Sequence record: NC_061443.1
DNA length: 64,000 nucleotides
Reading direction: 5' to 3' (one strand)
This document shows, piece by piece, positions 1 through 64,000 of this stretch. Position 1 is the stretch's first letter; the number at the start of each line of letters is the position of its first letter. The translations under genes were made by a program, and so were the position numbers. The notes beneath the pieces were generated by a model that saw only the letters and a program-made list of their open reading frames with translations, was not told where the DNA came from and ran no database searches.

Positions 1-327
1 AGGTTCAGGCACTTGCTTACTTGGGTCGAGGCCTACAACAGTCAGACCTGTTTCATCCACAGCGGTGACGAATGGCGATTCGAACTTATACTCCGAGCCA
101 CCAAACTTCGCTTCTTCCCACGTCACGTTGTCAGCACCAAGTTGATACATCTTCTTGGTCTCGGTGACGTAACACAACATCCCAGGCTTTTTATTACCTA
201 CGGACATTGCATCACGTAACGCGAGTGTAGCAAGACAACGCATACCCCCACGAAGATATACGTCTTCGAGGAGGTATGGAAGCGCTGCGGATGCTGGCAA
301 CAGGAACGAAGTCATGTATACCGGCAT
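1..327 (-). CDS. Virion/tail-fibre-associated protein, runs off the window edge (partial; not in ORF track)
   Basis: Hand translation from ATG at 327 (AGGAGA RBS upstream) is open to base 1: MPVYMTSFLLPASAALPYLLEDVYLRGGMRCLATLALRDAMSVGNKKPGMLCYVTETKKMYQLGADNVTWEE...; the GG..RDA..GM.CYV..YQL..W pattern is typical of short domains in phage fibre proteins. Confidence 0.55.
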   Translation of the reverse strand, partial: MPVYMTSFLLPASAALPYLLEDVYLRGGMRCLATLALRDAMSVGNKKPGMLCYVTETKKMYQLGADNVTWEEAKFGGSEYKFESPFVTAVDETGLTVVGLDPSKQVPEP

Positions 328-337
328 CTCTTTCTCC

Positions 338-3300
338 TTACGCGATACCTGAACTTGGGTTCGATGAACCGTAGGTCAGTTTAAACGTATACGCCAAGCT
401 ATCGAATGGGAAGTCGTTACGGTAGATAACGTAATCGACACCGTTGATAACGACCTCAGCAGGACCTGCAAAGTTGAAGTCATCGAACTCCAACGCACCA
501 TCCCATGAACCAGCGAAGCCCTGAACAGATTCGACAAAGTAACCATAGCCGAGAGACTTAGGCCACGCGACGTAGAAGAACACGCCGTTCGAACTCGTAC
601 TGGTATTCGCAGGACAGTTCAAGAGTTGCTGTCCTGTCAGAGTCAACGCAGTTTGCAGACCTGCAACGAACGCAGCATCGTAGCCAGAGATAGCTTTGAT
701 TTTAGAATGCGAACCGAAGCGAGCACCCAGATCAGAAACCTGCTCAGGCTTGAGCGTAACGTCTTTAGTTGCCGTAACAGTCTTACCGTTCTTAACGTAA
801 GTCACGGTGATTGTCACTACAGCGTCAGCAGTCACCTTGTTGGATTTCAACGAACCGCCTACAACACTCAGGCCAGTCACAGTACCAGACTTCACAGCTA
901 CTGCCCACGTGGTGCCAGAATCAGCAGTCACATCAGGAGTAGTACCATCAGACATAGTAGCCGTTGCAGTGTATGCAGTAGTCACGCCGCCGATGATTGA
1001 AGCAGGACCCGTGATGGTTACAGAGTCAGGGGTCGCAGGAGCTGGAGTGTTCGTTACAGTCAGGGTCGCTGTTTGCGTCTGGCTATTATACGAAGCAGTA
1101 CCAGTAATCACCGCAGTCTGAACCGTAGTCACAGTGTTACCTGTGATGGTGTTGTTGCCGTTGAACGTAAAGCCAGTAGTAGAACCGGAGCTACGCGTAA
1201 CAACAGGCGTCAGGTCAACCGTCGTACTGTCTGAGAAAGTCAGGCGAAGAATGTAAGTACCAGTCTCACCTTTGTTCACAGCAGTCGGACCGATAAGCTC
1301 GCGCTTAGTGATGGTCGCAGACTGGTTGATAATCTGAATCGTCTTCTCAGGCGCATACGTCTGGCCATCAACAACGACGTTAGCAGCGCGAAGAATCACG
1401 GTCTGGTTCTGAGTGATGGAGTTCGGAGCAGAGGTCAGCTTCGCACGAGTCGAAGTAGTACCAACACCCAGAGTCACATACGCAGCACCTTGAGGCAAGG
1501 ACCAAGTAGGCAGGGAAGCATACTCAACCTGTGCACCAGACAGACGAGTCACACGCACCAGATAGTCACCAGAAGCAGTGCCCTCAGTGATAGAGTCTGC
1601 ACCAATGACTTCAACAGCACTCACATCATCGGTAGGACCGACTACGGTGAATTGTACGCTGCCAGTTTTCGATACAGCACCAACAGTTGCTACAACGTTA
1701 AGCTGGAAGGTCAGTGTGCCGAAGAATCCGGTCAGTGCCGTCTTAGTGCGGATGCGCCAGCCAGTTGTTCCACCAGCAACGATCTCAAAGTAGGTCTGAG
1801 CCGCAGTGGAGAGCGTGTAGCTGAGTTCGCCGCTTGTACCCTCACGGGTAGATGAATCAGAGAACGTCAGGGTACTATGCAGATCGCGTGTTACAGCAGC
1901 CGCAGTACCGAAGTCGAACGCAGGAGCTGGAGCCAGAGGCTGGACACTCAACAGCGTAATGACAATGATATTCTTAATCAGCACGGACTTCTGCGCGTTA
2001 CGTCCATCGAAAGTAGCACGAATCAGAACAGTTGTGTCCTGAGTCACTTCGCCGGCAGACAGCACACCCGTTTGAGCGATGCTTGCCACTGCGCTACCTT
2101 GAATGACTGCCCAAGTAGGAGCAGACACTTGACGCTCTGAACCATCAGAAAGAATCTCCCACGCTGTGTAGGTCTGCGTAGTGTTTTCATTCATTTGGTC
2201 AGCACCACGAACTTCCAGAGAAGTCACGACCGGCGGGTTACCGACGATAGTTACGTTCTGCGTGGCAGTCTTAGTGATACCGTTTTCAGTGTACGACGCA
2301 TAGATCGTTACGCTGGTGTTTGCGATGTTTACCGCACCTGCAATCAGATTAGAGTTGTTGAACTCCGCATAGATTGAAGCCTGTTGCAGACGGAACTCGT
2401 TAGGACTGATAGTTGCCGTGTGTCCATCAGAGTAGGTTGCCAGCACCGTGTATGGTGTAGTGGTCTTCTCTTGAACGGACGACGGACCGACGATCTTAAT
2501 GCTCGACAGGTCAACTACAGGCACAACGTTAACGATAGTGATATCGAGAGTTGCAGTCTTCGTGATGCCGTTCTCCGTGTACGTTGCAGACAGCTTCACA
2601 GGAATGTCAGAAGACACCTTACCTGCGTTAACAGTCTTGTTCACGATAGTAACAACATCCAGACGGTCAGCGGTGAACGTCAGTGGGTCAATCAGTTTGG
2701 TAGTGCCATCCGAGTAAGAGGCAAGGAACGTATAGTTCGCGCTTTCTTCGCTGCGGATTGTGTTAGCACCCTGAATCACCAGAGAGGTCAGCACAACGGC
2801 TTCGGTCTCTTTTAGAATCGTGACGTTCTTCGTACCAGTCACTGTCTGGTCGGCAGTAATGTACGTTGCAGTCAGGACGATCTGACGATCAGAAACTGTT
2901 TCTTTACGCGCTGTAACCACGTTACCACTGATGGTGGTGTACGTTGTAGGAGCAGCAACGAAAGAGTTCTGCGTCACCATTTCGGTATCGCCGTTCGACC
3001 ACGTAATACGGAACGTGTAGCTTGCGCTTTGCTGGGACGCGATGGTAGAAGCACCAAGCACTTCGAGCAACGTGATCAACTGAGCTTTAACCGTTACGTT
3101 CTTGTTCGCAGTAAAGGTCACACCGTTGTAGACATACGTGGCAGTCAGCTTGACGACAGTATCGACAGAGACTTTCTTACCAGTACCCTGCAGGCCAACG
3201 AGGTCCAGAGCAGCAGCGTTATCAACCACGAAGTTCGTAGGCATGATAGTAGCAACGTTGCCAGACTTATAGCGAGCAGTAACGGTGTAGGTTTCTTTCT

Positions 3301-4348
3301 GCTTATAGAACAGCGTACCTGTACCAACGATAGCGATAGATACCAGCTCGTCGTCAGTGATGAACGTGTTCTTGATCAGCAGGTCGTAAGTGGCAGTTAC
3401 CCAGTTACCATAAACAGGGTCACGCTTACGCGCAGTCACTTTCAACACAACATCGGCCGCTAGATCAGGCGCAGTGACAGTACCATCCTGTGTGATAGTC
3501 ACACCGATTACGTTCTGTTCGATAGACCACTCAACGCCAGCAGGGTTGTGTTCAATGCTGTTGGACCATTCAGCGTCGATGTTCAGTTTGACGCTACTGT
3601 TATCCGACATGTAACTTGCGTTGCCAGGCAGGCTGATACGCAGGTTCATCAGGTGAGGTGATTCCCACTCGACGTTATCAGCAGAAGGCTTGACCCACTT
3701 ACCGATATACTTGTTAGGATTGGCAGGGTCCTGATCAACGATGGCCAGCACGTAACCCTCTTGCGGTTCGTTAGAGCTTGCGACTTCAACGAATGCAGTA
3801 GAGTTCAGGCGAATCATGGTACGCGCGTAGTCTGCGTGATCGTGGTTCGTTGGATAACGCGCATTGCTCATGCGAGTATCAGAGCTTGACACAGCTACCG
3901 TTTCCGCAGCAGAAGCAGGTTCGTCTTTAGTGACTACGCTACCCAGACGGCTGGTGGTCGCATGTGGAATCTCAAGGTCACCAACTTCGATGCCCAGGTC
4001 TCCTGCGTTCTCAACAACGAAGCGGAAGAACTGTTTCTGATTGAACAGCAGCGCGTAGTCATTCACGGTTACCCATGAGCCGCGGTGGTTACCATCAGAC
4101 ACGGCAGAGGTACGACGCAGCACATACATATACTGCGGGCTACCTACGTTGGCGTCAATCCAAATCAGGTTGTACGGCTTTTCAGAAAACGACGGCTCTG
4201 TCATAGACACGATAACCTGATGCACTTCCGTTTGATCGTTCGCGTTAGGACGGAACAAGAAAGTGATTGGGTTACGTGGCGTCAGACCGCGTGTGCGAGC
4301 CAGGCCGATATACTGTTTAGCAAAGCCGTCGATCGTGGTTACGCTCAT
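338..4348 (-). CDS. Large tail fibre/whisker-type adhesin with about 10 Ig-like repeats
   Basis: 1336 aa, T/V/S-rich. Repeated ~90 aa units I.G...i....T..YTv.A.ySDG (e.g. SIKIVGPSSVQEKTTTPYTVLATYSDG). N-terminal module shared with the next two genes, C-terminal module shared with 5661..6356. Confidence 0.75.
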   Translation of the reverse strand: MSVTTIDGFAKQYIGLARTRGLTPRNPITFLFRPNANDQTEVHQVIVSMTEPSFSEKPYNLIWIDANVGSPQYMYVLRRTSAVSDGNHRGSWVTVNDYALLFNQKQFFRFVVENAGDLGIEVGDLEIPHATTSRLGSVVTKDEPASAAETVAVSSSDTRMSNARYPTNHDHADYARTMIRLNSTAFVEVASSNEPQEGYVLAIVDQDPANPNKYIGKWVKPSADNVEWESPHLMNLRISLPGNASYMSDNSSVKLNIDAEWSNSIEHNPAGVEWSIEQNVIGVTITQDGTVTAPDLAADVVLKVTARKRDPVYGNWVTATYDLLIKNTFITDDELVSIAIVGTGTLFYKQKETYTVTARYKSGNVATIMPTNFVVDNAAALDLVGLQGTGKKVSVDTVVKLTATYVYNGVTFTANKNVTVKAQLITLLEVLGASTIASQQSASYTFRITWSNGDTEMVTQNSFVAAPTTYTTISGNVVTARKETVSDRQIVLTATYITADQTVTGTKNVTILKETEAVVLTSLVIQGANTIRSEESANYTFLASYSDGTTKLIDPLTFTADRLDVVTIVNKTVNAGKVSSDIPVKLSATYTENGITKTATLDITIVNVVPVVDLSSIKIVGPSSVQEKTTTPYTVLATYSDGHTATISPNEFRLQQASIYAEFNNSNLIAGAVNIANTSVTIYASYTENGITKTATQNVTIVGNPPVVTSLEVRGADQMNENTTQTYTAWEILSDGSERQVSAPTWAVIQGSAVASIAQTGVLSAGEVTQDTTVLIRATFDGRNAQKSVLIKNIIVITLLSVQPLAPAPAFDFGTAAAVTRDLHSTLTFSDSSTREGTSGELSYTLSTAAQTYFEIVAGGTTGWRIRTKTALTGFFGTLTFQLNVVATVGAVSKTGSVQFTVVGPTDDVSAVEVIGADSITEGTASGDYLVRVTRLSGAQVEYASLPTWSLPQGAAYVTLGVGTTSTRAKLTSAPNSITQNQTVILRAANVVVDGQTYAPEKTIQIINQSATITKRELIGPTAVNKGETGTYILRLTFSDSTTVDLTPVVTRSSGSTTGFTFNGNNTITGNTVTTVQTAVITGTASYNSQTQTATLTVTNTPAPATPDSVTITGPASIIGGVTTAYTATATMSDGTTPDVTADSGTTWAVAVKSGTVTGLSVVGGSLKSNKVTADAVVTITVTYVKNGKTVTATKDVTLKPEQVSDLGARFGSHSKIKAISGYDAAFVAGLQTALTLTGQQLLNCPANTSTSSNGVFFYVAWPKSLGYGYFVESVQGFAGSWDGALEFDDFNFAGPAEVVINGVDYVIYRNDFPFDSLAYTFKLTYGSSNPSSGIA

Positions 4349-4351
4349 TCA

Positions 4352-4978
4352 TTATTCTCCAAGAATGTCGGTCGCAATCAGATGGCCGTATGATGCTTTC
4401 ACGTTAGTGTCAGCGATGAACGTAGAACCGTTGTCGCCAACGTCTGCATCCATGTTCACTTTATCCTGCACGGTCTTCACTTCAACCAGCGGCTTCTCTG
4501 GGTGCATTTCATCATGCGGTAGAGGAGAACGCTTGTCGGTGTTACGTGGGTCAGTAACTGACACGAACGTAGGTCGACCAACGGCAGCAGGCTCAGCAGT
4601 CAGACGAGCAATACCGTATTCATCAACAGACGCATTCGGTACATCTTCGGTGCCGCTGATATCAGACGGATCGTAATACTGAGGAGCCCAGAACGAGTTG
4701 AAGTTCTTCACTTCTTCCCACGTATTCTGGAAACCACCAGCAGGTGTCTTAGACTTACGCGCAAGGAACTTACGATAGAAAACACTATCGCGTACCATGC
4801 ACAGCCATACGACGTTCATCGGCAGCACAATGCCTACAGGTTCTTCCTGCGCAATGATGTGCGTACAACTGATGTTCAGCGTTGGGTTAATCTGACGAAC
4901 AACCTGCTCTTTCGCAGTGTCATCCATAAAGCCCGTAACGCCCAACAGAGCAGCAGCGATATCGTTCAAGGTAGTCAT
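4352..4978 (-). CDS. Tail-fibre-associated structural protein (paralogue of the N-terminus of 338..4348)
   Basis: Shares the W-x(n)-R-x(n)-W block and NAS..G.ARL..EP...D.R..R.P..H motif with its neighbours; HPEKP shared with 4988..5626. Confidence 0.5.
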   Translation of the reverse strand: MTTLNDIAAALLGVTGFMDDTAKEQVVRQINPTLNISCTHIIAQEEPVGIVLPMNVVWLCMVRDSVFYRKFLARKSKTPAGGFQNTWEEVKNFNSFWAPQYYDPSDISGTEDVPNASVDEYGIARLTAEPAAVGRPTFVSVTDPRNTDKRSPLPHDEMHPEKPLVEVKTVQDKVNMDADVGDNGSTFIADTNVKASYGHLIATDILGE

Positions 4979-4987
4979 AGCCGCTCC

Positions 4988-5626
4988 TTAATCAGTTGGT
5001 TGGCCGAGTTCAGATTCACGCACCTTACGCCACTGGAGCGTACTGTCTTCAAATACCATTACCTGATTCACTTGAGGAACCAGCTGGTCTTTGATAGGCA
5101 CATGTTCTTCGCCAAAGCTACCATTGATACTGATCATGGTTGCAGGCTTCTCAGGGTGAGTGTGGTCAAGCGGGTCACGATTGTTAGTGAGTGTTTCGTC
5201 ACCTTCAATCAGTACACGCGACTCGGCTTCTGGATAAGACAGATAGCCAACACCACGGGTCAAGCTGGTGGCCAGAGGCGGCAGCGAGCGGTTGATGATT
5301 TGCAGATCGTTCGGGTCATACGTCTGTTCCATCATGGCATCATCATAGAAATAGAGCGCAGTCCAAACATCTTTGTACGGGTCTGAGTTGTCTTTCGCAG
5401 TACGCTTGAAGGCGGTACCGAACGTCGGCGACTCAGGGTTGTAGTCAATCCAAATCGCATTGATTGGAAGGACCACGTAACGCGGAACTGCATACGAGCA
5501 GTAGAACAACAGACCTAACTGCGAGCCTTCCAGAGGAAGACGGAACATGATCGGGTTCTTGTTCTGCTGGTGGATATTCGTAAGCAACTCAACGTTACTG
5601 ATGAACTGTTCAAGTTTCAGTTCCAT
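4988..5626 (-). CDS. Tail-fibre-associated structural protein (paralogue)
   Basis: IWIDYNPESP matches IWIDANVGSP of 338..4348; RDPLDHTHPEKP matches RYPTNHDH / RSPLPHDEMHPEKP. Confidence 0.5.
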   Translation of the reverse strand: MELKLEQFISNVELLTNIHQQNKNPIMFRLPLEGSQLGLLFYCSYAVPRYVVLPINAIWIDYNPESPTFGTAFKRTAKDNSDPYKDVWTALYFYDDAMMEQTYDPNDLQIINRSLPPLATSLTRGVGYLSYPEAESRVLIEGDETLTNNRDPLDHTHPEKPATMISINGSFGEEHVPIKDQLVPQVNQVMVFEDSTLQWRKVRESELGQPTD

Positions 5627-5660
5627 TGTGTTCTCCGTTTACCAGAAGCGGTAGTTAAAA

Positions 5661-6356
5661 TTATACAGGGTCACCGGACTTCGGACTGGTGGAACCGTAT
5701 TTAATGCGGAACACGTAGTCAAGACTATCGAATGGGAAGTCATTGCGATAGACGACATAATCAAAGCCACCCAGTGAAACCTCAGCCGCGCCTTCGAAGT
5801 TGAAGTCATTAAACTCCATCGCACCATCCCACGAGCCTGAGAAGCCTTGTGCTGTCTCTTGGAAATATCCATAGAGCAGACGCTTTGGCCAAGCAACGTA
5901 GAAGAAGCGATTGTTGTCTGACGTAGACTGGTTAGGAGGACAGGTGATAAGCTGAGGACTCGACTCACCCAGAACAGTAGGCAGCGAGCGGAAGAAGGTA
6001 TCGTTATAGTCAAGCAACGACAACACTTTATCGTGAATACCAAAGCGTGGGCCATACTCACCACTGAACGGCACAGACACACGTACCTTATTCGAAGTTG
6101 AGTTCAGGACAGTGCTGACGTTATAGGCTTTGGCTACGATATCATGCTCACCTGTATCAAACGGCAGAGTGAAGTCGAAATAGGCAGTCGTACCTGACGT
6201 AGGCATATCAAGTTTCTTGAGCACCGTACCGGCAGCGTTTTCAATCTGGAGCGCACCACGCAGAGGCGGGTTATCCATAGTGACCAAGAAGCGCAGCTCC
6301 TTGTTACGCAGCGAGAAGCAGTATTCCAAGTTACCTTGAATGGTCAAAGTAAGCAT
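5661..6356 (-). CDS. Structural protein with one Ig-like domain plus the same C-terminal domain as 338..4348
   Basis: FFYVAWPK.L.YGYF.E..QGF.GSWDGA.EF.DFNF.G.AEV...G.DYV.YRNDFPFDSL.Y.F...YGS present in both proteins. Confidence 0.55.
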   Translation of the reverse strand: MLTLTIQGNLEYCFSLRNKELRFLVTMDNPPLRGALQIENAAGTVLKKLDMPTSGTTAYFDFTLPFDTGEHDIVAKAYNVSTVLNSTSNKVRVSVPFSGEYGPRFGIHDKVLSLLDYNDTFFRSLPTVLGESSPQLITCPPNQSTSDNNRFFYVAWPKRLLYGYFQETAQGFSGSWDGAMEFNDFNFEGAAEVSLGGFDYVVYRNDFPFDSLDYVFRIKYGSTSPKSGDPV

Positions 6357-6372
6357 AGAACCTCACAATACG

Positions 6373-6399
6373 AAAAAGGAGGACCGAAGCCCTCCTTTT
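6373..6399 (-). terminator. Rho-independent terminator after the tail sheath gene
   Basis: Minus strand AAAAGGAGGGCTTCGGTCCTCCTTTTT: stem with C(UUCG)G loop and U tract. Confidence 0.85.
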
Positions 6400-6403
6400 G
6401 TGA

Positions 6404-8080
6404 TTACAGACTCAGACTTGTGGAGGTACTGCCTGACGGGTTGATATTGAAACGATAGATCAGACGCTTCGTGGTGCGCGTCGGGTCTAACACGATATCC
6501 AGAATCAGGTCGCCGTTGGCAATAGTCTGGTTCGTGTTGTTGACTTCGTTACAAACAACCTGATAGCCCTGCGAGCCGGAAGCACCGCCACGAAGACCAC
6601 GAGCAAGTTTAATCTCCTCGAGGAACTTCTCAACGATACCTTGCAGGTAGCCACGAAGGATAGCATCGTTCGGGTCGAACAAGCCAACCTTACAAGTGCG
6701 GTGACATACTTCAAGCACGTAACCGACCATACGCTGAATCTGAATCTGCTGGAAGGCAGAGTTCATGTTATACTGCGTACTGGCTTCCCACACCGCGTAA
6801 CCACCACCAGAAATGTCAGGCAGTTTGCGAATGTAGTTGACCTGCTCGCGGGTCATAGCATCACGGTCATCCTGATCATACTTCTGAGCGATAGCCAAGA
6901 AGTCGAGAGGCGCAGACGCAGTGATACCAGCAGGTGCGAACCACGTACCACGGTTGTTGTCAGTAAACGCGAACACAGCACAGATCTGGCCGACACATGC
7001 TGTCCACAAATAGCGGCCAGTATCTTCATCGAAGATTTTAATGTCAGGCGTATAGAGTGCCATGTTCGTGTCGTTCACGTTCAACGTCTGACGGCGATAG
7101 CGAATCGCTTTAGACACAGACTGCTCGGCAGAAGGGATGCCGCAGATAACGAAGCAGTTGATGTGCGCAGCAGCCGCCGCTTTCATGCCTCGGTGGATGA
7201 TGTAATCCTGTGTAGGACTGATCAGCAACGTCACACGAACTTCTTCAGGGTCACCGAAGTAATCCTGATACGCTTGCGCCAGTTGGTCGGAACCAACAGT
7301 GTCACCGTCTGAACCACCCTGGAAGAAGATGAAGTCAGAAGTGAAGAAGTCGATATCAGTCGTGAAGTATTCATTACGAATGAAACGGAAGTTGGAGCTT
7401 TCGTTTTCCATCGCGTAATCAATACGGTACTGACGTTCAAATTCATCAGCGTAATCAAACAGACTGCATTGGTAACTGTTTACCGGGGCGCTGCCTGCCT
7501 GATAGTTTTCGTATTCGTCAACGTAGAACAGTTTCGTGTTATACTTCGTGCGGTCATCGAACGGGTCGAGTCCACGAGGAGTAGCAGGACGAATCTGCAA
7601 TGACATTGCATTGTTCCAGTCGCCCGGGTTTTCCAGAATGATGTAACCAATGACGTTCTCATTCAGTGGGTCATCAGGCAGGAAGCCGAGTTGGTCTGGA
7701 GAATCAACACCAACAATGTTACCTTCATCGTCAGTGTACGGAGTGATGCGCAGCACAGGCTGTACAGCAGTCGCGTCATCCACAGTCAGAACACCAACCG
7801 CATATTTCGCGTTTTTAGTCACACGAACGTATTTGAGCTGGTTGGTTTGTTTTGCTACAGGCAGCGCTAAATATAAGCCGAGGCCATACTTGGGATCTTT
7901 TGCACCGAAGATGTTTTTCAAATCATCTTTATTACGCACATCAACACGCTGATTGACAGGACCTCGACGGGCCTGACCAACGATGCCTACGACGGACGTA
8001 GATAAAGACGTTGCACCAACGGAGAGATCCCGTACGCCAGTGTAGACACCAGCAGAGGAATGCGTTGAGTTAACGGGCAT
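6404..8080 (-). CDS. Contractile tail sheath protein (start corrected to MPVNSTHS at 8080)
   Basis: N-terminal S.GVY...DLS..T.VVGIVG.A.RGPVN, FG..DPKY, WFAPAG, and C-terminal DAI.R...FL..IK..RG....VVC...NNT...I..G.LI.DI...P.....LI.RF match the sheath pattern; AAGGAG RBS before 8080. Confidence 0.92.
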   Translation of the reverse strand: MPVNSTHSSAGVYTGVRDLSVGATSLSTSVVGIVGQARRGPVNQRVDVRNKDDLKNIFGAKDPKYGLGLYLALPVAKQTNQLKYVRVTKNAKYAVGVLTVDDATAVQPVLRITPYTDDEGNIVGVDSPDQLGFLPDDPLNENVIGYIILENPGDWNNAMSLQIRPATPRGLDPFDDRTKYNTKLFYVDEYENYQAGSAPVNSYQCSLFDYADEFERQYRIDYAMENESSNFRFIRNEYFTTDIDFFTSDFIFFQGGSDGDTVGSDQLAQAYQDYFGDPEEVRVTLLISPTQDYIIHRGMKAAAAAHINCFVICGIPSAEQSVSKAIRYRRQTLNVNDTNMALYTPDIKIFDEDTGRYLWTACVGQICAVFAFTDNNRGTWFAPAGITASAPLDFLAIAQKYDQDDRDAMTREQVNYIRKLPDISGGGYAVWEASTQYNMNSAFQQIQIQRMVGYVLEVCHRTCKVGLFDPNDAILRGYLQGIVEKFLEEIKLARGLRGGASGSQGYQVVCNEVNNTNQTIANGDLILDIVLDPTRTTKRLIYRFNINPSGSTSTSLSL

Positions 8081-8134
8081 GTTTCGTCTCCTTATATGAC
8101 TGTCTGAAATTATCGTATAAGAGACTAGAAACGC

Positions 8135-8166
8135 AAAAGGGGCAGCCGAAGCCACCCCTTTGTTTT
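8135..8166 (-). terminator. Rho-independent terminator
   Basis: Minus strand AAGGGGTGGCTTCGGCTGCCCCTTTT. Confidence 0.8.
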
Positions 8167-9265
8167 AACAGTCACAACCTACTGAATCGAAGTCCAGTTT
8201 CAGGCCAGGATAGAGTTGGTTGAACTCCTCCAGAGGCATATTGAAACCAGCAGCACTTGGATGGCCGTCGCCACCACGCGAACGCGCAATGAAACGAGCA
8301 CTACCAATATGACCTTCAGGATAGCCTTTTGAGCGGCAGCTAACGTAAACCTTAGTCGGATCACGATGGCCTTTGCGTACCAGCATCACTGTTTGGAAGT
8401 GATCGTAGTTCTCATAGACATACGTGCCTGTCTCGGACGCAATGCCTTTGTCACAAGGCACGACTGCATGTTTAACGCCAATCAGATGATTAGGCTCCGA
8501 GAAGAAGCTGTTGGTATCAATCAGGCCACGAATCGTTTCATTGCGTTCTTCAATGTTAATGAAGCCCTGAGCAATGATTGCTTCGATATCCCCAGTCAGG
8601 ATGATCTTGTACGCAGCACGGACGGTAGGAGGCATTTCAGTGTAGATGTGACCACACTTCTCTACTTCCTTGAACACGTCCTTAACGTAACCTTCATAAT
8701 AAGCAAAGGCACGTTTGTTATCACGCTGCCACAGGTCGCGGTCAGATACCAGTTGAGCACTGCGAATAATGTTATTCGTACAGGCGTACTGGTGCTGTTG
8801 GAACTCTGACACATGCGCCATGTAGGCAAGCAACGCACCACTCCCACCAGCTTTGAAAGTAAGTCCCAATGGAGATACGTCCAGCGCAGCACACTCTTTA
8901 GCATACAGCTCTGGGTCGCGGCAGTCATGGTGGTCAAGCACCTTGAAGTTACCGCCGAAGCGTTTAGTCATAACAGCCATCTGACGTTCGGTCAGAGAGA
9001 AGTCAACGACGACAACGCGCGTATACTCTGAGGGCTCACCGATTAACTTACCATCGGCGTCTTTCGTTAGGTCACTGAGTTTGATACCTTCGAGACCCTT
9101 CATGTCTTCGAACTTAGTACCGTCGGCAGTAACGATATCCCCTTGGTCATTAGAGTACATGGCCGGATAGAAATGGAGAGTATCGTTCGGGTATGCAAGT
9201 GCTGTAATGGCAGCAGCGAAACTACCATCAGCACATCCTTGATGATAGACAACAAGTGTAGTCAT
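8165..9265 (-). CDS. DHH/DHHA1 family phosphoesterase
   Basis: Motifs YH.GCADG, VVDFS, LDHH, SDRDLW and DHHA1 GGDGHPSAAGF. Confidence 0.85.
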   Translation of the reverse strand: MTTLVVYHQGCADGSFAAAITALAYPNDTLHFYPAMYSNDQGDIVTADGTKFEDMKGLEGIKLSDLTKDADGKLIGEPSEYTRVVVVDFSLTERQMAVMTKRFGGNFKVLDHHDCRDPELYAKECAALDVSPLGLTFKAGGSGALLAYMAHVSEFQQHQYACTNNIIRSAQLVSDRDLWQRDNKRAFAYYEGYVKDVFKEVEKCGHIYTEMPPTVRAAYKIILTGDIEAIIAQGFINIEERNETIRGLIDTNSFFSEPNHLIGVKHAVVPCDKGIASETGTYVYENYDHFQTVMLVRKGHRDPTKVYVSCRSKGYPEGHIGSARFIARSRGGDGHPSAAGFNMPLEEFNQLYPGLKLDFDSVGCDC

Positions 9266-9267
9266 GA

Positions 9268-10128
9268 CTAAACCCAGTGGTTATTGTGATTTGCTCCAGA
9301 TTGGACGCTATTCAAATGCTCGCGCATCTGACGTAGGCCCGCCAGCGTCTGCTCCAATGAAACGCGATACTGTTCGGACGCCGTGCTTTCCCCGTAATGG
9401 AGGGAGAGAATGTACAATGACCATTCTTCCGACTGGCGCAGGCGCTCCATTTTCTTATAAAGGATTTGACGACGTTCACGAGCACGTAACAGACGTTGCA
9501 TTAAATTAAGTGGTTCGTGAGATTTTTGCAGCAATTCAATGTGAATAGCATCCAGTCGCTCATAATCCAAACGAGCCAAGGCATCTTTGGCTTCAAGGAA
9601 GAGTTTGGTACGACGCAGCGCTTCTTCCACTGACTGGTTACGACACTTATCAGGATGCGTGATGCGAGCAATAGCTTTGTAGACAGCTTTGCACTTTCGA
9701 GCCAGGACGGCACGTGACCACTGCTCGTGTTCGGCCATCTGGTCGGCGTCTGCTTCGTTATCCTGAGTCTCGTGATCAGTGTCTTCAACGAACGCATCTT
9801 CCATGACCTTTTTGATATCGTCTGCGTTGGCTTGATCTTCCAAGTCATCGGAATTAGCCATAGACAATACCATCGCCTGAATCTCATTGTTCAGGATTTC
9901 AATCTCTGCGATGATAGGACGATGTTCTTTATTCAGACCGTCCACCAGCTTTGTAACACGTTCGCAGTCAGCGCCGTATCGTAGTTCCAACGCAGCAACT
10001 TCTTCGAGAATTTCAGCAAGCGTTTCGCCTGTGTCTTCTTCGAATTGTTCAACCGCATCTACCATTTCAGTAGAATCGGTGTACAGCACAGGGAGTTGAG
10101 GGATAACCATCAACTGAGTATTTGTCAT
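9268..10128 (-). CDS. J-domain (DnaJ-type Hsp70 co-chaperone) protein with acidic coiled-coil N-terminus
   Basis: KAVYKAIARITHPDK...F.EAKDAL: HPD motif in J-domain helical context. Confidence 0.75.
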   Translation of the reverse strand: MTNTQLMVIPQLPVLYTDSTEMVDAVEQFEEDTGETLAEILEEVAALELRYGADCERVTKLVDGLNKEHRPIIAEIEILNNEIQAMVLSMANSDDLEDQANADDIKKVMEDAFVEDTDHETQDNEADADQMAEHEQWSRAVLARKCKAVYKAIARITHPDKCRNQSVEEALRRTKLFLEAKDALARLDYERLDAIHIELLQKSHEPLNLMQRLLRARERRQILYKKMERLRQSEEWSLYILSLHYGESTASEQYRVSLEQTLAGLRQMREHLNSVQSGANHNNHWV

Positions 10129-10319
10129 GGGCGAACAAGCTCCGAAATTGGTTTAGCTACCAGTTCTGCAATGCGTGGAGGACACTGAGGGTTGCGCTTC
10201 AAGTTCTTGTGCAACCACTGCAAGTTGTTACCTGACGAAGATACCTCAGCACGGAAGCTGGGGAGTTTGAGTTCGTCGCGGTGTTTGTCCAGCAGCGCAT
10301 TCAGTTCGTTCAGTAACAT
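10125..10319 (-). CDS. Hypothetical protein
   Basis: 64 aa ORF, translationally coupled to the next gene; AAGGA upstream. Confidence 0.6.
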   Translation of the reverse strand: MLLNELNALLDKHRDELKLPSFRAEVSSSGNNLQWLHKNLKRNPQCPPRIAELVAKPISELVRP

Positions 10320-10328
10320 TGTTTTTCC

Positions 10329-10949
10329 TTAAAGAGATGAAGTCATTAGTTCAAGTAAGTTGGAAACAACATGCGCAGGGCCAATCGAAATGCCAGTGTG
10401 CGCCTGTAGATGAATACGTTTCGTGAATAGCTCCAACGGGTCAGGCCCGCCACCAGTCACTACGATGCGTGGTATCTTCGGGAACATCTCAAGGATATCA
10501 CGTAGTCGTTCAATCTTATAGCTGGTGCTGTCCAGTGTTACGTTGGTCAGCACTAACAACGATGGTCGCTTGCTTTTGAGTTGTTCATAGTCGAAGCGGT
10601 CACCGTACAACGTTACCCAGCGAGGCTTGAGAGCTGTTGTTTCTGAATCTTCAACGGCGGCATTGAAGATAGACAGCGCAGCCATCTTTGCTCGATAGTC
10701 ATTCGGGAAGCTACTGATTACCGTAATACGAGGGTCAGTCCCGAATGGATTCTGAATCATCTTAGCTAAGTGAGTAAGCTGTTTTGCTTTACCGATCACT
10801 TTGCCTTTGAAGTAAGGTGACATGGACTTGTAGTCCTGAGCGGCTTCTGCCACATCGAACTGTTCACGCTTACCGAATAATAGTTGTGGGTCAACGCCCA
10901 GCGTTTGCATCTGCTTTGCTACAGCAGGTTCAAAGTCAAATGTTAGCAC
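10329..10949 (-). CDS. DnaC/IstB-like AAA+ helicase-loader homologue, apparently catalytically degenerate (start corrected to GTG at 10949)
   Basis: LLVLTNV..ST.YK.E.LRDILE....PRIVVT...P.ELF..R follows the DnaC Walker B to sensor-1 layout, but there is no GxxxxGK(T/S). GGAGG RBS before the GTG and CTGTAAATA motif upstream. Confidence 0.45.
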   Translation of the reverse strand: MLTFDFEPAVAKQMQTLGVDPQLLFGKREQFDVAEAAQDYKSMSPYFKGKVIGKAKQLTHLAKMIQNPFGTDPRITVISSFPNDYRAKMAALSIFNAAVEDSETTALKPRWVTLYGDRFDYEQLKSKRPSLLVLTNVTLDSTSYKIERLRDILEMFPKIPRIVVTGGGPDPLELFTKRIHLQAHTGISIGPAHVVSNLLELMTSSL

Positions 10950-10969
10950 AATACCCTCCGTTGTTCGTG

Positions 10970-11326
10970 TTAGGTATTTACAGATTCTGTGGAGCGCTGC
11001 CACACGACGAACTTGACGTTCAACGAATGCTCGTCAGTTAGGGCTGCTGACCTAGGGTCATGTCTGTAAGGGTATCGTTGCTCCTGTTGCCAAAAATAAG
11101 CTGGTGGCACAATAGTTCGAACTGGGTTCGGCACCTGCATGTAACTGTGCGTTTCAATCAGTACCAGATTGTCAATGCGGAGAACACCAGGGACCTCGAA
11201 CACTGAAGGCAGATTAGGACCAGCACCGTCTGCCATGACGCCGTTCATATAGTCCACCAGCGCTTTAACAAGTAAGCGACCAGCAGATATACTCAGTGTA
11301 AGATTGTACTCTGTGCGGAATTCCAT
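10970..11326 (-). CDS. Hypothetical protein carrying the N-terminal LSISA tag
   Basis: 118 aa ORF with AGGAGA RBS; MEFRTEYNLTLSISAGR. Confidence 0.6.
   Translation of the reverse strand: MEFRTEYNLTLSISAGRLLVKALVDYMNGVMADGAGPNLPSVFEVPGVLRIDNLVLIETHSYMQVPNPVRTIVPPAYFWQQEQRYPYRHDPRSAALTDEHSLNVKFVVWQRSTESVNT
10975..10983 (-). promoter_or_regulatory. CTGTAAATA motif (class 1 phage promoter candidate)
   Basis: Exact copy 26 nt upstream of the DnaC-like gene; one of 10 exact copies found. Confidence 0.65.
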
Positions 11327-11342
11327 GGTGTTCTCCTGATTA

Positions 11343-11714
11343 TTACATCAGCGCCAGTTCAGGGTCGATATACGTGTACGTGAATACGACGTTCCAACCA
11401 GAAGCGGCATCTTTGTTTGGGTGGTAACGGAAGCCGTAGATCATCAGCTTGCCTTTAGTATCAGGCTCAAGCGTAGGCTCATAAACAAGCCATGCTTCTT
11501 CCAGCTTCATCTTCTCGGCAATGTCTTTAGACCATCCGTCGAAGTCATACGGACCTTCTGGAACTTCCCACGACAGTGAATGCTTCTGCCAATGTTCGGC
11601 CTGCATATCAGTGTCTTTGGAAATCCAGTCCAGATGGGTAACGCCCATGTGATAGGCAATGGCGTGTGCATAGCCTCGCTCTTTCATGTAGCGTTGCAGT
11701 TGATCAAGACGCAT
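11343..11714 (-). CDS. Hypothetical protein (start corrected to MRLDQLQ at 11714)
   Basis: AAGGAG RBS upstream of the ATG, which overlaps the end of the upstream gene. Confidence 0.6.
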   Translation of the reverse strand: MRLDQLQRYMKERGYAHAIAYHMGVTHLDWISKDTDMQAEHWQKHSLSWEVPEGPYDFDGWSKDIAEKMKLEEAWLVYEPTLEPDTKGKLMIYGFRYHPNKDAASGWNVVFTYTYIDPELALM

Positions 11715-12024
11715 TAGGTTGCTCCTTAAAGCGCGGGAATACAGTAACGCTAACACGCGTAGAATCCTTTTCGTACTCACGCTCATTGTGAGAAACAAGC
11801 AGGACGTCAGTGACCTCCAGAGTGTTTCGAATGAGGATAAGTAACTGCCCAACAACGGACAAAGGATGGATATAGTTGGAGACAATCATATTGATCTCTG
11901 TTACCTGATCAGGATTGCCTACACTAACATCTCCATCCCATTCTTCTACGCGCATACACGCACGAACTGCCTCACTCTTTAACAGGTCCATCTCAAGAGT
12001 GAAGGGTAAACGCTCTTTCATCAT
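11704..12024 (-). CDS. Hypothetical protein
   Basis: 106 aa ORF with AAGGAG RBS; CTAATTT motif at 12060-12066 upstream. Confidence 0.6.
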   Translation of the reverse strand: MMKERLPFTLEMDLLKSEAVRACMRVEEWDGDVSVGNPDQVTEINMIVSNYIHPLSVVGQLLILIRNTLEVTDVLLVSHNEREYEKDSTRVSVTVFPRFKEQPNAS

Positions 12025-12059
12025 AAACTCCTTATAGGCTGCTAAAAGAGACAGACTAT

Positions 12060-12066
12060 AAATTAG
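12060..12066 (-). promoter_or_regulatory. CTAATTT motif (class 2, putative late promoter)
   Basis: Upstream of 11704..12024; one of 10 exact copies found. Confidence 0.5.
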
Positions 12067-12527
12067 AGAGCGACACCCTTAAGGAACGTCCGTGCGAACT
12101 TAATAAAGATCTTCTGCTTTGCTTCAGGCAGCTTACGATAGCGTTGGATAATGTCTTCCAACGAATCGTCTTCGGTCAGGTCAACAGGTGAGATTACACC
12201 CACTTCACCTTTGTGCCAGTTAGCTTTTGTGGCAGTAAGCAGGAAGGTTCCACGAACTTCTTCCGCAACACGCTCCCCTGGGCCTCCGACAGGAACACGC
12301 ACTTTGGTGTGGTCGATATCAGCAATGCGCTGGATAGCAACACCTTCTGGGAACTGGGCGAACACCTCAGTCAGATCGATATCAGCCTCGTTATTCGGTG
12401 CTGGGTTTTTAGCAGTGAATGACACGCGGAACGTAAGACCCCCATCAACGTCGTACTGCCCATCGAAGATAATCTTTTTGTTTGCGCGTAGCGTGTTGCT
12501 GATTAGAGTATGCAATGGGTCAAACAT
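12063..12527 (-). CDS. Hypothetical protein
   Basis: 154 aa ORF in a tightly packed minus-strand operon; AAGGAAG RBS. Confidence 0.65.
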   Translation of the reverse strand: MFDPLHTLISNTLRANKKIIFDGQYDVDGGLTFRVSFTAKNPAPNNEADIDLTEVFAQFPEGVAIQRIADIDHTKVRVPVGGPGERVAEEVRGTFLLTATKANWHKGEVGVISPVDLTEDDSLEDIIQRYRKLPEAKQKIFIKFARTFLKGVAL

Positions 12528-12528
12528 G

Positions 12529-13065
12529 TTACTTCCTTAGATAGTCGGCCAGCATGTCGATGTGTGTACGAATCATCTTTCTCTGGTCGATGGTGAGTTG
12601 ACTGAACGGCGGAAGGTCTGGATAGATACCTTGCATCGCCAGATACGTTGTCTGGATGTTGCGCTTCGGCGCAGGCTCTTCCTTGAGGCACTTGAATCTT
12701 ACCTTAGTCAGAGTCCACGTATGCGTCTGACCATCTACAAGAATCGTTGAGTCTTCTGCGTTTGTGATCACAAGGTCTGTAGAATCAAGTGCGGCTACTA
12801 CCTCGTGCAGGCCATAAACTACAACATCGAAATCGTCATAGACGCAAGTACGTCCAGCACATGCACCAGTTCTCTGCCAAACGATTTTGATATCCGCTTG
12901 ATAGATGCCACGCAGTTCACCAAGGTCCTTCTCACGCACGGAGTGTACCTTGATGCTGCTGCCTGTCTTCTTCAACAGACCATTCATCTGTCGGACTGCT
13001 TCCAGCATTTGTTGTTGCAGCACATCCCCTGTGCGTACCACTTCGTTCAATGAAGTTTGAGTCAT
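12529..13065 (-). CDS. Hypothetical protein
   Basis: 178 aa ORF coupled to the helicase stop codon. Confidence 0.65.
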   Translation of the reverse strand: MTQTSLNEVVRTGDVLQQQMLEAVRQMNGLLKKTGSSIKVHSVREKDLGELRGIYQADIKIVWQRTGACAGRTCVYDDFDVVVYGLHEVVAALDSTDLVITNAEDSTILVDGQTHTWTLTKVRFKCLKEEPAPKRNIQTTYLAMQGIYPDLPPFSQLTIDQRKMIRTHIDMLADYLRK

Positions 13066-14666
13066 CAGAATCGCCTCATGCCTAAGTTAGACGGCTGGCC
13101 TTTCACACGCGCTTCCGGTTCAAAGAAGTCTGGCAGTTCTCCATCAAGCGCTTCTTCTCTCGATACGACGCCCATCCAGTCACGCAGTTTCTTCGGTGTA
13201 CGCTTCGCTTTCGCGTAACCAAACTTCCAGCACATCTTCAACACAGAACGAGCACACTGCATCGAACGGTCCATCTTAGGATCAATGAACATACGAATTA
13301 CAGGTGTGCGTTTGTTTTCCATCGGCGTCAGAATACGACACGATTCCTGTTTCCAGTTCGGCTCGTTATTCATCGGCATGATATAGTACAGCGTATCCCA
13401 CTTCGGAACGTTCAGGCCGCGCTGCATCAACTTACGCATACCCACAACGCAACGAATCTTACCTTCACGCGCCGCATCTATGATAGGCTTACGACGCTTC
13501 GCCTCTTTCGCACCGCCAAGGAACACTGCCGCAACTTCTTCCATGTAATGCTCATTGATACGCTGCACCAATCGCCGCGCTTGATCAGTGAACATAATTG
13601 GAATCGCAATGCTTCGTCCTGCATCGAGGTCTTTGATAACCCACTCAAAGATTTTATCGTTACGATCAGGATGATTCGCGAGGAACTTACAGAAGCGTAC
13701 CCACCCCGCTTTACCATTATACTGCGCACGGGTCTGAACTTTCTGACTGGTCTTGTGCAACGTTACTTTAGGCACAAGCTCTTCCACGAACGCTTCCGCA
13801 ATCACAGGCCCGAAGATTGATTCAATCAGGTAGTGACGACCGTCTTTACGTTTAGGCGTTGCAGTCAGACCGAAACGATACTTCATCTTGAGACTCGCCA
13901 GTGTGCGACTGTAGCAGCTCGCGTTTCCAGCATGACATTCATCGACGAACAATGTACCGTAGTTTTCATTCAGAAGTTTCAGGCGCTTCTTCGAGTTCTT
14001 ACTGTCCGAGATAAGCGACTGGTAAGTAACGAGAATGATCTGGAAGTTCTTGTAGTCGTCGAGAGTCTTCGGGAAGCCGTACAACTTCTTTCCATGCTTC
14101 TCTTCCAACTCAGGCAGGTTCGTCATCTGCTCGATAGTCTCAAGGAAACCATCGAGGAAGTCTTTCTGATCAGCCATGATGATCGTACGGAATCCAGAGT
14201 GACACGCACCAGCAGTACCGATAACTGTCTTACCAGAACGAGGAGGTGCTTTGAATACACCACACAGTTCGCCAAACATCTTAGCGAAAGGCTCTTCCTG
14301 ATAATCACGCAGCTTACCTGTGAACTTCACTTTATAGTCGAACGGCACACGGCTTGTACCATTGACGAACTTCACTTCTTTCAGGCTTAACCCTGCTGTA
14401 CGTTCGAAGCGGTGCATCTCTCCGTAAGGAATCGACACATAACGCTTACCCTTAATGTCAGAGTATTTGGCCAGCACGGTTATATCAACCAGTCCGCCCT
14501 TAGAACATTGACGACATTCTTCGGACGGACGTATAGAACGAAACTCACAGTTCTTACAAGCGGCGTTGTCGAACTCGTAGTGAGTCATCTTCTTGATGAT
14601 GTTGTCAGCGTCTACATGTTTAACAGGAATATGCAGACGGCTATCGACCAATACTTTGGCTGTCAC
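13065..14666 (-). CDS. uvsW: UvsW-like superfamily 2 DNA helicase with N-terminal Cys4 zinc finger
   Basis: LRDYQ Q-motif, Walker A APPRSGKT, DECH, motif III GLTATP, motif V RGLNVP, QESCRILTP; CKNC..CRQC near the N-terminus. Confidence 0.85.
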   Translation of the reverse strand: MTAKVLVDSRLHIPVKHVDADNIIKKMTHYEFDNAACKNCEFRSIRPSEECRQCSKGGLVDITVLAKYSDIKGKRYVSIPYGEMHRFERTAGLSLKEVKFVNGTSRVPFDYKVKFTGKLRDYQEEPFAKMFGELCGVFKAPPRSGKTVIGTAGACHSGFRTIIMADQKDFLDGFLETIEQMTNLPELEEKHGKKLYGFPKTLDDYKNFQIILVTYQSLISDSKNSKKRLKLLNENYGTLFVDECHAGNASCYSRTLASLKMKYRFGLTATPKRKDGRHYLIESIFGPVIAEAFVEELVPKVTLHKTSQKVQTRAQYNGKAGWVRFCKFLANHPDRNDKIFEWVIKDLDAGRSIAIPIMFTDQARRLVQRINEHYMEEVAAVFLGGAKEAKRRKPIIDAAREGKIRCVVGMRKLMQRGLNVPKWDTLYYIMPMNNEPNWKQESCRILTPMENKRTPVIRMFIDPKMDRSMQCARSVLKMCWKFGYAKAKRTPKKLRDWMGVVSREEALDGELPDFFEPEARVKGQPSNLGMRRF

Positions 14667-14668
14667 AT

Positions 14669-15220
14669 CTATTTCCTTGAGTTCGGCAGTCCGTACTCAC
14701 GCTGATTAATCAAGTTCATCACATCGACCAGCGCACGGTATGCAAACCCACACTTGTCGATATCCTTGATGTAGAGATCTAACTCATCCTTGAGCTGGTC
14801 AAGACTATCAGCGTAACGGTAATACTCCGCCATAATGTTTCTGACACAACGCTCACGCTCTTTGGCGGCGCCGACGGCTTTCAGATCTTTCGAGTACGTT
14901 ACCGAGGCATAATCCTGAAAACGCTCTAACATATCATTTAACAGCTTTGAGGCTGCGTGGACATGCGTCATGATTTCAGTCATGCGGCTTCGATAAGACT
15001 GATCTTGAATTATCGACTCTGCCACCTTGTTGAGTGCGTTAGGGTCACCAGTCACATTCAGCGTTCTGACCTTACGCATCTTAAACAGCTTACGCGCTTC
15101 GTCCTGATACTCTGCGAGGGGCATCTGGAACAGGTCATTGGTCTTGTAGATATCGCGCAACTTCTTATAGCGCTTATCCTCTTTGACCTTGAGTCGAATA
15201 CGCTTTAGGTCATCCATCAA
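14669..15220 (-). CDS. Possible UvsY-like recombination mediator
   Basis: Helical 183 aa protein next to uvsW; K...A.KER.......Y....D.L......I..IDKCGFA.R..VD resembles the UvsY C-terminus. Confidence 0.4.
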   Translation of the reverse strand: MMDDLKRIRLKVKEDKRYKKLRDIYKTNDLFQMPLAEYQDEARKLFKMRKVRTLNVTGDPNALNKVAESIIQDQSYRSRMTEIMTHVHAASKLLNDMLERFQDYASVTYSKDLKAVGAAKERERCVRNIMAEYYRYADSLDQLKDELDLYIKDIDKCGFAYRALVDVMNLINQREYGLPNSRK

Positions 15221-15651
15221 TCGCCTCTATCGGTTACAAGCAGTGGGCTGTCAGGAGTCTTATGCGGCATAGCAAAGAAACGGCCATGCTCGTCACGATA
15301 AATCAACAGACCACCAGACGGCCCTTCTATTGGGCAGGTGAAGTTAAAGAGTTTTTCGAGTGGCGGCATATAGCCGACAGACACATCGTTAAACGTACAC
15401 CACTTAGCAGATATCTCCAGCATCGAACCAACAACAGTGTCTGCCAAACGCAGATAAGATTGCTTGAAGTGGTAGCTGTGTTCGATAGGAGCAACGCTAT
15501 CAATCGTTAACTCTTCTCCGTACACCGCTTTATAAATTAGGCAGAAACGTCTGCGGCCCCGTGGGGCATTCGGTATTTCATACAGCACATCATGTATGAG
15601 AGATGAAACGTCCCCAATGAGGACGTTTTTCTTGACAGCCAGTGGCGTCAT
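15217..15651 (-). CDS. Hypothetical protein
   Basis: 144 aa ORF with overlapping start/stop coupling on both sides. Confidence 0.6.
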   Translation of the reverse strand: MTPLAVKKNVLIGDVSSLIHDVLYEIPNAPRGRRRFCLIYKAVYGEELTIDSVAPIEHSYHFKQSYLRLADTVVGSMLEISAKWCTFNDVSVGYMPPLEKLFNFTCPIEGPSGGLLIYRDEHGRFFAMPHKTPDSPLLVTDRGD

Positions 15652-16826
15652 GCAGGCAGATACCCGAAGTACAACAGCGTGTGCGTATCGAACTTGTAGT
15701 TCAGGCTGAACGCATTCAACGAATTGATGCTGCTACCGTGGAAACCCATGTTGTGCCGTTCTTCACGGCCAATGTTACGCAGCAACTCACGGATGATACG
15801 CATATCGAGAGAGGTAGTGAACTCTTTCTCGATTGGTTTAGCCAGCTTCAGGCTGTCCTGTACGCTACCGCTATCGTTACCAAACTTGAGTCGGAACTCT
15901 TGTTTCTTAACGTGGAGCTTCGCGTTAGTGTTACCCTTCTTCTCGATCAACGTCGAGATGTTAGCGAACGGTGCAGACAGGTCACCCTTAATCACACAAC
16001 CCAGAATAGGTTTACCAAGCTGTGCAATCATGTTGTCCATATAGCGATAGTCTTCATCGCTTGCCTGAATCGGAGGCAGAGTCAGAACGAACGATTCGGC
16101 TTCGGCAGCAAACGATGTGCTGTCAACGTGGAACGTAACCTTTTCTTCTCCGCAGAAGCGATAGACGAGATCAAACATCTCACCTGTCATGCTGAAACGG
16201 AACGCAGGTACTTTCTTCTTCAACTCAAAACGATAACGAGATGAAGTCCAGTGGCCAGGACTGACAAGGCTCAGGCTCTTACCGTCGCAGATAACACGAC
16301 ACATAACGGTCTGGCCTGTGATGGTATCTTTCAGACGGGTCAACTTAACGCCCTGAGTCATCGCGTCAATTACTTCGCGCGTCATCTCATGACCACCTTC
16401 GATATGGTGATGCAGACCTTGTTCAACCATCGGGATTTGTTCGGCAGATACTGGACGCAGTTTCACTTCTGCTTTGTATTTGCCTTTCTGTTCGCTGATG
16501 TTCAACACTTTTCCGTCGAACTCAACGTTCAGTTCCTTACGCTTGTTGATCAAGCCGGTCAACTGAATTGGGTCGATGTTCATGATCGTGTCTGCATCGG
16601 CAGTAGCGCCAGGAACGAGATACGCAACGAAGGTGTCAGGCGTACGGCCCAGCACGAATACGTCAGACTTGTACGTTACCAACAAATGAATGTGGGTCAG
16701 CTTATCGTCCGACTCAGAGAAGCGCGTCACAAGGTCAACACGTTTCAGAATGTCTGACAGGAACGTACCGTTCAATGTCAGGTTACACTTCTTAGCGGGA
16801 TTCTTCGGCAGTCGGCAAGTCTTCAT
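15648..16826 (-). CDS. dnaN: DNA sliding clamp, bacterial beta-clamp (DnaN)-like
   Basis: 392 aa with a three-domain helix/strand repeat: L.DIL.RV..V......L.HI.L......V.....D, L..LI......V.FDG..L.I......V.L......IP, as in the beta clamp. Confidence 0.65.
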   Translation of the reverse strand: MKTCRLPKNPAKKCNLTLNGTFLSDILKRVDLVTRFSESDDKLTHIHLLVTYKSDVFVLGRTPDTFVAYLVPGATADADTIMNIDPIQLTGLINKRKELNVEFDGKVLNISEQKGKYKAEVKLRPVSAEQIPMVEQGLHHHIEGGHEMTREVIDAMTQGVKLTRLKDTITGQTVMCRVICDGKSLSLVSPGHWTSSRYRFELKKKVPAFRFSMTGEMFDLVYRFCGEEKVTFHVDSTSFAAEAESFVLTLPPIQASDEDYRYMDNMIAQLGKPILGCVIKGDLSAPFANISTLIEKKGNTNAKLHVKKQEFRLKFGNDSGSVQDSLKLAKPIEKEFTTSLDMRIIRELLRNIGREERHNMGFHGSSINSLNAFSLNYKFDTHTLLYFGYLPA

Positions 16827-17088
16827 CTCTATCCTCTAAAACAAATTGTAGTGTGCCCTGTATATTTACAGCTTCAAGGCGCTTGCCTGTAGGCATCAAC
16901 AGACCGTTCAACAAGCCAACGAAGTCAGCACTGTGACAGTCTGGAGCGATCTGGTGGACGTAGATATCGTCAGGAATGTCCTGAGGGTTAAGCTGCCAAG
17001 ATGTTCTCAAGGCAGCACCCATAAACGCAGGACGTTCGACCAGATGCTTGTTCAAGAACGAACAAATATCTTCGGCGCTTAACGTCAT
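16792..17088 (-). CDS. Hypothetical protein
   Basis: 98 aa ORF coupled to the polymerase stop; contains the CTGTAAATA motif serving the clamp gene. Confidence 0.55.
   Translation of the reverse strand: MTLSAEDICSFLNKHLVERPAFMGAALRTSWQLNPQDIPDDIYVHQIAPDCHSADFVGLLNGLLMPTGKRLEAVNIQGTLQFVLEDRDEDLPTAEESR
16863..16871 (-). promoter_or_regulatory. CTGTAAATA motif upstream of the sliding clamp gene
   Basis: Exact copy. Confidence 0.65.
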
Positions 17089-20000
17089 TTCTTAGCAATC
17101 CCCTTAAGTGCATTCTTGAGCATTGACTTACTGATTTTGATTTTCTTCGGAGCACCATCAGCAGAAGCAGCGGCTTTCTTAGCGGCCTCTTCTGCTTTAT
17201 ACTTCTCAAAGGTCTTGGTGTTCTTAGGAAGCTCTGCAAGCCATTCTTCGACGTTCTTCTTATCCTTGTTGGTGAGAGGATTGACTTTGTCCATCGAACG
17301 AATCTTAATGTTGTTGGCCCAAAGTTGTTTCTTCATCCAATCGGACATAAGGTGATACTGGTCCTGCATGATGCTGTCAGTAGTCTTGTCAACATCAAGG
17401 TTCTTCTCACCCAGCTCGTCGCGTTTAATGATCAAGCCGTCTTTGATAAGTTTGTGAAGCTGAACATAAGAGAAGTTCCAGCCCTGCACATCTTTCTCCG
17501 ACGCACCAATTTCAAAGTCAATCTCAGGAACAGATGTGAACTCGAATCCGGCATGACGCTTCTGCACAACTTCGACCACTGCGCTGGTCATCGCACGTTC
17601 GATCATATCGAGCGCAAGGAAGATCCATTTGTAATCGCAGTCAACGGTCAAGGAGTCGTGTACCGATACGTTCATGTCGAAGTCAGGGTATTCGCCGTTC
17701 GCTTTCCAGTATTCGAACTTCATGCGATCCAGAATACGAATCGCGGACATCATCAAGTCAGAACCGAAGCCCTGTACTGGACTGTTTACCGCACGACGGT
17801 CACAAGCGGCATGAACCATGTTCGCTTCTTTATGTGACTCAGGCAGCATCAGGCCCCAGAGGTGACGACGACGACCAACAGGAGATTCAACAAAGAAGTT
17901 CTCGTGTGCAAACTTTTTGATCTTGTCGAACCATTTTAAGCCAACAGGGAAACGTGTTAAGAACTTGCCTTTGATTTCTGCAATCTCTTTCACGTCACGG
18001 CCTGTAGACTTCGCAAGACCTTTATCACCCTGCTGGTAAATCAAGCCGAAGATAACTGTCTTAACCGCGTTACGTACGGACTTGGTTACGTCCATTACGT
18101 TTGGAATACCGAAGAAGTATGCGGCGTTGATTTTATGAACGTCACCCTCTGCTTCGACGCGGTGTTCAATCCACGGGTCAGGTACTGTACGGAAACGATG
18201 ACGTAACTTACGGCCTTGCTCGAATACGTCTGCAACGCCTTGGTCACCTGAGATAATCGACCAGCCCCTTACTTCGTGGGCTGAGTAGTCGACCTTGATT
18301 AGTAAACGATTCTTACGTGCAATCAAGATACGCTTGATCAGTTTACCCATCTCACTACGGGACGGTACCTGTTGCAAGTTCGGGTCAGACGCTGATGTAC
18401 GACCCGTTACAACTCCGAGATAACCATACGTCGGTCGGATTGATCTGTCGTGTTTGAAGTCTTCCGATTCGCCCCAGAGTTTAAGCAGGCTGTTAACGTA
18501 AGCGTTCTTGAGCTTGTATGCTTTTCCGAGTTTCGAGTAGAGAGCAACAAGCGGTATATCTGCATACGCCGCCTGGAAGTCCTTGTCCAGCTTGCCTGTC
18601 TTCTTACCGTTCTCACGTAGCTGTTCCCCTTCTTTCAGAGGCTTGAGTTTCATCACATCGAAGAACAGGATTTGCTTATGCTCTGACTTCGACATATCAA
18701 ACTTCGTCACCTCAACACGCCCCATAAGACCCATCTTAGGAACGTTGTCGTCTTGGCAAATCAGTTTGTTCGCAGCCTTGACCTCGGGGCTGTTCATGAA
18801 CTCACGCTCTACGTTTCGAATCTCCTCGTTGATAGGGCTATTCGGCAGGTTGAGCTTAAACAGGTAGTCGATATCGGCACCAGCGCCTGTCGTCTCCAGA
18901 ATCGAGAACGCATGAATCTGGTCGGAGATTTGCTCACTAACCATCGACTCATACTTGGCGTACTTGATATCGTTCGCACGAAGCATCTGCTTCTCTGCGA
19001 TACGGAACGGCACGATAACGTCGAGGCCTGCGTATTCCTGAACGCTTTCGTCCAAGTCAACGTCGGCAATCGTCGCTCGCATTTCTTTACCGAACGATAC
19101 TTCATGGTACACCTGACAGCCATACTGCATTGTCAGGTTCGCTAAGTTGTAGTAACCAGCGCCAGTAACGTTAAGCAATGACTTCGCGTTTTCATCGTTC
19201 GCAAACTCACCCGCCTGAATATCCCAGACGTTCGCTGCGTAACTACGAATGCCAAAGTTAGAACGCATTACGTTCAGGTCGAACTTCGCGTTGGTGTAGA
19301 TTTGATACTTGTTGGAGTTATCCTCGAAGTAGTCTTTCAGCATCTCACTTACGCGGCGCAGTTCCTTCGGCGTGAACGGACTGTCACGGTGATAGATTGG
19401 AATGACATACGCTTTCTGGCCGTCACAGGAAAGCTGTACCGTCAAGATTTTATTCTTGATACGATTCAGGTTCTCTGTTTCGGTATCGACTGCAACCTTC
19501 TTGGCGCGCTTCATACGCTTCAAGATTTTCTCAAGTTGCTTGACCTTCGTTACATACACGAGGTCCCAGTTACGCTTCTTACCGCACGTAACTTCATCGA
19601 TCTTGTAGCGCATCCCTTTGTTAAGCCACGGCAACATCCAACGCGCCATGTAACCTAACGTGTACGACGAACCACTGATGTGCATTGGGTTCAGCACGGT
19701 GTGATAGCTCACGTTCGGCAGATGGATGAAGCTATGCTTCTTACCATCGCTCTTAACTTTCGTGGGAATCTCTACGCCGTACCAATGCTCATAGTGATCT
19801 TTCGAGAATTGGATCTTCTCGTTGTTCAATGCCTTGAACGGCGCTTTGCCGAATGTCAGAACATAGTCAGGCTTGTAACTAACGATGATCTCACGAATAC
19901 GTTCGGCGAATGCTGCGTCGGCATCTTCCTTAAACTGCTCACCCTTGTCATACGTCTTGAACATATTGTACGAGACAACAAGGAAGCTCCAATCGTCAAG

Positions 20001-20252
20001 AGTCGTTTTAACCGGAAACGTATCTTCGAGATACTGCATCTGGTTCAGGAACAACTCACCTTCGGTCGAAGTGAAGATCTTGCCGTTACGCAAGTCATCG
20101 GTGGGCATGTGATCAAGGACGAGTAGTGCTTTTCCGCCTTTAGCGCTTTTACTCACGCTTTTCAGAAGTCGAACACCGTCATAGGTCTGCATGTCTGCAA
20201 ACTGCTCTGGCGGGTCGAAGTCAAGAGCTATAAACTTTGGTTTGTTCACCAT
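17085..20252 (-). CDS. polA: Family A DNA polymerase with N-terminal uracil-DNA-glycosylase-like domain and 3'-5' exonuclease
   Basis: ExoI AVDTET, ExoII NAKFD, ExoIII YAGLD; TGRTSASDPNLQQVP; motif A DYSAHE, motif B RNAVKTVIFGLIY, motif C VHDS; N-terminal PDYVLTFGKAPFKAL and YHTVLNP resemble family-4 UDG. Confidence 0.92.
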   Translation of the reverse strand: MVNKPKFIALDFDPPEQFADMQTYDGVRLLKSVSKSAKGGKALLVLDHMPTDDLRNGKIFTSTEGELFLNQMQYLEDTFPVKTTLDDWSFLVVSYNMFKTYDKGEQFKEDADAAFAERIREIIVSYKPDYVLTFGKAPFKALNNEKIQFSKDHYEHWYGVEIPTKVKSDGKKHSFIHLPNVSYHTVLNPMHISGSSYTLGYMARWMLPWLNKGMRYKIDEVTCGKKRNWDLVYVTKVKQLEKILKRMKRAKKVAVDTETENLNRIKNKILTVQLSCDGQKAYVIPIYHRDSPFTPKELRRVSEMLKDYFEDNSNKYQIYTNAKFDLNVMRSNFGIRSYAANVWDIQAGEFANDENAKSLLNVTGAGYYNLANLTMQYGCQVYHEVSFGKEMRATIADVDLDESVQEYAGLDVIVPFRIAEKQMLRANDIKYAKYESMVSEQISDQIHAFSILETTGAGADIDYLFKLNLPNSPINEEIRNVEREFMNSPEVKAANKLICQDDNVPKMGLMGRVEVTKFDMSKSEHKQILFFDVMKLKPLKEGEQLRENGKKTGKLDKDFQAAYADIPLVALYSKLGKAYKLKNAYVNSLLKLWGESEDFKHDRSIRPTYGYLGVVTGRTSASDPNLQQVPSRSEMGKLIKRILIARKNRLLIKVDYSAHEVRGWSIISGDQGVADVFEQGRKLRHRFRTVPDPWIEHRVEAEGDVHKINAAYFFGIPNVMDVTKSVRNAVKTVIFGLIYQQGDKGLAKSTGRDVKEIAEIKGKFLTRFPVGLKWFDKIKKFAHENFFVESPVGRRRHLWGLMLPESHKEANMVHAACDRRAVNSPVQGFGSDLMMSAIRILDRMKFEYWKANGEYPDFDMNVSVHDSLTVDCDYKWIFLALDMIERAMTSAVVEVVQKRHAGFEFTSVPEIDFEIGASEKDVQGWNFSYVQLHKLIKDGLIIKRDELGEKNLDVDKTTDSIMQDQYHLMSDWMKKQLWANNIKIRSMDKVNPLTNKDKKNVEEWLAELPKNTKTFEKYKAEEAAKKAAASADGAPKKIKISKSMLKNALKGIAKK

Positions 20253-20291
20253 CTAGTCCTATCAAAGTGTGTATCACAATATGATGGCAGC

Positions 20292-20300
20292 TATTTACAG
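20292..20300 (-). promoter_or_regulatory. CTGTAAATA motif upstream of the DNA polymerase gene
   Basis: Exact copy immediately after a terminator. Confidence 0.7.
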
Positions 20301-20311
20301 ATTCCAGAGAC

Positions 20312-20339
20312 AAAAAAGGGCACCCGAAGGCACCCTTTT
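20312..20339 (-). terminator. Rho-independent terminator
   Basis: Minus strand AAAAGGGTGCCTTCGGGTGCCCTTTTTT. Confidence 0.8.
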
Positions 20340-20347
20340 GGATTAAA

Positions 20348-21094
20348 TTACATTCGAAGCTCGGCGGCAGTACGTTCGCCTTTCTTAGCAGCAGCGGCAA
20401 TCTCTGCGTCAGTCGCGTCTTTGGTAGCCAGCAATTTGATGACGTTTTGAATGGAACGCAACTCACCAAGATGAATCTGAACTTTCTTGACCTTTTTCAA
20501 ATGGTCGCCGATGAAGGTCATCAGCCAGCCTTTCTGCTGCATGACAACAGCTACTTCCAGTTTCTTATACTGGAAAGAGAACTGCTTGCCAGAAGCATGT
20601 AAGAACTGACCCGCTCCTGCTACTGGTTCAACCGCACGAATGAAATCCAGTGCGTAGTCCTGAGCGTTTTGACGACGCAAGGAAGAGAAGGCAGGAGAGA
20701 ATGTAGTTGTGTTGACTACAGGCTTGATGCTTTTACTTGCGCGTACGGGCTTTCCCACTGTGGCATTCGCAGCCTCAGGTTTGACCTTGATTGCACGAAG
20801 CGCGTTGATGGTAGCCACCAGCGTTTTCGCTTTATACAGGTTCTTGATTGCAGTCACGGCGTTCTTACCCGCAGCTTTCTTGGCGAAGGCTGTAGTGGCG
20901 TCAGTGTCTTTCAGGATATCGAGAACGGTTTCGAGCTTGGACGTGTCCAACTCTTTAATCTTCGTCAGTTCGTCGATGCGTTTAATCAGAACTTTGGCGT
21001 TCTTGCCGAAGAGGATATCAGCGTTCGCCACCTGAGCTTTAGTCGCGGCAGAGATAGACACAACTGCACCGCTATTCATTGTCATGTTGTACAT
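20348..21094 (-). CDS. Basic Lys/Ala-rich protein with N-terminal VSISA tag (putative internal head protein)
   Basis: MYNMTMNSGAVVSISAATK; K/A-rich; AAGGAAC RBS. Confidence 0.6.
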   Translation of the reverse strand: MYNMTMNSGAVVSISAATKAQVANADILFGKNAKVLIKRIDELTKIKELDTSKLETVLDILKDTDATTAFAKKAAGKNAVTAIKNLYKAKTLVATINALRAIKVKPEAANATVGKPVRASKSIKPVVNTTTFSPAFSSLRRQNAQDYALDFIRAVEPVAGAGQFLHASGKQFSFQYKKLEVAVVMQQKGWLMTFIGDHLKKVKKVQIHLGELRSIQNVIKLLATKDATDAEIAAAAKKGERTAAELRM

Positions 21095-21103
21095 CGTAGT
21101 TCC

Positions 21104-21676
21104 TTATCGTTTCTTGGTCCAGTTGGAGTTCTGTTTGCCTTGCTGATTGTTCTGCTGAGGCTGCTTGGTGTCTTCCGTTTCACCATCTGTCTCAACGTCA
21201 TCTTCTTCCTCGTCGAGGACCGGCGTGGCATCCTGCACAGGTGCAGGTGATTGCGTTTGCGTGTTGAGAACATTAGAAGTCAGAGGTTGCTGCGGCACTG
21301 TACTCACGACAGCAACAGGCTCCTGTGAGGCCACTACACGAGCTTTGGCGACTTCGCCTACAGCGTTTTCATGAATCAGGTCAACAGTAACAAGCTGGCC
21401 TTTCGTCTTCAGGATTTCATCAGCGCGAGCTTGGTCCCACTTATCCCAGAGAATGTCCAGACCCTTGTGCATGTAGTTCATGCCAGCAGGCAGCTTACCA
21501 CGACCGTTGAAAGGCAGACCGTTAGAAGGAGTAGCTGGCTCAAACTCGTCCATCATCTCCCACTTACGTTTCGCTTCAATACACTTCGGTCCCCACACGC
21601 CGTCACACAGACCATCATAGATACCCATGATTGTCATGATAAGCTGGAGCTTTTGATAGAACTTGTTTAACATCAT
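21104..21676 (-). CDS. Protein with N-terminal peptidoglycan-binding-like domain and low-complexity C-terminus
   Basis: YQKLQLIMTIMGIYDGLCDGVWGPKCIEAKRKWE fits LQ..L...G.y.g..DG.wG..t..A...fQ. Confidence 0.5.
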   Translation of the reverse strand: MMLNKFYQKLQLIMTIMGIYDGLCDGVWGPKCIEAKRKWEMMDEFEPATPSNGLPFNGRGKLPAGMNYMHKGLDILWDKWDQARADEILKTKGQLVTVDLIHENAVGEVAKARVVASQEPVAVVSTVPQQPLTSNVLNTQTQSPAPVQDATPVLDEEEDDVETDGETEDTKQPQQNNQQGKQNSNWTKKR

Positions 21677-21685
21677 GCTCTCCTT

Positions 21686-21708
21686 AAGAAAGGGGCCGAA
21701 GCCCCTTT
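21686..21708 (-). terminator. Rho-independent terminator after the SNF2 gene
   Basis: Minus strand AAAGGGGCTTCGGCCCCTTTCTT. Confidence 0.85.
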
Positions 21709-21714
21709 ATCTGA

Positions 21715-24700
21715 TTACACTGCCTTGTTCTTGGTAGCAGTAAGTTTCAGACGGTCAAGAGCCGTCGTCACTTTCTTGATGTTCGTGATGCTGTAGCCAG
21801 CTTTCACGATCTTGTTGATACGTGCTTTAGCGCCAGCGACATTCTTCACGAAACCAATCCACATACCAGGAGAGGAGTCGAAGGTACCGAACTTACGGGT
21901 GTTTGGAATCTTCGTACCGATGAAGCGTTTCATCTGTGGGTTCGTGTTCAGGTCGAACATGATACGCAGACGATCTTCCATCACCATCGGGTATGCCTTG
22001 ACGTGTTTCTTATCAGAGGCTGCCTTATGGCGAATCAGGAAGAACTGCTTCAACTGCTCCTGAGCTTTCAACGCCAACTTAATGTTGAAGCCCATACGAG
22101 GCGTAGACTCGTCAAAGAAGTCCAGCACAAACTCCAAACGCTTCTCGGAAGGCTTGTCGAATGCCAGTTTCTTCTTAGTCTCGATGAAGTCGAGCATCGC
22201 TTCGAAGTCAGAGTAGTAGGCACAGTCGTAATACACGTAGTCACCGAACTCCACAAAGTCGAAGTCCTTGAGAGCCTTAGCATCAGGGTCGGTAGCGTTC
22301 GCGTAAATTGCCACGAAGCCGTTATACACGGTAGGAGTCAGTTCGAGTGCCATATCAGCACCGCCAACGTCATCCAGAACCGCAGCGGCAACAGGTTTCT
22401 TACGACGAGTTGTGTTATCCAACGCAGGCAGTTCCGCAGGCTTACGACGACGAACACGACCAGCAGCCTCAGCAACACCTTCGTTGATTGGCTTACCTTC
22501 TGCCTTGTTCTCGGTACGTTTCTTGGCACGAGCGGTCTTACGCGCTACGGCCACAACCTTCTTCTCTGTCTCAACCGTGTCGGCAGTCTCAGTCTCGTCC
22601 TGAATGGTGTCTTCAACTTCAACACGATTCGCTTCGGCAGTAGCACGTTTGCGGTCTTTCTCATTTGCCCACGGCTTACGGACTTCGAAGAACTTCTTGA
22701 GATCAGACTTATCAACTTTAGTTGCGATATGTACCTTCGCAGCAGGGAAGCTAACAGTCTCGCCTGTACCAGCCAGACGCACACGCACGGTACTGATTGG
22801 ACTGTCTGCACGGAGCTTGCCGTCAACAGTACGCACAGTCACAGACACGATAACACCATTACCGTACTCAGTCACAACAGGTGCACGGTTCAGAGAGTCT
22901 TTCAACCCTTCGCCGCTCGTGAAGTTACGGTTACGCGCCCAGTCAAGCAGACGCTCAAGGCCCCAGCCGTAGCGATCAGGAATCTTCTGGTTAGCAACAA
23001 ACGGAGTCTGTTCCATAACACGGAAGTCATTCAGAGCAGGCGTTGACGGCAGTGCTTGCATTGCTGCAATCGTCGTCTTACGCATCTCCTGGAATTCCTG
23101 AGACTCGATTTCGTTCAGGTCACGCTTCGCAAGGAAGTAGTCCTGGAAGTCAGCCATTGTGTTGTTATCGATCAGGAGCTTGGCGCTCATTTTGATCGGG
23201 TCCAACTTGTACTGGTCGAGTGCTTCGTAACGCTGGTTACCTTTCTCGTCGAAACGAGTTTTCTCCAGTGTCTTCCACATCAGACGAGCGACCTTACCAA
23301 CTTCAAGGGTCTTGTTCGTCATTACCCAGTCAATGAACACAACTTCACGAGCCATGTCGCCTGGCTTACCGTCTTCGTCCAGCTTCGCAGCAGCAACGTC
23401 AGGCCGGAAGATACGCGCAGTAGACTGATCGTAAGTACCCGGCGACCACGGTGTATCGCAGCGGATGATACGGCTACCCATCTGCATGTTGTGGCCTTCG
23501 GAAATTGCCTGCTCGTTCGCAATCAGAATCTGGACGTTGTTGTCCGTCTTGAATGCGTCGAGGTTAGCGTCTTTGTTCTGGCCCAGCTTGCCTACTTCAC
23601 CGTGATACACTACAGCAACTTTCTTGTAGTTCTCAGGCAGAGCGTTGTAAATGGCGTTAGCAGAACGAACGTAGCGCGTGAAGACAATCAGCTTACCCTG
23701 CACCTCTGGCTTCCAGTATTCTGGATCATCTGGTGGAGGAGTCATGGACGGAGGCAGTGCTTGACGCTTGAACTCTTCGGACTGCTTACGGGCCAGATAC
23801 TTCTGACCGTTATAGACAGCAATGTCCAGCTCACGAGGAGTAACGCCCGGCTTCCAGTCGAAGATCTGTTGCTCACCAACCATCTGGTCACGTTCAGGCT
23901 GCACTTCGAAGTGCTTCTTGATACGGTCGATGATGGTCATGACTTTAGCGGATGTGAAGTTGGTAACGCCGGCAGCTTCAAACGTCATACGCGCAACGTC
24001 ATCGCCCATCGGGTCAGTCAACATCATTTCCATACGCTGGAAGTACATGTTCAGGTCAGCATTACCTGCAAGCAGTGCGCCGAGGTCATCGCCTTCTTCG
24101 ATATCGTCTTCGTCAATGTCAGAAGCGTTGTCACCATCGCCACCAGCATCTTCGTCGTCTTCATCACCTGCAGCAGAAGCCTTGCGCTTCGCAGCATTAG
24201 CCGCGTCTTGCAATTTCTCCAGTACCTGTTCGTACATCGCGTTATACACCTCTTGGTGCAACGCGGAGTTAGGAACAGTTGGGCCATCAATCTCAACCTG
24301 AATGAAGGTATCAATCGGGTTCGGCAGCATGAACGCCCAGTGCTTACGTTTGAACGAGATGAACGCAGTATGGTTCGCCATACGAGAGTGAGCACGACGA
24401 ATCATTTCGATATCGTCTTTCGCACCGTCATACGCCACGTCAAGGTTATCGCCGAACATAGCAGGCGTCATCAACGCAGCCTGACCAACGATATCACGCA
24501 CACGGTCGGTTACCAGCGTACCTGTAGCGATACGTGCATAGCGAACAGACGGAGCAGTGAACACCGCTTTGGTGTTGAAGTGTACCTGAGAGCCTGACTG
24601 GCCACCAGAGAAGTTCTTCACCTTGTGCGATTCATCGAGCAGCACGTAGCTGAAACGGAAGCGGTTAACAAACTCTACCGCGCCACGAATACGCACACGC

Positions 24701-27567
24701 ACACCACCGACGTCAACGTTAAACGTACCAGTCTGCAAGAAGCTCAAGCCCACGATGTAGATAGTGTTGCGAGGAGCCTGCTGGATAACGTCGTACATGC
24801 GGTCTTCGCCCCACGTGTTAACCGTGTCAGCAGTGATAGGCACTGCGTTCCAGCCGTCAACAACTTTGTGGAGATCGTCACACCAGTTCGATACTAGGTT
24901 AGACGGACAGATAATCAGAGGACGAATGGTTTCTTCACCCAGATCATCCAGCTCTTTAATCAGAGCAGCAACGTCAGTCAGACCGATGATAGTCTTACCA
25001 CCGCCAGGCGCGATGAAGATAGTCGCAAAGCGTGGACGACGACGCAGCGTTTTGTGCGCTTCAACCTGATGCGGGAGTAACGCAGCACCATCTTTCAGGC
25101 CAGGAATACGGATATCGTCAATCGTGATACCGCTGTCTGGTTTAAGTTTCTCAATCTCCACCTCAGCCTGTTCGAAGTATTCGAGTGACTTAGGAATCAC
25201 TTCGCTATACATCGCGGCGAACGGCAGGATGATCTGTTGCAGACGGTCAGAGCCAGGAGCGGTGTCGCTTTCAATCAGAGAGCTAAACAGCTTCTTACGG
25301 TCAGACTTGGTGAGTGCGTTTGCCATTTCACGATAGAGCGCACCACCGAAGTAGTTGTTCAGTCGCGCCATGTCAGACAGCTTCGACGTTTCACCCATCA
25401 CGAAGTAGTGAGTGTGCGAAGGCAGGGACTCGGTGGCAGCCTGAATGCTCCCCATCTCAGTGAGAGAGGTAGAGATCAGGTTAGAACCACGCAGACCAGC
25501 AGCATCGTTCAGCACACGAATCATGATGCGCATCAAAGTCAGTGCAGGACGTTCGAGAGCAATATCAGGAACAGAGAAGTCGTTCTCGATCAGATTCTGA
25601 TACAGGTTCTGGTCCATCGGACTTTCTGCCAATGAAGCATTCTCTGCGTCCATACCGATCGCAACACGAGCCTGTTGAATCAGAGTTTTCAGATCAGGAA
25701 CTTGTTTGTTCTTGAGCATGAACTCATAGGTCTGACAGGTAGATGCAATAATCTGAATCAGTTCGTGGACGTTAGAGCCTTCGGTGCTATTGTACTTGAT
25801 GGTGCTTTCTGACACAGCTTCCACAAGACGGCCTGAACCAGACTCAGCTTTCGCCGCTTCGATCATCATGTCGTTAGACGTGCGATACGCAGGCATCATA
25901 CCAGAAGATTGGTTGTGATGAATGCTACCGATAACGCTAGACACAGAACGGAAGTTAGGCGCTTCACCAGGCTCTGCGAAGTCGTAACCGAGTGAGTCAG
26001 CGACGTCCAGTGAAGTAGGAGATTTCATACCAACGGTACGAGTTTCTTTCACATCGAGGCCACCGCCGTTCGAGGTGTTAACGATCAGCGCGAAGTCAGG
26101 GTCGATACCGATACACACGTTGCTGAAACGATTAAGGGTTTTAGCCTTAGCCTGAACGTCACGGTCGAAGTCCAGATTGCCGTTCTGAATGGCGAACATG
26201 TTGGTACGCAGGGTGTCGTGGTCAGTAGACAGCGGCACGCCTTTCTCAAACAGATTTTCCAGAACATCGTTCAACGTAGTCTCGTAGTTACGGACCATGT
26301 CAATGTCGATATCTTCACGACGAGGCAGCACTGCGAGAGTACCGTTCGGCATGATTGTCAGACCATTATCGTCAGCAACAACATCGTTAACCACGTAACC
26401 AAACTTCTCACGGAGTTTCTTCAACTCAGGCAGAGTGGTCGCAGATGTAACGTAACGCGGGATACGCGCAGCACGGGTGATACCCGTACGAGTTGAGCCA
26501 GCAACACGGAAGTAGTAGCTCGCCCAGCCTTGGAACCAACGATACAGACACATGGTCTGCGTGTCGGCGCCCTGACTGATATACTCCACCAGCTCTTTCT
26601 CGAAGTTAACGATCAACCCGCCTTCAACGCGAACGTCGATAGCAAGTGCCACTTCGTTGAAATCAACAGGCGTGTCGTGGCTGATCTTCATCGCTTGGAT
26701 CTTGCGATCAATCATCGCCTTGCCCGGCACTGGACGAATACCGATAGTCATGAAGTCGCCGAGTGCTTCTGCGGCAGACTTATCCAGATTACGGAAAATG
26801 TCGATATCAATGCCATTCATCGCAGGGTGAATGGAACGCAAAGCGGCGTTATAGATAGACCAGTCTTTATCGAGCGGGATACGGACCATCTTCGTATCGA
26901 AGGCATTACCGTTTGTGCGTTCAACACCGAAGATATCTTTGTACAGAGTCTTCGCCACACGAATAGCAGCCTGTGCAATCTCAGAGCTGTACGTGCGGAT
27001 GTTAGCTGATTCGAATGCTGCGTCGTTGTCTACGCGAGGACGATCGCTACCCTGATTGTTCAGCACGTTAAAGTTACCATGCGATGCCAGCGGGCTGGTA
27101 GGAACCGGCGTGCCTGACATGATGATATCTTTACCGCCTGGGAAGCGCGTACTGTTTTCGATGATGGCGCCAGACGATGCAGACAGATGCTCAGCCAGTG
27201 AGGTCTTAATCTCACGACTCAACTTGTCTCCGTTCAGCGTCATGTTGATGCGCATTGTCGCCAGCTCAATGTTCGATTTGATACGCTTGGTAAAGTCTTC
27301 AGGAGAGACTTCCAGCATATCTTCGAACTCGGCACCGTTAACAACGATGTAGCTGATCAGGTCGAATGCGGCATAGATACGAGCGACGGTAGATGCGGTG
27401 AACACTGCGAGGGTTTCGTAGTTACGACGAGACTTCCCTGTAGCGTACATCTTCGACATTTTACCATCGAACTCGGGCGGCAACGCACGGATAGCAAGAG
27501 CCTGACTAAACGTGTCGGCGATCTGCTGGGTTGCGGTTGCTGAGGCACTGATCATTTGATTCATCAT
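21715..27567 (-). CDS. Giant (1950 aa) SNF2/SWI2-family helicase-like ATPase with N-terminal ISASA tag
   Basis: LLPHQ, APGGGKT, LLDESHKVKN, ATGT, LIVFTRY, ISEGHNMQ, WSPG..DQSTARIFR match SNF2 motifs Q, I, II, III, IV, V and VI. Confidence 0.88.
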   Translation of the reverse strand: MMNQMISASATATQQIADTFSQALAIRALPPEFDGKMSKMYATGKSRRNYETLAVFTASTVARIYAAFDLISYIVVNGAEFEDMLEVSPEDFTKRIKSNIELATMRINMTLNGDKLSREIKTSLAEHLSASSGAIIENSTRFPGGKDIIMSGTPVPTSPLASHGNFNVLNNQGSDRPRVDNDAAFESANIRTYSSEIAQAAIRVAKTLYKDIFGVERTNGNAFDTKMVRIPLDKDWSIYNAALRSIHPAMNGIDIDIFRNLDKSAAEALGDFMTIGIRPVPGKAMIDRKIQAMKISHDTPVDFNEVALAIDVRVEGGLIVNFEKELVEYISQGADTQTMCLYRWFQGWASYYFRVAGSTRTGITRAARIPRYVTSATTLPELKKLREKFGYVVNDVVADDNGLTIMPNGTLAVLPRREDIDIDMVRNYETTLNDVLENLFEKGVPLSTDHDTLRTNMFAIQNGNLDFDRDVQAKAKTLNRFSNVCIGIDPDFALIVNTSNGGGLDVKETRTVGMKSPTSLDVADSLGYDFAEPGEAPNFRSVSSVIGSIHHNQSSGMMPAYRTSNDMMIEAAKAESGSGRLVEAVSESTIKYNSTEGSNVHELIQIIASTCQTYEFMLKNKQVPDLKTLIQQARVAIGMDAENASLAESPMDQNLYQNLIENDFSVPDIALERPALTLMRIMIRVLNDAAGLRGSNLISTSLTEMGSIQAATESLPSHTHYFVMGETSKLSDMARLNNYFGGALYREMANALTKSDRKKLFSSLIESDTAPGSDRLQQIILPFAAMYSEVIPKSLEYFEQAEVEIEKLKPDSGITIDDIRIPGLKDGAALLPHQVEAHKTLRRRPRFATIFIAPGGGKTIIGLTDVAALIKELDDLGEETIRPLIICPSNLVSNWCDDLHKVVDGWNAVPITADTVNTWGEDRMYDVIQQAPRNTIYIVGLSFLQTGTFNVDVGGVRVRIRGAVEFVNRFRFSYVLLDESHKVKNFSGGQSGSQVHFNTKAVFTAPSVRYARIATGTLVTDRVRDIVGQAALMTPAMFGDNLDVAYDGAKDDIEMIRRAHSRMANHTAFISFKRKHWAFMLPNPIDTFIQVEIDGPTVPNSALHQEVYNAMYEQVLEKLQDAANAAKRKASAAGDEDDEDAGGDGDNASDIDEDDIEEGDDLGALLAGNADLNMYFQRMEMMLTDPMGDDVARMTFEAAGVTNFTSAKVMTIIDRIKKHFEVQPERDQMVGEQQIFDWKPGVTPRELDIAVYNGQKYLARKQSEEFKRQALPPSMTPPPDDPEYWKPEVQGKLIVFTRYVRSANAIYNALPENYKKVAVVYHGEVGKLGQNKDANLDAFKTDNNVQILIANEQAISEGHNMQMGSRIIRCDTPWSPGTYDQSTARIFRPDVAAAKLDEDGKPGDMAREVVFIDWVMTNKTLEVGKVARLMWKTLEKTRFDEKGNQRYEALDQYKLDPIKMSAKLLIDNNTMADFQDYFLAKRDLNEIESQEFQEMRKTTIAAMQALPSTPALNDFRVMEQTPFVANQKIPDRYGWGLERLLDWARNRNFTSGEGLKDSLNRAPVVTEYGNGVIVSVTVRTVDGKLRADSPISTVRVRLAGTGETVSFPAAKVHIATKVDKSDLKKFFEVRKPWANEKDRKRATAEANRVEVEDTIQDETETADTVETEKKVVAVARKTARAKKRTENKAEGKPINEGVAEAAGRVRRRKPAELPALDNTTRRKKPVAAAVLDDVGGADMALELTPTVYNGFVAIYANATDPDAKALKDFDFVEFGDYVYYDCAYYSDFEAMLDFIETKKKLAFDKPSEKRLEFVLDFFDESTPRMGFNIKLALKAQEQLKQFFLIRHKAASDKKHVKAYPMVMEDRLRIMFDLNTNPQMKRFIGTKIPNTRKFGTFDSSPGMWIGFVKNVAGAKARINKIVKAGYSITNIKKVTTALDRLKLTATKNKAV

Positions 27568-28061
27568 TCACCCAGTTTACTGTAGTTGTCGATTACAGAC
27601 GTCCACACCGCTGGTACAGGCAAGCGGCGGTCCGCAGCAATATCGGAAAGCACGATGGCCAGCGCGTAAGCACGAAGCGGATTCAGTCCTTCGAACTTAT
27701 CACGGGTGAACACCGAGGTCAATTGCTCATTGGTTAGCGTCTGATACTGCGCCCTGTATTCAGTCAGGTAGATGCGATACTTACCGTCTTCAACAGGAGT
27801 GGTATCAGGAGTGTTCTGCACAGAGAGCAACGCTTTCCCCAACGCATCCATAATCAGCAGCAGATCAGTTTGATCATACGGCGTGATATCAGGAACGTTA
27901 GAAGTGCCTAGCAGTTCGAGAACTGACTCAGGCAATTGGATAGGCTCTCGCGCCTCAGAGATGGACTCAATAACCCCTTGTGCGGCATTCGCGTAGCTTT
28001 TTCCACTAAGCGCAATGCCAGACAGTAAGGAATGGAGCCGCGTATTTACGTCGTGCGTCAC
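27564..28061 (-). CDS. Hypothetical protein (start corrected to GTG at 28061)
   Basis: AGGAGA RBS upstream of the GTG; coupled to the SNF2 start. Confidence 0.6.
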   Translation of the reverse strand: MTHDVNTRLHSLLSGIALSGKSYANAAQGVIESISEAREPIQLPESVLELLGTSNVPDITPYDQTDLLLIMDALGKALLSVQNTPDTTPVEDGKYRIYLTEYRAQYQTLTNEQLTSVFTRDKFEGLNPLRAYALAIVLSDIAADRRLPVPAVWTSVIDNYSKLGE

Positions 28062-28071
28062 GGTTCTTCTC

Positions 28072-28854
28072 CTAGATAAAAATGCTCTTGACCAGAGTGT
28101 TGAGCTTCTTCTCCACAGCATGTTTCTTGTGCGTGGTCAGGAAACTACACAGGCGGCGAGACTGTAGATGCAGAGCGAAAGCATTGCCCTTGACGCGCAT
28201 ACAATCAATGCCCAGATCAATATTCCACGGATGCCAAGCACGAGGTGCAAGCATCGCCTGTTGGATATTTGGATAAGTGTCCATCACAACGGGTACCGCA
28301 GACTTTGCCAGTTTCTTGGTCAAATTATCAGTTTTGAACAAAGCCTTCGGTTGTTTGTTCGAAAACCAGTAAGGAACCTGCTTGTGTAGCAACTCACCCA
28401 CTTTCGGTATACCACCACGAGTCGTCTGTGGAACATAGACCAGATAGATATCGATCGTGGTGTTAATGCAGTTAGCAACACGGTTGTAGTCGCTGCTGGT
28501 GCGTGAATGCACTTCGGCGAGTTTAAACTTGTTGCTGAACTCGATGCGCTGTAACCACTGACGCAGGTCCTGTTGTTGCAGACGGATCAGCGCACGGGCT
28601 GTCTCCAGAGAGTGCTTAGTCACAGACGGCACAGGACGCAGCAGATAGCTTGTGCTCGTCTTGGCCAGAGATGACATGAAGCCTTCAACAACACGCTGCA
28701 TACCTAAAGGCTGAGGCAGCGAATGGAATAGATCGACAGCAGTTTGGGTTGTGATGAATGCACCCCACGCCTCGATGTACTCAGGACTAACGCAATCAGG
28801 GAAGTTACGCAGGTCGAGTCCTACGTCGGAGCCATAGCGTTTCAAACGACTCAC
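28072..28854 (-). CDS. Hypothetical protein
   Basis: 260 aa ORF overlapping the HNH stop; GGAGG RBS. Confidence 0.65.
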   Translation of the reverse strand: MSRLKRYGSDVGLDLRNFPDCVSPEYIEAWGAFITTQTAVDLFHSLPQPLGMQRVVEGFMSSLAKTSTSYLLRPVPSVTKHSLETARALIRLQQQDLRQWLQRIEFSNKFKLAEVHSRTSSDYNRVANCINTTIDIYLVYVPQTTRGGIPKVGELLHKQVPYWFSNKQPKALFKTDNLTKKLAKSAVPVVMDTYPNIQQAMLAPRAWHPWNIDLGIDCMRVKGNAFALHLQSRRLCSFLTTHKKHAVEKKLNTLVKSIFI

Positions 28855-29216
28855 TTTCTACCTCCGTGAAGCAATTTGGAACCTCTGCGGTTCGCACTGC
28901 CTATCTGATTGTTGTCGCACGGATAGCATAGCAGTTCGAGGTTATGTTTCATGTTCGAGCCACCATTGGCGTGTGCAACTTTATGGTTGAGGATAAGCTC
29001 TCGCGTAGGTTTACCGCAACGCTCACAATAGTAACCACGCTCGTCAATGATACTCATTTTGAGTTTGGTCCAGTCACTTCTGTCCATACGAACGTGTGTT
29101 CCTGTGCGGGCACGTTCAAGTCCCGTTACGCCAGCAAGACGTTGAGAAGTAGATAGGCTGCGTCCACGTCCCCCTTGTGTTCTTGCTGCGATACCACCTC
29201 TTGGTCTGTAAGCCAT
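28851..29216 (-). CDS. HNH endonuclease with basic N-terminal tail
   Basis: CERCG...LILNHKVAHANGGSNMKHNLELLCYPCDN is a zinc-binding HNH pattern. Confidence 0.8.
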   Translation of the reverse strand: MAYRPRGGIAARTQGGRGRSLSTSQRLAGVTGLERARTGTHVRMDRSDWTKLKMSIIDERGYYCERCGKPTRELILNHKVAHANGGSNMKHNLELLCYPCDNNQIGSANRRGSKLLHGGRK

Positions 29217-29241
29217 GTGCCTATTCTCCTAAATACAATGA

Positions 29242-29250
29242 TATTTACAG
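29242..29250 (-). promoter_or_regulatory. CTGTAAATA motif upstream of the HNH gene
   Basis: Exact copy. Confidence 0.65.
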
Positions 29251-29252
29251 AC

Positions 29253-30062
29253 TTACGCAGAGGCGGAGAAGATCTGTACCGTCTTCTCAAGTCCGGCTTG
29301 ATATGATTGTTCCACATCTTTGGCCGAACGACTGATAATCTGTTTTGTAGCGTTACCTGCTGCGGCAATTAATTCAACAGGCAGATTCTTTTTGTTCCAC
29401 GCATTAATCTGGTGGAAGACGCTAACGAGAATGGTACCAGCAGACTCTGCGAATGGTCCCAGTACTTCCGCATTAAGAATCTCTGCGAGCTGGCCGACGT
29501 CACGCAGCGCACGAAGGTCAGCAATGATTTCACGCATCTGGTCATAGAGTTTCATCAGTGCGTAGATATCACGGCTCTGTTTCTTTTTCAGGTAAAGCAG
29601 TTCACACTCACGCGCCATAGCCTGACACTGCTTGAACATGGTCATGTATTCTTGAATCTGATCGTTCTCTTGTTTGATAACGTCAGGAATATCAGCCATT
29701 ACCTCCATCAACTGGCCTTCAAGCGCAGCAACATCCGTGCCTGTACGTGTTTTGTCTTTCTTCTTCTTTTTCTTGATTACTTCAACTGCGTTTTCTTTCT
29801 TCTTCTTCTTTTTCTTCTTCGGCTTTTCGTCGATAGAAGCAACTGCCTTTTGAGTGCTGGCGATATCAGCGTAGAGTTCGGTTGGGTCGAGGACTCCGGG
29901 CATGATATCTTTTGATGGGTCACGCTTTTTCTTCTTCTTAACTTTCACGCCTTTGCTAACTGTCTTAGCTTTAACGGCAGTGGTCTTGGCTTTCACTTTC
30001 GCTTTGCTTTTCTTTGCCGGTTGCGCGTGTGAGCCAATGTCATCCAAGCTTATGGCAGCCAT
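29253..30062 (-). CDS. Hypothetical protein, Lys-rich N-terminus (poly-K runs) and helical C-terminus
   Basis: KKKKK runs; 269 aa ORF. Confidence 0.65.
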   Translation of the reverse strand: MAAISLDDIGSHAQPAKKSKAKVKAKTTAVKAKTVSKGVKVKKKKKRDPSKDIMPGVLDPTELYADIASTQKAVASIDEKPKKKKKKKKENAVEVIKKKKKKDKTRTGTDVAALEGQLMEVMADIPDVIKQENDQIQEYMTMFKQCQAMARECELLYLKKKQSRDIYALMKLYDQMREIIADLRALRDVGQLAEILNAEVLGPFAESAGTILVSVFHQINAWNKKNLPVELIAAAGNATKQIISRSAKDVEQSYQAGLEKTVQIFSASA

Positions 30063-30084
30063 AGGAAAATCCTCAGTAGAAACG

Positions 30085-30112
30085 AAAAAGGGAACCCCGC
30101 GAGGCTCCCTTT
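30085..30112 (-). terminator. Rho-independent terminator
   Basis: Minus strand AAAGGGAGCCTCGCGGGGTTCCCTTTTT. Confidence 0.7.
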
Positions 30113-30121
30113 AGGGTTTGA

Positions 30122-30928
30122 TTAGAAGCTGTGGCCTTTGATGATACCAGCAACTTTCGCGTAGTAGTCCGGGCTGTAGCGGAACACTTGTGCGTAGTAG
30201 CTCAACAGCTTAGGCACATCAACGCCAGCGGCAGCAGATACGCTATCAACCGCAGGGAACTGGTTCGGGTCCAGTTCGTCGCCAGACAGAACAGCTACCA
30301 TAGACATGGAGCTAATCTGTTCTTCATTGCCCTGCTCGTCAACCACCAGCATGGTGTTGTCGTCAGTAACGTTAGCAGCAACGAAACCAATCTTCAACGC
30401 ACCGCTGTTAGAAACGAAGCTGACCATATCGCCGCCAACAGCAGCAGCCAGAATCGCTTCATTACGCAGGATAGCCTGTGCCAGTTCAGGGCGCTGGGCT
30501 GAGAAGTTAACAGTCGATGCACCGCTGACAGAACGAATCATGTCAATCAGTTCAGCGTTGTCGTTGGCAGAGCTATCGCGTACCAGAACGTCTTCACCAG
30601 ACTCTGATTTGCGGACGCTCCACATGCGTTCAGACTTGTCCATGTACATGTTCTTAGACAGCGCCTGGAACTCGTCGCCCATCTGGGACACAGGGATGAT
30701 ATCCTGCATACGGCCGAGAATGGTACGAACGAAGCTGGTGGTCTTGCCGCCTTCGATCAGAGTGGACGCGCCTTCGACTGGAAGATATTCGCGGTTGCAG
30801 GATGCACTTACGATTGCGCCGAAGTTATCAGCGATGTTTTCACCCTGCGAGTGGGTTAACTGTACGATGGCAACGCTCTGAGTGTCGTTGACCTGATCGA
30901 TCTGTTTGATGAAAGCCTTCATTGTCAT
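30122..30928 (-). CDS. Putative head/prohead structural protein with three internal S-x-S-[A/G/C] sites
   Basis: IVSASC, RSVSGA, DSVSAA; CTAATTT motif and AGGAG RBS upstream. Confidence 0.5.
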   Translation of the reverse strand: MTMKAFIKQIDQVNDTQSVAIVQLTHSQGENIADNFGAIVSASCNREYLPVEGASTLIEGGKTTSFVRTILGRMQDIIPVSQMGDEFQALSKNMYMDKSERMWSVRKSESGEDVLVRDSSANDNAELIDMIRSVSGASTVNFSAQRPELAQAILRNEAILAAAVGGDMVSFVSNSGALKIGFVAANVTDDNTMLVVDEQGNEEQISSMSMVAVLSGDELDPNQFPAVDSVSAAAGVDVPKLLSYYAQVFRYSPDYYAKVAGIIKGHSF

Positions 30929-30951
30929 CTCCTGAATATTTCGACAATATG

Positions 30952-30958
30952 AAATTAG
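30952..30958 (-). promoter_or_regulatory. CTAATTT motif
   Basis: Intergenic, 24 nt before 30928. Confidence 0.6.
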
Positions 30959-30969
30959 TATACTTAGGG

Positions 30970-32133
30970 TTAGCCAGTGACGCGATAACGTGCATTGACC
31001 CAGATACTGCGGTTACCAACAGTAGCCCATTTGGTGGTCGGGCTGTTTGTGATGCCGAGCTTGCCGAGTGAACGTGCACCGTCAATCGCATTGGCACCCT
31101 GAGAACCATCACCGTCGTTTATTCCAGCTTTAGACAGTTTGTTCTTCAAGTTCGTAACAGGACCTTGAATCTCCGTTTCGAGCTTACCTAAGGCAGACTC
31201 GATGGACGGCGTACGGTCCATGTTTAAGTTAACCACCTGACCGGTGAAGTCAAATGCCAACTGACCTTCTGCTTGCAGTTGAGCCGCGAGCGCATAATAC
31301 GAAGCACAGATAACCCAACCGTTTAAGATTGTGCCCTGCATGTTCGTACCGTTGAAGCCTGTCACACGAGGACCAATCGTGTTGAACAACGCAAGTCCAC
31401 GATAGAGATAGTTGATTATCTCAGCCTGAGTGTACTCCAGCTCAGGGATAACGTTCATCGCACGGGCTTTGTTGATGTGGTCTTCTACCATAGACGCTGC
31501 AATCAGTATCTGCGGTGTAACAACCCAGAGCTTATACGTGAACATCTTCGTGGTCTTACGGGTATACGATGTGTGTTGTACGATTAAGCTGATAGGCTCC
31601 AGTCGTCTGACTGCTACCCACACAGGTATCTGGAACACACAGGTCTTGGCGCGGTTCACAACCATCTTCACACCCGAAGTACCGCCGTCGATATCAGATG
31701 CAATGATTTGGTTGTTAAGAGACAGTTGGAATCTCAGCTTATCGCCGCGCGTGTCGAAGTGGAACGGCAACGTCATCTCAAACGTTTCGTCATCACCAAA
31801 CAAGCACACGATATCTGTCACACGGTTCTCGGTCAGAGGCTCAACAATAAGCTCCTGACGAGACTGCATGATTCCTTCTTCGGACTCATAGCGCCATGAA
31901 AGCAGCAGACGTTTATCGTCCACCAGCCCCATGTTCGGTACAGCAACATCAGCAGTCCAAGCGCCCGGGATTTCCCCAGGCGTCGCAACTACTTGGGCAA
32001 GAATTGATTTATCATCAGGGTCAATGAGGCTTACGACAGGCCCCATATCATCCGATAGCGGGTACAGTGGTTCGTCTAGGTCGTTATAGAAACTTTCCTC
32101 GACTACCAGTACGTTACCTTCTGTTGTGCGCAT
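30970..32133 (-). CDS. Putative neck/head-tail adaptor protein (start corrected to 32133)
   Basis: C-terminal helical domain INKAR..N.....YT..EI..YL.RGL..FN...P....F, AL.AQ..AE....FDF.GQ.V.L..DR resembles myovirus neck proteins; beta-rich N-terminus. Confidence 0.45.
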   Translation of the reverse strand: MRTTEGNVLVVEESFYNDLDEPLYPLSDDMGPVVSLIDPDDKSILAQVVATPGEIPGAWTADVAVPNMGLVDDKRLLLSWRYESEEGIMQSRQELIVEPLTENRVTDIVCLFGDDETFEMTLPFHFDTRGDKLRFQLSLNNQIIASDIDGGTSGVKMVVNRAKTCVFQIPVWVAVRRLEPISLIVQHTSYTRKTTKMFTYKLWVVTPQILIAASMVEDHINKARAMNVIPELEYTQAEIINYLYRGLALFNTIGPRVTGFNGTNMQGTILNGWVICASYYALAAQLQAEGQLAFDFTGQVVNLNMDRTPSIESALGKLETEIQGPVTNLKNKLSKAGINDGDGSQGANAIDGARSLGKLGITNSPTTKWATVGNRSIWVNARYRVTG

Positions 32134-32134
32134 A

Positions 32135-33241
32135 TCAGTCCGCCTCAGTGAGTCCCAGACACTCAATCAAATTGCGTAGCTGGTCGTTGTACCCACCTTC
32201 GATTAGCGCTCTCGCCATAGCGACGTGGTTAGAGTTCGACATGCGCACAATCTTAGCCTGATACTCAGGAACGTTTTGCATGTTCTGACTCAGGTTGTAG
32301 AAGTAACTGCGCACGAAGTTCGTTCGTTCCACGTTGCTTGCTTCCATATCGCTTGTGTCCTGTGTAGGAGTCAGCAACAGGTAGAGGGCAGCAAGCAGTT
32401 CAGGACTCTGATCCACTAAGGGCGAAGCAAGAGAAGCAGCGAACTTCATCAAGCCTTTCGCAACGAAGTCAACCACAGTCTTGTTCAGATACGCCGTACC
32501 CGCTTTGCCTACGTTAGGCAGATACAGGACAGGCAGTATGTAGATACAGAAGTACAGCGGAAAGTCTTTACGCATCACGTCGGGGATAAGCATCTCCGAG
32601 TAGTCTTTCCAGATGTTCACGTTGAAGTGCCATTCATCGTAAGGCACGGTACGCATCAGGTTCGACACCGCTAAGTCTTTCACTTGGTTCGCCTGCGATG
32701 CAAGATCGCGAGCGCTCTGCGAAGGAGTCAGTGACGAACTCGACACAAGTTGAACGTAATTGCGAGTGACTGCGCCTACAGTGTTGTAGATTACGTTCAG
32801 CATTTCAACGCCGTTACCATTCAGGCCGAAGATAACAGAACGAGGAAGACCGATAGTGATGTACTCGTTGTTATTGTCCACGCCCCACAAGCGCCAGTAG
32901 CGCCCGCGTCCAAGTTGAGTCATCGGCTGCGGGAGAATACGGTTGGCGCGAGGTTTCAGGCAGAACGTGAAACAGATACCGCTGTCAATCATGATCACTG
33001 AATCATCAGGACGATTCGAATAACCCATCGACATATCGTTGTCTGTACTGTACACGTTCACCAGAGTGAAGTTCTGAGCCTTTGTGAAAGGCATCTGCGC
33101 TTCAATCAAATAGCCGAGGACTTGTCGCAGGATAGTATCGAGCACATAAGGAGAAGCGGAACGCATTTGCTGCGGACGATACTGACCGCTATACGTGTTC
33201 TCCTTGAATGTGCGATCTACCTTGAAGTGCGTCAACGCCAT
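32135..33241 (-). CDS. Hypothetical protein, probably virion structural
   Basis: 368 aa ORF in an operon downstream of a CTAATTT motif. Confidence 0.6.
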   Translation of the reverse strand: MALTHFKVDRTFKENTYSGQYRPQQMRSASPYVLDTILRQVLGYLIEAQMPFTKAQNFTLVNVYSTDNDMSMGYSNRPDDSVIMIDSGICFTFCLKPRANRILPQPMTQLGRGRYWRLWGVDNNNEYITIGLPRSVIFGLNGNGVEMLNVIYNTVGAVTRNYVQLVSSSSLTPSQSARDLASQANQVKDLAVSNLMRTVPYDEWHFNVNIWKDYSEMLIPDVMRKDFPLYFCIYILPVLYLPNVGKAGTAYLNKTVVDFVAKGLMKFAASLASPLVDQSPELLAALYLLLTPTQDTSDMEASNVERTNFVRSYFYNLSQNMQNVPEYQAKIVRMSNSNHVAMARALIEGGYNDQLRNLIECLGLTEAD

Positions 33242-34536
33242 TACTTAACCGATTGTTTGAGCAAACGTTTCTGCTGCGGATTCAGACCCATCACGTCGGA
33301 GATTTCATCAATCTTACGCAGAGTCAATACGCCTTTAGCAGTGCCGCCGGAGCCAGTCAGGCTGATCTTAACCAGCTCGCGTCCGCTACGTCCACGAACG
33401 ACCTGATGGATAACGCTGTTCTTACCGCCACGTCCAGCACGAAGTACAGTAGACGCCATGCCCAGGATTTCAGTGATAGCTTCTTTCTTCTCGGTAGGGC
33501 TAAGGCCAGGCACCAGACGAACGTACAGGCTATCGTTCTGCACACGGACGCTATCGAAGATCTCTTTCTTACGACCGCGAATATCGTGTTGAGCATTACC
33601 CAGCTGGGTAGTGTCGCGCAGGTTCTGAGTTGAGCGATTGATTGGCTTACGTTCGCTGTAGTTCAGGAAGCCGTCAACAGCCATAAGCTGGTTGATAGTA
33701 CGCTTCATTTCTGGAGCAGTAGCAATAAGACGACCCATCGGGAAGCTACCCGGAACCTTCTCGTCAACGAGTGACGTCAGGAAGTTTTCGCTGATGCCAG
33801 TTGCTACCGCGATCGTGGTAGACAGCACCATTGCGTAGTTCGGGTAGTGCAGGCCTTCTGAGTTCACGAAGTTATCAATGAACACATAGGTCTGGAAGCA
33901 GATAGGGTCAGTGCCAGACGCGATGAAGGTACGGGTACGAATCTTCGAATAGTCTTCTTTATTCAGAATCTTCGACAGGTAGTTGGCGATGGTTGCAGCC
34001 AGCTTGGTGTGTTCCTTAGGAGCGCCGTTCTTGACGTCGATGCTCATAAGTTTAACCAGACGTTGCTGCTGGGTCTTCGCCTGTTCGATGACGCTTAACA
34101 GAGACTTAGCGGCTGCGTTCTGATCTTTGAATGCGCTGAAAGTCTTGCTGCTAAGAATCTGATATGCAACAGCCAGCTCGCCAATCGCTTGGCTCAGTTG
34201 GCTTACCTGATTGTTATACTGCGCTTTACTGCGGACGTCAGTGATATCAATCTTAGACAGGTCGATAACCTGATTCAGGTCAATCGCTTTGGCCTGTTTG
34301 CCTTTGATTGAGCCTTCGAGATCAGACAGCTCAACAGCTTTAGGGCTGGCGCTGACCGACAGAAGTTTCTTTGGAATAGTGACTGAGGTGGCTTTAGCGA
34401 TAACTTTGTCGAGTACGTTACGGAACTCTTTCGCTGTACGCGCACCGCGTAACGCAGTCATATTCCCAGAGCTATAGTCAACAGATGCGCTGATGCTGCT
34501 AACTTCATTGTTTTTGGCAGTCTTAGCCATGATCAT
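33241..34536 (-). CDS. Putative internal head/structural protein with SISAS and SVSAS sites
   Basis: MAKTAKNNEVSSISASVD, LLSVSASPK; CTAATTT motif at 34569-34575. Confidence 0.55.
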   Translation of the reverse strand: MIMAKTAKNNEVSSISASVDYSSGNMTALRGARTAKEFRNVLDKVIAKATSVTIPKKLLSVSASPKAVELSDLEGSIKGKQAKAIDLNQVIDLSKIDITDVRSKAQYNNQVSQLSQAIGELAVAYQILSSKTFSAFKDQNAAAKSLLSVIEQAKTQQQRLVKLMSIDVKNGAPKEHTKLAATIANYLSKILNKEDYSKIRTRTFIASGTDPICFQTYVFIDNFVNSEGLHYPNYAMVLSTTIAVATGISENFLTSLVDEKVPGSFPMGRLIATAPEMKRTINQLMAVDGFLNYSERKPINRSTQNLRDTTQLGNAQHDIRGRKKEIFDSVRVQNDSLYVRLVPGLSPTEKKEAITEILGMASTVLRAGRGGKNSVIHQVVRGRSGRELVKISLTGSGGTAKGVLTLRKIDEISDVMGLNPQQKRLLKQSVK

Positions 34537-34568
34537 CCTCTACTGGGTCTAGTATTCATGTCGAGTAA

Positions 34569-34575
34569 AAATTAG
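34569..34575 (-). promoter_or_regulatory. CTAATTT motif
   Basis: Intergenic, before 34536. Confidence 0.6.
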
Positions 34576-34642
34576 CGACTAAGGTCAGTTTTTCCCAACA
34601 TAGTTCTCGTATAGACTTTACAAATTTTGGGCTGTAGAATAC

Positions 34643-34672
34643 AAAAAGGGGCAGCCGAAGCCACCCCTTTTT
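34643..34672 (-). terminator. Rho-independent terminator after the H1-like gene
   Basis: Minus strand AAAAAGGGGTGGCTTCGGCTGCCCCTTTTT. Confidence 0.85.
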
Positions 34673-34702
34673 GTTTGTGCAGCGTCATACCGACCAGGTC
34701 GA

Positions 34703-35395
34703 TTAGACTACCACTTTACCTTTTGCTTTAGTCTTGGTCGCTTTTTTAGCGCCAGTTTTCTGAGCAGCGGTACCTTTGTGATGAACGGCTTTAGCAGTAG
34801 TCTGCTTACCGTTTTTCAGACGTGGCAGTGGTTTCAGCTTAGGCTTAACCAGAGTCACGGCCTTCGGTGCTACTTTCGGAGTCACCAGCTTACCGTCTTT
34901 GATGCCAGGCTTACGCGCTTTACGTGCAGCCATGCGAGCTTTCTGTTTAGCGATCAGGTTTTTGTAACCAGCTTTCTGTTTCGCAGCCAGGTTGCTCTGA
35001 GCAACTTTCTGACGGGACAGCAGCAGTTTACGAACTTTGTCCTGAGAAACTTTGGTAGCTTTCAGGCCAGCCTGATACTTAGCCAGACGCTCTTTCAGAC
35101 GTTGCTCGATAGACTTCGCTTTGCCTTTTGCTTTCTGCTTACGCAGGTGAGTGGCGCGCTCGCCGTCGAACTTTTTGTCAGCAGCGGTTTTCTTAGCAGC
35201 GGCTTTCTTCGGCTTAGCAGCAGCAGCCTTAGGTGCAGCAGCTTTTTTCGCTTTAGGAGCTTTAGCAGCCTTTGGCGCTTTAGCTTTTTTAGCAGCAGGC
35301 TTTTTAGCGGCAGCTTTAGGTGCTTTAGCTTTCTTAGCCTTGGAGCCGCCTTTAACCGGGTCGGTCGGGGAAGTCAGTTTGCGTTTTACGGCCAT
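34703..35395 (-). CDS. Histone H1/Hc-like Lys/Ala/Pro-rich DNA-binding protein
   Basis: KKAKAPKAAAKKPAAKKAKAPKAAKAPKAKKAAAPK repeats; very few acidic residues; own promoter motif and terminator. Confidence 0.8.
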   Translation of the reverse strand: MAVKRKLTSPTDPVKGGSKAKKAKAPKAAAKKPAAKKAKAPKAAKAPKAKKAAAPKAAAAKPKKAAAKKTAADKKFDGERATHLRKQKAKGKAKSIEQRLKERLAKYQAGLKATKVSQDKVRKLLLSRQKVAQSNLAAKQKAGYKNLIAKQKARMAARKARKPGIKDGKLVTPKVAPKAVTLVKPKLKPLPRLKNGKQTTAKAVHHKGTAAQKTGAKKATKTKAKGKVVV

Positions 35396-35465
35396 GATTA
35401 TATCCTCAAGTTACAATTGAACTTTCGTCCTTAGGGACATTAAAGTTTTTGAAATCAGCAAGTAA

Positions 35466-35472
35466 AAATTAG
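35466..35472 (-). promoter_or_regulatory. CTAATTT motif upstream of the H1-like gene
   Basis: Intergenic. Confidence 0.6.
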
Positions 35473-35514
35473 TATAATCTCTCCAGGAATCCTGAGGAAA
35501 TTTCCTAAACATTT

Positions 35515-36588
35515 TTACATAGCAGTATACCCTATTTCAGATAACACCGCGTTAAGTTCTTTGCGAGCACTCACCCGCAAAGACTTTTTAATTCCAGATG
35601 CCTTCAGGTAATCCTTTAGGCCATCACGTGGGTCAATATCCGCAAGTGTTAACTCGCTAACATCAACTGTATCTATATTATCGAGATCGACACGTTTATT
35701 CGTGGAATTAATTTGGGAAATATTTGGGACGCGAGTACGAATATCTGCTGGAATCGACACGGTATCTTTGACGATGACACGGTAGCGAATCGCTGGGTTT
35801 ACCTCAAGGCGTGACCAATCCTTTTGATTCTCAATCATAACTGTTTCGAGTCTAAAGCCAGGCTTACTATCCACAAACTTCCGCTTAACCACCAGCTCCT
35901 TATTCTTGTATGCAGCGCGGATATGTATGAATCCTTTCGGCAATGCTTCCCCAAACGTTTTCTGGTAGGGTGACCCACAATACTCGAAGCGTTTCTTCTC
36001 AAGCACCTGAGCCAGATGGATGTGACCACTAATCGTGTAGTCACGTGGGTCAACTTTAATATCGTGCTTCGCTTTGAGAGGGCGACCGTTATCCCCCAAT
36101 GCGCCTACAGCTTCAACATGACAGAAGTTCAGGCACGGCTTCTTGTGCTTGATACTCTCTTTCGCAGGGTGTGGCAGGAAGTTCACAACGATACCGTCAA
36201 TCTCTACCTGTTCTGGTCTGAGATAGATGTGCAACGATTTGAGGAAGTCCCACTCGCAGAATGTTTTGATAAGGTCCATGCTGGTGTTAGACATATCAGC
36301 CCAGTCATGGTTGCCGCCACAGTACCATGTGTCGATAACACCTTCGTACTTGAGGAAGAACTGGAGCAGCTTGCGCTTTGTCTCGTCGTCCATCTTAAAC
36401 TTGTCAGTGATATCACCAGGAACGAAGATGTGACGTATGCCATGCTCAACAGCGTACTGATAGATGCGGTCGATCGTTTCCAGTTGACGGTCAACGTGGT
36501 CTACAGGAAAATGATTAGCCAATCCTTCGAAGTGCCAGTCCGCAGTCACGAGGGCTTCAAGGAAGGCCGCTACTTTGTTCTTTTTCAT
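35515..36588 (-). CDS. sbcD: SbcD/Mre11 (T4 gp47-like) metallophosphoesterase nuclease
   Basis: TADWH, VPGDITD, GGNHD, FCH, ISGHIH, YCGSP.Q..F.E...KG. Confidence 0.9.
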   Translation of the reverse strand: MKKNKVAAFLEALVTADWHFEGLANHFPVDHVDRQLETIDRIYQYAVEHGIRHIFVPGDITDKFKMDDETKRKLLQFFLKYEGVIDTWYCGGNHDWADMSNTSMDLIKTFCEWDFLKSLHIYLRPEQVEIDGIVVNFLPHPAKESIKHKKPCLNFCHVEAVGALGDNGRPLKAKHDIKVDPRDYTISGHIHLAQVLEKKRFEYCGSPYQKTFGEALPKGFIHIRAAYKNKELVVKRKFVDSKPGFRLETVMIENQKDWSRLEVNPAIRYRVIVKDTVSIPADIRTRVPNISQINSTNKRVDLDNIDTVDVSELTLADIDPRDGLKDYLKASGIKKSLRVSARKELNAVLSEIGYTAM

Positions 36589-36617
36589 TAGTGTAATCCA
36601 CAGGTTTCAATGTCTGC

Positions 36618-36626
36618 TATTTACAG
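36618..36626 (-). promoter_or_regulatory. CTGTAAATA motif upstream of sbcD
   Basis: Exact copy immediately after a terminator. Confidence 0.7.
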
Positions 36627-36655
36627 AAAAATGGGCACCCTAAGGCACCCATTTG
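36627..36655 (-). terminator. Rho-independent terminator
   Basis: Minus strand AAATGGGTGCCTTAGGGTGCCCATTTTT. Confidence 0.75.
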
Positions 36656-36657
36656 GA

Positions 36658-38547
36658 TTATTTTCTGGCTTTCATTTTCTCCCTGTGGGCTTTGGACTTA
36701 GCTCGCATCTCAGTGACTCTCTCGATAGCATCCACTTCGACAAGTTCCATAGTACGCTCGATAATCTGCTCGGTCATTTGAGCAAGAGTGCCGTTCGTGT
36801 CCACCAAGAAAGCCTCGCCGTCACCTGACAGGTCAATCGCGCTAGGGAAGAGTTCCTCAACGGCGACTTGCACTAGATGACCATAGTCAATACGGTGTGC
36901 CAGTGTGTCAATTTCAGTCTTATTCAACTTGAGCTTTTTATTGGATAGAGTATCGTGCAGTCTAGGACGAATAGACTCACGGTCATCTACGCGCAAATAC
37001 TTATAACCATCAAATACCATCTTGGCTGCTCTATAGTAGTTGGCGTCCACTCTGTCTTTATGTTGCTCCAAGCTGTGCAGAGTAGCAACGGAGCACTTAG
37101 GATTCTGCAAGGCGAGAGAGCCTATTGCAGGAGTAAGCACGTAAGTCTTATACTCTCTACCGCCTTTCGTACCAAATTCCTCTTCGACGTAACGTGTCAT
37201 AATGCCTGCGGTGTTAATACGCGAAGCAGTGTACCAGAACAAAGACTCTGGATTGCTGGTATATTTAACGAGATTCCAGATCTCACTTGGTGCTTTAGGT
37301 AAGGTCCCCAGCACTGTATCACTATTGGCAACAGAGTACAGTTCGGCGTCGGCAAAATACGTAGACACAAAGCTATCTCGGCGTTCATTGGGCAGAGAGC
37401 GCAGAAACATATCCATTGCTCTCGGACGACCGCTGGTTGCTTCCCAAACATTTTTCAGTGTCTCAGTATCGCCCGCATATTGGGTCTGGATAGCAGAGAA
37501 GAACTGAGGCAGATCGTCATACTTACCGTTGCCTATTAACTCACGAACACAGGTGCGTTGAAACTCAGGCGTGCCCCATTTGCGTTTAGCCAGCATGGTG
37601 GCCATAACAGGGAAGCGCTCTAGGTAGTCAACAACTACCGCTTCTGCGTTCTCTGTATCTTTGCTCGCTACTATGCCGTCGATGAATTTATTAACATCGT
37701 TGTTCATCAAGGGTGCTTCAAGGTCATAATCAAACACACCAGCACGGCGATCTTCATACAGCTTGGAGTGGAGTTCGAACACACCTTTTCGTTCGGTTGT
37801 TGCTATGAATGGGTTGATATGTTCGTTCAGCCATTCCTGTAGCGTATGAATGAAAGGCATTGTAGAGTCTGGGTAGGCAAAGTCCACCAGATACAGAGCA
37901 TTCACCTTTTCAGAGCCTACAACGCGATCACCTACTTTCGTCTTACCCTTCTGGAAGTAGGGCTTGACTAGAGCACGAGCGACAGGTTTATTGATGTTCT
38001 TATCTTTAGGGTCAATCAGATAAGAGATCAGTGTACCGTTGGCAATATCCTGCTTGACGAACTTCTTATTCGCGCCGCCTTTCAAATTCATGCAACTAAC
38101 CCAACCTCGGTCCGTACTCATGCCCGCGATATCATACGGGTGCATTGAGATACAAATAAGTTGATGGTTACGTGAGGCATTAGCTATTGCCTTGCGCTGC
38201 GGGTCAGAGTCAAACATTTTCTTGAGCGCAGCGTCTTTCGCAAGGTATTTACCGATCTTAACAATACGGCCATGCGTGTCTTTGCCTGTGCCTGCGATAT
38301 AGTCCACCAACACAATGTCTTTTTCCATCAGTGCATCGACGATCTGAATCGGCGGCTTCACGTTTTGGACGATGTTCTTAATCACCGCATCTGTCTTGGC
38401 GTCGATATAAATACGCATTGCCTTGTGGCCTTTCTTACCGCTAATCTTTTCGAACAGTGCGAGTAGCGCAGGGTTAGGCTTCCATCCTTTTCTGTATTTG
38501 CGATACTGAGAAGGAGGTAGCGCAGACATACTTACCATTAATTTCAT
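36658..38547 (-). CDS. Hypothetical 629 aa protein with N-terminal VSMSA tag (putative packaged protein)
   Basis: MKLMVSMSALP; conserved-looking block HPYDIAGMST.RGW.SCM; CTAATTT motif at 38579-38585. Confidence 0.65.
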   Translation of the reverse strand: MKLMVSMSALPPSQYRKYRKGWKPNPALLALFEKISGKKGHKAMRIYIDAKTDAVIKNIVQNVKPPIQIVDALMEKDIVLVDYIAGTGKDTHGRIVKIGKYLAKDAALKKMFDSDPQRKAIANASRNHQLICISMHPYDIAGMSTDRGWVSCMNLKGGANKKFVKQDIANGTLISYLIDPKDKNINKPVARALVKPYFQKGKTKVGDRVVGSEKVNALYLVDFAYPDSTMPFIHTLQEWLNEHINPFIATTERKGVFELHSKLYEDRRAGVFDYDLEAPLMNNDVNKFIDGIVASKDTENAEAVVVDYLERFPVMATMLAKRKWGTPEFQRTCVRELIGNGKYDDLPQFFSAIQTQYAGDTETLKNVWEATSGRPRAMDMFLRSLPNERRDSFVSTYFADAELYSVANSDTVLGTLPKAPSEIWNLVKYTSNPESLFWYTASRINTAGIMTRYVEEEFGTKGGREYKTYVLTPAIGSLALQNPKCSVATLHSLEQHKDRVDANYYRAAKMVFDGYKYLRVDDRESIRPRLHDTLSNKKLKLNKTEIDTLAHRIDYGHLVQVAVEELFPSAIDLSGDGEAFLVDTNGTLAQMTEQIIERTMELVEVDAIERVTEMRAKSKAHREKMKARK

Positions 38548-38578
38548 GATGTTCTCTTTGTTCTGAATGTCGTACTAA

Positions 38579-38585
38579 AAATTAG
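38579..38585 (-). promoter_or_regulatory. CTAATTT motif
   Basis: Intergenic, before 38547. Confidence 0.6.
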
Positions 38586-38607
38586 TGTGGAAAGTAAAAA
38601 CGCCCCG

Positions 38608-39126
38608 TTAGGAGCGTTTGTTTTGTTCATTGAATCTCTGCCAATCTTTCCACCAGTGCTCGATGGGTTTGCCATTCTTGTACGCATAGTCGATACAGTT
38701 CTGCGTGCCAGACGGTGCACCGCAGCAGAGTGCAACTAGACGGTCAGTGTTATCCACCATGAAGTGATTGCGCTTGTTCAACGCAAATACTTCTTGGCCA
38801 TCCATGTGAACCCAATCTTCTTTCGAAGTAACAATATGGACTTCATGGCTCTTGTTCAACAGACCATCAAGTTCAAACACACTCGATATCTTCCACAGTT
38901 TGTTAAAGCCAGGAAAAGGAAGACAGGACACGACTCTGTGTCCTTGCTCAATAGCAGCGGTGGCGATAGCCATGTCAAACCCTAGAGCGCAGCCCACCCA
39001 TATTTCGGTGTCTGTCTCAAGGCGCAGCAATCGTCTATGAGCAAAAGTATAGAGGCGTCGTTTTGCCTCAGGGCTAAAGCCACCTAGATACTGTGGACGA
39101 TGGCCTGTAAAGGATAGTTTCTCCAT
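38608..39126 (-). CDS. YpsA/DUF1273-type SLOG family nucleotide-binding protein
   Basis: SFTGHRP, GCALGFD...A..A, LPF..F...W, RNHFMVDN.D.LVA...G..SGT.NCI.YA...GK. Confidence 0.82.
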   Translation of the reverse strand: MEKLSFTGHRPQYLGGFSPEAKRRLYTFAHRRLLRLETDTEIWVGCALGFDMAIATAAIEQGHRVVSCLPFPGFNKLWKISSVFELDGLLNKSHEVHIVTSKEDWVHMDGQEVFALNKRNHFMVDNTDRLVALCCGAPSGTQNCIDYAYKNGKPIEHWWKDWQRFNEQNKRS

Positions 39127-39132
39127 GCGCTG

Positions 39133-39141
39133 TATTTACAG
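39133..39141 (-). promoter_or_regulatory. CTGTAAATA motif 6 nt before the SLOG gene ATG
   Basis: Exact copy. Confidence 0.6.
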
Positions 39142-40005
39142 CATTAATACCTTCTGCGACATAGAGAAGTCTACAGGATATAGTTGACTTGGGATGCAGT
39201 TGTCTTCAACCGAGTAGTCTTCTCCTTTCTTCAAGCGTACAAGCAATCCAGAGTAGGGCAGACAGGCGTCAGACAAGTTAATAGTCTCGTCGTCCACCAG
39301 CTTAGACTTGATGCGAAGTCCTCTGGCTTCGGTTGTGGCTGCATTGGTGTAGGCAATCGAAGGGCCGTAGCCAGTATCAGAAATAGAAAAAGAGGTTGGC
39401 CATGAGGCGTGAGTGTAGTCACTCGTTACAGTGAGAGTGTTATTCTCACCATACGCAAAAGTACCACCCGAAGGAGAAGATGGTGGTGTGTAGTACCCCA
39501 ACGCATTCACGCTTGCTACATCATCCGTTTTAGTTCTGTAGCTATATCCAATAAACACGGCGTAGGTGCGAGCCGCAGATATAGCAGAACGCACACCAAT
39601 CATAGGCATTGAGGCATCACGCGATCCATTAAGTCTGCTGGGAAACAGTGTGACATACTGGAACGATGTGTTGGAAGAACCATATAGTCCAGTTAGATTC
39701 GGGACAGAGTGCTGTGACCACGATCTGTTTGTCTGTCGAGCCAAGGCAGCCAATAGAGCCACAGAGCTTCCAGATGTAATACGAGCAAGCTCCGTCAGAT
39801 AGTACACAGAATCTTTCTGACCAGAAACTATCATGGTCCTACGATTCTGTCCTAACGTGGTTCGGGCCTCACGCAGCATAAGACCCAAAGATCTATCATC
39901 GGTTGGCGATAACAGGTCTACGTTATCCTTGACACGGTCGAAGAAAAACATGTCAGGTGAGGCTGCGTCTGACCATGAGTTTGCTGGTGCCGCTATGTAT
40001 TGCAT
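39136..40005 (-). CDS. MQY-family paralogue 1 (putative fibre/virion protein)
   Basis: MQYIA...MFFFD, ARTTLG, C-terminal DETINLS shared with 40421..41248 and 45256..46140. Confidence 0.55.
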   Translation of the reverse strand: MQYIAAPANSWSDAASPDMFFFDRVKDNVDLLSPTDDRSLGLMLREARTTLGQNRRTMIVSGQKDSVYYLTELARITSGSSVALLAALARQTNRSWSQHSVPNLTGLYGSSNTSFQYVTLFPSRLNGSRDASMPMIGVRSAISAARTYAVFIGYSYRTKTDDVASVNALGYYTPPSSPSGGTFAYGENNTLTVTSDYTHASWPTSFSISDTGYGPSIAYTNAATTEARGLRIKSKLVDDETINLSDACLPYSGLLVRLKKGEDYSVEDNCIPSQLYPVDFSMSQKVLML

Positions 40006-40045
40006 ATGATATTCCTTTATTTAGCACATCCTTGTGCTACCAGAC

Positions 40046-40411
40046 TCAAGCCACTACTTCAAGTTCACGATCACCAGATGCCCAAACGAGTTCACGAATG
40101 TTTCGTGGCATGATGATACAACCGCTCGATGCAGTGCCCGGCGCTTTGATGCTATCACCGTGCATCTGAAATGCAGAGCGACCAAACATCACGTTTTCTT
40201 TTGCAGGGGTTAAGTCCATCGCATATGGACCTGTCTTCGCGCTGGTGCGAGGAGCATTCAGCGTGTAGTGGCCCACAGGCAAAGGTCCCATTCCCACGAT
40301 GTTCTGGCTGTCGTGTTTGTTCTTGTGCTCACCTTTACCGGCATAGCCAGTAGCGACAAGTTTACCTGCTGCGTTATACAGGCGACCAGTTGATTGTTCG
40401 TACTTCCACAT
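40046..40411 (-). CDS. Tlde1/DUF2778-like L,D-transpeptidase-fold protein
   Basis: GY.G.G...N.......GP.P.G.Y, GRS.FQMHGD......ASSGCI carries the H-x(n)-C catalytic motif of the YkuD/Tlde1 fold. Confidence 0.8.
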   Translation of the reverse strand: MWKYEQSTGRLYNAAGKLVATGYAGKGEHKNKHDSQNIVGMGPLPVGHYTLNAPRTSAKTGPYAMDLTPAKENVMFGRSAFQMHGDSIKAPGTASSGCIIMPRNIRELVWASGDRELEVVA

Positions 40412-40420
40412 ATATGCTCC

Positions 40421-41248
40421 TTATAGCTCTGTGTGGTTTTTGGGGAAATCAATGTACGGGCGTGTGCCCGGTTCAAGATTCGCATCAGTTATAAAATCTA
40501 CATCTGCGGTCAATCGCATAAAGACATTATCTGCCATGGCCATTATTGCATGACTCAGATTGATGGCCTCATCCACTTGCGTGAGGTTCTCACCAAGTGC
40601 AGTGTAAGGAGTAGGTCCAGAGTTTTGATATGGACGGTTTGTACCATTGGACGACTCGCTGGATATCTGCGTCATACAGTCAATGAATCGCACATCAGGT
40701 GTGATGCCCGCAAACGCAGGACTGATTGTATTGTATCTGGACACGTATGAAGTAGACCACGACTTGCCTGTAAGTGTCTGACCGTCAGACAGTAGATAAC
40801 TGACATAGATGGATCGTCCCATGGAGGTTTCTACCTGCCATGAAGGATAGTTAAGAGTCTCAACGTCACCAGGATTTAAAACAGATACTCGGTCTTGAGG
40901 CTGATTGGTCCAATATCGAGTAGGCCCTTGTCTATAGTCTTCTCCTCCATTAGATGTATGATGGTGGATGGTACCGACATTGCGCGAAGCCGTTGTGATA
41001 GTTGGTGCATCAGCGTAAGCACCAGTACCGTTCTTGGCGTACTTCAAAAATGTGAGGAAGTAGTTTTCGCCTAAACGTCCTCGGACAGGATTGAGTTGAT
41101 TGGCTGTACCTAAGACCGTACGCGCTTGACGCAACGTATCGTCGATGGCGTCTAAGGTAAATTCAGGAAGGTCGTCTTGGTCATCAAAGAACAGGACGGC
41201 TGGATGCACCGCTTCGTTTAGAGATGCGAAACTGGATAAATATTGCAT
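40421..41248 (-). CDS. MQY-family paralogue 2 (start corrected to MQYLSS at 41248)
   Basis: MQYL...VLFFD, ARTVLG.ANQLNPV.G..G.NYF.TF.KYA, DEAINLS, LEPGTRP. Confidence 0.55.
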   Translation of the reverse strand: MQYLSSFASLNEAVHPAVLFFDDQDDLPEFTLDAIDDTLRQARTVLGTANQLNPVRGRLGENYFLTFLKYAKNGTGAYADAPTITTASRNVGTIHHHTSNGGEDYRQGPTRYWTNQPQDRVSVLNPGDVETLNYPSWQVETSMGRSIYVSYLLSDGQTLTGKSWSTSYVSRYNTISPAFAGITPDVRFIDCMTQISSESSNGTNRPYQNSGPTPYTALGENLTQVDEAINLSHAIMAMADNVFMRLTADVDFITDANLEPGTRPYIDFPKNHTEL

Positions 41249-41330
41249 GTTATATACCTTGGTTTTTATTGATGTACCACGGCATAGCACAAAAGGGCCT
41301 ACACCTCTCGATGCAAGCCCTTTGGAAGTG

Positions 41331-41468
41331 TCAGACTATGATTGTCTTGATCACGTTACGGTTCTTCTTTGGGTCGAACCATACTTCTTCAATAATCTTG
41401 CCCATGCCGAAGTTGATCATCTGCACCGTACGTCGTGAGACAAGTTGCAGACGTTTCTTATGGAACAT
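41331..41468 (-). CDS. Small hypothetical protein, 45 aa (below the ORF-track cutoff)
   Basis: GGAG RBS; MFHKKRLQLVSRRTVQMINFGMGKIIEEVWFDPKKNRNVIKTIIV*. Confidence 0.5.
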   Translation of the reverse strand: MFHKKRLQLVSRRTVQMINFGMGKIIEEVWFDPKKNRNVIKTIIV

Positions 41469-41470
41469 GA

Positions 41471-41980
41471 TTACTCCTTAATCATTTTGACGCGCGTGTG
41501 ATCGAAGATGCCGAACGTAGGCACGTCATGGTTTTGACCTTCATTGCCTTTGATAGAGTCGTACCCAGCGAGGTTCAGTATCTTACTGATCTCGGTGTAC
41601 TCGTCCCACCACATGTAGACACGTTTGTGTCTACTGTCAGGAATGAGTTTGTTCAACTTATCAAGGCGAGCCACTAAGGTCAATGCTTCGTCGCGGCCAA
41701 CACGCTTATCCTGAAACGCTTCCATGATAAGTTTCTTGACTCGACTATAAATCTCAGCGAACTTAACCTCAGTCCAGAGAGAACGGAAGTTCAAGCTGGC
41801 ATAGCGTCCAGGGTCCGCGTGAAATTTGTAGAGGCGCCCGTCTTCCGCATACAGTTCAGCATACGCACGATCTGGAGTTACCCATGTCATGTGTTGCTTC
41901 TTCGCATGTTCATCTGACCAGTCTTCTGCAAGACCGCGATAGTAGATTGTGGGCGCACTCAGGCTGACGAAGACTTCCAT
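41471..41980 (-). CDS. ADP-ribosyltransferase-fold-like protein with VSLSA tag (start corrected to 41980)
   Basis: TAATG coupling to the upstream stop; YYRG, WVTPDRAYAELYA, GYDSI...E.....TFGIF resemble ART strands beta1, beta2 and beta5. Confidence 0.45.
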   Translation of the reverse strand: MEVFVSLSAPTIYYRGLAEDWSDEHAKKQHMTWVTPDRAYAELYAEDGRLYKFHADPGRYASLNFRSLWTEVKFAEIYSRVKKLIMEAFQDKRVGRDEALTLVARLDKLNKLIPDSRHKRVYMWWDEYTEISKILNLAGYDSIKGNEGQNHDVPTFGIFDHTRVKMIKE

Positions 41981-43026
41981 TAACGACCCATGATACCTTT
42001 CTGCCACGCTACCTGTGCGTCCATACGATTAGGCTTCTCTAACTTGCTAAGAGCTTTTACCGCACCGCGCATCTGCTTACGAGCAGTAGCTTCTGGGATA
42101 GCAGGCTGAGAACCGCCGCCATTGCCGCCGAAGTTTGCGTAGAGTTTCCATCGACCGTCAGGTTCTTTCGACATACGGAAACTTGCTGTGCCGTGTTTGT
42201 ATTCGAAAGAGTTGCCTGTTGCATTGATCTTACCCCGAGACACACCATCTTTGGTGGTCATGGTTTTGATCAGGCTCTGGAGTTTCGGCGAAGGGTCTTT
42301 ACCTGCAACACGTACAGATGAAGCTTTCTTACCTGTGAGCATTTCGGTGCGTTTGGCTTTCGCTTCTTTCGCTTTCGCTGGAGAATGCGCACCTGCTACG
42401 ATGTTCTTGTTACGGATGATAGGAGCTTTAGCGTTCTTACGTTCCGTGTCTGTCATACGGACTTTAGGTTTCACGACAGGTGTTTTCTTCGCTTTAGTGC
42501 CTACCGCATCGAACGCAGCTTCTTTCAGGAACTTAGGCTTGAACGTACCGCGCTTGCCAGTTACGCCGAACTCAGTCAGCTTGGTGCTGCGGATTGCTTT
42601 CAGAGCTTTCTCTGCACCAACACCAGTTTTGATATCAGCAGCAGACAGCGGCAGATTCAACCCACCCAGACCGTGCGCCTTAGCAGTTTTGTTTGCTTCA
42701 CGCAGTTCTGCTTTAGCGGATTTGAGATCAGCAGAGGATTTCGCTTTCTCTGCCTTACGAGTGGCCATCAGCTTGGTACGCTTATCGCCCCGAGGTAGTT
42801 GCTTCGCTTTGGTTGCCGCAGTGTTTGCTTTGATGGAAGCAGTGATGCCAGCTATCGCAGACGCTTTAGCTTTCTTCAAGTGACCAACAACAGCCTGCAA
42901 CTCACCTTTCTTGGCAGAGTTAACCACAAGCGTAGTTGCGCCACCGACTTTAGCGATCTTGTACGAAGGAGCTTTTGCGGATTCAGAAGCCACCACTTCT
43001 GTCAGATTGATTTTAATCAGAGACAT
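41980..43026 (-). CDS. Highly basic Lys/Ala-rich protein with ASESA tag
   Basis: MSLIKINLTEVVASESAKAPSYK; paralogous N-terminus to 43051..43689. Confidence 0.7.
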   Translation of the reverse strand: MSLIKINLTEVVASESAKAPSYKIAKVGGATTLVVNSAKKGELQAVVGHLKKAKASAIAGITASIKANTAATKAKQLPRGDKRTKLMATRKAEKAKSSADLKSAKAELREANKTAKAHGLGGLNLPLSAADIKTGVGAEKALKAIRSTKLTEFGVTGKRGTFKPKFLKEAAFDAVGTKAKKTPVVKPKVRMTDTERKNAKAPIIRNKNIVAGAHSPAKAKEAKAKRTEMLTGKKASSVRVAGKDPSPKLQSLIKTMTTKDGVSRGKINATGNSFEYKHGTASFRMSKEPDGRWKLYANFGGNGGGSQPAIPEATARKQMRGAVKALSKLEKPNRMDAQVAWQKGIMGR

Positions 43027-43050
43027 AGCTTATATCCTGTGAGAATTTTG

Positions 43051-43689
43051 TTAGTAGCCTTCGCGACTACGGAATGGATCGCGGCGACCCGCCTTTAGAC
43101 TTGCAAGTCCAGCACCTCGGCTCTCCTTCTTCGCTGCGCTGATTGCGTCAAACTTAGAATCAGATACGAATTTAACACCGAAAGATCCTGTACGTCCTGT
43201 AACAGTGAACTTATTGGACTTGCGGGCTTTAACTCTACCTACAGCAGTACCGAATGCAGGAGCTTGGTCGGATACTGTTTTTTCATTTAGCTCAGGGGCC
43301 AACGCAGACAGTCCACCTTTCTTCAACTCCGCACGAGCATTCCTCAAACCTTCACGAAACTCTTTCGATTTGGCCGAGGCCAGCTCACGTTGCTCTTTTG
43401 CCTGAGCGCGTAACGTCTTCGATTTCTGCTTGTTCGCATCTGTGGCATTCTTAGTAAGCAACTTACCAGACTGCATTAAAAGTTTGGCTGCCTTTGTTTT
43501 TGCGTCGAGGTGCGCGATCATCGAGGTGCGCACACCCTTCATAATATTCGCCACTCCCTGTACGACAGATTTCTTTGAAGTAGGAACAACAATCGTAGAC
43601 ACACGATTCACTACTACGAATTTATAGCTTGGTTTCTTAGCAGATTCGGAAGCAATTGCGGACGCAAGAGCAATCTTAATCATCGCCAT
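43051..43689 (-). CDS. Highly basic Lys/Ala-rich protein with ASESA tag (paralogue of the previous gene)
   Basis: ASESAKKPSYK; VTGRTGSFGVKFVSDSKFDA matches VTGKRGTFKPKFLKEAAFDA. Confidence 0.7.
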   Translation of the reverse strand: MAMIKIALASAIASESAKKPSYKFVVVNRVSTIVVPTSKKSVVQGVANIMKGVRTSMIAHLDAKTKAAKLLMQSGKLLTKNATDANKQKSKTLRAQAKEQRELASAKSKEFREGLRNARAELKKGGLSALAPELNEKTVSDQAPAFGTAVGRVKARKSNKFTVTGRTGSFGVKFVSDSKFDAISAAKKESRGAGLASLKAGRRDPFRSREGY

Positions 43690-43698
43690 TTTAATTCC

Positions 43699-44304
43699 TT
43701 ATACCAACGCGCGGCCTGGGAGATCAAAGTTTTTACCCGCAGAGTAATCGCCCAGCGCGGCATACAGGGAATTACGCAGCATCGACTGGATGATATCGGA
43801 GTTATGTGCAGAGGCGTCTTTGAATGCGACCTCAATAGAATCCGTTCTTGGATTCACTACAGCATAACGCAACGGGCAGACGGTTTGTGCTTCACACCAT
43901 GCGTCGATTCGCGGCTGCAAGTCAGGCGTAAGGGGAATGCGAAAATCAGCGAGAGCAAAGATGACGCTCTGAATCGGCGGAGGCGCCGACTGCGACATAT
44001 ACTTGCCATTCGGACTAAGACGTTCCATGGCCATGGAAGCATCATAGATTGACTGATACCCTTCACCAACGGTTTTGATATCAGAGAGTTTGAAGCTATG
44101 CGTTGTCAGGCCTTTACGAATGAGCTTGGCGATCTTGAGATCGTAATCACCAGAATCATCAGTAGCGAAGCAGACGAACGCGTAGAAAGAGATACCTTCG
44201 GTCTCACGTAGCAGTCGATGGTCTAATACGCGAAAGCCCACGACACTCGTAAGTGCCTGGGCTGTTACCTGTGGTCCCTTAGAAAGAGAGACAAAGATTT
44301 GCAT
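43699..44304 (-). CDS. Hypothetical protein with VSLSK tag and internal SQSA site
   Basis: MQIFVSLSKGP; YMSQSAPPP midway. Confidence 0.65.
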   Translation of the reverse strand: MQIFVSLSKGPQVTAQALTSVVGFRVLDHRLLRETEGISFYAFVCFATDDSGDYDLKIAKLIRKGLTTHSFKLSDIKTVGEGYQSIYDASMAMERLSPNGKYMSQSAPPPIQSVIFALADFRIPLTPDLQPRIDAWCEAQTVCPLRYAVVNPRTDSIEVAFKDASAHNSDIIQSMLRNSLYAALGDYSAGKNFDLPGRALV

Positions 44305-44645
44305 TAACGCATTGCTTTGAGTGCTTTCTTAGCTTCGGCCAGAGTCGGGTAAAACTCTTGGTCGTCGTTAATCTCAGGCTCAATCTGGAAGCCCACTTCG
44401 AGAATAGCGAAGCCAGCATCTTCATCTTCATCAGCAACAACGACGCCGAAACGAGCAGTGCTGTTCATGATGTTGATGAAGCGGAAGTCCAGAATATCAT
44501 TCGGGCCGCCGATATCAGAAGGCATACCGTCAGCAGTAATCAATGCAAACAGGTCCTTCTTGTCGATACCTTTAAAGAAGGTAGTAGCAGCGGCAGACGA
44601 CGTGGATTTAACGGTTTCTTCGATGTTCAGTTTGATAAGACTCAT
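44304..44645 (-). CDS. Acidic hypothetical protein with MSLIK...STSSA N-terminus
   Basis: MSLIKLNIEETVKSTSSAAA parallels MSLIKINLTEVVASESA. Confidence 0.6.
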   Translation of the reverse strand: MSLIKLNIEETVKSTSSAAATTFFKGIDKKDLFALITADGMPSDIGGPNDILDFRFINIMNSTARFGVVVADEDEDAGFAILEVGFQIEPEINDDQEFYPTLAEAKKALKAMR

Positions 44646-44647
44646 GG

Positions 44648-45220
44648 TCAGTTTACTCCAACTTGTTTGGTGATGGTGATAACACGCTGGTACCAGCCGT
44701 AAATGTTATCTTCCTGAGTTTCGTCTGCCTTGGCGATGTTCTTCAACTTCGCAATACGACAGCCGTTGTAGGCATAAGCCAGAACTTTGATATCACGCAC
44801 TTTGCAATAAGCAGTCAGTGCAGCGATAGTCTTCGGTCCGATGTTTGCAGCAGGAGCAAAGTCTGGGTAGAGCTTGCCTCGCTGATTCAGGATGTTCAAC
44901 TGGTCTTGCAGTTCAGCAATCGCAGCTGGTGGTCCTGAGTTAACTGCATAGTCAAATACCCACAGAGCCAACTCTTGACTGAACTTAGCAAGGTCATCGC
45001 ACTTGCAGAAGTCCCAGAAGTTAGCGCTGTAGATCGCGTATGCGATATCGTACGGAAGATTTTGCATATCGCCTTTATAGCCGTATGCACGAGCGTTCTT
45101 CTCGGTGACACCCCAACGAGTTGGGCCACCACGATCTGCCGCACGGTTCGTGTACTTCTCTCCACCTTCACGGTCAATGACCTCAGCGATGGCTTTCTTA
45201 CGAAACGTCAGAGCGTCCAT
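44648..45220 (-). CDS. Endolysin, glycoside hydrolase family 108 with C-terminal peptidoglycan-binding domain (start corrected to MDAL at 45220)
   Basis: IDREGG..YTNRAADRGGPTRWGVT (EGGx(n)D.GG.T motif), FDYAVNSGP, IGPKTIAAL, F/YGW..R. Confidence 0.9.
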   Translation of the reverse strand: MDALTFRKKAIAEVIDREGGEKYTNRAADRGGPTRWGVTEKNARAYGYKGDMQNLPYDIAYAIYSANFWDFCKCDDLAKFSQELALWVFDYAVNSGPPAAIAELQDQLNILNQRGKLYPDFAPAANIGPKTIAALTAYCKVRDIKVLAYAYNGCRIAKLKNIAKADETQEDNIYGWYQRVITITKQVGVN

Positions 45221-45246
45221 AATGATTCCTCTTATTCGACGTATCA

Positions 45247-45253
45247 AAATTAG
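45247..45253 (-). promoter_or_regulatory. CTAATTT motif upstream of the endolysin operon
   Basis: Intergenic once the endolysin start is set at 45220. Confidence 0.6.
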
Positions 45254-45255
45254 CG

Positions 45256-46140
45256 TCAGATGGACAATCTTGTAGCCTTGAACTTAAATGTAGGGCGTGT
45301 TCCTGGAATGAGTTCATAGGGCACGTCATAGTCATTGTCGTCAAGCATGACCAGCGTGTTTAGTGCTTTCCAGTAGAAAAGGCCGAACGCCAGATTGACT
45401 GTTTCATCCGCAGCTTCCCTGGGCGCCCAGAAGAGTCCATCATCTCTGTAAGGTAGGTGCATGTCCGCAAAGTTACCACCATCAGTACCAACAGAACAGG
45501 CTTTCATTGCCATGGCATATTGGAAGTTAACATTCGTAGTCGTATACACATCTACAGGCGATATAGGCGGATAACCGTAACCTGTTCTAAACTGATCAGA
45601 GTTTGTTGGAGCAGTAGTCGTGACAGAACCATTATATGTTTTCAGATGCAGCGTACTAGGGAAGCGTCCGAACTGACTGTTTGTGCCAGACGTTGCGACA
45701 GCAGCGCACTTAGGGAAGTACATCTTAACATCAAAAGGACAGTTAAAAACTATCGTGCCTTTTCGAATTGTGTAGTCAGGGAAATACTCAGCTCTTGTGG
45801 CATCATAGCTTTGGTAGTCAGTGATATCAGGGTCCGACACATGCGACGAAAAGCCGACGGTGTTCTCCTGCATTATGATATCGTAGGTCGCGGGTGCCCA
45901 GTTCTTATCTGAGGCATACTTTGCGAAGGTTGGGAAGTATTTGTTTCCGTGCTGCCCTGCGACTGGATTGAGCTTACTGCCTACGCCAAGAACCGAGCGA
46001 GCCCTGTGAGCATTCTGCTTCGCAAAGGTCATATCCCGCATTTGAGTTTTGGTGATGCCGTCTCTTGCATCAAAGAATAGAACATTAGGCATGTTCGTTT
46101 CTTTCGAGGCCAAGCCAAAGAGTGTTGCTATGTATTGCAT
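45256..46140 (-). CDS. MQY-family paralogue 3
   Basis: MQYIA...VLFFD, ARSVLG.GSKLNPV.G..GNKYF.TF.KYA, DETVNLA, LIPGTRP. Confidence 0.55.
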   Translation of the reverse strand: MQYIATLFGLASKETNMPNVLFFDARDGITKTQMRDMTFAKQNAHRARSVLGVGSKLNPVAGQHGNKYFPTFAKYASDKNWAPATYDIIMQENTVGFSSHVSDPDITDYQSYDATRAEYFPDYTIRKGTIVFNCPFDVKMYFPKCAAVATSGTNSQFGRFPSTLHLKTYNGSVTTTAPTNSDQFRTGYGYPPISPVDVYTTTNVNFQYAMAMKACSVGTDGGNFADMHLPYRDDGLFWAPREAADETVNLAFGLFYWKALNTLVMLDDNDYDVPYELIPGTRPTFKFKATRLSI

Positions 46141-46186
46141 GGTGTATCACCTCAATGGTAGGTCGAATGTACTACGCGCTTGCCTA

Positions 46187-46193
46187 AAATTAG
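46187..46193 (-). promoter_or_regulatory. CTAATTT motif
   Basis: Intergenic, just after a terminator, before 46140. Confidence 0.6.
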
Positions 46194-46206
46194 CTCCAAG
46201 ATCGAC

Positions 46207-46226
46207 AAAAGGGGCCGAAGCCCCTT
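46207..46226 (-). terminator. Rho-independent terminator
   Basis: Minus strand AAGGGGCTTCGGCCCCTTTT. Confidence 0.85.
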
Positions 46227-46542
46227 AGAATGTCCAACGTGTTGCCCAAGCGATTAAGCCTGAGATAATACCGATGTGTGACAGGTACCCGTACTGCAAC
46301 ACATAGCCTTTGACATAGTGCTTCATGCCGCCAGCATACGCACCATCATACACGGCAGAGATCGTCGTGAACGACATGACGTATAGAAACACATGCCACT
46401 TTGTCATCTCCATCACTTCGTTGCAGAACACGATAAGGAACAGAGATACACCCATGATGTACACTGTGCGTTTGGTCTCGGTTAGATTGATACCAAGCAC
46501 AACAGGACGCATCAAAAAGGATGCGAGTATCGAAACCAGCAT
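46225..46542 (-). CDS. Small integral membrane protein (3-4 hydrophobic segments)
   Basis: Hydrophobic stretches throughout; TAATG coupling at 46542 suggests this start. Confidence 0.55.
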   Translation of the reverse strand: MLVSILASFLMRPVVLGINLTETKRTVYIMGVSLFLIVFCNEVMEMTKWHVFLYVMSFTTISAVYDGAYAGGMKHYVKGYVLQYGYLSHIGIISGLIAWATRWTF

Positions 46543-46871
46543 TAGCGTTTCATAGTCGGCTGACATGCTGCGTCCACCTGATCAGGAGTGATATGCGCTT
46601 TTCTACGCAGGTCAAGTGCGAGTTGTGCCTTACGTCCTATGCGGGCATACGACTCAAGATCGTCGTCGGAATAACCGCTCATGCTTTCGCGTACATGAGA
46701 CAGCTCGGCCATTTGGCGTGGACTCAGTTCGTTCGACGACTCGTAAATAGAGGCGTGTTCGATACGACCTAATCCCTTTCCAGGGCAGAGGTTCCAGATA
46801 GGCTCTGCCTTAGGATCAGTCTGCACCATCAGCGTACCGTGACGCTCAACGTCATGAATGTTACGACTCAT
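46542..46871 (-). CDS. Hypothetical protein (start corrected to MSRNIHD)
   Basis: AGGAG RBS upstream of 46871. Confidence 0.55.
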   Translation of the reverse strand: MSRNIHDVERHGTLMVQTDPKAEPIWNLCPGKGLGRIEHASIYESSNELSPRQMAELSHVRESMSGYSDDDLESYARIGRKAQLALDLRRKAHITPDQVDAACQPTMKR

Positions 46872-46872
46872 A

Positions 46873-47586
46873 TCAAACTCCCTGATTAGAAACGTAAGTG
46901 TCGGTGATGTTCGCAGTCTTCTCCACGTTACCGCGAATGTAACCGATCTCAAACACCTGCACGTTATACTTAACCACTGCTTCGCCTACTGTCTCACATG
47001 CACCGCTATGCAGATCAAGGAATGCCTGACACAAACGGTCAGCAACAGGCTTCGCAAGAATCTTCATCAGCGTATGTCTTTGCACTGCGGACAGCTTGAT
47101 AGGCATCGCATCAATCTCACGCTCAATCGACTTGCGTCCCCCATTGAATATCCACTTACAAATAGTGGCGGTCAAAGGCTTCTGGTGTGTCTTAGACGGA
47201 AGCGTATAAATGTAAGTCATCAGGCTGTAGAACAAACTGCCGTCGATAGCACGACGCTTGAGGTCATCCAGATACTGACCGACAGGCTGCAACTTACCAC
47301 GCTGCGGAACCATGTCATCAAGTTTCAGGTCAACGTCAAGGCCGAAGCGCTTCAACGATTCAGAGTGACCAAACACATAGACGATGTGCTGAGGCATATC
47401 CCTGATTGCTACTGCATTACGGGAATACTCTTTCGCACCAACAACGAACAGGTGCTTACGATATTTCTTCGAAGGGTCAATCGTACCGCCGAGTGGTACG
47501 AACGTCACCCGGTCAGCTTGCCCTTTCTTCTTCAACCAGCCCATGACTTGTTCAGGGCTTTGGCGTGTCACCGCGATTACAGGCAT
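46873..47586 (-). CDS. Hypothetical protein
   Basis: 237 aa ORF in the SbcC operon. Confidence 0.65.
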   Translation of the reverse strand: MPVIAVTRQSPEQVMGWLKKKGQADRVTFVPLGGTIDPSKKYRKHLFVVGAKEYSRNAVAIRDMPQHIVYVFGHSESLKRFGLDVDLKLDDMVPQRGKLQPVGQYLDDLKRRAIDGSLFYSLMTYIYTLPSKTHQKPLTATICKWIFNGGRKSIEREIDAMPIKLSAVQRHTLMKILAKPVADRLCQAFLDLHSGACETVGEAVVKYNVQVFEIGYIRGNVEKTANITDTYVSNQGV

Positions 47587-47588
47587 CG

Positions 47589-47912
47589 TTACTCCACAGT
47601 GTTGAGTGCTTTAGCCGTGTACTCACGCAGAGTACGTTCGATGTTCGTAGCCAGAGTCGGGTGGCAGATAAGCTGATTGTCTTTCATGAAGACACTCAGC
47701 GACGGACGCATCACCTTACGAGTTCTGGCGTTCATACGCAGCGCACGATGCACGGGAGTCGTGTAGTATTCTTCCTCACGCTCTTCCATGCAGTTCTCGT
47801 TTGCCACAACTTCGTACTTGGCGAAGATGTGTGGATTACGATTGATGAATGAGGGATTCATCGGTACGCTGTTCTTTTCGTGATCACGATTGAGCTGACC
47901 AAAGATCATCAC
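47589..47912 (-). CDS. Hypothetical protein
   Basis: 107 aa ORF coupled to the SbcC stop. Confidence 0.6.
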   Translation of the reverse strand: MMIFGQLNRDHEKNSVPMNPSFINRNPHIFAKYEVVANENCMEEREEEYYTTPVHRALRMNARTRKVMRPSLSVFMKDNQLICHPTLATNIERTLREYTAKALNTVE

Positions 47913-50236
47913 ATCACCTTACGAGACAGACTGGACGTTCCACCTTTCTTGGTAACTGTCCATTGATTGTTAGAGAAGTGCTCGACGTCATTCGGAGTTA
48001 TCCAGTAGATGTTAGGGATAATCTGTTTGAGAATCGGCAGGAAGTTTTCGATGATGTGCTCACTCACTGCTGGGCTGCAACTGTTATCAGGCTCGTCGAG
48101 GATGATAAAGTTCGTGCGGCGGTTAGCAGGAATGAACGGCATGATCGCAACAGCGAATAGCAGTCTAAAGCAGTTAGTCTCTGCACCGCTCATGATACCA
48201 ATGTCCGTAGTCTTCTTGGAAGTCATACGAGTCACGGTAGCACCAACACCCTGTTTAGTGCTGAACAGTTCGAAGTGCATCGGCTCGGGGAAGACAAGGC
48301 TGGAGTATTCGTTCAGCTTGTTTTCGATCTGCTTCAATCGACTTTCGACTGCTTTCAATTTGAGAGCGTTGTTCGAGTATGCCTTATACAGGACTTCGAA
48401 CACCTTGCGCTTATCAATCAGAGGCTGGAGCTTGGACAACTTACCACGTAGTTCACGTAATGTTTCTTCGTAGTGCTCATGCTCCTGAATGCGCATCTGG
48501 ATGTTCTGCGCTTTACGTTCCTTCTTGTCGATATCATTACGCAGAGATTCGGATTTCGTTTCGATATCCTTGTAGCGACCATCGAGCAGGTAGAACGGAT
48601 CTTCCGGCTCACCGATAGCTTTCATCGCAGCAGTCAGGTCTTTCAGAATCTCAAGGTCCTTGATTCGGTTCTTGATCGTCTTACGAGCTTTCTTCGGCTG
48701 CTTAACCGCTTTAGGCTTCTTGAGCGCTGCCTTACGTGCTTGCAGCTTCTCCAACTTCTTCGCCTGTTCGAATTGTTCTTCGATAGCGTCGAGTTGTTTG
48801 CCTAGTTTCTTGATTTGTTTCTCAAGAGCGGCACGGTCATGCTTAGGCTTCTTCACCTTGTCGTCTTGCAACGCAGTGAGTTCGGCATTCAACTTGTGAT
48901 AGTCGATAGCCTCAATACACTCGTCAATGATCGCTTGTGCTTTGGTTGCAGCGCGAGCCATTGCTTTGAGGTTGACACCCTGTCCGCAGGTAGGGCAAGA
49001 GTTGCCGTCGTGGTCGTGTTCTTCAAACGCACGATAAACCTGAACTATTGCTTTGGATTCTGCACGGGCATCCTGTGCTTCTTCCTGAGTTCGTTTAGGA
49101 CTTTTGAGCTTAGACAATCGCTTGGTGAGCTTCGCACAGGCTTCTCGCCAGTCGTCGTACTCTTCCTGTTGTTCATCTACTTTCTCCAGTAGTTCCTGCG
49201 CTGCCTCTTCCTCTTTAACCAGCTTGCCATGTTGCTTACGCAGCTTCTTGTTATCAAGGTCGGCAACGTCACCGAGTGCTTTGATTCGTTTCTTAACGTC
49301 AGCAAGTTCCTGTTCGTACTCGTCTAACGCCTCAACGTAATCATCGTACTTGTCGTGATCAATCAATTGACCACGCAGGTCATTCAGTTCGCCTTTGAGA
49401 TCAGTTGTCTCAATGCCGAGAGTGTCCAGTTGGTGTTTCAGCTTCTCATACTTACGCGCATTGCTACGCGCCGTACTAAGCTCCAGCAGTTCTTCGTTCA
49501 GGCGATTACGCCGCGCTTTCATCTTGTCCAGATGTTCGATGATAGCTTTCAGCGTGTTCTTTTCTTCGGCGTGAATGGACAGCGCGTTCTGCTTACGCTG
49601 TGTCACGTCTAACATGTCAGCCAGACCTTTCGATTCTGTCTCGGCGTCTTTAGCCAAGTCCAGTTTCTTCTTCAACGCCATGCGGATGTTGTCAAAGATA
49701 TCGAGATTGAACAGACGAGTCAGGTAGACCAAACGATCTGCTGGTGTAGCGCGTTGGAACGGATGCGATATCTGCGACTGGATGTAGCAGTAGCTGTAGA
49801 ACTCTTCCTTGGAAAGAGGCCAGTGCTTCTGCACCCAACCGCGCGCTACGTCCTGACGACCAACTTTCTGATCTTCCTTGTTATAGTACACCTGATACTT
49901 CGTAGCTGTCTGCACGATACGCACAACGCCACCAAGAGGTGAGTTCCATGACAGGTCAATCGAGCTACCTTTGCCGAGCATGTTCCCCTTGTCTTTCTTC
50001 TTCATTGCAAGAGGATCAGCTTCATACAGCAAAGTAGGTATTGCCGCGAACAGCATACTCTTACCTACGCCGTTCGTGTTGTCCTTAACGTTAGGACTAT
50101 CGAGGTTCTTTCCGCAGATTGTTGCGAAGCCCTCTTTGTCCAGGCCATCAATGTCGAGTTCCTTGTACACACCAACGTCGCGCAAGTGAATCTCTTTGAG
50201 GCCGATACCGTGCTGCTGTACTTTCTTTTTGGCCAT
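47909..50236 (-). CDS. sbcC: SbcC/Rad50 (T4 gp46-like) ABC ATPase
   Basis: Walker A with loop insertion GKNL...NGVGKS, Q-loop, coiled coils, zinc hook CPTCGQ, signature MSGAE, Walker B ILDEPD, H-loop position ITPN. Confidence 0.9.
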   Translation of the reverse strand: MAKKKVQQHGIGLKEIHLRDVGVYKELDIDGLDKEGFATICGKNLDSPNVKDNTNGVGKSMLFAAIPTLLYEADPLAMKKKDKGNMLGKGSSIDLSWNSPLGGVVRIVQTATKYQVYYNKEDQKVGRQDVARGWVQKHWPLSKEEFYSYCYIQSQISHPFQRATPADRLVYLTRLFNLDIFDNIRMALKKKLDLAKDAETESKGLADMLDVTQRKQNALSIHAEEKNTLKAIIEHLDKMKARRNRLNEELLELSTARSNARKYEKLKHQLDTLGIETTDLKGELNDLRGQLIDHDKYDDYVEALDEYEQELADVKKRIKALGDVADLDNKKLRKQHGKLVKEEEAAQELLEKVDEQQEEYDDWREACAKLTKRLSKLKSPKRTQEEAQDARAESKAIVQVYRAFEEHDHDGNSCPTCGQGVNLKAMARAATKAQAIIDECIEAIDYHKLNAELTALQDDKVKKPKHDRAALEKQIKKLGKQLDAIEEQFEQAKKLEKLQARKAALKKPKAVKQPKKARKTIKNRIKDLEILKDLTAAMKAIGEPEDPFYLLDGRYKDIETKSESLRNDIDKKERKAQNIQMRIQEHEHYEETLRELRGKLSKLQPLIDKRKVFEVLYKAYSNNALKLKAVESRLKQIENKLNEYSSLVFPEPMHFELFSTKQGVGATVTRMTSKKTTDIGIMSGAETNCFRLLFAVAIMPFIPANRRTNFIILDEPDNSCSPAVSEHIIENFLPILKQIIPNIYWITPNDVEHFSNNQWTVTKKGGTSSLSRKVM

Positions 50237-50436
50237 TAGAAATACTCGACAGTTTCTTCCTGCACAAGATTGGTACCGTGAGTCTGCGCAAACACATCGA
50301 TCTCGTCTTGAGTGTAAGGCGTTGAGGACTCGGCGATAACATCATACGAAACAGATTCATCGCGCGTGTTAGACACAACGGGTTTGATGATGCGCCACAG
50401 CGGCAAGGAGATTGGCTCACGCTTGACTGTATTCAT
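50236..50436 (-). CDS. Small hypothetical protein (start corrected to MNTVKRE)
   Basis: TAATG coupling on both ends. Confidence 0.55.
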   Translation of the reverse strand: MNTVKREPISLPLWRIIKPVVSNTRDESVSYDVIAESSTPYTQDEIDVFAQTHGTNLVQEETVEYF

Positions 50437-50645
50437 TAGTGGAATACTCCTGCAGGCTCTACCCATAGGTCTGGTGCATTGTACTGCGCACGAAGTTCAT
50501 TCATCTGATCGTCAGACAAAGGACGGTCGGAAACGAGAATGCACTGAGGAACTTTTTCCTCTTGACCTGTTACAGGATGAATGTCGCGGTCGTGGCGCAT
50601 GACATTCCAGCGTTTTGATACTGAGATATTGATGGTACGTTCCAT
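50436..50645 (-). CDS. Small hypothetical protein (start corrected to MERTINISVSK)
   Basis: AGGT RBS-like; CTGTAAATA at 50684-50692. Confidence 0.55.
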   Translation of the reverse strand: MERTINISVSKRWNVMRHDRDIHPVTGQEEKVPQCILVSDRPLSDDQMNELRAQYNAPDLWVEPAGVFH

Positions 50646-50683
50646 AGTCAAGGACCTATGTATAGTGTATGAAAGATACTCGT

Positions 50684-50692
50684 TATTTACAG
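50684..50692 (-). promoter_or_regulatory. CTGTAAATA motif upstream of the sbcC operon
   Basis: Exact copy after a terminator-like hairpin. Confidence 0.65.
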
Positions 50693-50726
50693 TTTTAAGG
50701 CATATAGACAAAAAGAAGGGCCACCA

Positions 50727-51011
50727 TTAGGCAGCCCCTGCGAATACTTTACGCACCCCATTATCCAGATAGTGGTCCGCATAGAAAGGTCCGTTCTCAT
50801 TTTCAATACCAATACGACGGCAGAGTTGGCGACGCAAGCGCTTAGGCCAAACCATCTCGTCTTCCAGCAAATGGATAACAGCAGGCATAGCTTCCAGTTG
50901 AGTCATTGTCAGGTCACGAATCTTGTCGTCAATCCTGCAGAGTTCAGCGTAGTCCTGTTCAGGTGTAGGCACAGAACGTTCAGGCTTAGAAAGGTCTACT
51001 GTGATTTCCAT
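50727..51011 (-). CDS. Hypothetical protein
   Basis: 94 aa; MEITVDLSK resembles the MEIFVSLSK tag; followed by a hairpin/U tract at about 50710-50739. Confidence 0.6.
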   Translation of the reverse strand: MEITVDLSKPERSVPTPEQDYAELCRIDDKIRDLTMTQLEAMPAVIHLLEDEMVWPKRLRRQLCRRIGIENENGPFYADHYLDNGVRKVFAGAA

Positions 51012-51457
51012 CAGTATCTCCGTGGCTTCTTGATTTTCTTAATCGTGGACTTCGGACGCTTGATTGCCCGCAGTGCTTTACGTGCTTCGATAATCTTCTT
51101 GGACAGCTCTGAGCGTTGCTTCTTGACGGCATCCGTGTCTTGCTCTGTACCTTTCAGTTTATCCAGACGATTCCACTCATTGACCAAACGATCAACCACA
51201 CTGGCACGGGATACACGCTGTTGGTTAGTACGTACAATGTCCTGTTGCTTCTTTACGGAGTCACGGGTGTTGTTCACTTCGTCACGCGCAGACTTCACAC
51301 CTTTCGTGTCACCGTCAGATTGCTTGTCGTTCAGTTTCTTACGGGCAACCTGTGAACGTCTTTGAGCACCCTTGAGATCATCTTTCGAGTTCTCCAGGCT
51401 GACCTTTGTGTCTTCGAGTGGGCTGGTACGCGCACTCAAACTGATAAGTATTTTCAT
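51011..51457 (-). CDS. Basic coiled-coil protein with ISLSA tag
   Basis: MKILISLSART; K/R-rich C-terminus. Confidence 0.65.
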   Translation of the reverse strand: MKILISLSARTSPLEDTKVSLENSKDDLKGAQRRSQVARKKLNDKQSDGDTKGVKSARDEVNNTRDSVKKQQDIVRTNQQRVSRASVVDRLVNEWNRLDKLKGTEQDTDAVKKQRSELSKKIIEARKALRAIKRPKSTIKKIKKPRRY

Positions 51458-51466
51458 ACTGACCTC

Positions 51467-51498
51467 AAAAGAAAAAAGGGCGACCCGAAGGCCACCCT
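51467..51498 (-). terminator. Rho-independent terminator
   Basis: Minus strand AGGGTGGCCTTCGGGTCGCCCTTTTTTCTTTT. Confidence 0.75.
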
Positions 51499-51589
51499 GT
51501 GTAGAATGGCGCGCTATGCACCCGACTGGTTAGGTCTACTACGATTATTTAACCTCGCAGTAGTGAGCGAGGAGATGGGGATCACCTCC

Positions 51590-52126
51590 TCATGCGGATT
51601 GAAGTTGAATGATTTCTTCGTCTTCGATATCCGCGCCAGACCACGAACGAATCACGGATGCGTTACCACGATTGCCTGTCAACATTGTCTTAACTGCTGG
51701 ACGTGCTTCGCGTTCTGCATAGTGGTCGATAAGAGCTTTGTCATTAGCGAACCACAAAATGGAGTGACCACCTTTAGGGCAGACCAGGAATTGTGCTGGG
51801 TGCTGAGGTACGTTCAGCGTCATGTAGAAGTCGCCTGCGCCTTCAGGACCCATCATAGGCATAGGCTTCATAATCTGCTGGAAGTCTTTTGCATCTTTCA
51901 GACGCACATCACCCAACAACCAAACAGCACCTTCTTCACCCTCACGCACGGCGCTCAATGTGCCTTTACGCGAAGTGATAGATCCGAATACGTCTTGATC
52001 GAATCGAGCCAGCCCAAAGATAAGCGATGCGAGTTTCTTCAAATCAGGAGTAGTGCATGGACTGTCGATTTTAGCCATGCCCTCAGACCCGACTGTAATC
52101 TTCGATAATGAAACAAAGATTTCCAT
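51590..52126 (-). CDS. Hypothetical protein with VSLSK tag
   Basis: MEIFVSLSKIT; CTAATTT motif at 52163-52169. Confidence 0.65.
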   Translation of the reverse strand: MEIFVSLSKITVGSEGMAKIDSPCTTPDLKKLASLIFGLARFDQDVFGSITSRKGTLSAVREGEEGAVWLLGDVRLKDAKDFQQIMKPMPMMGPEGAGDFYMTLNVPQHPAQFLVCPKGGHSILWFANDKALIDHYAEREARPAVKTMLTGNRGNASVIRSWSGADIEDEEIIQLQSA

Positions 52127-52162
52127 ATTGTCTTCCAGAGCTGTATGATTAATTGTGTTATG

Positions 52163-52169
52163 AAATTAG
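52163..52169 (-). promoter_or_regulatory. CTAATTT motif
   Basis: Intergenic, after a terminator, before 52126. Confidence 0.6.
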
Positions 52170-52190
52170 TGTTCGGTCAGACAATTCTGA

Positions 52191-52225
52191 AACAAAAATG
52201 GGCAGCACAAAGGCCACCCATTTTT
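52191..52225 (-). terminator. Rho-independent terminator after the clamp loader
   Basis: Minus strand AAAAATGGGTGGCCTTTGTGCTGCCCATTTTTGTTT. Confidence 0.75.
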
Positions 52226-52232
52226 CACTTAT

Positions 52233-53519
52233 TTACTTCTTCTTTTTCTTTTTCGCAGGCTTGTCGTCTTCGTCGTCCTCACCGAACTTGACCGCCAGCT
52301 TACCTTCATAGATATCAGCCATGAGAGTAAGCACTTTGGACTCCAGCATAATGTCTGCTGGTACGGACGTTGAGTTGAAAGCGACTTCGGCATCTGCCAA
52401 CACGGATTGCAGATACACAAGACTGACCAGGTTGATCTTGATGTTATCCTTACGTGTCATGTTCAGGAACATCTTGAGTCCAGCCGTCTGCCACTTATTC
52501 GTTTCAGCAGCATGACCAATCACACCGTGAATGATCCAACGAGCTTTCGCTACCATCGCACGTGGGTTGTTCGCTTCACGCAGGAACTGAATAACACCAA
52601 TCAGGTCCATCGACAGATACGCACCAATCATCTGGACGGCCTTCGCTTCCATGTCGATTTCTGGATCTGCTGCCGCGAGTTCGGCAACGAGGTTCTTATC
52701 GAACTCCTCACCACCACGTACGGACGCATAGATGTTCTGCAACATCGTGATTGCGCCACGCATCTGACCACCAGCATACTCTGCTACCTGATGCAATGCT
52801 GTCTCAGCTTTATCACGCGCCTTGTCTTTCTTCGGCAAGATAGAAAGCTGGTCGCTAATCTCAACCAGACGCTTATGGATTACGTCAGTAGGGATAGGTC
52901 TGATAGGCAGTTGCGTCATGCGGCTGATCATCGTGTTCTTCATCTTCTCAGGGTTCGTTGTTACGAAGATGAATACAACGTGAGCTGGTGGCTGCTCAGT
53001 GATTTTCAACAGCTTGGATTCTGCTGCGCTGGACATTAAGTGGGATTCATCGAAGATGAACACACGGCGTTTGAACATAGGACTCAGAGGTGCCGAGTCA
53101 ACAATCTTCTGGCTACCGTCCACTTTACCTGCATCGCCACCCATGTCAAACTCTTGCTCGTCAGGGTGCGCACCACGGTCGTGCATCTCACACGAACGAC
53201 ATTTACCACAGGCGCTGAATGTTTCGCAGTTGATATACTTCGCCACAAGACGAGCGAACGTTGTCTTACCAGAACCGAGATGACCCGTGATGATCATCGT
53301 ACTAGGAACTGTCTTCGACTTCTGCCAGCCCTTCATGATCTTAACGATGTGGTCTTGTCCCACATAGTCTTCGATACGTTTTGGTCTAAACTGATCAGCG
53401 AAGTTAATCGTGGTCAGTTCACCCGACTCAGAAGAATCGCCTTTCTTCTTCTTCGACGGCTTACCATCGTCAAAGCTACGCGCCTTCTTCTTTTTCTTTT
53501 CGTCTTTTGCCATTTTCAA
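52233..53519 (-). CDS. dnaX: Clamp loader ATPase, DnaX (Pol III gamma/tau)-like
   Basis: FRP....DYVGQDH, GHLGSGKTT.AR, zinc module C...ACG.C.SC, FDESHLMS, LLKITEQPP.HV.FIFVTT, TMISR, GGQMR. Confidence 0.9.
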   Translation of the reverse strand: MKMAKDEKKKKKARSFDDGKPSKKKKGDSSESGELTTINFADQFRPKRIEDYVGQDHIVKIMKGWQKSKTVPSTMIITGHLGSGKTTFARLVAKYINCETFSACGKCRSCEMHDRGAHPDEQEFDMGGDAGKVDGSQKIVDSAPLSPMFKRRVFIFDESHLMSSAAESKLLKITEQPPAHVVFIFVTTNPEKMKNTMISRMTQLPIRPIPTDVIHKRLVEISDQLSILPKKDKARDKAETALHQVAEYAGGQMRGAITMLQNIYASVRGGEEFDKNLVAELAAADPEIDMEAKAVQMIGAYLSMDLIGVIQFLREANNPRAMVAKARWIIHGVIGHAAETNKWQTAGLKMFLNMTRKDNIKINLVSLVYLQSVLADAEVAFNSTSVPADIMLESKVLTLMADIYEGKLAVKFGEDDEDDKPAKKKKKK

Positions 53520-53550
53520 TTCGCCCTTTGTTCTAATGCGTTACACCAGT

Positions 53551-53559
53551 TATTTACAG
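53551..53559 (-). promoter_or_regulatory. CTGTAAATA motif upstream of the clamp loader gene
   Basis: Exact copy after a terminator. Confidence 0.7.
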
Positions 53560-53567
53560 TATTTAGA

Positions 53568-53607
53568 CAAAAAGAAAGGACCACATCCAAAACGGAGGGT
53601 CCTTTTA
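53568..53607 (-). terminator. Rho-independent terminator
   Basis: Minus strand AAAAGGACCCTCCGTTTTGGATGTGGTCCTTTCTTTTT. Confidence 0.65.
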
Positions 53608-53659
53608 CGTGTAGTAATAAAGTTTGGAATGATAACGCATCGGCAGTGGGCGCTGGCGA

Positions 53660-53857
53660 TTAGGCAAAGCTCAACTCCCAGCGTGGTACAACGCGGAAGA
53701 AGCGCTTAAAGTGGGATGGTGGGTCATTCTTGATTGACTCAAGTTTCTGCTCCACTACATCGTAATCTTTTATGCCACTCTCGACGGTGTGAGTGGTGAA
53801 CGTACCGTCAGCCTCAATCAAGTCGGCGACAACACGGTAGCTTGGTTTACTCTGCAT
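53660..53857 (-). CDS. Small hypothetical protein
   Basis: 65 aa; AGGAGA RBS; CTGTAAATA at 53897-53905. Confidence 0.6.
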   Translation of the reverse strand: MQSKPSYRVVADLIEADGTFTTHTVESGIKDYDVVEQKLESIKNDPPSHFKRFFRVVPRWELSFA

Positions 53858-53896
53858 CTATTCTCCTGAAACGATTTATCTCGTTGCTCTGAATTA

Positions 53897-53905
53897 TATT
53901 TACAG
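53897..53905 (-). promoter_or_regulatory. CTGTAAATA motif upstream of 53660..53857
   Basis: Exact copy. Confidence 0.6.
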
Positions 53906-53948
53906 ATTACTGGAGTAGTCACAAAAGATTAAAGTCAGACAATTCTTA

Positions 53949-54195
53949 AACTCCAATAGCAACTCACAGGAATTGTTATTGGAGTTCACCCTCAGGCAGA
54001 TGACGGTCTGCGCGAAGGTGTTCTCCCCGTGTCTTTCGAATGCGCCGACACGGTAGCGCTCGCGGTCTTACACTCTTATCCTGCATCAGGTCGGTCGGCA
54101 GGTAGCAGGTACCTGACGCAAAGAGCAGCCGCTATCGGCCATTAGCGATAACGCGGTGTTACGCTTAACGGCCTAGGTGACTCTGGCCGAGTCTG
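53949..54195. ncRNA. Candidate structured non-coding RNA (unassigned family)
   Basis: ORF-free in an otherwise gene-dense genome; at least six adjacent hairpins (see findings). Confidence 0.35.
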
Positions 54196-54197
54196 TA

Positions 54198-54251
54198 CAA
54201 AAAAAAAGAGTTCGGCCTATCCCCAATTCGGCAAAAAGAACAGGCCGAACT
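54198..54251 (-). terminator. Terminator with alternative (bistable) pairing
   Basis: Minus strand AGTTCGGCCT-N23-AGGCCGAACT followed by CTTTTTTTTT; a second GCCGAAT lies inside the loop. Confidence 0.7.
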
Positions 54252-54296
54252 AAACAGTCAACACACACTCCATGTGCGCTGTTTTGTACTGTAACA

Positions 54297-54325
54297 AATT
54301 AGAAACAACTTGAAATATTCAGACA
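54297..54325 (-). promoter_or_regulatory. Sigma70-like promoter TTGTCT-N17-TCTAAT, overlapping a CTAATTT motif
   Basis: Minus strand AAGAA TTGTCT GAATATTTCAAGTTGTT TCTAAT TTG. Confidence 0.5.
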
Positions 54326-54329
54326 ATTC

Positions 54330-54917
54330 TTAGTTCAACATCGGAAGAAGATTTTCTAAGAAATGCTGGCGATCAAATGAACTAATTCGGTGAGGATGGT
54401 TGATGTGCAGGTTCCATCCTTTGTCGAACAGCAACACGTTCTTCGGCAGGACAACGTTAACGCCAACGCGAGTGAAGGAGTCACGCACGGCAGTAACTGG
54501 ATTATCATCTACAAGAATCCAAGTACCTTCACCGTACGTCGCATTCAGGAACGCAACCTTGTCTGGATGCTCACGACTATCGAGGCAGTGAATGTGATCG
54601 AACAGCGACAAGTGTTTAGACAGAGACTTGCGGGTGTATCGTTCACCCTTCTCATGATAACCGCGATGTGTACAGATGCCTGCGCTGAATCCATCACGTA
54701 CCAACATAGCTACGGTCTGAATGAAGTAATCGCGCATGTTGGCTTTCAGCATGAAGCTACCATCGTTCAGCATGTCAACGAAAGGTTGCTTGCCGTTCTC
54801 TGGCGTAATGTACGTATCGGTCCCTGGGTAGATTCCCCAGTTCATCAGATAACACAACATGAAGCCGTGCGTATCAAATGCCGTGTCGTCCATGTCGAAG
54901 AAAATATGTTTGATCAT
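54330..54917 (-). CDS. HAD-superfamily 5'(3')-deoxyribonucleotidase-like phosphatase
   Basis: Motif I FFDMDDT, motif II ICTHRG, K in PDKVA, motif IV LVDDNP. Confidence 0.82.
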   Translation of the reverse strand: MIKHIFFDMDDTAFDTHGFMLCYLMNWGIYPGTDTYITPENGKQPFVDMLNDGSFMLKANMRDYFIQTVAMLVRDGFSAGICTHRGYHEKGERYTRKSLSKHLSLFDHIHCLDSREHPDKVAFLNATYGEGTWILVDDNPVTAVRDSFTRVGVNVVLPKNVLLFDKGWNLHINHPHRISSFDRQHFLENLLPMLN

Positions 54918-55261
54918 TAATGCCTCGTGCTCTTAACTACCAGAGGAATATCGTTAATGAATGCCAGTGTCAGCAACTCGCTGTTAAAGCGCAGGCGCAT
55001 TTCATCAGCATTCGTAACAAGGATAATATCGGACAGAGGGTCAACCTTGAAGATTGGAACCTCAATGAGAACGGCAGTATCTTCATCTTCATCCGCATCA
55101 ACAATGAAGTAAGCGCCGTACATTAAAACAGTATCACCAGAATCGACGAGATGACCTACGATTGCGTCCTCTCCGTCCATGATCATGTGCAGAGGTTGAT
55201 CGATGTAGTAACCGCTATCATCGTCTGCTCCGAACTCAAAGTGGAAATCATCATCGCTCAT
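54917..55261 (-). CDS. Small acidic hypothetical protein
   Basis: 114 aa, D/E-rich, coupled start/stop. Confidence 0.6.
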   Translation of the reverse strand: MSDDDFHFEFGADDDSGYYIDQPLHMIMDGEDAIVGHLVDSGDTVLMYGAYFIVDADEDEDTAVLIEVPIFKVDPLSDIILVTNADEMRLRFNSELLTLAFINDIPLVVKSTRH

Positions 55262-55263
55262 GG

Positions 55264-55836
55264 TTATGCCCTCAGATCAACCAGTATCGAAGCACTCAAG
55301 TCTCGGAGCATGTCTCGTCCAAGAGAGGTGTACATCGTCTGCGATACAACTATACGTTCTAGGAAGAGGCGTGAACTGGTAACGTCATGGCCTGTCTTCT
55401 GCCGAACGAACTCAATGATTGAAGACGAAGGCTGAATGAGGAACGTGAGTATCTCGGCATCGTGTAGCACGTTACCCATTGCTGTCACAGGACGCATTTC
55501 TGTTTCCTGATCGAGGATGTATGAGATGACTCGGTCTTCATTGCCTATATTGCGGAAGAGCTTAAAGAACTTTCGTGCCGACTTGACGGTGTCCATAAAG
55601 TCGTAGTTGGGATTCGTCGGCATACGTAGGAAAAGGGAAGCGAGCAACAAGTTTATTTCTAACTGCGGACCTTGTTCAATGTTCAACATCGCATGAGAAG
55701 TCAATACAACATTCAACGAGAAGTCACGAGTATAGAGCGGGTGAGAGGTCGCTGTCTGATCAAAGTAGTCAAGGGCGGAACGCAACCCCTGACGTATTAA
55801 CAGGTGCTCTGCTTTGATTCGAGAAAGGCGTTGCAT
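55264..55836 (-). CDS. Hypothetical helical protein, possibly a degenerate HD-domain
   Basis: LLLASLF and VLHDAEIL loosely recall HD helices; the canonical HD dyad is absent at the expected site. Confidence 0.45.
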   Translation of the reverse strand: MQRLSRIKAEHLLIRQGLRSALDYFDQTATSHPLYTRDFSLNVVLTSHAMLNIEQGPQLEINLLLASLFLRMPTNPNYDFMDTVKSARKFFKLFRNIGNEDRVISYILDQETEMRPVTAMGNVLHDAEILTFLIQPSSSIIEFVRQKTGHDVTSSRLFLERIVVSQTMYTSLGRDMLRDLSASILVDLRA

Positions 55837-56810
55837 TACTCTGCGCCGCTGATCTCTTTCAGGCTATTCTTGATCGCTTTACGCAGCGTCTTACCAACGT
55901 CAATGCCGTCGATATGTTTTGCGAATACGTTAGCGAACAAGGTGGTTGGGTTTTTCATAATCGCTTTATCGAGATCAGGGCGGCCTTCTGCAATCTGCAA
56001 CTCGCCTGGCCAGAGTTCTGCAACTGCCGCGCTATCGTTAGCAGCAATCAGTTCCAGTTCACGGACGGAGATAGAGTTTTGCCGAGCAATCGTACGGAAG
56101 ATTATGTCAACGAACGGAAGCATGTCCTCGCTAACAACGTTCTTCACGTCCTTAGCATCGCCCGCACGTTGGAAATCTTCGAGCAGACCTTCGAGGTGTG
56201 TCTGCGTGATCTTCTGGACGTTGCGCAGTTTCTTGAACAGCATCATCCAGCGGACCTTACGCTTGGAACTCAACAGGTGAGTCCAGACAGATTCACCGAG
56301 TGCGATCATCAGACGATTGTACACGTCAACGCTCAACACATCACGATCAACGAAGACAGTCATCTCGTCATGCCATTCGTCCTTACGGAACTTAGAACGG
56401 AACGCATGAGTCTTCGAACCTGACTGCTGGACGAAGTTGATTTGTTTGCAGCGGCGAACAGCTTCTGCCAGATGATATTTCTCAATCACCTTCGGAAGTT
56501 TCTTAACGCCCATGCGACATGCTTTCGCTACTTCGGCCTCACGACCGAAAAGAGACAGACGAGGCAGTCCACCGTAGACAGGCATTGAAGCGTACGGTCT
56601 TACGGTTACACCACACACTGACATACCCGGTTCTGGATCAGGACCCAGAATGCAAAGTACGTCGCCCGCTTTAGGACTGAACTTGATTGTCTCAGGGTCT
56701 GGCGTACCCATCGTGTTAGCCAACAGACCAACAGTGTTACCTGTAGCCAGTACCAAATGGTTTTTGTTACCCTGCCTTACGACAAGGTAATCTTTTTCAC
56801 TGTGTTTCAT
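55836..56810 (-). CDS. Hypothetical protein, possibly a degenerate zincin-fold
   Basis: LMIALGESVWTHLL and NPTTLFANVFA sit where HE.GH and E.FAE.F occur in anthrax-LF/MPTase-like domains, but the ligands are missing. Confidence 0.5.
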   Translation of the reverse strand: MKHSEKDYLVVRQGNKNHLVLATGNTVGLLANTMGTPDPETIKFSPKAGDVLCILGPDPEPGMSVCGVTVRPYASMPVYGGLPRLSLFGREAEVAKACRMGVKKLPKVIEKYHLAEAVRRCKQINFVQQSGSKTHAFRSKFRKDEWHDEMTVFVDRDVLSVDVYNRLMIALGESVWTHLLSSKRKVRWMMLFKKLRNVQKITQTHLEGLLEDFQRAGDAKDVKNVVSEDMLPFVDIIFRTIARQNSISVRELELIAANDSAAVAELWPGELQIAEGRPDLDKAIMKNPTTLFANVFAKHIDGIDVGKTLRKAIKNSLKEISGAE

Positions 56811-56818
56811 AACGACCT

Positions 56819-57355
56819 TTACTGTGAAATTTGATCAACGATATCCAGCGTATGAACTTCGGCAGTGTAGCCTTGACGGAAGATGCGACCTTCCGTACGT
56901 GCCGCTGTCTGTTCATAGGATGCAGGAGACCACGACATTGCAACTTCGACCGAGATAAGAGCTTGCTCGTCCCACATGTCACCGTCTTCAAGATAGTCGG
57001 CAATCATGCTGAGAGCAGCAGGGCGATCGAGGCCCAGATGCGCAAGCTCGGCGATAATGAGTTTCGGCGCGGTGCCGTCTTTCATTTCGTCAAGTTCGTA
57101 TTGAAGATCGGAAAGCGAATTAACTTGATGGCAATCAGCACCGGTCAAGCCTTCGTATTCGTCTTGTCCGAAATAAGCAATTGCAAAGTCAGGAATATCA
57201 AGTTGACTGGAAAAGAAATGAGGAGCGTCCACCAGAATAGAAGGTGCAGCGCTCACTTGGAGAAAACTCATGTAAGGTCGTTGCACCTCATGAGCTTCTA
57301 CCGAACAGGACTTCCCAGCAAGGTCTTGCATTATGCTGTGTGCGAGATTATTCAT
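56819..57355 (-). CDS. Acidic hypothetical protein
   Basis: 178 aa ORF in operon. Confidence 0.6.
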   Translation of the reverse strand: MNNLAHSIMQDLAGKSCSVEAHEVQRPYMSFLQVSAAPSILVDAPHFFSSQLDIPDFAIAYFGQDEYEGLTGADCHQVNSLSDLQYELDEMKDGTAPKLIIAELAHLGLDRPAALSMIADYLEDGDMWDEQALISVEVAMSWSPASYEQTAARTEGRIFRQGYTAEVHTLDIVDQISQ

Positions 57356-57362
57356 TGTAACC

Positions 57363-57566
57363 TCATTTCTCAGGAGTAGGGGTAAAAGGGCTGTGGACGT
57401 ACGGGCTTAACTTATCCACGTACAGGAATCGAGATGTAAGCTGACGATACGACTGGCTTGGCTCAGGTTTGGCTTCGACACGTTGCGCATCAGATTCGTC
57501 AAAGATACCTCGACGATGGAACTTAAAATCAGGGTGTACTGAAATATCTTTGACGATTGCTGTCAT
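57363..57566 (-). CDS. Small hypothetical protein
   Basis: AAGGAA RBS; near-consensus CTGTAAAC at 57596-57603. Confidence 0.55.
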   Translation of the reverse strand: MTAIVKDISVHPDFKFHRRGIFDESDAQRVEAKPEPSQSYRQLTSRFLYVDKLSPYVHSPFTPTPEK

Positions 57567-57605
57567 ACGTTATTCCTTACATGTGATTGCTCTAAGTTTA
57601 CAGAA

Positions 57606-58130
57606 TCAATCAGTCTTACCGAGAATGCGCTCCAGCTCATACGCGAGATAGTCATCCCAAGTAGGGAAACCATCTTTCGCCAGAAGCGGATCATGTTGCC
57701 TATCAGCTTTCGACCCTTTAGGAAATCGAATCCTGTTGGACAGACGTTGCAGTCGGTCATACATGAAGCGAGCGTGTTTGACGATTTGATTCTTCTCAGG
57801 CAAATGTTTTTGCAGCAACTTATAACTGAACGTCAGCGGGAAGTCACGTTCGGTCACAACATTATCTTTCATCTTGCTGATAAGGTTCAGGTACTGATCA
57901 ACGCTTTGGTGTTTTTCTGGATGTGCATAGTACCAATCATCCAGAGAGTCCAAGCCATGAAGTTCTTCATAGACCATAGCCTCATACATCACCATTAAGA
58001 TCGGCTTCGTGATCTTTTTGCTTTTGTAGTTGGCAAAAAGATCAGAGCAACTGCCAAACTTAGACTGCATGATCAATTCCAAGATTGTGGCGTAACGTAC
58101 AGCTTCGTATTCGGTAAGTACCTTACTCAT
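57606..58130 (-). CDS. Hypothetical protein
   Basis: 174 aa directly downstream of the PolA-like gene; GGAG RBS. Confidence 0.6.
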   Translation of the reverse strand: MSKVLTEYEAVRYATILELIMQSKFGSCSDLFANYKSKKITKPILMVMYEAMVYEELHGLDSLDDWYYAHPEKHQSVDQYLNLISKMKDNVVTERDFPLTFSYKLLQKHLPEKNQIVKHARFMYDRLQRLSNRIRFPKGSKADRQHDPLLAKDGFPTWDDYLAYELERILGKTD

Positions 58131-58133
58131 ACT

Positions 58134-59750
58134 TCACTCCGAGAATATCTTTTTATCGTAGAACTTCTTGCACACAAACTCTGCATTTGGGCTAGATATA
58201 CTTTCACCCTCCATGCAAAGTAAAGCCCCGTCGTGCTCAAGAGAATACACACCCTTGACATTCGGACAATTAAGAATTGCATCAAACAGGAACATACTCT
58301 CCCAGCCTGATAGCATATGGTTGAGTACGCGCTTCTTAATCTTCTTGTCAGTTTCATCAGGATCTGGATCATAGACAGACCCCGTTGCGCATTGCAACAC
58401 ACCATACTCCGGTCGATGCGCATTTTTATTTTTACGGAACTTAGCCCGGTACACAGCCAAGAGGTCAGTGATTGCTAGCCAGAGCGGTGTCACCCTCGTG
58501 TTCCAGTCAATCAATTCATCTTTTACTTTATACTTGGGCATGAAGCGTGTCAGTTCCTTGAAGACGTTGCTGTAGGACGTCACCTCCAACTGACCTGCCG
58601 AGAATATAGTGGCGTACAGGCATACCTTAGCCGCCCGCTTATCGAGTCCGAGTATTCGCGCAATATCTTCCACCGAGCTAACGGTATCAAACATCGCACA
58701 CTCAATCCCATTAGCCTCGAACTCCTTTCGCAACACGTTGAACTGGCTGGACTTCATATCCCAGTTAGTCCCTATCGTGTAGCAATCCTCTTTAAGACTC
58801 GAGGGTAAGTTCTGGAACCCACCACCAACCTCAAACAGACGTCCACCAATTTGCGACAGCTTGTACTTAGGCCAATAGCGCACTACGAGAGGAGACTCAC
58901 TCACAATCTGAACAGGCCCTGACACAATCGTATCGAGTAACGTCTTCACCTGCAGGTACTGCTTTCGCGCCTTGTGATTAGCGATTAACGATCTATCTTC
59001 CAAATAAGCAAGTATAGGATCGAGATTCACTTCATTCGGCAGGAGCTTATCTAAAACTGCTCGGTATAACGCACGGCCTTTAAGCTCCTTACCGTTACCT
59101 CTGTCACGATTACGGTCCAATGAAGACAGGTCATGTACGGGGCGTTTGAAAGGTAGCTTAGAGTTTTTCTGAATCTGCGACCACACCGTTACCCCATAAT
59201 CTTCTCTAAGAATCTTGAGAGGACTATAGAATCGGATGCGATGCAGAATATCATAATGCGATTGAGGCTTGAAGTGGCCGTACATGCCATCTAAGACTTC
59301 AGGACGCATCCTAAACTCGCGGCAAAGCCCCTTAGCCTTGTTATAGTTCTTCGTTTCGAAAATATTGGCTCTCAACCAGTCCAATGACCTGTCGAAAGTC
59401 CCCTTTTTGGACTTAGCGTATTTGCCTACCGCTATATTGTCCCCGCCACGTCGATGCCCGAATACCATCGGTAGCTTTTCTTGACCTAAAGAACGTGGGA
59501 ACGGGACCCAGACCCGCCCAAACTTCTTCTTTTTATGTTTACGAGCAGGATATAGGCTGCATTGAAGAATGTGCCAGAAGAAAAGGTTCAATTGAGCACG
59601 AAACTCACGCTCTCCGCTTTCAGGCCCCGTGTACGGGCAAGCGTTTATCACGTTGTCTCGCACCCATAAAACGACTTCTTTCTCCTGGTAAGAGGGGCTC
59701 GTTATCAAAACTGGCCCGTTGCCGGAAACGATTCGTTTTTTCATGTTCAC
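58134..59750 (-). CDS. Divergent family-A-polymerase-fold protein lacking an exonuclease domain
   Basis: GGRLF...FQNLP..LK (cf. TGRLSS..PNLQNIP), motif A WDMKSSQF, motif B KRAAKVCLYATIFS, NHMLSGWES (cf. N..iQgsaAD), motif C LEHDG. Confidence 0.6.
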   Translation of the reverse strand: MNMKKRIVSGNGPVLITSPSYQEKEVVLWVRDNVINACPYTGPESGEREFRAQLNLFFWHILQCSLYPARKHKKKKFGRVWVPFPRSLGQEKLPMVFGHRRGGDNIAVGKYAKSKKGTFDRSLDWLRANIFETKNYNKAKGLCREFRMRPEVLDGMYGHFKPQSHYDILHRIRFYSPLKILREDYGVTVWSQIQKNSKLPFKRPVHDLSSLDRNRDRGNGKELKGRALYRAVLDKLLPNEVNLDPILAYLEDRSLIANHKARKQYLQVKTLLDTIVSGPVQIVSESPLVVRYWPKYKLSQIGGRLFEVGGGFQNLPSSLKEDCYTIGTNWDMKSSQFNVLRKEFEANGIECAMFDTVSSVEDIARILGLDKRAAKVCLYATIFSAGQLEVTSYSNVFKELTRFMPKYKVKDELIDWNTRVTPLWLAITDLLAVYRAKFRKNKNAHRPEYGVLQCATGSVYDPDPDETDKKIKKRVLNHMLSGWESMFLFDAILNCPNVKGVYSLEHDGALLCMEGESISSPNAEFVCKKFYDKKIFSE

Positions 59751-59810
59751 ATCATGATTACCTGATTTTTTCTATCGTTTCTTTACAGATAAAGACTCAG
59801 CCCCTCCGAA

Positions 59811-59877
59811 AGCTACAGCTACAGCTACAAGCTAGGAAGGAGGTAGTACAGATAGCTGGCTAGGCATGGCATGGCAC
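59811..59877. repeat. Short tandem repeats: (AGCTAC)3 plus AGCTA, and GGCAT-GGCAT-GGCAC
   Basis: agctacagctacagctacaagcta at 59811-59834; ggcatggcatggcac at 59863-59877. Confidence 0.8.
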
Positions 59878-60028
59878 GCTTGAAACATACAAGCACATGT
59901 ACATCTTTAGGCGGCACGTTTCAGAGACATGCAAAATGAAAGAACCATACTCCTACTAACCCACAGCAGGGCGTATGTGGCCCATAGGTGCAGATCTAGC
60001 AGAAAACCCTAGGTCGTCTAAACCGTGT

Positions 60029-60150
60029 AAATTTTCCGTCAAAAACAGTCCGTTTTTTAACCAAACGCCTGTTTTGACTCTGAAAATGCGGGAAAATCCG
60101 AGAAAAATCAAGGACTTTCCCGTTTTGAAACGAAAAATCAGATCATTTTT
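60029..60150. other. Helically phased A/T tracts (intrinsically curved DNA; candidate ori or pac site)
   Basis: A3-6/T3-6 tracts start near 60029, 41, 53, 63, 72, 83, 93, 103, 116, 123, 133, 146 (about 10-10.5 bp period). Confidence 0.65.
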
Positions 60151-60796
60151 TCTGCGAAACGCGCTTCCCGAGCTTAACTCCGATTTGAGTCAGGATGCGT
60201 TTCACTGTATCGCCGTCATGTTCTTCCATTGCAGCGCCCAAACGCTCGCCCTGTTCACGCGATAGCTCAGGCATAATCATTTTAAGCATCTGCGAACGCT
60301 GTTTCGCTGCTTTAGACTTGCCTTTCGAGACAGACACGCCCTCATTCGCTGCTAACGCACTGCTAATCGCCTTTTGCACACGACGATTGCCGAAGATATC
60401 TCCGAATATGTCACCGAACAGGTCTTTGAACGACATACCGCCGCTCATGATATCGTTCTTAGTGAAACGCACAGGCTGTCCGAGCGCGTTTGTGCTATGG
60501 GTCGATTCGACCTGATTCGTTGTACGCCCACCAGCACGGAAGTTCTCGTCAGGACGGGAGGCTTTACCCTCTGCACCCGGCTTAGTGTTACCGTTGCGCA
60601 AATCAGGGTCACCTTCAACAGCCTTATTCGGATCGAACATATCGTCCGCTGTTTCGCTCTGGTTAGGGTCGAAGGGAATCTTGCCTGTCAGCTTATTCGG
60701 GTCCGGCCAGCTATCAGGAATGTCAGACGCTGGTTGTGGCTTGTTTGTCATATCGCCATTTGCTTCGCTGCTCAGGCTGATCTTAATGCGAGTCAT
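60143..60796 (-). CDS. Hypothetical protein with ISLSS tag, disordered Pro/Asp-rich N-half
   Basis: MTRIKISLSSEAN; second AISSA site; AGGAG RBS. Confidence 0.65.
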   Translation of the reverse strand: MTRIKISLSSEANGDMTNKPQPASDIPDSWPDPNKLTGKIPFDPNQSETADDMFDPNKAVEGDPDLRNGNTKPGAEGKASRPDENFRAGGRTTNQVESTHSTNALGQPVRFTKNDIMSGGMSFKDLFGDIFGDIFGNRRVQKAISSALAANEGVSVSKGKSKAAKQRSQMLKMIMPELSREQGERLGAAMEEHDGDTVKRILTQIGVKLGKRVSQKK

Positions 60797-60804
60797 GTTT
60801 GCTC

Positions 60805-61911
60805 CTATCGGATTTTATTGCCTTTGAATATGTTGTACGCAATCTCTTTGCGCTGAACAGGACGTGTGGTGCACACCCATTCCCATTGTTCGTTCTTCGC
60901 TGTGCGTTTCTTAGGTGCTTCCATAACTTTCAGCACATAGTTTTTGAACGGTAGGACGAGAATGTCCTCAGGCTCAATCGCACCGCTACGCGCAGGCAGG
61001 ACTACCGTGATGTTACCGACAGTCAGTTCCTGATCGTAGTTCAACACGTTCGCTTCTTCGCTGATGTTGCCCTTGACGGCGCTAACACCTAAATCGAAGA
61101 TCATAGTAGCGTGAGTGAATGCTTCAATGCCTTTGATGCGCACCGTCACATGCTTACCTCGCCACGGCTCCAGATTCGCAGCAGTCAGTTCCTGCTCTAC
61201 GCCGTTAACCACCAGCATAGGACGAGGGAAAGCAGGCAGCATTGTTTCATTCAGTCGCACCGAATATGTAGCCTGCGTAAAGTATTTTGGAATAAGCTGA
61301 TCGAAATCAACGTGTCCGTCTTTGCGTACCTGCCTGAATGTCGCAGGGCTGGTGGACTGATCGAGTGTGTATGCCGTCAACACTTTCGCATGGTGATGCG
61401 TCATAACGTTATACACAAAGCCTGTGCTGATAAATCCAGGCACAACACCCTGACGGAAGCAGATGCCGCAGTTCGCAACGTTACCTGCATCCCATCCGTT
61501 CGACACTTCTTCGTCGCCGTTACCCATCAGGTCAGCGGCGTCCATTACTGCGTTCATGCCATCGTCGATATCATCGAGAGATACTACTTGGCGCCCACCG
61601 CCAAACATACCTTTTGATACCGTACCAAGCTTAACGCCTGAGTCCATAACAGACGATTCACGACCGAGAGACTTCATGCCGCCTGTCTGCTCGTCGAAGA
61701 TATCGTTGTCAACCTTGTTGCAACTACAGGTCAGACCCATCTTCGCTTTCTTGAAGATGATTACGTCAGTGGCATCGACCTGTAACGCCTGTTCTACCTT
61801 GGACTGCACAACCTTCTGAACCGAGTCGAGGCGCTGTTGGACGCGATCCGTTTCGTAGGTCTTATGGCGGTCGTAGGTATTTCGCGGTCGTCCGCGCTCA
61901 ATCCAGCTCAT
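60805..61911 (-). CDS. Putative head-closure/neck (head-tail joining) protein with zinc-binding insertion
   Basis: V.IFKK...G.TCSC ... C.ICFRQGVVPGF pattern and C-terminal GD..VL.....Y.V beta-barrel, as in large-myovirus head completion proteins; CTAATTT upstream. Confidence 0.45.
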   Translation of the reverse strand: MSWIERGRPRNTYDRHKTYETDRVQQRLDSVQKVVQSKVEQALQVDATDVIIFKKAKMGLTCSCNKVDNDIFDEQTGGMKSLGRESSVMDSGVKLGTVSKGMFGGGRQVVSLDDIDDGMNAVMDAADLMGNGDEEVSNGWDAGNVANCGICFRQGVVPGFISTGFVYNVMTHHHAKVLTAYTLDQSTSPATFRQVRKDGHVDFDQLIPKYFTQATYSVRLNETMLPAFPRPMLVVNGVEQELTAANLEPWRGKHVTVRIKGIEAFTHATMIFDLGVSAVKGNISEEANVLNYDQELTVGNITVVLPARSGAIEPEDILVLPFKNYVLKVMEAPKKRTAKNEQWEWVCTTRPVQRKEIAYNIFKGNKIR

Positions 61912-61934
61912 AATCGTTCTCCTCTGTGTGGCTT

Positions 61935-61941
61935 AAATTAG
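61935..61941 (-). promoter_or_regulatory. CTAATTT motif
   Basis: In the divergent intergenic region before 61911. Confidence 0.6.
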
Positions 61942-62009
61942 TGTGGAGAATTTAGGACCTTCACCCTAGTAAATACTTATTTAGAGTACGTTAAAACACG
62001 GAGCCTTTT

Positions 62010-62558
62010 ATGCGTATTCTTTCAGGCGACCCGGGCAAGGTTAACTTCGCGTTGTCTGTTCAGGAGTTTAAGGACAAGCGCATTACCGTGCTGGGTACGC
62101 GGATGTTTCAACATCCTATCCAGAATCTGCATTATGACATGCGCCAGCCTACAAAAGAGTTTCTGGCGGAGCTTGAATTGATGTGGAAACTATACGGACC
62201 GTTCGACGCCATGTGCTTCGAGCGATTCCAGTCGCGTGGACTTGGCGGTAACACGATTGAAGCAATCAGTCTGATGCTGGGTGTTATCTCATTCTTCGCA
62301 CTGAAAAAGAAATGCCCGCTTGATTTGATTACGGCGAGCCAGTGGAAGAACGCATTCAACCGCACAATGGATCTCAAAGGTTATTACGCAGAACATAACC
62401 TGACGTCCAAAAAGAGTCGCAAAGCGATTCACGAATTTGACGCCAGCCTGATTGGCGTCTATACCTTTTACCGTCATTCAGGAATCAAACCGTTCGCTGG
62501 CTTCAATCGCATCATTGATGTATATGTGCCTAAATTCCTGGACGCACCTGTGTTGTGA
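62010..62558 (+). CDS. ruvC: RuvC-like Holliday junction resolvase
   Basis: ILSGDPG..NFA, CFERFQ, ITASQWK, H...DASLIG carry the RNase H-fold acidic residues. Confidence 0.8.
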   Translation: MRILSGDPGKVNFALSVQEFKDKRITVLGTRMFQHPIQNLHYDMRQPTKEFLAELELMWKLYGPFDAMCFERFQSRGLGGNTIEAISLMLGVISFFALKKKCPLDLITASQWKNAFNRTMDLKGYYAEHNLTSKKSRKAIHEFDASLIGVYTFYRHSGIKPFAGFNRIIDVYVPKFLDAPVL

Positions 62559-62564
62559 GGACAT

Positions 62565-62930
62565 ATGGAACAGCTTGACCTGTTACGAGTAGTAAATGAG
62601 ATCGTCAGTGAGTTCGGGCGCTCTCATTATCTGGCGCAAGGAAGTGTTGGTACAAACACAGAACACTATGCGACGTATGAAACTCTGATCTCAGTCATGG
62701 CCGATAGCACTGGCTCTTTCCATGAGGCAGATCTTCGTGCTAAGATTGCGGCGCAGATTGACGAGTATCGTGTTGTGGGATTCACTCGCACCTACAACGA
62801 GCAAGTCAAAGAGTTTGTGCTGAAACTGACCGACCCTGTGTTCACCTACCGCGACCCGCAGGAATGTCCTGCAAATGGTAAAGTTTTGTATTCTGTTTCC
62901 ATTGGTTTCCCATTCGTTGCCGCCAATTAA
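62565..62930 (+). CDS. Hypothetical protein
   Basis: GAGGA RBS; 121 aa. Confidence 0.65.
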   Translation: MEQLDLLRVVNEIVSEFGRSHYLAQGSVGTNTEHYATYETLISVMADSTGSFHEADLRAKIAAQIDEYRVVGFTRTYNEQVKEFVLKLTDPVFTYRDPQECPANGKVLYSVSIGFPFVAAN

Positions 62931-62931
62931 T

Positions 62932-62940
62932 CTGTAAATA
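62932..62940 (+). promoter_or_regulatory. CTGTAAATA motif on the plus strand, upstream of a plus-strand gene
   Basis: Orientation flips with gene orientation, which supports a directional promoter role. Confidence 0.7.
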
Positions 62941-62970
62941 TCCTTACTTGGTTAACGTGCGCGTGGGATA

Positions 62971-63654
62971 TTGAAAATGGCGAAGTTGAAGAAAGAACCA
63001 GCGGCGAAAGTCAAAAAGAAAAAGACTTTGGCTGTCAAAACAAATAAAGAAAAAACGATTCCTATTCGTGTTGTGCAGGACACACGACCGATCATCACTT
63101 GCCCTGAAATGGAAGATAAGCCTCAGCCGTTTCTGTTTCGTGGCCAATGTCCAATCGTCACCTGTCAGTATTGCACACGCGAGACACCGACAGGTTGCAT
63201 GGCGCTTGACCGTAAAGAGTCAGCGGATCGTTCAATCTCCAACAAGGAGATACTCCATTACAAGAAAGGTCTCTTCCCTGAACTTAAAGAGATGGATCAG
63301 AAGACGCTGGACAATACGATTCGACGCGCACAAAATCGTACCCGCAATGCTATCTGTCTTACTATGTTTATTGCCGGGATTGATGATTCTGATTGCGATC
63401 GGTCTTTTAAATATGTAGAGGGCCGCTCCAAACTCGTCGATCAGGTTCATAACTATCTGATTCAAACGTTCAACGATTACCGTCCGTGGATGCTTGCGTA
63501 CCTCGACGACGAAAAACGATTCAGCGACATGGTTGGCAAAATAACCAACTCTGACTTTAATTTAGTTAACGCATTACGTTTGACTCCTCGTAAGTATCAG
63601 ACGTTCTGCCAGTCGCTACAAAATCTTAAACAATCTGGAGACTCTCATGAGTAA
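62971..63654 (+). CDS. Hypothetical protein with Lys-rich N-terminus and Cys cluster (CPIVTCQYC...GC)
   Basis: CTGTAAATA at 62932-62940 upstream; likely start at 62977 (MAKLKK). Confidence 0.65.
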   Translation: MKMAKLKKEPAAKVKKKKTLAVKTNKEKTIPIRVVQDTRPIITCPEMEDKPQPFLFRGQCPIVTCQYCTRETPTGCMALDRKESADRSISNKEILHYKKGLFPELKEMDQKTLDNTIRRAQNRTRNAICLTMFIAGIDDSDCDRSFKYVEGRSKLVDQVHNYLIQTFNDYRPWMLAYLDDEKRFSDMVGKITNSDFNLVNALRLTPRKYQTFCQSLQNLKQSGDSHE

Positions 63655-64000
63655 CTTTATCTCCCTCGATCAGTATCGCGCGTTCATCAAGCGCAATATC
63701 CTGAAAGAGCCTCAGATGCTCGTCATTAATCAGACGCAGCCTCTGGGACAAATCTTCTTCCAATGCCCCGGCGATAACTTTGCGATGAAAGATATCATCG
63801 TGCCTGCATCGAAGAACGCGGTCGATCTGACTCAACAGGCGCCACTGGAAAATCTGCTGGCATGTAGTCAACTGAAAGCGCTGCTGCAAACGCAGAAACT
63901 CGTGCTGCTGAATCCGGAAGAAATGCCAACTCCTGGCGAAGGTATTCAGATGCCGCAGTTGAACACGCCTCCTGTTGCTGGTGCAGTGTCTGTTGACGGC
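63647..64000 (+). CDS. Hypothetical protein, partial (runs off the window; not in ORF track)
   Basis: GGAG RBS, ATG at 63647 overlapping the upstream stop; open frame MSNFISLDQYRAFIKRNILKEPQMLVINQT... to the window end. Confidence 0.65.
   Translation, partial: MSNFISLDQYRAFIKRNILKEPQMLVINQTQPLGQIFFQCPGDNFAMKDIIVPASKNAVDLTQQAPLENLLACSQLKALLQTQKLVLLNPEEMPTPGEGIQMPQLNTPPVAGAVSVDG

Follow-up and report, generated by a model that had tools for sequence, protein, structure and literature searches.

A shared N-terminal Ser-x-Ser octapeptide in Erwinia phage pEa_SNUABM_2 probably marks unrelated proteins for capsid loading and trimming

In phage T4, a short N-terminal capsid-targeting sequence (CTS) is the sole common feature of the internal proteins and directs diverse proteins into the scaffolding core (PMC3012670); the prohead protease gp21 removes it. 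In phiKZ-like phages (phiKZ, 201phi2-1, SPN3US), many head and ejection proteins are cut at one short motif that is repeated in long propeptides, mostly of 111-254 residues (the shortest 20-24), with the cut after Glu; in SPN3US this motif reads A-x-E, P4 being Val and P1' Ser, and ~80% of SPN3US head proteins are uncut (PMC10052503). In phage P1, the first 30 residues of DarB, a 250 kDa anti-restriction helicase/methylase, suffice for entry of a reporter into the capsid, and the Dar proteins have no common consensus (PMC9024508).

We analysed bases 124001-188000 of Erwinia phage pEa_SNUABM_2 (Alexandravirus, 265 kb; RefSeq NC_061443.1), a stretch of 64,000 nucleotides called the window here, from whose first base features are numbered. 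A first-pass annotation had proposed that unrelated proteins of the window begin with a common short signature. This signature is real: 15/15 of the quoted N-termini were found at their coordinates on the minus strand, and their starts are those annotated in RefSeq except for gp185 (annotated at 34530, not 34536). The exact-register tag was defined as M-x-[ILVM]-x-[ILV]-S-x-S at residues 1-8, with chance expectation set by how often this hexamer occurs internally. Five of the 71 genes in the window carry it against 0.014 expected (P 4e-12), and the genome-wide enrichment scan found 10/336 proteins against 0.065 expected (P 3e-19). The looser hydrophobic-x-S-x-S starts within residues 1-20 of 29 proteins, against ~12 expected. 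The five genes of the window are:

36658-38547, minus strand: gp188, 629 aa; canonical tag MKLMVSMS at 38524-38547
41471-41980, minus strand: gp194, 169 aa; canonical tag MEVFVSLS at 41957-41980
43699-44304, minus strand: gp197, 201 aa; canonical tag MQIFVSLS at 44281-44304
51011-51457, minus strand: gp209, 148 aa; canonical tag MKILISLS at 51434-51457
51590-52126, minus strand: gp210, 178 aa; canonical tag MEIFVSLS at 52103-52126

The tag is retained by orthologues at only 25-40% identity. More than 30 gp188 orthologues share the N-terminus M-E-[IL]-x-V-S-L-S-A, and distant homologues, which begin ...EALKPSQYR, lack the tag; in the AlphaFold2 model of gp188 (pLDDT 91.9), residues 1-6 score below 50 and the first helix starts at residue 12. 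The gp194 tag survives at 31-37% identity in orthologues from uncultured contigs (MRIFISLSS, MQIQLSLSG), and that of gp197 persists down to 25%, with the last-position Ser replaced by Ala in the Alexandra orthologue (MEIFVSLAK). Similarly, tags occur in orthologues of gp209 (MEILISLSQ in Yoloswag, MEIVISLSM in fHe-Yen9-02, MQVLISLSK in JA29) and gp210 (MRIFVSMSG in fHe-Yen9-02, 40% identity; MQIVFSLSK in JA29, 35%); the Yoloswag gp210 orthologue, as annotated, has none. Also, gp194 is translationally coupled to gp195, and the start of gp197 and the stop of gp198 overlap. The tags use TCN as well as AGY codons for Ser, and TTR as well as CTN for Leu, so the constraint acts on the protein and the tag is no DNA or RNA motif.

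The carriers differ in fold (Nudix, KMPT-N, SNF2 helicase and the gp188 family), and the domains begin behind the tag, at residue 22 for Nudix and residue 16 for KMPT-N. The claim that they have no other similarity holds for most but fails for gp195 and gp196, which are paralogues (E 1e-23) with an N-terminus common to gp198 and gp250. As the first-pass annotation had observed of the recognised replication enzymes, Pol gp174/gp163, clamp gp172, clamp loader gp211, SbcC gp205, SbcD gp187 and helicase gp169 have no tag. Four further genes carry shifted or degenerate forms:

60143-60796, minus strand: gp221, 217 aa; MTRIKISLS at 60770-60796, tag shifted by +1
50436-50645, minus strand: gp207, 69 aa; MERTINISVS at 50616-50645, tag shifted by +2
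50727-51011, minus strand: gp208, 94 aa; MEITVDLS at 50988-51011, degenerate, with Asp for the first Ser
21715-27567, minus strand: gp177, SNF2-type helicase, 1950 aa; N-terminal MMNQMISAS/A at 27541-27567 (the slash marks the putative cut here and below)

Orthologues of gp208 have intact tags (MQIFVSLSN in JA29, MEIVISFSA in Yoloswag). The gp177 tag is shifted by +1, and its register is exact if the second ATG is the start. All 26 of 26 gp177 orthologues (43-93% identity) have hydrophobic-hydrophobic-S-x-S-[AK]-T within residues 1-9, the middle residue being variable. Pfam SNF2 and Helicase_C domains were found in gp177, and the domain search found no methyltransferase domain. The PaBG orthologue (N-terminus MGSLFTLNSLS/A, 1969 aa) has a computed mass of 221,159 Da and was matched by mass to PaBG virion band 1 of 221,161.95 Da (PMC7412058); the PaBG orthologue of this giant helicase is thus a documented virion protein. 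Further, PaBG gp83 begins MLIKINLLEAVAAKA/L and corresponds to virion band 9. Canonical tags are few in PaBG, the only relative with proteomic data, and the PaBG virion protein that is the positional homologue of gp186 has no tag, so the tag is not the sole route into the virion.

Beside the 8-residue tag there is a second propeptide class of 16 residues, MSLIK...hydrophobic-x-S-E-S/A, on gp195, gp196, gp198 and gp250. It is listed with the other deeper sites:

41980-43026, minus strand: gp195, 348 aa; 16-residue class, MSLIKINLTEVVASES/A at 42979-43026
43051-43689, minus strand: gp196, 212 aa; MAMIKIALASAIASES/A at 43642-43689
44304-44645, minus strand: gp198, 113 aa; MSLIKLNIEETVKSTS/S at 44598-44645
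33241-34530, minus strand: gp185, 429 aa; ...EVSSIS/A at residues 10-14 (34489-34530) and a second site, LLSVS/A, at 56-60
20348-21094, minus strand: gp175, 248 aa; possible site ...AVVSIS/A at residues 11-15
10970-11326, minus strand: gp164, 118 aa; LTLSIS/A at residues 9-14

None of these six deeper sites is individually significant; those of gp185, gp195/gp196 and gp198 are supported by orthologue conservation. Hydrophobic-x-S-E-S-A is kept amid a variable N-terminus in ~10 gp195 orthologues or paralogues, and in Yoloswag and pEa_SNUABM_5 the element is internal to one ORF that fuses gp197-like and gp195-like modules. Orthologues of gp198 retain V-K-S-x-S (x = T, E, Q or V), and those of gp185 (61-69% identity) have S-x-S (INSIS/T, VASLS/A, QLSAS/V). 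Most of the 15 quoted examples therefore stand and two or three are unproven: gp164, possibly a chance match, and gp175, whose site lies at a depth expected by chance in ~12 proteins, lack support.

The core of the tag recurs in head proteins. The acidic, scaffold-like head protein gp142 has 15 hydrophobic-x-S-x-S sites against ~2 expected (z ~10), including repeated FDSES units, and its orthologues have 13 (JA29) and 14 (Yoloswag). Four sites were found in gp139 (0.5 expected), where they are conserved, and four in the portal of pEa_SNUABM_2 (1.3 expected). The control patterns S..S, SS, T.T, hydrophobic shifted by one and [SAG].E were unenriched in the head proteins tested. The tag and scaffold sites differ: scaffold sites have a hydrophobic P5 with P4 and P6 free, and tags have hydrophobic P4 and P6 with P5 mostly hydrophobic. 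Two genes belong here:

30122-30922, minus strand: gp182, 266 aa; five internal hydrophobic-x-S-x-S sites against 0.9 expected
record positions 109106-109885, outside the window: gp144, head-maturation protease

gp182 adjoins the head-tail connector gene gp183. In the major capsid protein, a variable N-terminal stretch contains conserved LVHSTS/A, LVHSES/S or EVSES/H near residue 68, which resembles the reported loss of ~20% of the PaBG capsid protein on maturation. It is plausible that the capsid-protein S-x-S sites lie at propeptide boundaries; at the second site, the PaBG capsid protein has no S-x-S. The protease N-terminus likewise has conserved IRSES/FD, VESKS/FD or IPSHS/FD in a variable stretch across a family of 31 sequences. 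For the Alexandra protease, which shares 98% identity with gp144, the best structural match of the model was T4 gp21 (PDB 5JBL, probability 1.00, target TM 0.61; next match E 0.8), and the protease is thus predicted to have the gp21 fold; a conserved Cys/His cluster lies between its invariant Ser181 and Glu236.

Among 80 viral loci compared, the strict tag is all-or-none: 69/523 ORFs in the 22 related loci and 0/1022 in the 58 unrelated ones. In Lu11-like loci, L156 and L161, scaffold sites are Ala-x-Ala and N-terminal tags tend to Ala-x-Ala. The Ser fractions of scaffold sites and tags co-vary modestly (Spearman 0.50, n=18, permutation p 0.02), with L150, L155 and L168 as exceptions. The Ser specificity proposed earlier fits the pEa_SNUABM_2 clade, where Ser prevails, but a more apt description of the motif is small-x-small preceded by a hydrophobic residue, Ala being preferred in Lu11-like relatives.

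Many tagged genes lie downstream of a CTAATTT element, as had been remarked. It occurs 23 times in the genome, 18 times in sense orientation within 150 nt upstream of starts, and precedes structural genes, the endolysin, gp150, gp188, gp210 and operons with most other tagged genes. Copies in the window are:

38579-38585: CTAATTT of gp188
52163-52169: CTAATTT of gp210
61935-61941: CTAATTT of the gp221 operon
34569-34575: CTAATTT of gp185
30952-30958: CTAATTT of gp182

gp232 lies in an operon behind the one-mismatch variant GTAATTT only, and the upstream gap of gp241 has no TAATTT element.

The same peptide on unrelated proteins, with its core recurring in scaffold, capsid protein, portal and protease, is most likely a capsid-loading and trimming mark. 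We consider it probable that the tag targets proteins to the capsid as the T4 CTS does and serves as a maturation propeptide, its small-x-small (Ser) specificity being new; the sorting and cleavage role suggested by the first-pass annotation is supported by the head-protein sites, the gp21-fold protease model and the helicase in the PaBG virion. The octapeptide Met-(Lys/Glu/Gln)-(Ile/Leu/Val)-x-(Ile/Val/Leu)-Ser-x-Ser would be a portable propeptide addressing unrelated proteins to the assembling prohead, and its core (hydrophobic, x, small, x, small) the recognition motif of gp144. Tagged proteins would be driven by the TAATTT-type promoters of structural genes. The exposed N-terminal strand would be bound by part of the core, in the simplest case the scaffold or the protease before its activation, so that the protein is enclosed. 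The activated protease would then cut after the second Ser of the tag, and the same cut would fragment gp142 at its ~15 sites and trim the capsid protein, portal and protease itself; the 16-residue class would end in the same site. Mature cargo would stay in the head and exit with the DNA. Cleavage with its scissile bond, the packaging of each cargo, the binding partner and ejection or injection are what we infer here; if they are correct, packaged cargo would be predictable from sequence.

Like the T4 CTS, the proposed system pairs a gp21-family protease with one consensus that spans tags, capsid and scaffold proteins. Unlike T4, where the cut follows Glu, P1 and P3 are small (Ser; Ala in relatives), S.E and [SAG].E patterns are unenriched in pEa_SNUABM_2, the tag has eight residues and its own consensus, packaging is presumed, and the protease has a Cys/His cluster. 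One short motif repeated within head proteins recalls the phiKZ-like phages, but the propeptide would be a minimal octapeptide with Ser at P1. Further, the relatives PaBG, Lu11 and phiRSL1 form part of jumbo-phage subgroup 2.2 (PMC7824862), a group other than the phiKZ-like. By description, gp177 and the 221 kDa PaBG helicase look like functional analogues of DarB, a head protein that is likewise very large, contains a helicase and has an N-terminal signal; unlike the Dar proteins, the consensus here is common to many proteins, and gp177 lacks the methyltransferase domain. The tag also recalls encapsulin cargo-loading peptides, short portable small/hydrophobic peptides that bring unrelated enzymes into an HK97-fold shell; in most cases these sit at the C-terminus, no protease removes them, and their contact is with the shell protein itself. 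Herpesvirus assemblin, which matures capsids and belongs to the same protease fold superfamily, has cleavage sites between small residues that are flanked upstream by a hydrophobic one, so small-residue specificity has precedent in the superfamily, but it comes from an animal virus with another substrate set and no N-terminal cargo tag.

The motif might instead have one role, which we judge rather unlikely. It could be a protease site or short pro-sequence, for example keeping an enzyme inactive until it is in the head, with targeting left to other parts of the protein; the internal ...LVSES/AKAP junction of the Yoloswag fusion ORF fits such cutting, but the fixed register, two residues from Met, in ten unrelated proteins would go unexplained. 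Or it could be an uncut peptide that loads cargo or binds scaffold, docking on shell or core as encapsulin peptides do. The additional hydrophobic P4 and P6 of the tag suit a binding strand, and the FDSES units could be binding repeats; recurrence and conservation in head proteins are what is seen, and the scissile bond is presumed. This version fails to explain S-x-S at the putative capsid propeptide boundary and at the protease's own N-terminus.

It is improbable that the tag is a linear motif unrelated to the capsid, either a degron that times degradation or a peptide through which proteins dock on a hub, for example beta-clamp gp172. ClpXP-type N-terminal motifs act as degrons and Hda-like ones bind the clamp; genes for a beta-type clamp and a clamp loader are present in the phage, gp209 and gp210 adjoin the latter, and nucleic-acid enzymes (Nudix hydrolase, helicase) are among the carriers. 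Yet polymerase, clamp loader and nuclease are all untagged, and the 13-16 scaffold copies, the capsid-protein, portal and protease sites, the scaffold co-variation and the virion location of the PaBG helicase would be left unexplained. That there is no functional tag, the resemblance being due to an N-terminal structural strand inherited from one ancestor, a signal in the nucleotides (a promoter or the translation initiation region), misannotated starts or chance, is hardly credible: the shared ancestry of gp195, gp196 and gp198 and the weak Shine-Dalgarno sequences at several tagged genes fit it, and it is contradicted by the alternating Ser codons, unrelated carrier domains, untagged distant homologues of the same family, the absence of the strict tag from the unrelated viral ORFs and the exact-register probability. 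Against the capsid-loading reading, gp134, a carrier outside those listed above, has a conserved tag but is set among tail-tube genes.

The window matches positions 124001-188000 of Erwinia phage pEa_SNUABM_2 (NC_061443.1 / MZ443786) with 100% identity. This jumbo myovirus belongs to the genus Alexandravirus and has a genome of 265,442 bp, with nearly all genes on the minus strand. Every N-terminus that the first-pass annotation had quoted in proposing a shared capsid-targeting and maturation-cleavage code is present in the window. The tag, an N-terminal octapeptide of the form M-x-hydrophobic-x-hydrophobic-S-x-S, also rises above background genome-wide. In the exact register M-x-[ILVM]-x-[ILV]-S-x-S, with the expectation taken from the internal frequency of the same hexamer, it begins 10 of the 336 annotated proteins (0.065 expected; P 3e-19), and 5 of the 71 proteins in the window (0.014 expected; P 4e-12).

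Exact-register N-terminal tags of pEa_SNUABM_2
gp188, MKLMVSMSA, window
gp194, MEVFVSLSA, window
gp197, MQIFVSLSK, window
gp209, MKILISLSA, window
gp210, MEIFVSLSK, window
gp121, MKITVSLSA, outside the window
gp134, MLILLSESA, outside the window
gp150, MILSVSASH, outside the window
gp232, MEIYVSLSQ, outside the window
gp241, MEMLVSLSH, outside the window

The motif is displaced by 1 or 2 residues in gp221, gp177 and gp207, and gp208 has a degenerate copy that is intact in its orthologues. When the core (hydrophobic-x-S-x-S) may start anywhere within residues 1-20, 29 proteins carry it versus about 12 expected. Of the deeper examples put forward earlier (gp164, gp175, gp185, gp195, gp196 and gp198), none is significant singly, but S-x-S is fixed in the orthologues of gp185, gp195/gp196 and gp198, whose alignments keep the pair constant while the flanking residues vary. 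A second class comprises gp195, gp196, gp198 and gp250, which combine an MSLIK-type start with a subsequent hydrophobic-x-S-x-S-A; the second Ser is residue 16 of the first three proteins and residue 13 of gp250. Across 100 distinct tags the consensus reads M-[KEQ]-[ILV]-[FLQ...]-[IVL]-S-[LI...]-S-[AKS], with Glu or Gln at position 2 in 33 of them. Both Ser codons (TCA, TCT, TCC, TCG, AGC, AGT) and Leu codons (TTG, TTA, CTG, CTT) vary within the tags, which rules out a nucleotide-level signal; the constraint therefore acts on the peptide, not on DNA or RNA.

Common homology of the carriers was considered and rejected: an all-against-all BLAST relates only gp195 and gp196 (and gp198 at the N-terminus), and searches of Pfam, PHROG and NCBIfam place the tagged proteins in unrelated families or in no family. 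Their description as unrelated proteins thus stands as regards their different domains and the lack of BLAST similarity otherwise, and is untrue for gp195 and gp196 because these are paralogues. According to Pfam, gp121 has a Nudix domain from residue 22 and gp150 a KMPT-N domain from residue 16; gp177 (1950 aa) has an SNF2 helicase core at residues 854-1388. The gp188 protein belongs to a large uncharacterised family, and its AlphaFold2 model (pLDDT 91.9) is of high confidence outside residues 1-6 and has its first helix from residue 12. For its function, Foldseek returned only helical-repeat noise from the PDB and only uncharacterised jumbo-phage proteins from BFVD. Distant gp188 homologues for the most part start M..EF..EALKPSQYR, whereas several separate subgroups start M-x-hydrophobic-x-hydrophobic-S-x-S-AL.PSQYR; the tag has therefore replaced the first N-terminal turn in some lineages only. 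What follows the tag is either a polar linker or a cytoplasmic enzyme domain, and with just three hydrophobic residues before S-x-S, and often Glu or Gln at position 2, the tag does not qualify as a Sec or lipoprotein signal peptide, which would have a basic n-region and at least 10 residues of hydrophobic core ahead of its small-x-small signal-peptidase site. The replication enzymes in the window, namely polymerase (gp174, gp163), clamp (gp172), clamp loader (gp211), SbcCD (gp205, gp187) and helicase (gp169), all lack it, as had been remarked from the sequence.

The tag is retained across considerable divergence. Yoloswag, Dickeya phage JA29 and Yersinia phage fHe-Yen9-02 encode orthologues of gp208, gp209 and gp210 that have 35-40% overall identity and start MQIVFSLSK, MQVLISLSK, MQIFVSLSN, MEILISLSQ, MEIVISFSA, MRIFVSMSG or MEIVISLSM. 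The gp197 tag persists in orthologues down to 25% identity, with a Ser to Ala change in Alexandra (MEIFVSLAK). Similarly, S-x-S is constant in the gp134 alignment (MLILLSESA, MLFFVSVSA, MLLFISASA), and all 26 gp177 orthologues (43-93% identity) have hydrophobic-hydrophobic-S-x-S-[AK]-T inside the first nine residues, although the middle residue (T, V, M, A or E) and the residue count after Met vary. The fHe-Yen9-02 orthologue of gp177 (P0019) is 2458 aa long versus about 1950, and its extra PF14528 (LAGLIDADG-type) domain suggests an intein or homing-endonuclease insertion. In Yoloswag and pEa_SNUABM_5 (L027_2, L028_2), a tagged gp197-like module and a gp195-like module form a single ORF of 545 to about 640 aa with the junction ...MSLIRLTIPGQELVSES/AKAP (slashes in peptides mark the proposed cut point); cleavage at the S-E-S site would make this ORF product a polyprotein. 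Further, an in-frame upstream GTG extends Yoloswag YOLOSWAG_143 (L014:2764-3768) from the annotated 244 aa to 334 aa starting MKMLISLSQ, and the PaBG counterpart ORF starts MLLSLSLAS; some phages may therefore have tagged members of the gp146 family, which adjoins the protease.

At the sequence level, the tag ends in a consensus that recurs in capsid, scaffold and portal proteins. In a scan of the proteome for the core against shuffles of each protein, with the first 12 residues left out, the scaffold-like head protein gp142 was far ahead (15 sites versus about 2 expected), followed by gp182 (5 versus 0.9), gp139 (4 versus 0.5) and the portal protein gp006 (4 versus 1.3). The gp142 orthologues of JA29 and Yoloswag have 13 and 14 core sites, respectively, where about 2.6 would be expected and shuffled sequences reach at most 7-8.

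gp142 and its orthologues (coordinates local to each locus; 13-16 protease-type sites per protein)
L005:5861-7906, equal to record 105861-107906, gp142
L012:6314-8245, gp142 orthologue
L013:6190-8178, gp142 orthologue
L014:6137-8179, gp142 orthologue
L019:6288-8192, gp142 orthologue

The gp142 sites include four FDSES repeats in an acidic region and VQSQS/S, VISDS/S, FNSLS/S, LVSLS/R, LASVS/N and LMSKS/E. Control patterns in gp142 (S..S, SS, T.T, a hydrophobic residue at P6, [SAG].E) are near expectation, and neither gp142 nor its orthologues exceed expectation for the Glu-type motifs hydrophobic-x-S-x-E and hydrophobic-x-[SAG]-x-E. Glu motifs of T4 or phiKZ type are thus not enriched in gp142; the enriched pattern has Ser at both small positions. 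The 681-aa protein is 25% acidic, has CxxC pairs and is encoded between the capsid protein cluster (gp140, gp141) and gp143 with gp144. It is annotated as an "ATPase" (PHROG 20988), but Pfam finds no ATPase domain in it, and it is probably a scaffold or core protein mis-annotated across the group. The capsid protein gp140 has LALS[SE]S/TGE at residues 31-36 and LVHSTS/A, LVHSES/S and EVSES/H around residue 68. A cut at 68 would take off 18.6% of gp140, similar to the loss of about 20% reported for the PaBG capsid protein (PMC7412058). The gp139 alignment has a conserved NSVS/, and in the gp140, gp139 and gp134 alignments S-x-S is constant inside otherwise variable stretches. Predicted substrate peptides for the protease gp144 are MEIFVSLSKITV, ELVHSTSANAG and DFDSESSDD. 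Both gp143 (L005:7985-9106) and gp150 (L005:15221-17083) are KMPT-N proteins (PF20294); gp143, encoded between the scaffold-like and protease genes, has an HELAH zinc-peptidase motif, and gp150 carries the tag. Head maturation may thus involve a further peptidase, of metallo type, or such an enzyme may be packaged.

The protease itself, gp144, falls in PHROG 18299 ("head maturation protease") and has no match by sequence in Pfam or the PDB. Its fold was modelled on the 98% identical Alexandra protein (AlphaFold2; pLDDT 82, pTM 0.81), and the only real PDB match of that model is T4 gp21 (5JBL; probability 1.00, target TM 0.61, E 2e-3), the next having E 0.8. In the family, His124, Ser181 and Glu236 are invariant, with a Cys/His cluster (C191, C194, C206, H208) between Ser181 and Glu236. 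The PHROG assignment and the structural model thus place a T4 gp21-family prohead protease among the head genes. In a 31-member alignment, the protease N-terminus is mostly hydrophobic-x-S-x-S-F-[DS], with S-E-[AC]-F or A-R-A-F in the most distant members. By kinship the capsid protein and protease belong with PaBG, Lu11 and phiRSL1 and not with phiKZ, and searches for relatives of gp210, of the capsid protein and of gp177 did not bring up phiR1-37. A gp21-type peptidase is common to the subgroup 2.2 jumbo phages, which include PaBG, Lu11 and phiRSL1 (PMC7824862).

The PaBG virion proteome was resolved into 14 Coomassie-visible bands, of which band 1 is a "RuvB helicase-like" protein of 221,161.95 Da (PMC7412058). 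We assigned bands to ORFs by mass. Band 1 is the 1969-aa gp177 orthologue (computed 221,159 Da), with the N-terminus MGSLFTLNSLS/A; it is the one indirect anchor for packaging through the tag. Band 9 is gp83, which starts MLIKINLLEAVAAKA/L, an MSLIK-like start followed by an Ala-x-Ala site; as a relative of gp195 and gp196 it was rejected, since BLAST similarity ends with the N-terminal MLIKINL. Band 8 is a basic protein without a tag that adjoins SbcD in the same position as gp186 (PaBG record 139631-140629; computed 35,272.5 Da). Its pEa_SNUABM_2 counterpart in placement, gp186 (window 34703-35395, minus strand), is an untagged Lys/Ala-rich basic protein next to SbcD with a CTAATTT element upstream, and is possibly a DNA-associated internal head protein. 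The PaBG genome has only 3-4 canonical tags and provides no replicate for or against the tag statistics.

Among 80 viral contigs encoding gp188 relatives, the strict tag occurs in 22 loci (1-7 each; 69 of 523 ORFs) and is absent from the other 58 (0 of 1022 ORFs). Tag-positive contigs beyond the cultured clade that encode a gp144-type protease are L127, L128, L130 and L170. Uncultured viral contigs also contain "cargo islands" of 5-7 tagged ORFs within about 20 kb, which surround the protease gene in L159, L161 and L170 and the gp188 homologue in L052 (MKINLSISR, MKINISISA, MKIHISVSA, MRLLISISA, MKITVSLSS, MRIRISISS, MKIHISISS). In a survey of 79 loci around protease homologues, the sites of the scaffold homologue shift from Ser-x-Ser to Ala-x-Ala in some lineages. 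The Alexandra, Y3, Yoloswag and JA lineages have 11-16 Ser-Ser and 0-5 Ala-Ala sites, Lu11 has nine hydrophobic-x-A-x-A sites (e.g. FRAVA/S, LVAVA/S), and the L156 and L161 homologues have 8 Ala-Ala sites. N-terminal tags of the Ala lineages include MFVALALA, MNIAIAAA, MKIFIALA and MEVFIALA, and the Ser/Ala tag pattern begins 1 of 995 ORFs in unrelated viral loci. The Ser fractions of scaffold sites and tags correlate modestly (Spearman 0.50, permutation p 0.02; 18 lineages, kinship ignored, with exceptions). That the two shift to Ala together points to a code, as read from these alignments, of small-x-small with an upstream hydrophobic residue, the Ser-Ser form of which marks the clade of pEa_SNUABM_2.

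We consider it probable that the tag serves in both targeting and cleavage. It would form an exposed N-terminal strand bound by a component of the prohead core, most economically the inactive protease, whose substrate motif the tag contains; the activated protease would then take the tag off. We infer the scissile bond and the identity of the receptor, and likewise that each cargo is packaged and ejected. Several points sit less well with this dual role: the hydrophobic residue is at P5 in scaffold sites versus P4-P6 in tags, the tagged gp134 sits in the tail module, and the Ser/Ala co-variation is modest. A single role, either cleavage only or binding only, is an unlikely alternative, and we give little weight to a non-capsid motif or an artefact.

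The dual role has known parallels in the T4 capsid targeting sequence (CTS; PMC3012670) and the N-terminal signal of P1 DarB (PMC9024508). The T4 system likewise combines a short N-terminal peptide on unrelated proteins with a gp21-family protease, but T4 cleavage follows Glu in (Leu/Ile)-x-Glu, whereas the enriched pattern here is Ser-x-Ser. The phiKZ-like system is marked by small-x-Glu cleavage, long propeptides and a chimallivirus-type head with an inner body; pEa_SNUABM_2 departs from it in that [SAG].E after a hydrophobic residue is not enriched and in the kinship of its capsid protein and protease. The packaged anti-restriction helicase of P1 Dar type, a very large virion protein delivered through an N-terminal signal, may have a counterpart in gp177; this 1950-aa protein has an SNF2 core, its PaBG orthologue is in virions and its N-terminal motif is conserved in 26 orthologues. 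The T4, phiKZ and SPN3US proteases cut after Glu, and the Ser-x-Ser specificity proposed here would be new. Its nearest analogue is the small-residue preference of herpesvirus proteases, another branch of the superfamily. We found no description of the tag or of a Ser-x-Ser specificity in the accessible literature on the phage group, prohead protease motifs or capsid targeting. We infer a CTS-type propeptide system, known in kind and new in specificity.

If correct, the rule predicts from sequence the capsid-borne, probably host-delivered proteins across the jumbo-phage group, a class of cargo with which T4 and P1 overcome host defences as soon as infection begins. It nominates gp177, gp188, gp194, gp197, gp209, gp210, gp221, the Nudix protein gp121 and the KMPT-N protein gp150. 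It would also imply a new small-x-small (Ser-Ser) substrate specificity in the T4 gp21 family, drifting between Ser and Ala across lineages, and would offer a handle of 8 residues by which, as with the T4 CTS, foreign proteins could be brought into large capsids. That the tag can be read in many uncultured jumbo-phage contigs gives it unusual reach. A broader proposal, which could equally turn out right or wrong, concerns a large, mostly uncultured jumbo-phage clade that takes in Alexandra, Y3, Yoloswag, Salmondvirus, fHe-Yen9-02 and other contigs of 130-320 kb. The clade would share a single N-terminal address that can be read off the genome: Met, x, three residues with a hydrophobic bias, small, x, small. 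The address would at the same time be the site recognised by a gp21-family protease whose specificity has changed from Glu to Ser/Ala, with the protease or core as cargo receptor. In that case sequence alone would suffice to list every packaged and ejected protein, among them a helicase of 220 kDa, a Nudix hydrolase, gp150 and those of the cargo islands (up to 7 tagged genes in 20 kb).

The heptamer CTAATTT occurs in 23 copies genome-wide. Of these, 18 are in sense orientation and precede a start by 29-77 nt, structural genes included; the 11 copies in the window are all on the coding strand, with none on the plus strand.

CTAATTT elements in the window (7 nt each)
12060, 15534, 30952, 34569, 35466, 38579, 45247, 46187, 52163, 54296 and 61935, minus strand

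The observation that many tagged genes lie downstream of it applies directly to gp150, gp188, gp210, gp185 and gp182 and through operons to gp121, gp134, gp194-198, gp207-209, gp221 and gp177, but fails for gp241, whose upstream gap has no TAATTT-type element, and for gp232, whose operon has a variant only. The element also precedes gp111, gp115 (annotated PAAR-motif protein), gp136 (orthologues annotated as tail sheath), gp100 and the endolysin gp199, and one-mismatch TAATTT variants precede the structural-region genes gp076, gp080, gp088, gp142, gp157 and gp159. By its placement, CTAATTT is likely a late-promoter element. One of the phage's own products, gp242, is a sigma factor.

The tight gene packing of this region is interrupted by two non-coding gaps of unusual length (window 53858-54329, 472 nt; 59751-60142, 392 nt); the CTAATTT at 54296 falls in the former, and no tRNAs were found in the long intergenic gaps. 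The RefSeq start of gp189 (window 38608-39126, minus strand) is at 38973 (121 aa); the ORF from 39126 encodes 172 aa (MEKLSFTGHRPQ...), of which residues 6-161 match PHROG 289; RefSeq therefore probably sets the start too far downstream. The products gp190, gp192 and gp200 (window 39136-40005, 40421-41248 and 45256-46140) are paralogues that all start MQY(I/L). Further, the 1336-aa tail protein gp155 (window 338-4348) and gp158 (5661-6356) have a common 129-residue C-terminal domain with 58% identity, and gp156 and gp157 resemble the N-terminus of gp155.

Follow-up and report, generated by a model that had tools for sequence, protein, structure and literature searches.

The Erwinia jumbo phage pEa_SNUABM_2 (Alexandravirus, PaBG/Lu11 group; 265-kb genome) encodes an extremely basic protein, gp186, whose gene forms a single-gene unit with a structural-gene promoter motif and a strong terminator. 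Both gp186 and the SNF2-family ATPase gp177 probably travel in the head alongside the DNA, since the PaBG protein encoded at the position of gp186 and the PaBG ortholog of gp177 were found in purified virions. The window analyzed is a stretch of 64,000 nucleotides of this genome (NC_061443.1), in which all ORFs of an earlier sequence-only reading were found at their coordinates on the minus strand (Table 1). The core observation of that reading, namely a series of basic-protein genes, a promoter motif and terminator for gp186 and the paralogy of gp195 and gp196, was confirmed. Its interpretation fared unevenly, as packaging was supported indirectly through PaBG, while a true histone H1 relationship and a genome-wide coat were not sustained.

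The DNA in tailed-phage heads is usually regarded as essentially naked, the textbook exception being the small internal proteins of T4. What is added here is a polycation that is conserved and apparently abundant and bears H1-like or AT-hook-like repeats; an SNF2 ATPase of 220 kDa that, by analogy with PaBG, would lie beside it in the particles of a whole jumbo-phage group; and a putative Ser-x-Ser loading leader marking further candidate cargo. The word "histone" is absent from a 2021 comparative jumbo-phage overview and from a 2026 review. The respective phages of Erwinia, Dickeya and Pseudomonas offer a culturable system for the sharing of a capsid by protein and DNA, charge-driven loading of untagged proteins and a packaged chromatin-type motor at the start of infection.

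Table 1. Features of the window discussed in the text
Feature	Position	Strand	Description	Basis
gp175	20348..21094	-	248 aa, pI 10.0; V-V-S-I-S-A tag	
gp177	21715..27567	-	1,950-aa SNF2-family ATPase; N-terminal I-S-A-S-A tag	SNF2-rel_dom + Helicase_C; phrog_21391
gp181	29253..30062	-	Poly-Lys N-terminal half, conserved C-terminal helical domain; untagged; near head-tail connector gene	
gp185	33241..34530	-	429 aa; V-S-S-I-S-A tag; just downstream of gp186; own class B motif at 34567-34575	
Intrinsic terminator after gp186	34643..34667	-	GC-rich stem, UUCG loop, U-run	RNA fold -24.4 kcal/mol, z = -7.05
gp186	34703..35395	-	H1-like basic protein, 230 aa	Translation, composition, family alignment A1, AF2 model
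Class B promoter-like motif ACTAATTTTTAC	35464..35472	-	69-77 nt upstream of gp186 start codon	Motif sharing and conservation
gp187	35515..36588	-	SbcD-like nuclease, conserved upstream neighbor of gp186 position; class A promoter at 36618-36626	Metallophos_2 match
gp188	36658..38547	-	629 aa; M-V-S-M-S-A tag; class B motif at 38577-38585	
gp194	41471..41980	-	Small protein; F-V-S-L-S leader	
gp195	41980..43026	-	Tagged basic modular protein	Translation, paralogy, homologs, predicted structure
gp196	43051..43689	-	Shorter gp195 paralog; same leader and N-domain, no C-terminal domain	Paralogy
gp197	43699..44304	-	Small protein; M-Q-I-F-V-S-L-S leader	
gp209	51011..51457	-	148-aa charged helical protein, net +21; M-K-I-L-I-S-L-S leader	
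gp210	51590..52126	-	Small protein; M-E-I-F-V-S-L-S leader; class B motif at 52161-52169	

Composition and transcription unit of gp186

No other ORF of the genome is as basic as gp186. Its charge density lies 3.8 SD above the mean, and it contains 27% Lys, 22% Ala, 6% Pro and 3% Asp plus Glu (net charge +66, pI 11.4). Alignment of the family revealed a conserved N-terminal peptide followed by variable K/A/P repeats (approximately residues 20-69), helices and a K/P-rich C-terminal tail. In the AF2 model, residues 1-69 have a pLDDT below 50, corresponding to a disordered K/A/P tail, and helices occupy residues 71-91, 96-160 and 210-225, together with two small hairpins. As modeled, gp186 thus has a disordered K/A/P tail, then a helix of 65 residues and another basic tail behind it, which bears out the H1-like, K/A/P-rich gene recognized in the sequence-only reading. 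Family members keep their length and their net charge (+49 to +68) while the repeat sequence drifts.

The tail of gp186 resembles those of linker histone H1 and the chlamydial proteins Hc1/Hc2 in being K/A/P-rich, disordered and strongly cationic, of the DNA-condensing kind, and this likeness is one of convergent composition. No Pfam match was obtained at E <= 0.1, including Linker_histone (PF00538) and Hc1 (PF07432), and neither a sequence nor a fold match was found in the PDB. In PHROGs the sole match was phrog_37424, and a profile search of 1.84 billion representative proteins returned only 25 matches, all of them family members of the same length. A true relationship to histone H1 was rejected on these grounds and because the winged-helix globular domain of linker histone H1 is missing from the AF2 model; membership in Hc1 was likewise rejected, given the lack of a Pfam match and a profile search confined to its own family.

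The class B copy upstream of gp186 reads CTAATTTTT. Nine co-oriented matches to this motif were found in the window (2.9 expected), and it also precedes gp182, gp185, gp188, gp200, gp210, gp222, the scaffold gene gp142 and the sheath-like gp136, as well as both tail-sheath genes of PaBG. We infer late timing for class B because of the genes that it precedes. The promoter motif and terminator earlier attributed to gp186 are therefore both upheld. A second motif, class A (CTGTAAATA), gave 10 matches against 0.43 expected.

Counterparts in related phages and in PaBG particles

All PaBG/Lu11-group phages examined carry, in the slot after the SbcD gene, an equally basic protein of K/A/P or AT-hook-like type. 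The adjacency of this slot to SbcD is kept in PaBG, Lu11, HRDY3, NCTB and the enterobacterial clade, and the order SbcD, basic protein, gp185-like protein, gp184, connector and onward to the helicase in PaBG, Lu11 and NCTB, whose gp187 orthologs show 39-45% identity. The slot gene forms a unit of one gene with the class B motif in front of it in Y3, PaBG, Lu11, HRDY3, Yen9-02 and JA11; NCTB, in which no such motif was found, is the only exception among the phages checked. Equivalent hairpins follow the gene in the same six phages and in NCTB. The late-type promoter and terminator of the slot gene are accordingly conserved across eight lineages (NCTB without the promoter motif). The slot proteins PaBG gp191, Lu11_0110, NCTB_281 and that of HRDY3 (net charges +88, +97, +64 and +97, respectively) share with gp186 the gene slot, the extreme charge, the terminator and, except in NCTB, the promoter motif. 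In contrast to gp186, their repeats are C-terminal and their sequences cannot be aligned with it. Those of Lu11 and HRDY3 further differ in carrying AT-hook-like PGRPKK/GRGRPK repeats, and an AT-hook G-R-P core flanked by basic residues is absent from the gp186 sequence. In the Y3 record the gp186 ortholog is annotated as 'hypothetical' only. The genes of the H1-like slot protein and of the SNF2 ATPase both belong to the core set of the PaBG/Lu11 group.

SDS-PAGE and MALDI of CsCl-purified PaBG particles listed gp202 (221 kDa helicase) and gp191 (35.3 kDa, 'Unknown'), and the basic protein gp83 was also a virion band (PMC7412058). The key bands are thus already present in published data; by exact mass they were assigned to PaBG_00202 and PaBG_00191, and, as MALDI of gel bands, they report presence in particles rather than copy number or localization. 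gp202 is orthologous to gp177 over the full length (1,977 aa, 29% identity), gp83 has a leader of the gp195/gp196 type, and gp191 is a virion-associated K/A/P-repeat protein encoded in the same slot as gp186. Because gp186 and gp191 cannot be aligned, the two are equated by gene position, composition and regulation. A sticky polycation such as gp191 could co-purify with particles, though CsCl should strip loosely bound protein.

Tagged basic proteins and the SNF2 ATPase

Within their first 20 residues, 17 proteins carry a hydrophobic-x-S-x-S-small motif (2.3 expected, p = 4e-10), including gp177, gp175, gp195, gp196 and gp209; this Ser-x-Ser leader is absent from gp186 and gp181. gp195 and gp196 share 34% identity (E 2e-19), and the S-E-S residues of their leader are invariant in 18 homologs. 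gp195 comprises a leader ending in S-E-S (residues 1-16), a beta-hairpin, a helical hairpin (37-117), a disordered K/A/P linker (178-236) and a C-terminal alpha/beta domain, and its fold search gave no match above noise. The paralogy and tag proposed for this pair hold, but not its H1-like character, as the K/A-rich part is modeled as a folded helical hairpin. The supposed set of histone-H1-like proteins is in fact limited to gp186 alone; gp195, gp196, gp175 and gp209 are moderately basic (pI 10.0-10.7). Homologs of gp181 were found in PaBG (gp198, E 1e-15), Lu11 and NCTB. A PHROGs search returned only clade-specific families of unknown function and no homology to T4 IPI, IPII or IPIII.

These three T4 proteins are small and basic, enter the prohead core via a capsid-targeting sequence, are trimmed by the protease, retained and injected with the DNA. 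gp195, gp196 and gp209 resemble them in having a short conserved N-terminal leader; there is no sequence relation, and the leader ends here in Ser-x-Ser, whereas that of T4 ends after Glu. gp186 differs from the T4 proteins in its lack of a leader, its long K/A/P repeats and its 65-residue helix.

gp177 carries a SWI2/SNF2 ATPase core at residues 854-1388, with a Sulfolobus Rad54-like match. Within its 1,950 residues no further Pfam or NCBIfam domain was found, and no methyltransferase, effector or partner domain was recognized. The tagged SNF2 translocase of the sequence-only reading is corroborated, and the tag is retained in the Y3, PaBG and NCTB orthologs. P1 DarB is a packaged SNF2-type protein protecting incoming DNA, and T4 IPI and Alt are cited in the same study (PMC5512222). 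Like other 'polyvalent' SNF2 proteins that are packaged, DarB is a giant head-carried ATPase of this family (PMC5512222), and the gp177 ortholog is likewise a PaBG virion band. Unlike DarB-like proteins, gp177 has no detectable methyltransferase or effector domain but has a Ser-x-Ser leader. A polyvalent-protein domain, KMPT-N, is carried by gp150 of pEa_SNUABM_2.

Possible roles of gp186

By analogy with T4, the most likely role of the basic proteins is that of internal head proteins ejected with the DNA. For gp186 in particular, we give about even odds to a very basic DNA-binding protein that is made late and in abundance, comes to lie inside the head and leaves with the DNA. The earlier claim of packaging is supported indirectly, by the presence of PaBG gp191, gp202 and gp83 in purified virions and by a gp186 promoter motif shared with sheath and scaffold genes, that is, in a related phage or by motif. 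Lacking a leader, gp186 would probably enter the prohead through charge attraction to a hyper-acidic core of scaffold gp142, gp139 and gp150 (net charges -148, -30 and -61) with at least 14 S-x-S sites. The protease would cleave the core at many such sites, the acidic pieces would exit, and gp186 would stay behind to bind the DNA as it comes in. With a few hundred copies, neutralization would reach a few percent of the charge on the DNA, and a helix with a disordered chain should be thin enough to travel through the tail together with the DNA. gp195, gp196, gp209, gp175 and gp177 would be loaded separately through cleavable N-terminal leaders, in the manner of T4 internal proteins, and be ejected as cargo. 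As a counterpoint to packaging, the leader of these other candidate cargo proteins is missing from gp186.

The missing leader would suit a late, non-virion DNA organizer, which would condense the replicated DNA of the phage, or the nucleoid of the host, for example to present concatemers to the terminase, and whose PaBG counterpart would merely stick to capsids or leaked DNA. Histone-like proteins that phages encode and that act in the cytoplasm are well established (phi29 p6, SPO1 TF1), and the PaBG evidence consists of gel-band MALDI only. We nevertheless regard such an organizer as unlikely: CsCl banding should remove charge-bound protein, the gp191 band is Coomassie-visible, gp186 has the promoter class of structural genes, and the intracellular role could fall to another protein of the genome, one with K/A/E repeats whose gene follows replication-type promoter sites.

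The sequence-only reading had envisaged a chromatin-like shield on the packaged genome, which a co-packaged SNF2 protein would strip or reposition after injection, against restriction or CRISPR. The basic slot protein and the SNF2 ortholog of PaBG both occur in its virions and are encoded by group core genes, and packaged SNF2-type protection of incoming DNA has a precedent in P1 DarB (PMC5512222). Full neutralization, however, would take about 8,044 copies of gp186, or 196 MDa of protein against 172.5 MDa of DNA; a genome-wide coat is thus physically impossible and only sparse binding can occur. In addition, the genes of gp186 and gp177 lie 7 kb apart in differing upstream contexts, nothing ties the two proteins together, gp177 has no methyltransferase or other recognizable partner domain, and no defense phenotype is known. 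We therefore consider the shield quite improbable. We give equally little credence to a bolder possibility, in which PaBG/Lu11-group phages would package a real nucleoprotein, with hundreds of H1-like or AT-hook-like polycations on the genome and the co-packaged 220-kDa SNF2 motor working on the complex at or after ejection, pulling DNA in or clearing protein for transcription and shielding the genome from host nucleases.

Adenovirus core protein VII is basic, Ala/Arg-rich, made late, packaged with the viral dsDNA and enters the cell on the genome. The role proposed for gp186 inside the head would be similar in these respects; protein VII differs in belonging to a eukaryotic virus of another capsid lineage and in covering the whole genome, which is ruled out here by mass.

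Finally, the conserved slot directly after SbcD would fit an accessory factor of an SbcCD-type recombination nuclease, binding DNA ends or hairpins, but this is very improbable, as SbcD is under a replication-type class A promoter whereas gp186 has a class B promoter and a terminator to itself, SbcC is located elsewhere in the genome, head and neck genes adjoin the other side of the slot gene, and the PaBG slot protein was found in virions.

Composition and family of gp186

Erwinia phage pEa_SNUABM_2 (genus Alexandravirus; NC_061443.1, 265,442 bp) is the source of the window, which spans its bases 124001-188000. The phage is a jumbo myovirus of the PaBG/Lu11 ("Lupandier") group and not of the phiKZ group (PMC7412058). 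The sequence-only reading had singled out gp186 as an H1-like basic protein, and its charge density is indeed the highest among all ORFs of the genome (3.8 SD over the mean), so that the top of the list had been picked. Among proteins of at least 100 aa, gp186 is followed in basicity by a K/A/E-repeat protein encoded outside the window and then by gp209, gp195 and gp196. gp175 (pI 10.0), gp209 (pI 10.5) and the poly-Lys N-terminal half of gp181, which had been grouped with it, agree with their earlier descriptions, though all are much less extreme.

The resemblance of gp186 to H1 is one of composition alone. Pfam, whose families include Linker_histone and Hc1, gave no match at E <= 0.1, and neither did NCBIfam models or a profile comparison with PDB sequences. 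Among 1.84 billion representatives, profile searching recovered only 25 proteins, which are similar in length throughout, and a word search returned 29 clusters, every one from the phage clade of gp186 itself. The AlphaFold model begins with a disordered stretch (residues 1-69) and continues with helices 71-91 and 96-160 (pLDDT above 90), a pair of small hairpins and a final helix; a winged helix is absent, and fold searches recovered only the protein's own family. Membership of the H1 or Hc1 families was therefore rejected. Neither gp186 nor the first 790 residues of gp177, the SNF2-family ATPase, drew an informative match from the ESM Atlas.

The family alignment comprises a conserved N-terminal peptide, K/A/P repeats, a well-conserved core and a conserved K/P-rich C-terminus. 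Although the repeat stretch differs in length and sequence between members, they vary little in overall size (207-246 aa) or in net charge (+49 to +68), which points to selection on charge.

Gene neighbourhood and regulatory motifs

The region is part of a long run of minus-strand genes, in which those for replication and recombination are intermixed with head, neck and lysis genes. PaBG, Lu11 and NCTB share the order SbcD, basic protein, gp185-like, gp184, connector, gp182, gp181-like and HNH, and further on SNF2 helicase, lysozyme-like gene and PolA. In all three a polycation occupies the slot directly after the SbcD gene, the position of gp186 in pEa_SNUABM_2. The SbcD surroundings of HRDY3, a 313-kb Pseudomonas phage, likewise have, at the slot, a protein of 432 aa and net charge +97 that carries a GRGRPK motif, while the outgroups Motura and PhiXhv-15 lack a basic slot protein. 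gp186 could not be aligned with the slot proteins of PaBG, Lu11, NCTB and HRDY3, and neither BLASTP nor profile comparison detected homology between its family and PaBG gp191.

Features of the region and of related loci (window coordinates unless marked genome)
Feature	Position	Strand	Description
gp150	genome 115221-117083	minus	620 aa; about 7 kb before the window; Ser-x-Ser leader; class B promoter motif; KMPT-N domain (E 3e-17)
Class A sites	10975-62940	always co-oriented with genes	upstream of replication/recombination genes
Class B sites	12058-61941	always co-oriented with genes	upstream of structural and cargo genes
gp181	29253-30062	minus	poly-Lys N-terminal half
UUCG hairpins	34643-34667; genome 103415-103445, 121295-121325		GGGTGGC-UUCG-GCTGCCC, near-identical
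gp186	34703-35395	minus	230 aa; 27% Lys, 22% Ala, 6% Pro, 3% acidic; net +66; pI 11.4
gp190, gp192, gp200	39136-40005, 40421-41248, 45256-46140	minus	paralog family; start M-Q-Y-I/L
gp191 (pEa_SNUABM_2)	40046-40411	minus	Tlde1 / L,D-transpeptidase-like domain (E 2e-15)
gp195 C-terminal domain	41980-42300	minus	
Class A sites of K/A/E-repeat gene	genome 254064, 254121		upstream of the gene
K/A/E-repeat protein	genome 255203-255730	plus	175 aa; KAEKAAKPAKAEK-type repeats; acidic-Phe tail; about 67 kb past window end
PolA gp174, SbcD-like gp187, SbcC-like gp205, clamp loader gp211	minus-strand block	minus	replication and recombination
Connector gp183, endolysin gp199	minus-strand block	minus	head, neck and lysis
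PaBG gp191	slot		332 aa; net +88; AKKAATKAAKP-type repeats
Lu11_0110	slot		429 aa; net +97; PGRPKKTPAAA repeats
NCTB_281	slot		215 aa; net +64; KPRGK-type repeats

Two classes of promoter-like motif were distinguished. Class A, CTGTAAATA, has 10 copies in the window against 0.43 expected, all co-oriented, and is called "middle/late promoter" in the Lu11 annotation; the genes behind it include PolA, HNH, SbcD, the clamp loader and a second polymerase. Class B, CTAATTT plus two variable bases, occurs nine times in the window, where 2.9 copies are expected, and each time on the coding strand. It precedes gp182, gp185, gp186, gp188, gp200, gp210 and gp222 and, outside the window, the scaffold gp142, the sheath-like gp136 and gp150, and we infer that it is a "late" class. 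In PaBG it lies upstream of both tail-sheath genes and of gp191.

The promoter motif and terminator ascribed to gp186 were both recovered, the former being of class B and the latter a hairpin of -24.4 kcal/mol (z = -7). Upstream of the slot gene, class B is also found in Y3, Lu11, HRDY3, Yen9-02 and JA11, while a search upstream of the NCTB slot gene found none; behind the slot gene a strong terminator hairpin is present in Y3, PaBG, Lu11, HRDY3, Yen9-02, JA11 and also NCTB. By these motifs the slot gene is a conserved single-gene unit that, NCTB excepted, carries the promoter type of structural genes. With a simple sigma-70 scan, promoter-like sites were fewer than in shuffled sequence, and the gp186 terminator went undetected. 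UUCG hairpins such as those listed in the table recur behind many late genes, often with the ribosome-binding site of the next gene directly after them.

The gene for gp181 lies beside that of the connector. The C-terminal helical domain of gp181 is conserved and the protein is kept as PaBG gp198, Lu11_0103 and NCTB_276, which makes it a possible neck or DNA-end protein.

Tagged proteins

An N-terminal leader, hydrophobic-x-S-x-S-small, occurs within the first 20 residues of 17 proteins, against 2.3 expected from the motif's internal frequency (p = 4e-10). Ten of these proteins are encoded in the window (gp175, gp177, gp185, gp188, gp194, gp195, gp196, gp197, gp209 and gp210), and orthologs retain the motif, including the helicases of Y3, PaBG and NCTB. 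S-x-S recurs at least 14 times in the scaffold gp142 (net -148), and gp139 (net -30) and gp150 (net -61) are likewise acidic and motif-bearing. The KMPT-N domain of gp150 has been described in packaged "polyvalent" proteins. These patterns would fit a putative head-protease site doubling as a loading signal.

gp195 and gp196 are paralogs, as had been proposed (34% identity, E 2e-19), and their family (39 clusters) is confined to the clade of pEa_SNUABM_2. Its members consist of the leader, a conserved N-domain and a K/A/P linker; some end there and others add a C-terminal domain, of which there are at least three unrelated kinds, an architecture that looks like a carrier with exchangeable cargo. 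Within the leader S14 and S16 are invariant; in some members a second module is bounded by another S-E-S, and in Yoloswag two modules are joined by an internal leader copy. A confident helical hairpin (residues 37-117) takes up most of the K/A-rich sequence in the gp195 model, and these proteins are thus not H1-like tails. Of the proposed H1-like set, gp186 alone is H1-like.

Fold searches with gp195 gave generic helical bundles only, with nothing above noise; its C-terminal domain matched PsiB at Z 6.6 over 97 residues, which is within noise. PsiB is a conjugation-transferred RecA inhibitor, and the weak resemblance, which would fit an ejected effector, is only a lead. Paralogs gp190, gp192 and gp200 are interspersed among the tagged proteins. 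In the middle of the same cluster lies pEa_SNUABM_2 gp191, which may be an ejected enzyme acting on the cell wall.

Virion proteins and a proposed route into the head

Table 1 of the PaBG study reports 14 Coomassie-visible bands from CsCl-purified particles, including gp202 (221,161.95 Da, "RuvB helicase-like"), gp191 (35,272.92 Da, "Unknown"; found in several gel bands) and gp83 (35,127 Da, "Unknown") (PMC7412058). The masses computed for PaBG_00202 (221,159 Da) and PaBG_00191 (35,272.5 Da) agree with these values, so the gene mapping of gp202 and gp191 is secure. gp202 and gp177 are orthologous over their full length (29% identity, 1,977 residues, E = 0) and gp191 is the slot protein; counterparts of gp177 and gp186 are thus present in PaBG virions. 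PaBG gp83 is basic and K-rich, and its gene adjoins the scaffold gene. Its residues 1-17 resemble the gp195/gp196 leader (9/17 identical, E 0.025), and beyond them the sequences are unrelated.

The interpretation of these proteins as phage "chromatin" is partly supported, while the underlying observation is confirmed. A full coat is excluded by mass arithmetic: neutralising the 530,884 genome phosphates would take 8,044 copies of gp186, and these (196 MDa) outweigh the DNA (172.5 MDa). One thousand copies would neutralise 12%. We infer instead that gp186 would be synthesised late and in large amounts, that the acidic core would attract it into the prohead through its charge, and that it would remain once that core is cleaved and expelled; it would then bind the packaged DNA sparsely and be ejected with it. 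The tagged proteins, SNF2 ATPase included, would be loaded via their leaders. What is shown along this route is the composition, the conservation, the regulatory motifs and the occurrence of the PaBG counterparts in virions. Conceptually, the T4 internal-protein system comes closest, and the nearest analogue of gp186 as a packaged DNA-condensing polycation is adenovirus protein VII. H1-like genes of other phages have so far been a matter of speculation only (PMC12619734), and the word "histone" is absent from a 2021 comparative jumbo-phage overview and a 2026 review. The gp186 system is conserved, occurs in culturable phages and is open to direct testing.

In gp177 the SNF2 core spans approximately residues 800-1600, with no other domain recognisable in Pfam or NCBIfam. 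Packaged SNF2 proteins are known, such as P1 DarB and other "polyvalent" proteins (PMC5512222). Remodelling of gp186-DNA by gp177 is conceivable, though nothing in the analysis supports it. An intracellular DNA-organising role may be covered by the K/A/E-repeat protein, which would fit a separate, late, packaged role for gp186. Orthologs of gp177 (56% identity) and gp186 are also found in the Salmonella phage Sen-NF (PV359490.1, 108,537 bp), a record that looks like the partial genome of a jumbo phage from the PaBG/Lu11 group.

Follow-up and report, generated by a model that had tools for sequence, protein, structure and literature searches.

A probable TV-Pol polymerase gene and its co-travelling non-coding DNA in the Erwinia jumbo phage pEa_SNUABM_2

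Introduction

The ORF pEaSNUABM2_00220 of Erwinia phage pEa_SNUABM_2 (NC_061443.1) encodes a protein of 538 aa which is labelled hypothetical in GenBank and belongs to PHROG 30690, whose function is given as unknown. Which kind of enzyme does this gene encode, and what could it do in a phage that has a main DNA polymerase elsewhere? A first-pass annotation had proposed a second, exonuclease-less family A polymerase-like gene whose product could work with the phage clamp, located next to a candidate origin. Here, we follow up this proposal for a stretch of 64,000 nucleotides of the record (the window) by structure prediction, profile comparison and genome comparison.

Results

Gene and annotation

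The gene (Table 1) is syntenic across 56 jumbo-phage records from several genera, and in all 56 its product is called hypothetical. The annotated start is a GTG; several homologues use the ATG two codons later (59744). Codon usage, which the first-pass annotation had described as less optimised together with base usage, is modestly atypical (self-referenced CAI of 0.633 vs 0.733 ± 0.069; sixth lowest of 52 ORFs), but GC and GC3 lie in the usual range. Neither sequence nor profile searches against PDB and NCBIfam gave anything meaningful, and PADLOC returned nothing beyond scattered single weak matches. The sole PDB match of a broad profile, a designed repeat protein that aligned weakly, partially and repeatedly, was taken as spurious.

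Table 1 Features of the probable TV-Pol locus and replication genes in the 64,000-nucleotide window
Feature	Position	Strand	Remarks
Clamp-like processivity factor	15648..16826
Main polymerase, 1055 aa	17085..20252	-	DYSAHE at residue 655
Clamp loader	52233..53519
Exchangeable cassette	57580..60090	.	Spans the 174-aa ORF, the TV-Pol gene and the greater part of the non-coding DNA ahead of it
174-aa ORF	57606..58130	-	Starts 3 nt past the TV-Pol stop; no family assignment; co-inherited with the TV-Pol gene
Probable TV-Pol family gene	58134..59750	-	GTG start at 59750
C-terminal palm part	58227..58325	-	Motif 6 equivalent LNHMLSGWES and motif C EHDG
Motif C EHDG, residues 505-508	58227..58238		His506, catalytic Asp507, Gly508 where Klenow has E883
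Fingers, residues 335-435	58446..58748	-	O-helix equivalent: K371xxxK375, Tyr379, Phe383
KRAAKVCLYATIF, residues 371-383	58602..58640
Motif A DMKSSQ, residues 331-336	58743..58760	-	Asp331 codon 58758-58760, end of strand 328-332; Gln336 at the steric-gate position
GGRLFEVGGGFQNLP, residues 302-316	58803..58847
Beta-hairpin, residues 296-307	58830..58865	-	Invariant Arg304 in IGGRLFE; then FQNLP motif
Predicted thumb, residues 224-277	58920..59081	-	Antiparallel helix pair 243-254 and 259-277 (DSSP of the model)
N-terminal domain, residues 1-225	59076..59750	-	Basic, mostly helical; helix-hairpin-helix stretch at residues 122-157
QLNLF, residues 53-57	59580..59594
Non-coding region, 392 bp	59751..60142	-	Sequence features upstream of the TV-Pol gene
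(GTAGCT)3 run	59811..59834		In the non-coding region
Conserved blocks	59900..59921 and 60008..60031		Conserved in AD1 and Y3; unique in the window
Terminator-like hairpin	60089..60122		After the upstream gene, in the 392-bp region
Holliday-junction resolvase	62010..62558

Polymerase core

The first-pass annotation had aligned all catalytic landmarks of PolA and placed their motifs, and motif mapping, hhalign and Foldseek confirm both. The predicted structure contains palm, fingers and thumb, in line with a second, exonuclease-less family A enzyme. Its top Foldseek matches are Klenow, Taq, Bst, Pol theta and T7 DNA polymerase (E from 2.5e-5, probability 1.00), with alignments to PolA over about 300-380 columns. 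A profile of 71 relatives, in which motif conservation was counted, matches E. coli Pol I in hhalign with an E of 2.3e-4 (residues 663-886). The close clade consists of 15 homologues.

Hairpin: The strands 296-298 and 305-307 form the hairpin in the model. R304 is present in 71/71 members and aligns with the GR of the TGRLSS motif of Pol I.

Motif A: D331 is present in 71/71 members, and hhalign against T7 DNA polymerase pairs it with D475 and Q336 with the steric-gate residue E480. The altered steric gate of the earlier annotation stands insofar as Gln occupies the position of the Klenow Glu, but it is a family state and not specific to this gene, as the 71 members have Gln in 62 cases, His in 7 and never Glu. 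Gln is about the size of Glu, so this residue alone does not predict the use of rNTPs. The main polymerase keeps the DYSAHE sequence, as had been reported before.

Fingers: K375 is invariant and pairs with K758 of Pol I; Y379 and F383 pair with F762 and Y766, respectively, which are the equivalent Klenow positions. The first basic position of the RxxxK pattern is Lys in 13 of the 15 close homologues, whereas it varies between V, R and K in the wider family. No strictly conserved Asp was seen in the fingers of the 71-member profile.

C-terminal palm: H506 and D507 pair with H881 and D882. D507 is found in 70/71 members and sits in the turn between strands 498-504 and 508-513 of the model. In the motif 6 equivalent, Glu484 is invariant, and Ser481 stands where Klenow has Q849, a minor-groove contact; the close clade has Ser, Ala or Thr there.

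Every residue needed for nucleotidyl transfer is kept, and the protein is therefore most likely active as a template-dependent polymerase, judging from its sequence.

The likeness to classical family A enzymes (Klenow, Taq, T7 gp5 and the 1055-aa polymerase of the phage itself) covers the fold and the motif order, and R668, D705, K758, H881 and D882 each have an equivalent. Unlike these enzymes, the protein lacks a 3'-5' exonuclease, has Gln in place of the steric-gate Glu and Gly in place of E883, carries the invariant Glu in the motif 6 region, and has a shorter thumb and shorter fingers. Membership in the classical Pol I-like group was rejected on the exchanges of Glu to Gln and E883 to Gly, the absence of the NFG/YG signature and the lack of NCBIfam or PDB sequence matches. 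Profile comparison with the phage's own polymerase found nothing significant; hence, the gene is no recent duplicate of it.

Family membership

The 71-member profile matches gp030 of Microcystis phage Ma-LMM01 with a probability of 99.7% and an E of 3e-26 in hhalign, over 408 columns that include the N-terminal domain. This phage was named as a carrier of a TV-Pol (Transposon-Virus polymerase) by Iyer, Abhiman and Aravind (2008, PMC2579912). The 506-aa ORF gp030 adjoins IS605-type transposases, and we equated it with the published TV-Pol on the basis of its phage, its size and the adjoining transposases, not of an accession number.

Several further features of TV-Pols were found as well. Two antiparallel helices precede the hairpin and palm (from model secondary structure only), and the hairpin Arg and the two Asp residues of the RRM-like palm are R304, D331 and D507 (from the model and the 71-member profile). 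The picture is mixed for the fingers, where the helical insert, residues 335-435, and the Lys of the RxxxK motif are present, but the first basic residue of this motif varies and the conserved Asp described for TV-Pols was not seen. A fused or linked nuclease was not found, since the N-terminal model has no PDB match and the neighbouring ORFs have no nuclease assignment. With gp030 and its branch, the protein shares the size of 400-600 aa, the absence of a nuclease domain, the helical thumb, the Arg hairpin, the two-Asp palm, helical fingers with a conserved Lys, and a homologous N-terminal domain, and the profile match is nearly full length. The difference lies in the context: here, the gene is a fixed, syntenic part of a jumbo-phage clade with a full replication set and adjoins no transposase, resolvase, integrase or D5 helicase.

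Structural matches outside the phage clade point in the same direction. The best one with a named product is a Pyramimonas orientalis virus protein of the TVpol-helicase type, and in BFVD, a 1019-aa giant-virus protein named "replication origin-binding protein domain" ranks above the classical PolAs. The TVpol-helicase fusions of virophages, polinton-like viruses and giant viruses (Sputnik V13 type) share the TV-Pol catalytic domain; they have a C-terminal D5/SF3 helicase and no N-terminal domain (PMC2579912), whereas no helicase is fused or adjacent here. On a 13.7-kb Calothrix plasmid, a family member adjoins a resolvase, an association described for TV-Pols. Within 12-20 kb of the gene, neither pEa_SNUABM_2 nor its relatives encode a D5-type helicase, resolvase, integrase or transposase; such an association is a frequent TV-Pol context, not a strict criterion.

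We are thus highly confident that pEaSNUABM2_00220 is a TV-Pol, one of the minimal polymerases that have the fold of DNA polymerase I and T7 RNA polymerase, in which a basic N-terminal domain typical of one family branch precedes the polymerase core. The kind of enzyme is not new, and the first-pass annotation had not recognised that the family was known from the 2008 description.

N-terminal domain and the QLNLF pentapeptide

The first 290 residues are basic, as had been noted (pI 10.0; 52 K+R vs 28 D+E), and the N-terminal domain is homologous to that of Ma-LMM01 gp030 by hhalign. Foldseek found no significant PDB match for a model of residues 1-225. As this region is also mostly helical, no exonuclease fold is present, in agreement with the earlier annotation. 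DNA binding by the domain is no more than a suggestion, as a significant structural relative was not found. Many of the non-significant matches are winged-helix proteins, a hint at most.

QLNLF had been read as a beta-clamp-binding motif. Such motifs normally lie in flexible termini or linkers. In the model, the pentapeptide is in the middle of helix 44-66 (23 residues) of the N-terminal domain, at a pLDDT of about 85-95 (10-residue block means; lower in the full-length model), and is directly followed by the conserved core residues FWHxxQ. The 15 close homologues retain the pattern Q[LIV]N[LI]F, but only the Phe is conserved beyond this clade. Burial in a helix and lack of conservation are the findings that had been named as speaking against the motif, and the clamp-binding reading is not supported.

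Upstream DNA and the 2.5-kb unit

The non-coding stretch upstream of the gene, proposed before as a candidate origin, is real, but the hallmarks of an origin were not seen in it: 59751-60142 contains no iterons, no AT-rich stretch or unwinding element and no skew switch, and its repeats are weak. Searches of the same region gave no Rfam match and no call of a sigma-70 promoter or standard terminator inside it, and the consensus fold of three sequences has no covariation support. The hairpin and the conserved, window-unique blocks (Table 1) suggest a separate transcription unit, and the region may simply be a promoter, for which the block 60008-60031 is a candidate, with a structured 5' leader of 250 nt. 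TAGC-type words are enriched in it; as CTAG is a rare word across the genome and the enrichment was tested post hoc, we draw no conclusion from this.

Compared with phage Alexandra, 57580-60090 is divergent while both flanks are about 86.7% identical. By this sequence pattern, the TV-Pol gene, the upstream non-coding DNA and the small downstream ORF were exchanged as one 2.5-kb unit. The 174-aa ORF has no detectable relatives beyond the close clade. A conserved partner like MP (the partner of CcPol, see below) was considered and rejected, as no similarity to it was detectable in the small ORFs that follow the gene at distant loci or in the Alexandra one.

Four other large-phage contigs likewise have long non-coding flanks next to family members. 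In five independent phage loci, the larger gap flanking the gene ranks first or second in size (Fisher p about 0.01, a post hoc statistic on five loci). The family has 415 representatives; the contexts of distant members came from five loci, among which L007 was too short for use.

Replication genes elsewhere in the phage

The replication set of the jumbo-phage clade comprises PolA, clamp, clamp loader, DnaG primase and helicases. The beta clamp reported before was found again as a clamp-like processivity factor (Table 1). The phage encodes its DnaG-type primase outside the 64-kb window; inside the window, phmmer with the DnaG-type primase of locus L011, whose phage also has such an enzyme, and with T7 gp4 gave no primase match. 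The helicases of 1950 aa (SNF2-like) and 533 aa (XPB-like) showed no sign of a primase domain. SbcCD homologues, like the clamp loader and the Holliday-junction resolvase, lie in the region of the TV-Pol gene, and no helicase gene adjoins it in pEa_SNUABM_2. Since the phage has a DnaG-type primase, the TV-Pol is not the only possible primase, and the division of labour between two PolA-fold enzymes that had been proposed is not forced.

Discussion

From genomic context, TV-Pols were predicted to act as primase and polymerase. A likeness to the ancestor of DNA polymerase I and T7-type RNA polymerases was also predicted. Transposons and small replicons are their typical carriers, and in fusions with D5-type helicases they substitute for prim-pol domains (PMC2579912). 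The closest experimental precedent is the CcPol-MP primase of SCCmec elements (Bebel et al. 2020, PMC7581432; Rice 2023, PMC10061031). With its partner MP, the exonuclease-less PolA core of CcPol was shown to prime, whereas CcPol alone only extends primers (PMC7581432, PMC10061031). It is the only exonuclease-less family A enzyme of mobile or viral genomes shown to make primers de novo. As of 2020, CcPol, an atypical case, was the one TV-Pol characterised biochemically in the literature; one classification puts it near the classical PolAs of the CHEAP subfamily. Both systems have an exonuclease-less family A core on a mobile or viral genome and a small ORF after the polymerase gene. CcPol, however, has the equivalents of Klenow E710 and F762 (Glu and Phe) and uses dNTPs, whereas the phage enzyme has Gln and Tyr.

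We tentatively prefer the reading that the phage TV-Pol acts as a site-directed primase-polymerase. The N-terminal domain would set the enzyme on a particular DNA site, plausibly the co-travelling non-coding DNA. The PolA-type active site would start a chain de novo and extend it for a short distance, after which the main polymerase with the clamp would take over, and the DnaG-type primase would handle ordinary lagging-strand priming. We counted in favour the fusions of TV-Pols with D5 helicases, priming by CcPol-MP, the exchange of the cassette, the flanking gaps, and the hairpin with the unique blocks; against it, we counted the phage's own DnaG primase, the N-terminal domain without a relative, the absent origin hallmarks and the lack of an adjacent helicase. 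The primer-making or initiator polymerase of the first-pass annotation agrees with the published family prediction (PMC2579912), but its clamp tether and its origin found no support. We are rather doubtful of a more specific version, in which the 2.5-kb unit would be a self-contained, exchangeable origin-plus-initiator cassette whose enzyme recognises the DNA beside its own gene by the N-terminal domain and starts the leading strand de novo with a Pol I-type active site. With Gln instead of Glu at the steric gate of the family, such a cassette could make primers of RNA or of mixed composition.

A primer-dependent accessory DNA polymerase, active in gap filling, lesion bypass or recombination-dependent synthesis and incapable of priming, is a somewhat unlikely alternative with a role like that of the exonuclease-less Pol theta and Pol nu. 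The closest structural matches are DNA polymerases, Pol theta included, CcPol by itself is limited to extension, and the phage already has a primase. The neighbourhood of resolvase, SbcCD homologues and clamp loader also fits, and Ser, Ala or Thr at the Q849 position could fit low fidelity. This role would leave unexplained the conserved N-terminal domain, the co-inheritance with non-coding DNA and the link of the family to helicases, resolvases and small replicons.

It is unlikely that the gene is the remnant of a TV-Pol mobile element, domesticated or still selfish, whose polymerase replicates or maintains its own cassette and does little for phage replication. The conserved synteny across 56 genomes from several genera, the intact ORF with invariant catalytic residues, and the lack of a neighbouring integrase, resolvase or transposase argue against it. 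On the other side stand the family's usual home in transposons and small replicons, the Ma-LMM01 copy integrated beside transposases, the replacement of the cassette as a unit between close relatives, its faster evolution than the flanks (46% amino-acid identity vs about 87% nucleotide identity) and the somewhat atypical codon usage.

We consider it very unlikely that the protein is a very small single-subunit DNA-dependent RNA polymerase, with an N-terminal domain that recognises the promoters of a subset of phage genes. TV-Pols are about equally distant from T7-like RNA polymerases and PolA (PMC2579912). [quoted passage not shown] Glu never stands at the steric-gate position, POLRMT is among the Foldseek matches (ranks 34 and 47), and a conserved, window-unique block lies upstream. 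T7-like enzymes, however, far exceed it in size, and an equivalent of their 2'-OH-sensing Tyr is missing: the position of T7 RNAP Tyr639 is Phe here and Phe or Met in the wider family. With no significant hhalign match to T7 RNA polymerase (E of 0.089, motif C only), compared with all motifs for Pol I, membership in this group was rejected. The upstream block occurs once in 64 kb, so no promoter set is visible, and the annotation of a related phage includes a sigma factor, implying that the host RNA polymerase is used.

Least credible is the clamp-tethered initiator polymerase of the first-pass annotation, for although QLNLF fits QL[SD]LF, is kept in its close-clade form and coincides with a phage-encoded clamp-like factor, its place within the helix ahead of FWHxxQ and the retention of only the Phe in more distant relatives speak against it.

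TV-Pols are the presumed replicases of virophages and polinton-like viruses. With their recognition here, a core gene of the "hairy" jumbo myoviruses that infect Erwinia, Dickeya and Yersinia can be annotated better. A TV-Pol can evidently be present in a large phage on top of a conventional replication set that is complete in itself, and one may ask what purpose the extra enzyme serves. As the phage can be grown in the laboratory, it offers a tractable system for asking whether a Gln-gated PolA-fold enzyme primes, with which nucleotides, and where. If the cassette reading were true, a third kind of primase, besides DnaG and AEP, would operate alongside a conventional primase in a cultivable phage.

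Gene, motifs and predicted fold

The window sequence is identical to Erwinia phage pEa_SNUABM_2 (MZ443786.1; genus Alexandravirus, 265,442 bp), with window position equal to record position minus 124,000. The gene at 58134-59750 (minus strand), which we assign below to the Transposon-Virus polymerases (TV-Pols), encodes a protein of 538 aa, and all genes surrounding it carry the label "hypothetical protein" in the phage record. Every motif listed by the first-pass annotation was found in its place (see the table), and residues 1-290 are basic (pI 10.0), as described there. The codon usage, called less optimised, is mildly atypical (CAI 0.633 vs 0.733 ± 0.069; sixth lowest among 52 ORFs). GC and GC3 are ordinary.

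Motifs of the TV-Pol ORF and genes of the phage replication set
Feature	Position	Gene or match
GGRLFEVGGGFQNLP	residues 302-316	TV-Pol ORF
DMKSSQ	residues 331-336; Asp codon 58758-58760	TV-Pol ORF
KRAAKVCLYATIF	residues 371-383	TV-Pol ORF
EHDG	residues 505-508	TV-Pol ORF
QLNLF	residues 53-57; 59580-59594	TV-Pol ORF
Clamp-like processivity factor	15648-16826	
Clamp loader	52233-53519	
DnaG-type primase of pEa_SNUABM_2	record 190196-191263, beyond the window	PHROG 47, E 9e-24

The annotated start is the GTG at 59750. Because several homologues begin two codons on, at the corresponding Met (MKKRIVSG), translation may in fact begin at the ATG at 59744. The TV-Pol homologues of phages AD1 (L014 5001-6617) and JA11 (L012 20001-21635) were deposited as CDSs of 350 and 405 aa; in both, the unbroken tblastn match starts much further upstream than the CDS. 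BFVD holds a 284-aa version from JA13. The N-terminal domain therefore seems to have been lost from these records through start-codon choice.

Searches of NCBIfam and PDB sequences with the 538-aa protein gave no match, and its sole PHROG match was PHROG 30690 (function unknown). In an alignment of 15 close homologues, R304, D331, Q336, K375, Y379, F383, E484, H506, D507 and G508 are invariant. An AlphaFold model built from this alignment reached a mean pLDDT of 78.5 (about 90 across residues 240-530). Foldseek against the PDB placed Klenow at the top (E 2.5e-5, probability 1.00), followed by Taq, M. smegmatis Pol1, Bst, Pol theta and T7 DNA polymerase. The secondary structure agrees with the canonical arrangement: a strand finishes at D331 and a helix comes next, D507 lies in a beta-hairpin turn, K375 is within a long helix, and R304 is in a hairpin preceding the palm. 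The proposed family A polymerase-like fold is thereby established at the level of the predicted structure. Residues 1-225, modelled alone (pLDDT 77.6), are mostly helical and gave nothing significant with Foldseek against the PDB (best E 1.9). Hence, the model predicts no exonuclease fold in this region, in agreement with the noted lack of a 3'-5' exonuclease domain.

Assignment to the TV-Pol family

An exhaustive profile search returned 415 cluster representatives at E ≤ 0.001, most of them about 450-650 aa long and most sharing chiefly the C-terminal 250 residues. The 71 aligned family proteins share the signature GR..E.GGG.Q / NYD..SSQ / K..LYA...GA / LQG.EA.FIH / NEHDG, have no NCBIfam name and belong to PHROGs 30690 and 34692, also of unknown function. 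The family profile matched E. coli Pol I at residues 663-886 (E 2.3e-4), aligning K375 with K758, Y379 with F762, F383 with Y766 and H506/D507 with H881/D882. With T7 DNA polymerase, D331 corresponds to D475 and Q336 to E480.

TV-Pols were defined as proteins of 400-600 aa that lack a nuclease and combine a coiled-coil thumb and HTH fingers with an Arg hairpin and a palm bearing two Asp; they occur by themselves, joined to a D5 helicase or with an N-terminal helical domain (Iyer, Abhiman and Aravind 2008, PMC2579912). They reside in transposons, small replicons and viruses, with one element integrated in cyanophage Ma-LMM01 (PMC2579912). Our profile matched gp030 of Ma-LMM01 (506 aa, adjoining two transposase genes) over 408 columns including the N-terminal domain (probability 99.7%, E 3e-26); we took gp030 as the published TV-Pol by phage, size and transposase neighbours, not by accession number. 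In a viral structure library, a giant-virus 1019-aa "replication origin-binding protein domain" protein outranks the classical PolAs, behind the phage's own clade. A further member, on a 13.7-kb Calothrix plasmid, has a resolvase gene as its neighbour. With these lines in agreement, we assign 58134-59750 to the TV-Pol branch with an N-terminal domain.

On that plasmid (Calothrix sp. NIES-4105 plasmid6, L016), the TV-Pol family gene, absent from the PLSDB listing, occupies about 12626-13588 and continues across the record start, and its neighbour encodes a resolvase-domain protein of 535 aa. The TV-Pol may be the plasmid's replicase because no other replication protein is annotated there.

Steric gate, active-site positions and QLNLF

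Q336: The alignment of this Gln with the steric-gate Glu was correct, but the change is not peculiar to the gene. Gln predominates across the family (Q 62, H 7, F 1, N 1 and Glu 0 among 71 sequences). Since Gln is almost as bulky as Glu, the choice of sugar cannot be read from the sequence.

Other positions: The family also differs from Pol I by Gly at the E883 position (70/71), mostly Tyr at the F762 position and, in the motif 6 region, a Glu484 that is invariant; its close clade differs by Ser, Ala or Thr at the Q849 position. CcPol, the sole exonuclease-less PolA shown to prime, uses dNTPs and retains Glu and Phe at the steric-gate and F762 positions (PMC7581432; PMC10061031).

QLNLF: The phage encodes a clamp-like factor. 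In the models, the pentapeptide sits midway along helix 44-66, its region reaching pLDDT about 85-95 in the N-terminal model and less in the full-length one, and it runs on into a conserved FWHxxQ core. Q[LIV]N[LI]F is retained in the 15 close homologues, and Phe alone is kept in the 71-sequence set. By the standard that the first-pass annotation itself set, these features argue against the suggested clamp-binding role.

An exchanged cassette and the upstream DNA

The window is about 86.7% identical to phage Alexandra over 53097-57579 and 60091-64000. Between them, at 57580-60090 (L013 4538-7063 in Alexandra), a lone 263-bp patch aligns (68%), leaving a divergent allele of about 2.5 kb with sharp boundaries, one of which coincides with a terminator-like hairpin. 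Identity to AD1 is even throughout (about 78.7%). Therefore, replacement in one lineage took the 174-aa ORF downstream (57606-58130), the TV-Pol gene and the DNA upstream of it as a single unit. No similarity was detectable between Alexandra's small ORF and the 174-aa ORF.

The 392 bp upstream (59751-60142) showed no Rfam match, sigma-70 site or skew change and weak repeats only, and nothing resembling an origin was found in it. A hairpin (60089-60122) followed by a T run, plausibly a terminator, opens the region 20 nt past the upstream stop codon. Blocks 60008-60031 and 59900-59921, each occurring once in the window, are kept in AD1 and Y3, the former partly also in Alexandra and JA11. As minus-strand RNA, the region folds at -128 kcal/mol (z = -4.17; 0/100 shuffles fold as well), with no covariation support in a three-sequence consensus. 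The larger TV-Pol-flanking gap is the largest or second largest of the locus in five independent loci (Fisher p 0.0098, post hoc). Taken together, these points suit a site acting in cis and coupled to its own enzyme and, just as well, a promoter with a long leader.

Three further observations concern non-coding DNA. A (GTAGCT)3 run at 59811-59834 is flanked by CCTCC and GGAGG, and words of the TAGC type turn up again in non-coding DNA flanking the TV-Pol genes of two other loci (L008, L011). A second gap at 53858-54329 (472 bp, nothing annotated) is the biggest in that genome part and keeps its place in Alexandra, AD1 and Y3. At 61911-62010, a 98-bp gap next to a Holliday-junction resolvase gene, transcription switches from minus to plus strand and the cumulative GC skew levels off. 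This point lies 1.8 kb from the region upstream of the TV-Pol gene and, if skew or gene orientation marks an origin in this phage, would be the better candidate.

Replication setting and proposed function

By tblastn, 56 jumbo-phage records carry the gene at an equivalent position (Alexandra-, AD1-, Y3-, JA- and Yoloswag-like phages and Yersinia phage fHe-Yen9-02; identity 100% to about 22%), always labelled "hypothetical". The main polymerase (17085-20252, minus strand) is related to Pol I (PHROG 17; NCBIfam PRK05755, E 1.7e-59) and carries the noted DYSAHE at residue 655. A DnaG-type primase lies 8-9 kb from the TV-Pol gene in JA11 and, by homology, in pEa_SNUABM_2, and sigma factor, SSB and RecA are annotated nearby in JA11. 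Hence, the TV-Pol comes on top of a complete replication set. Four other members, on long metagenomic contigs, lie in large phage-like genomes, with neighbours across the four that include UvrD-type helicase, RNase H, 5'-3' exonuclease, ThyX, PhoH, DnaG primase and PD-(D/E)XK nuclease.

Elsewhere in the window, a 1950-aa ORF (21715-27567, minus strand) matches the phage-specific "DNA helicase" PHROG 21391 end to end; with PDB and NCBIfam, recognition is limited to a short stretch at about residues 1290-1390, an SNF2-type helicase C-terminal region. A 224-aa ORF (10329-11003, minus strand) matches "DNA polymerase" PHROG 20094 (E 2.3e-84) and has no NCBIfam match.

The best-supported reading, whose mechanism we infer, is that the TV-Pol would act as a site-directed primase-polymerase, after which the main polymerase would take over. 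It repeats what was predicted for the family (PMC2579912), and the cassette structure now backs it. A primer-dependent accessory polymerase is a rival reading that the Klenow-like fold would also suit, and a remnant of a selfish element is another, favoured by the transposase and resolvase neighbours of relatives and disfavoured by the shared position in the 56 records. A small RNA polymerase is a third and unlikely rival: the Foldseek list reaches mitochondrial RNA polymerase only at ranks 34 and 47, and the family profile aligned with T7 RNA polymerase in motif C only, without significance.

The gene is thus a new, previously unannotated member of a known, almost untested family, and its value is mainly that it offers a cultivable system in which to test what TV-Pols do.
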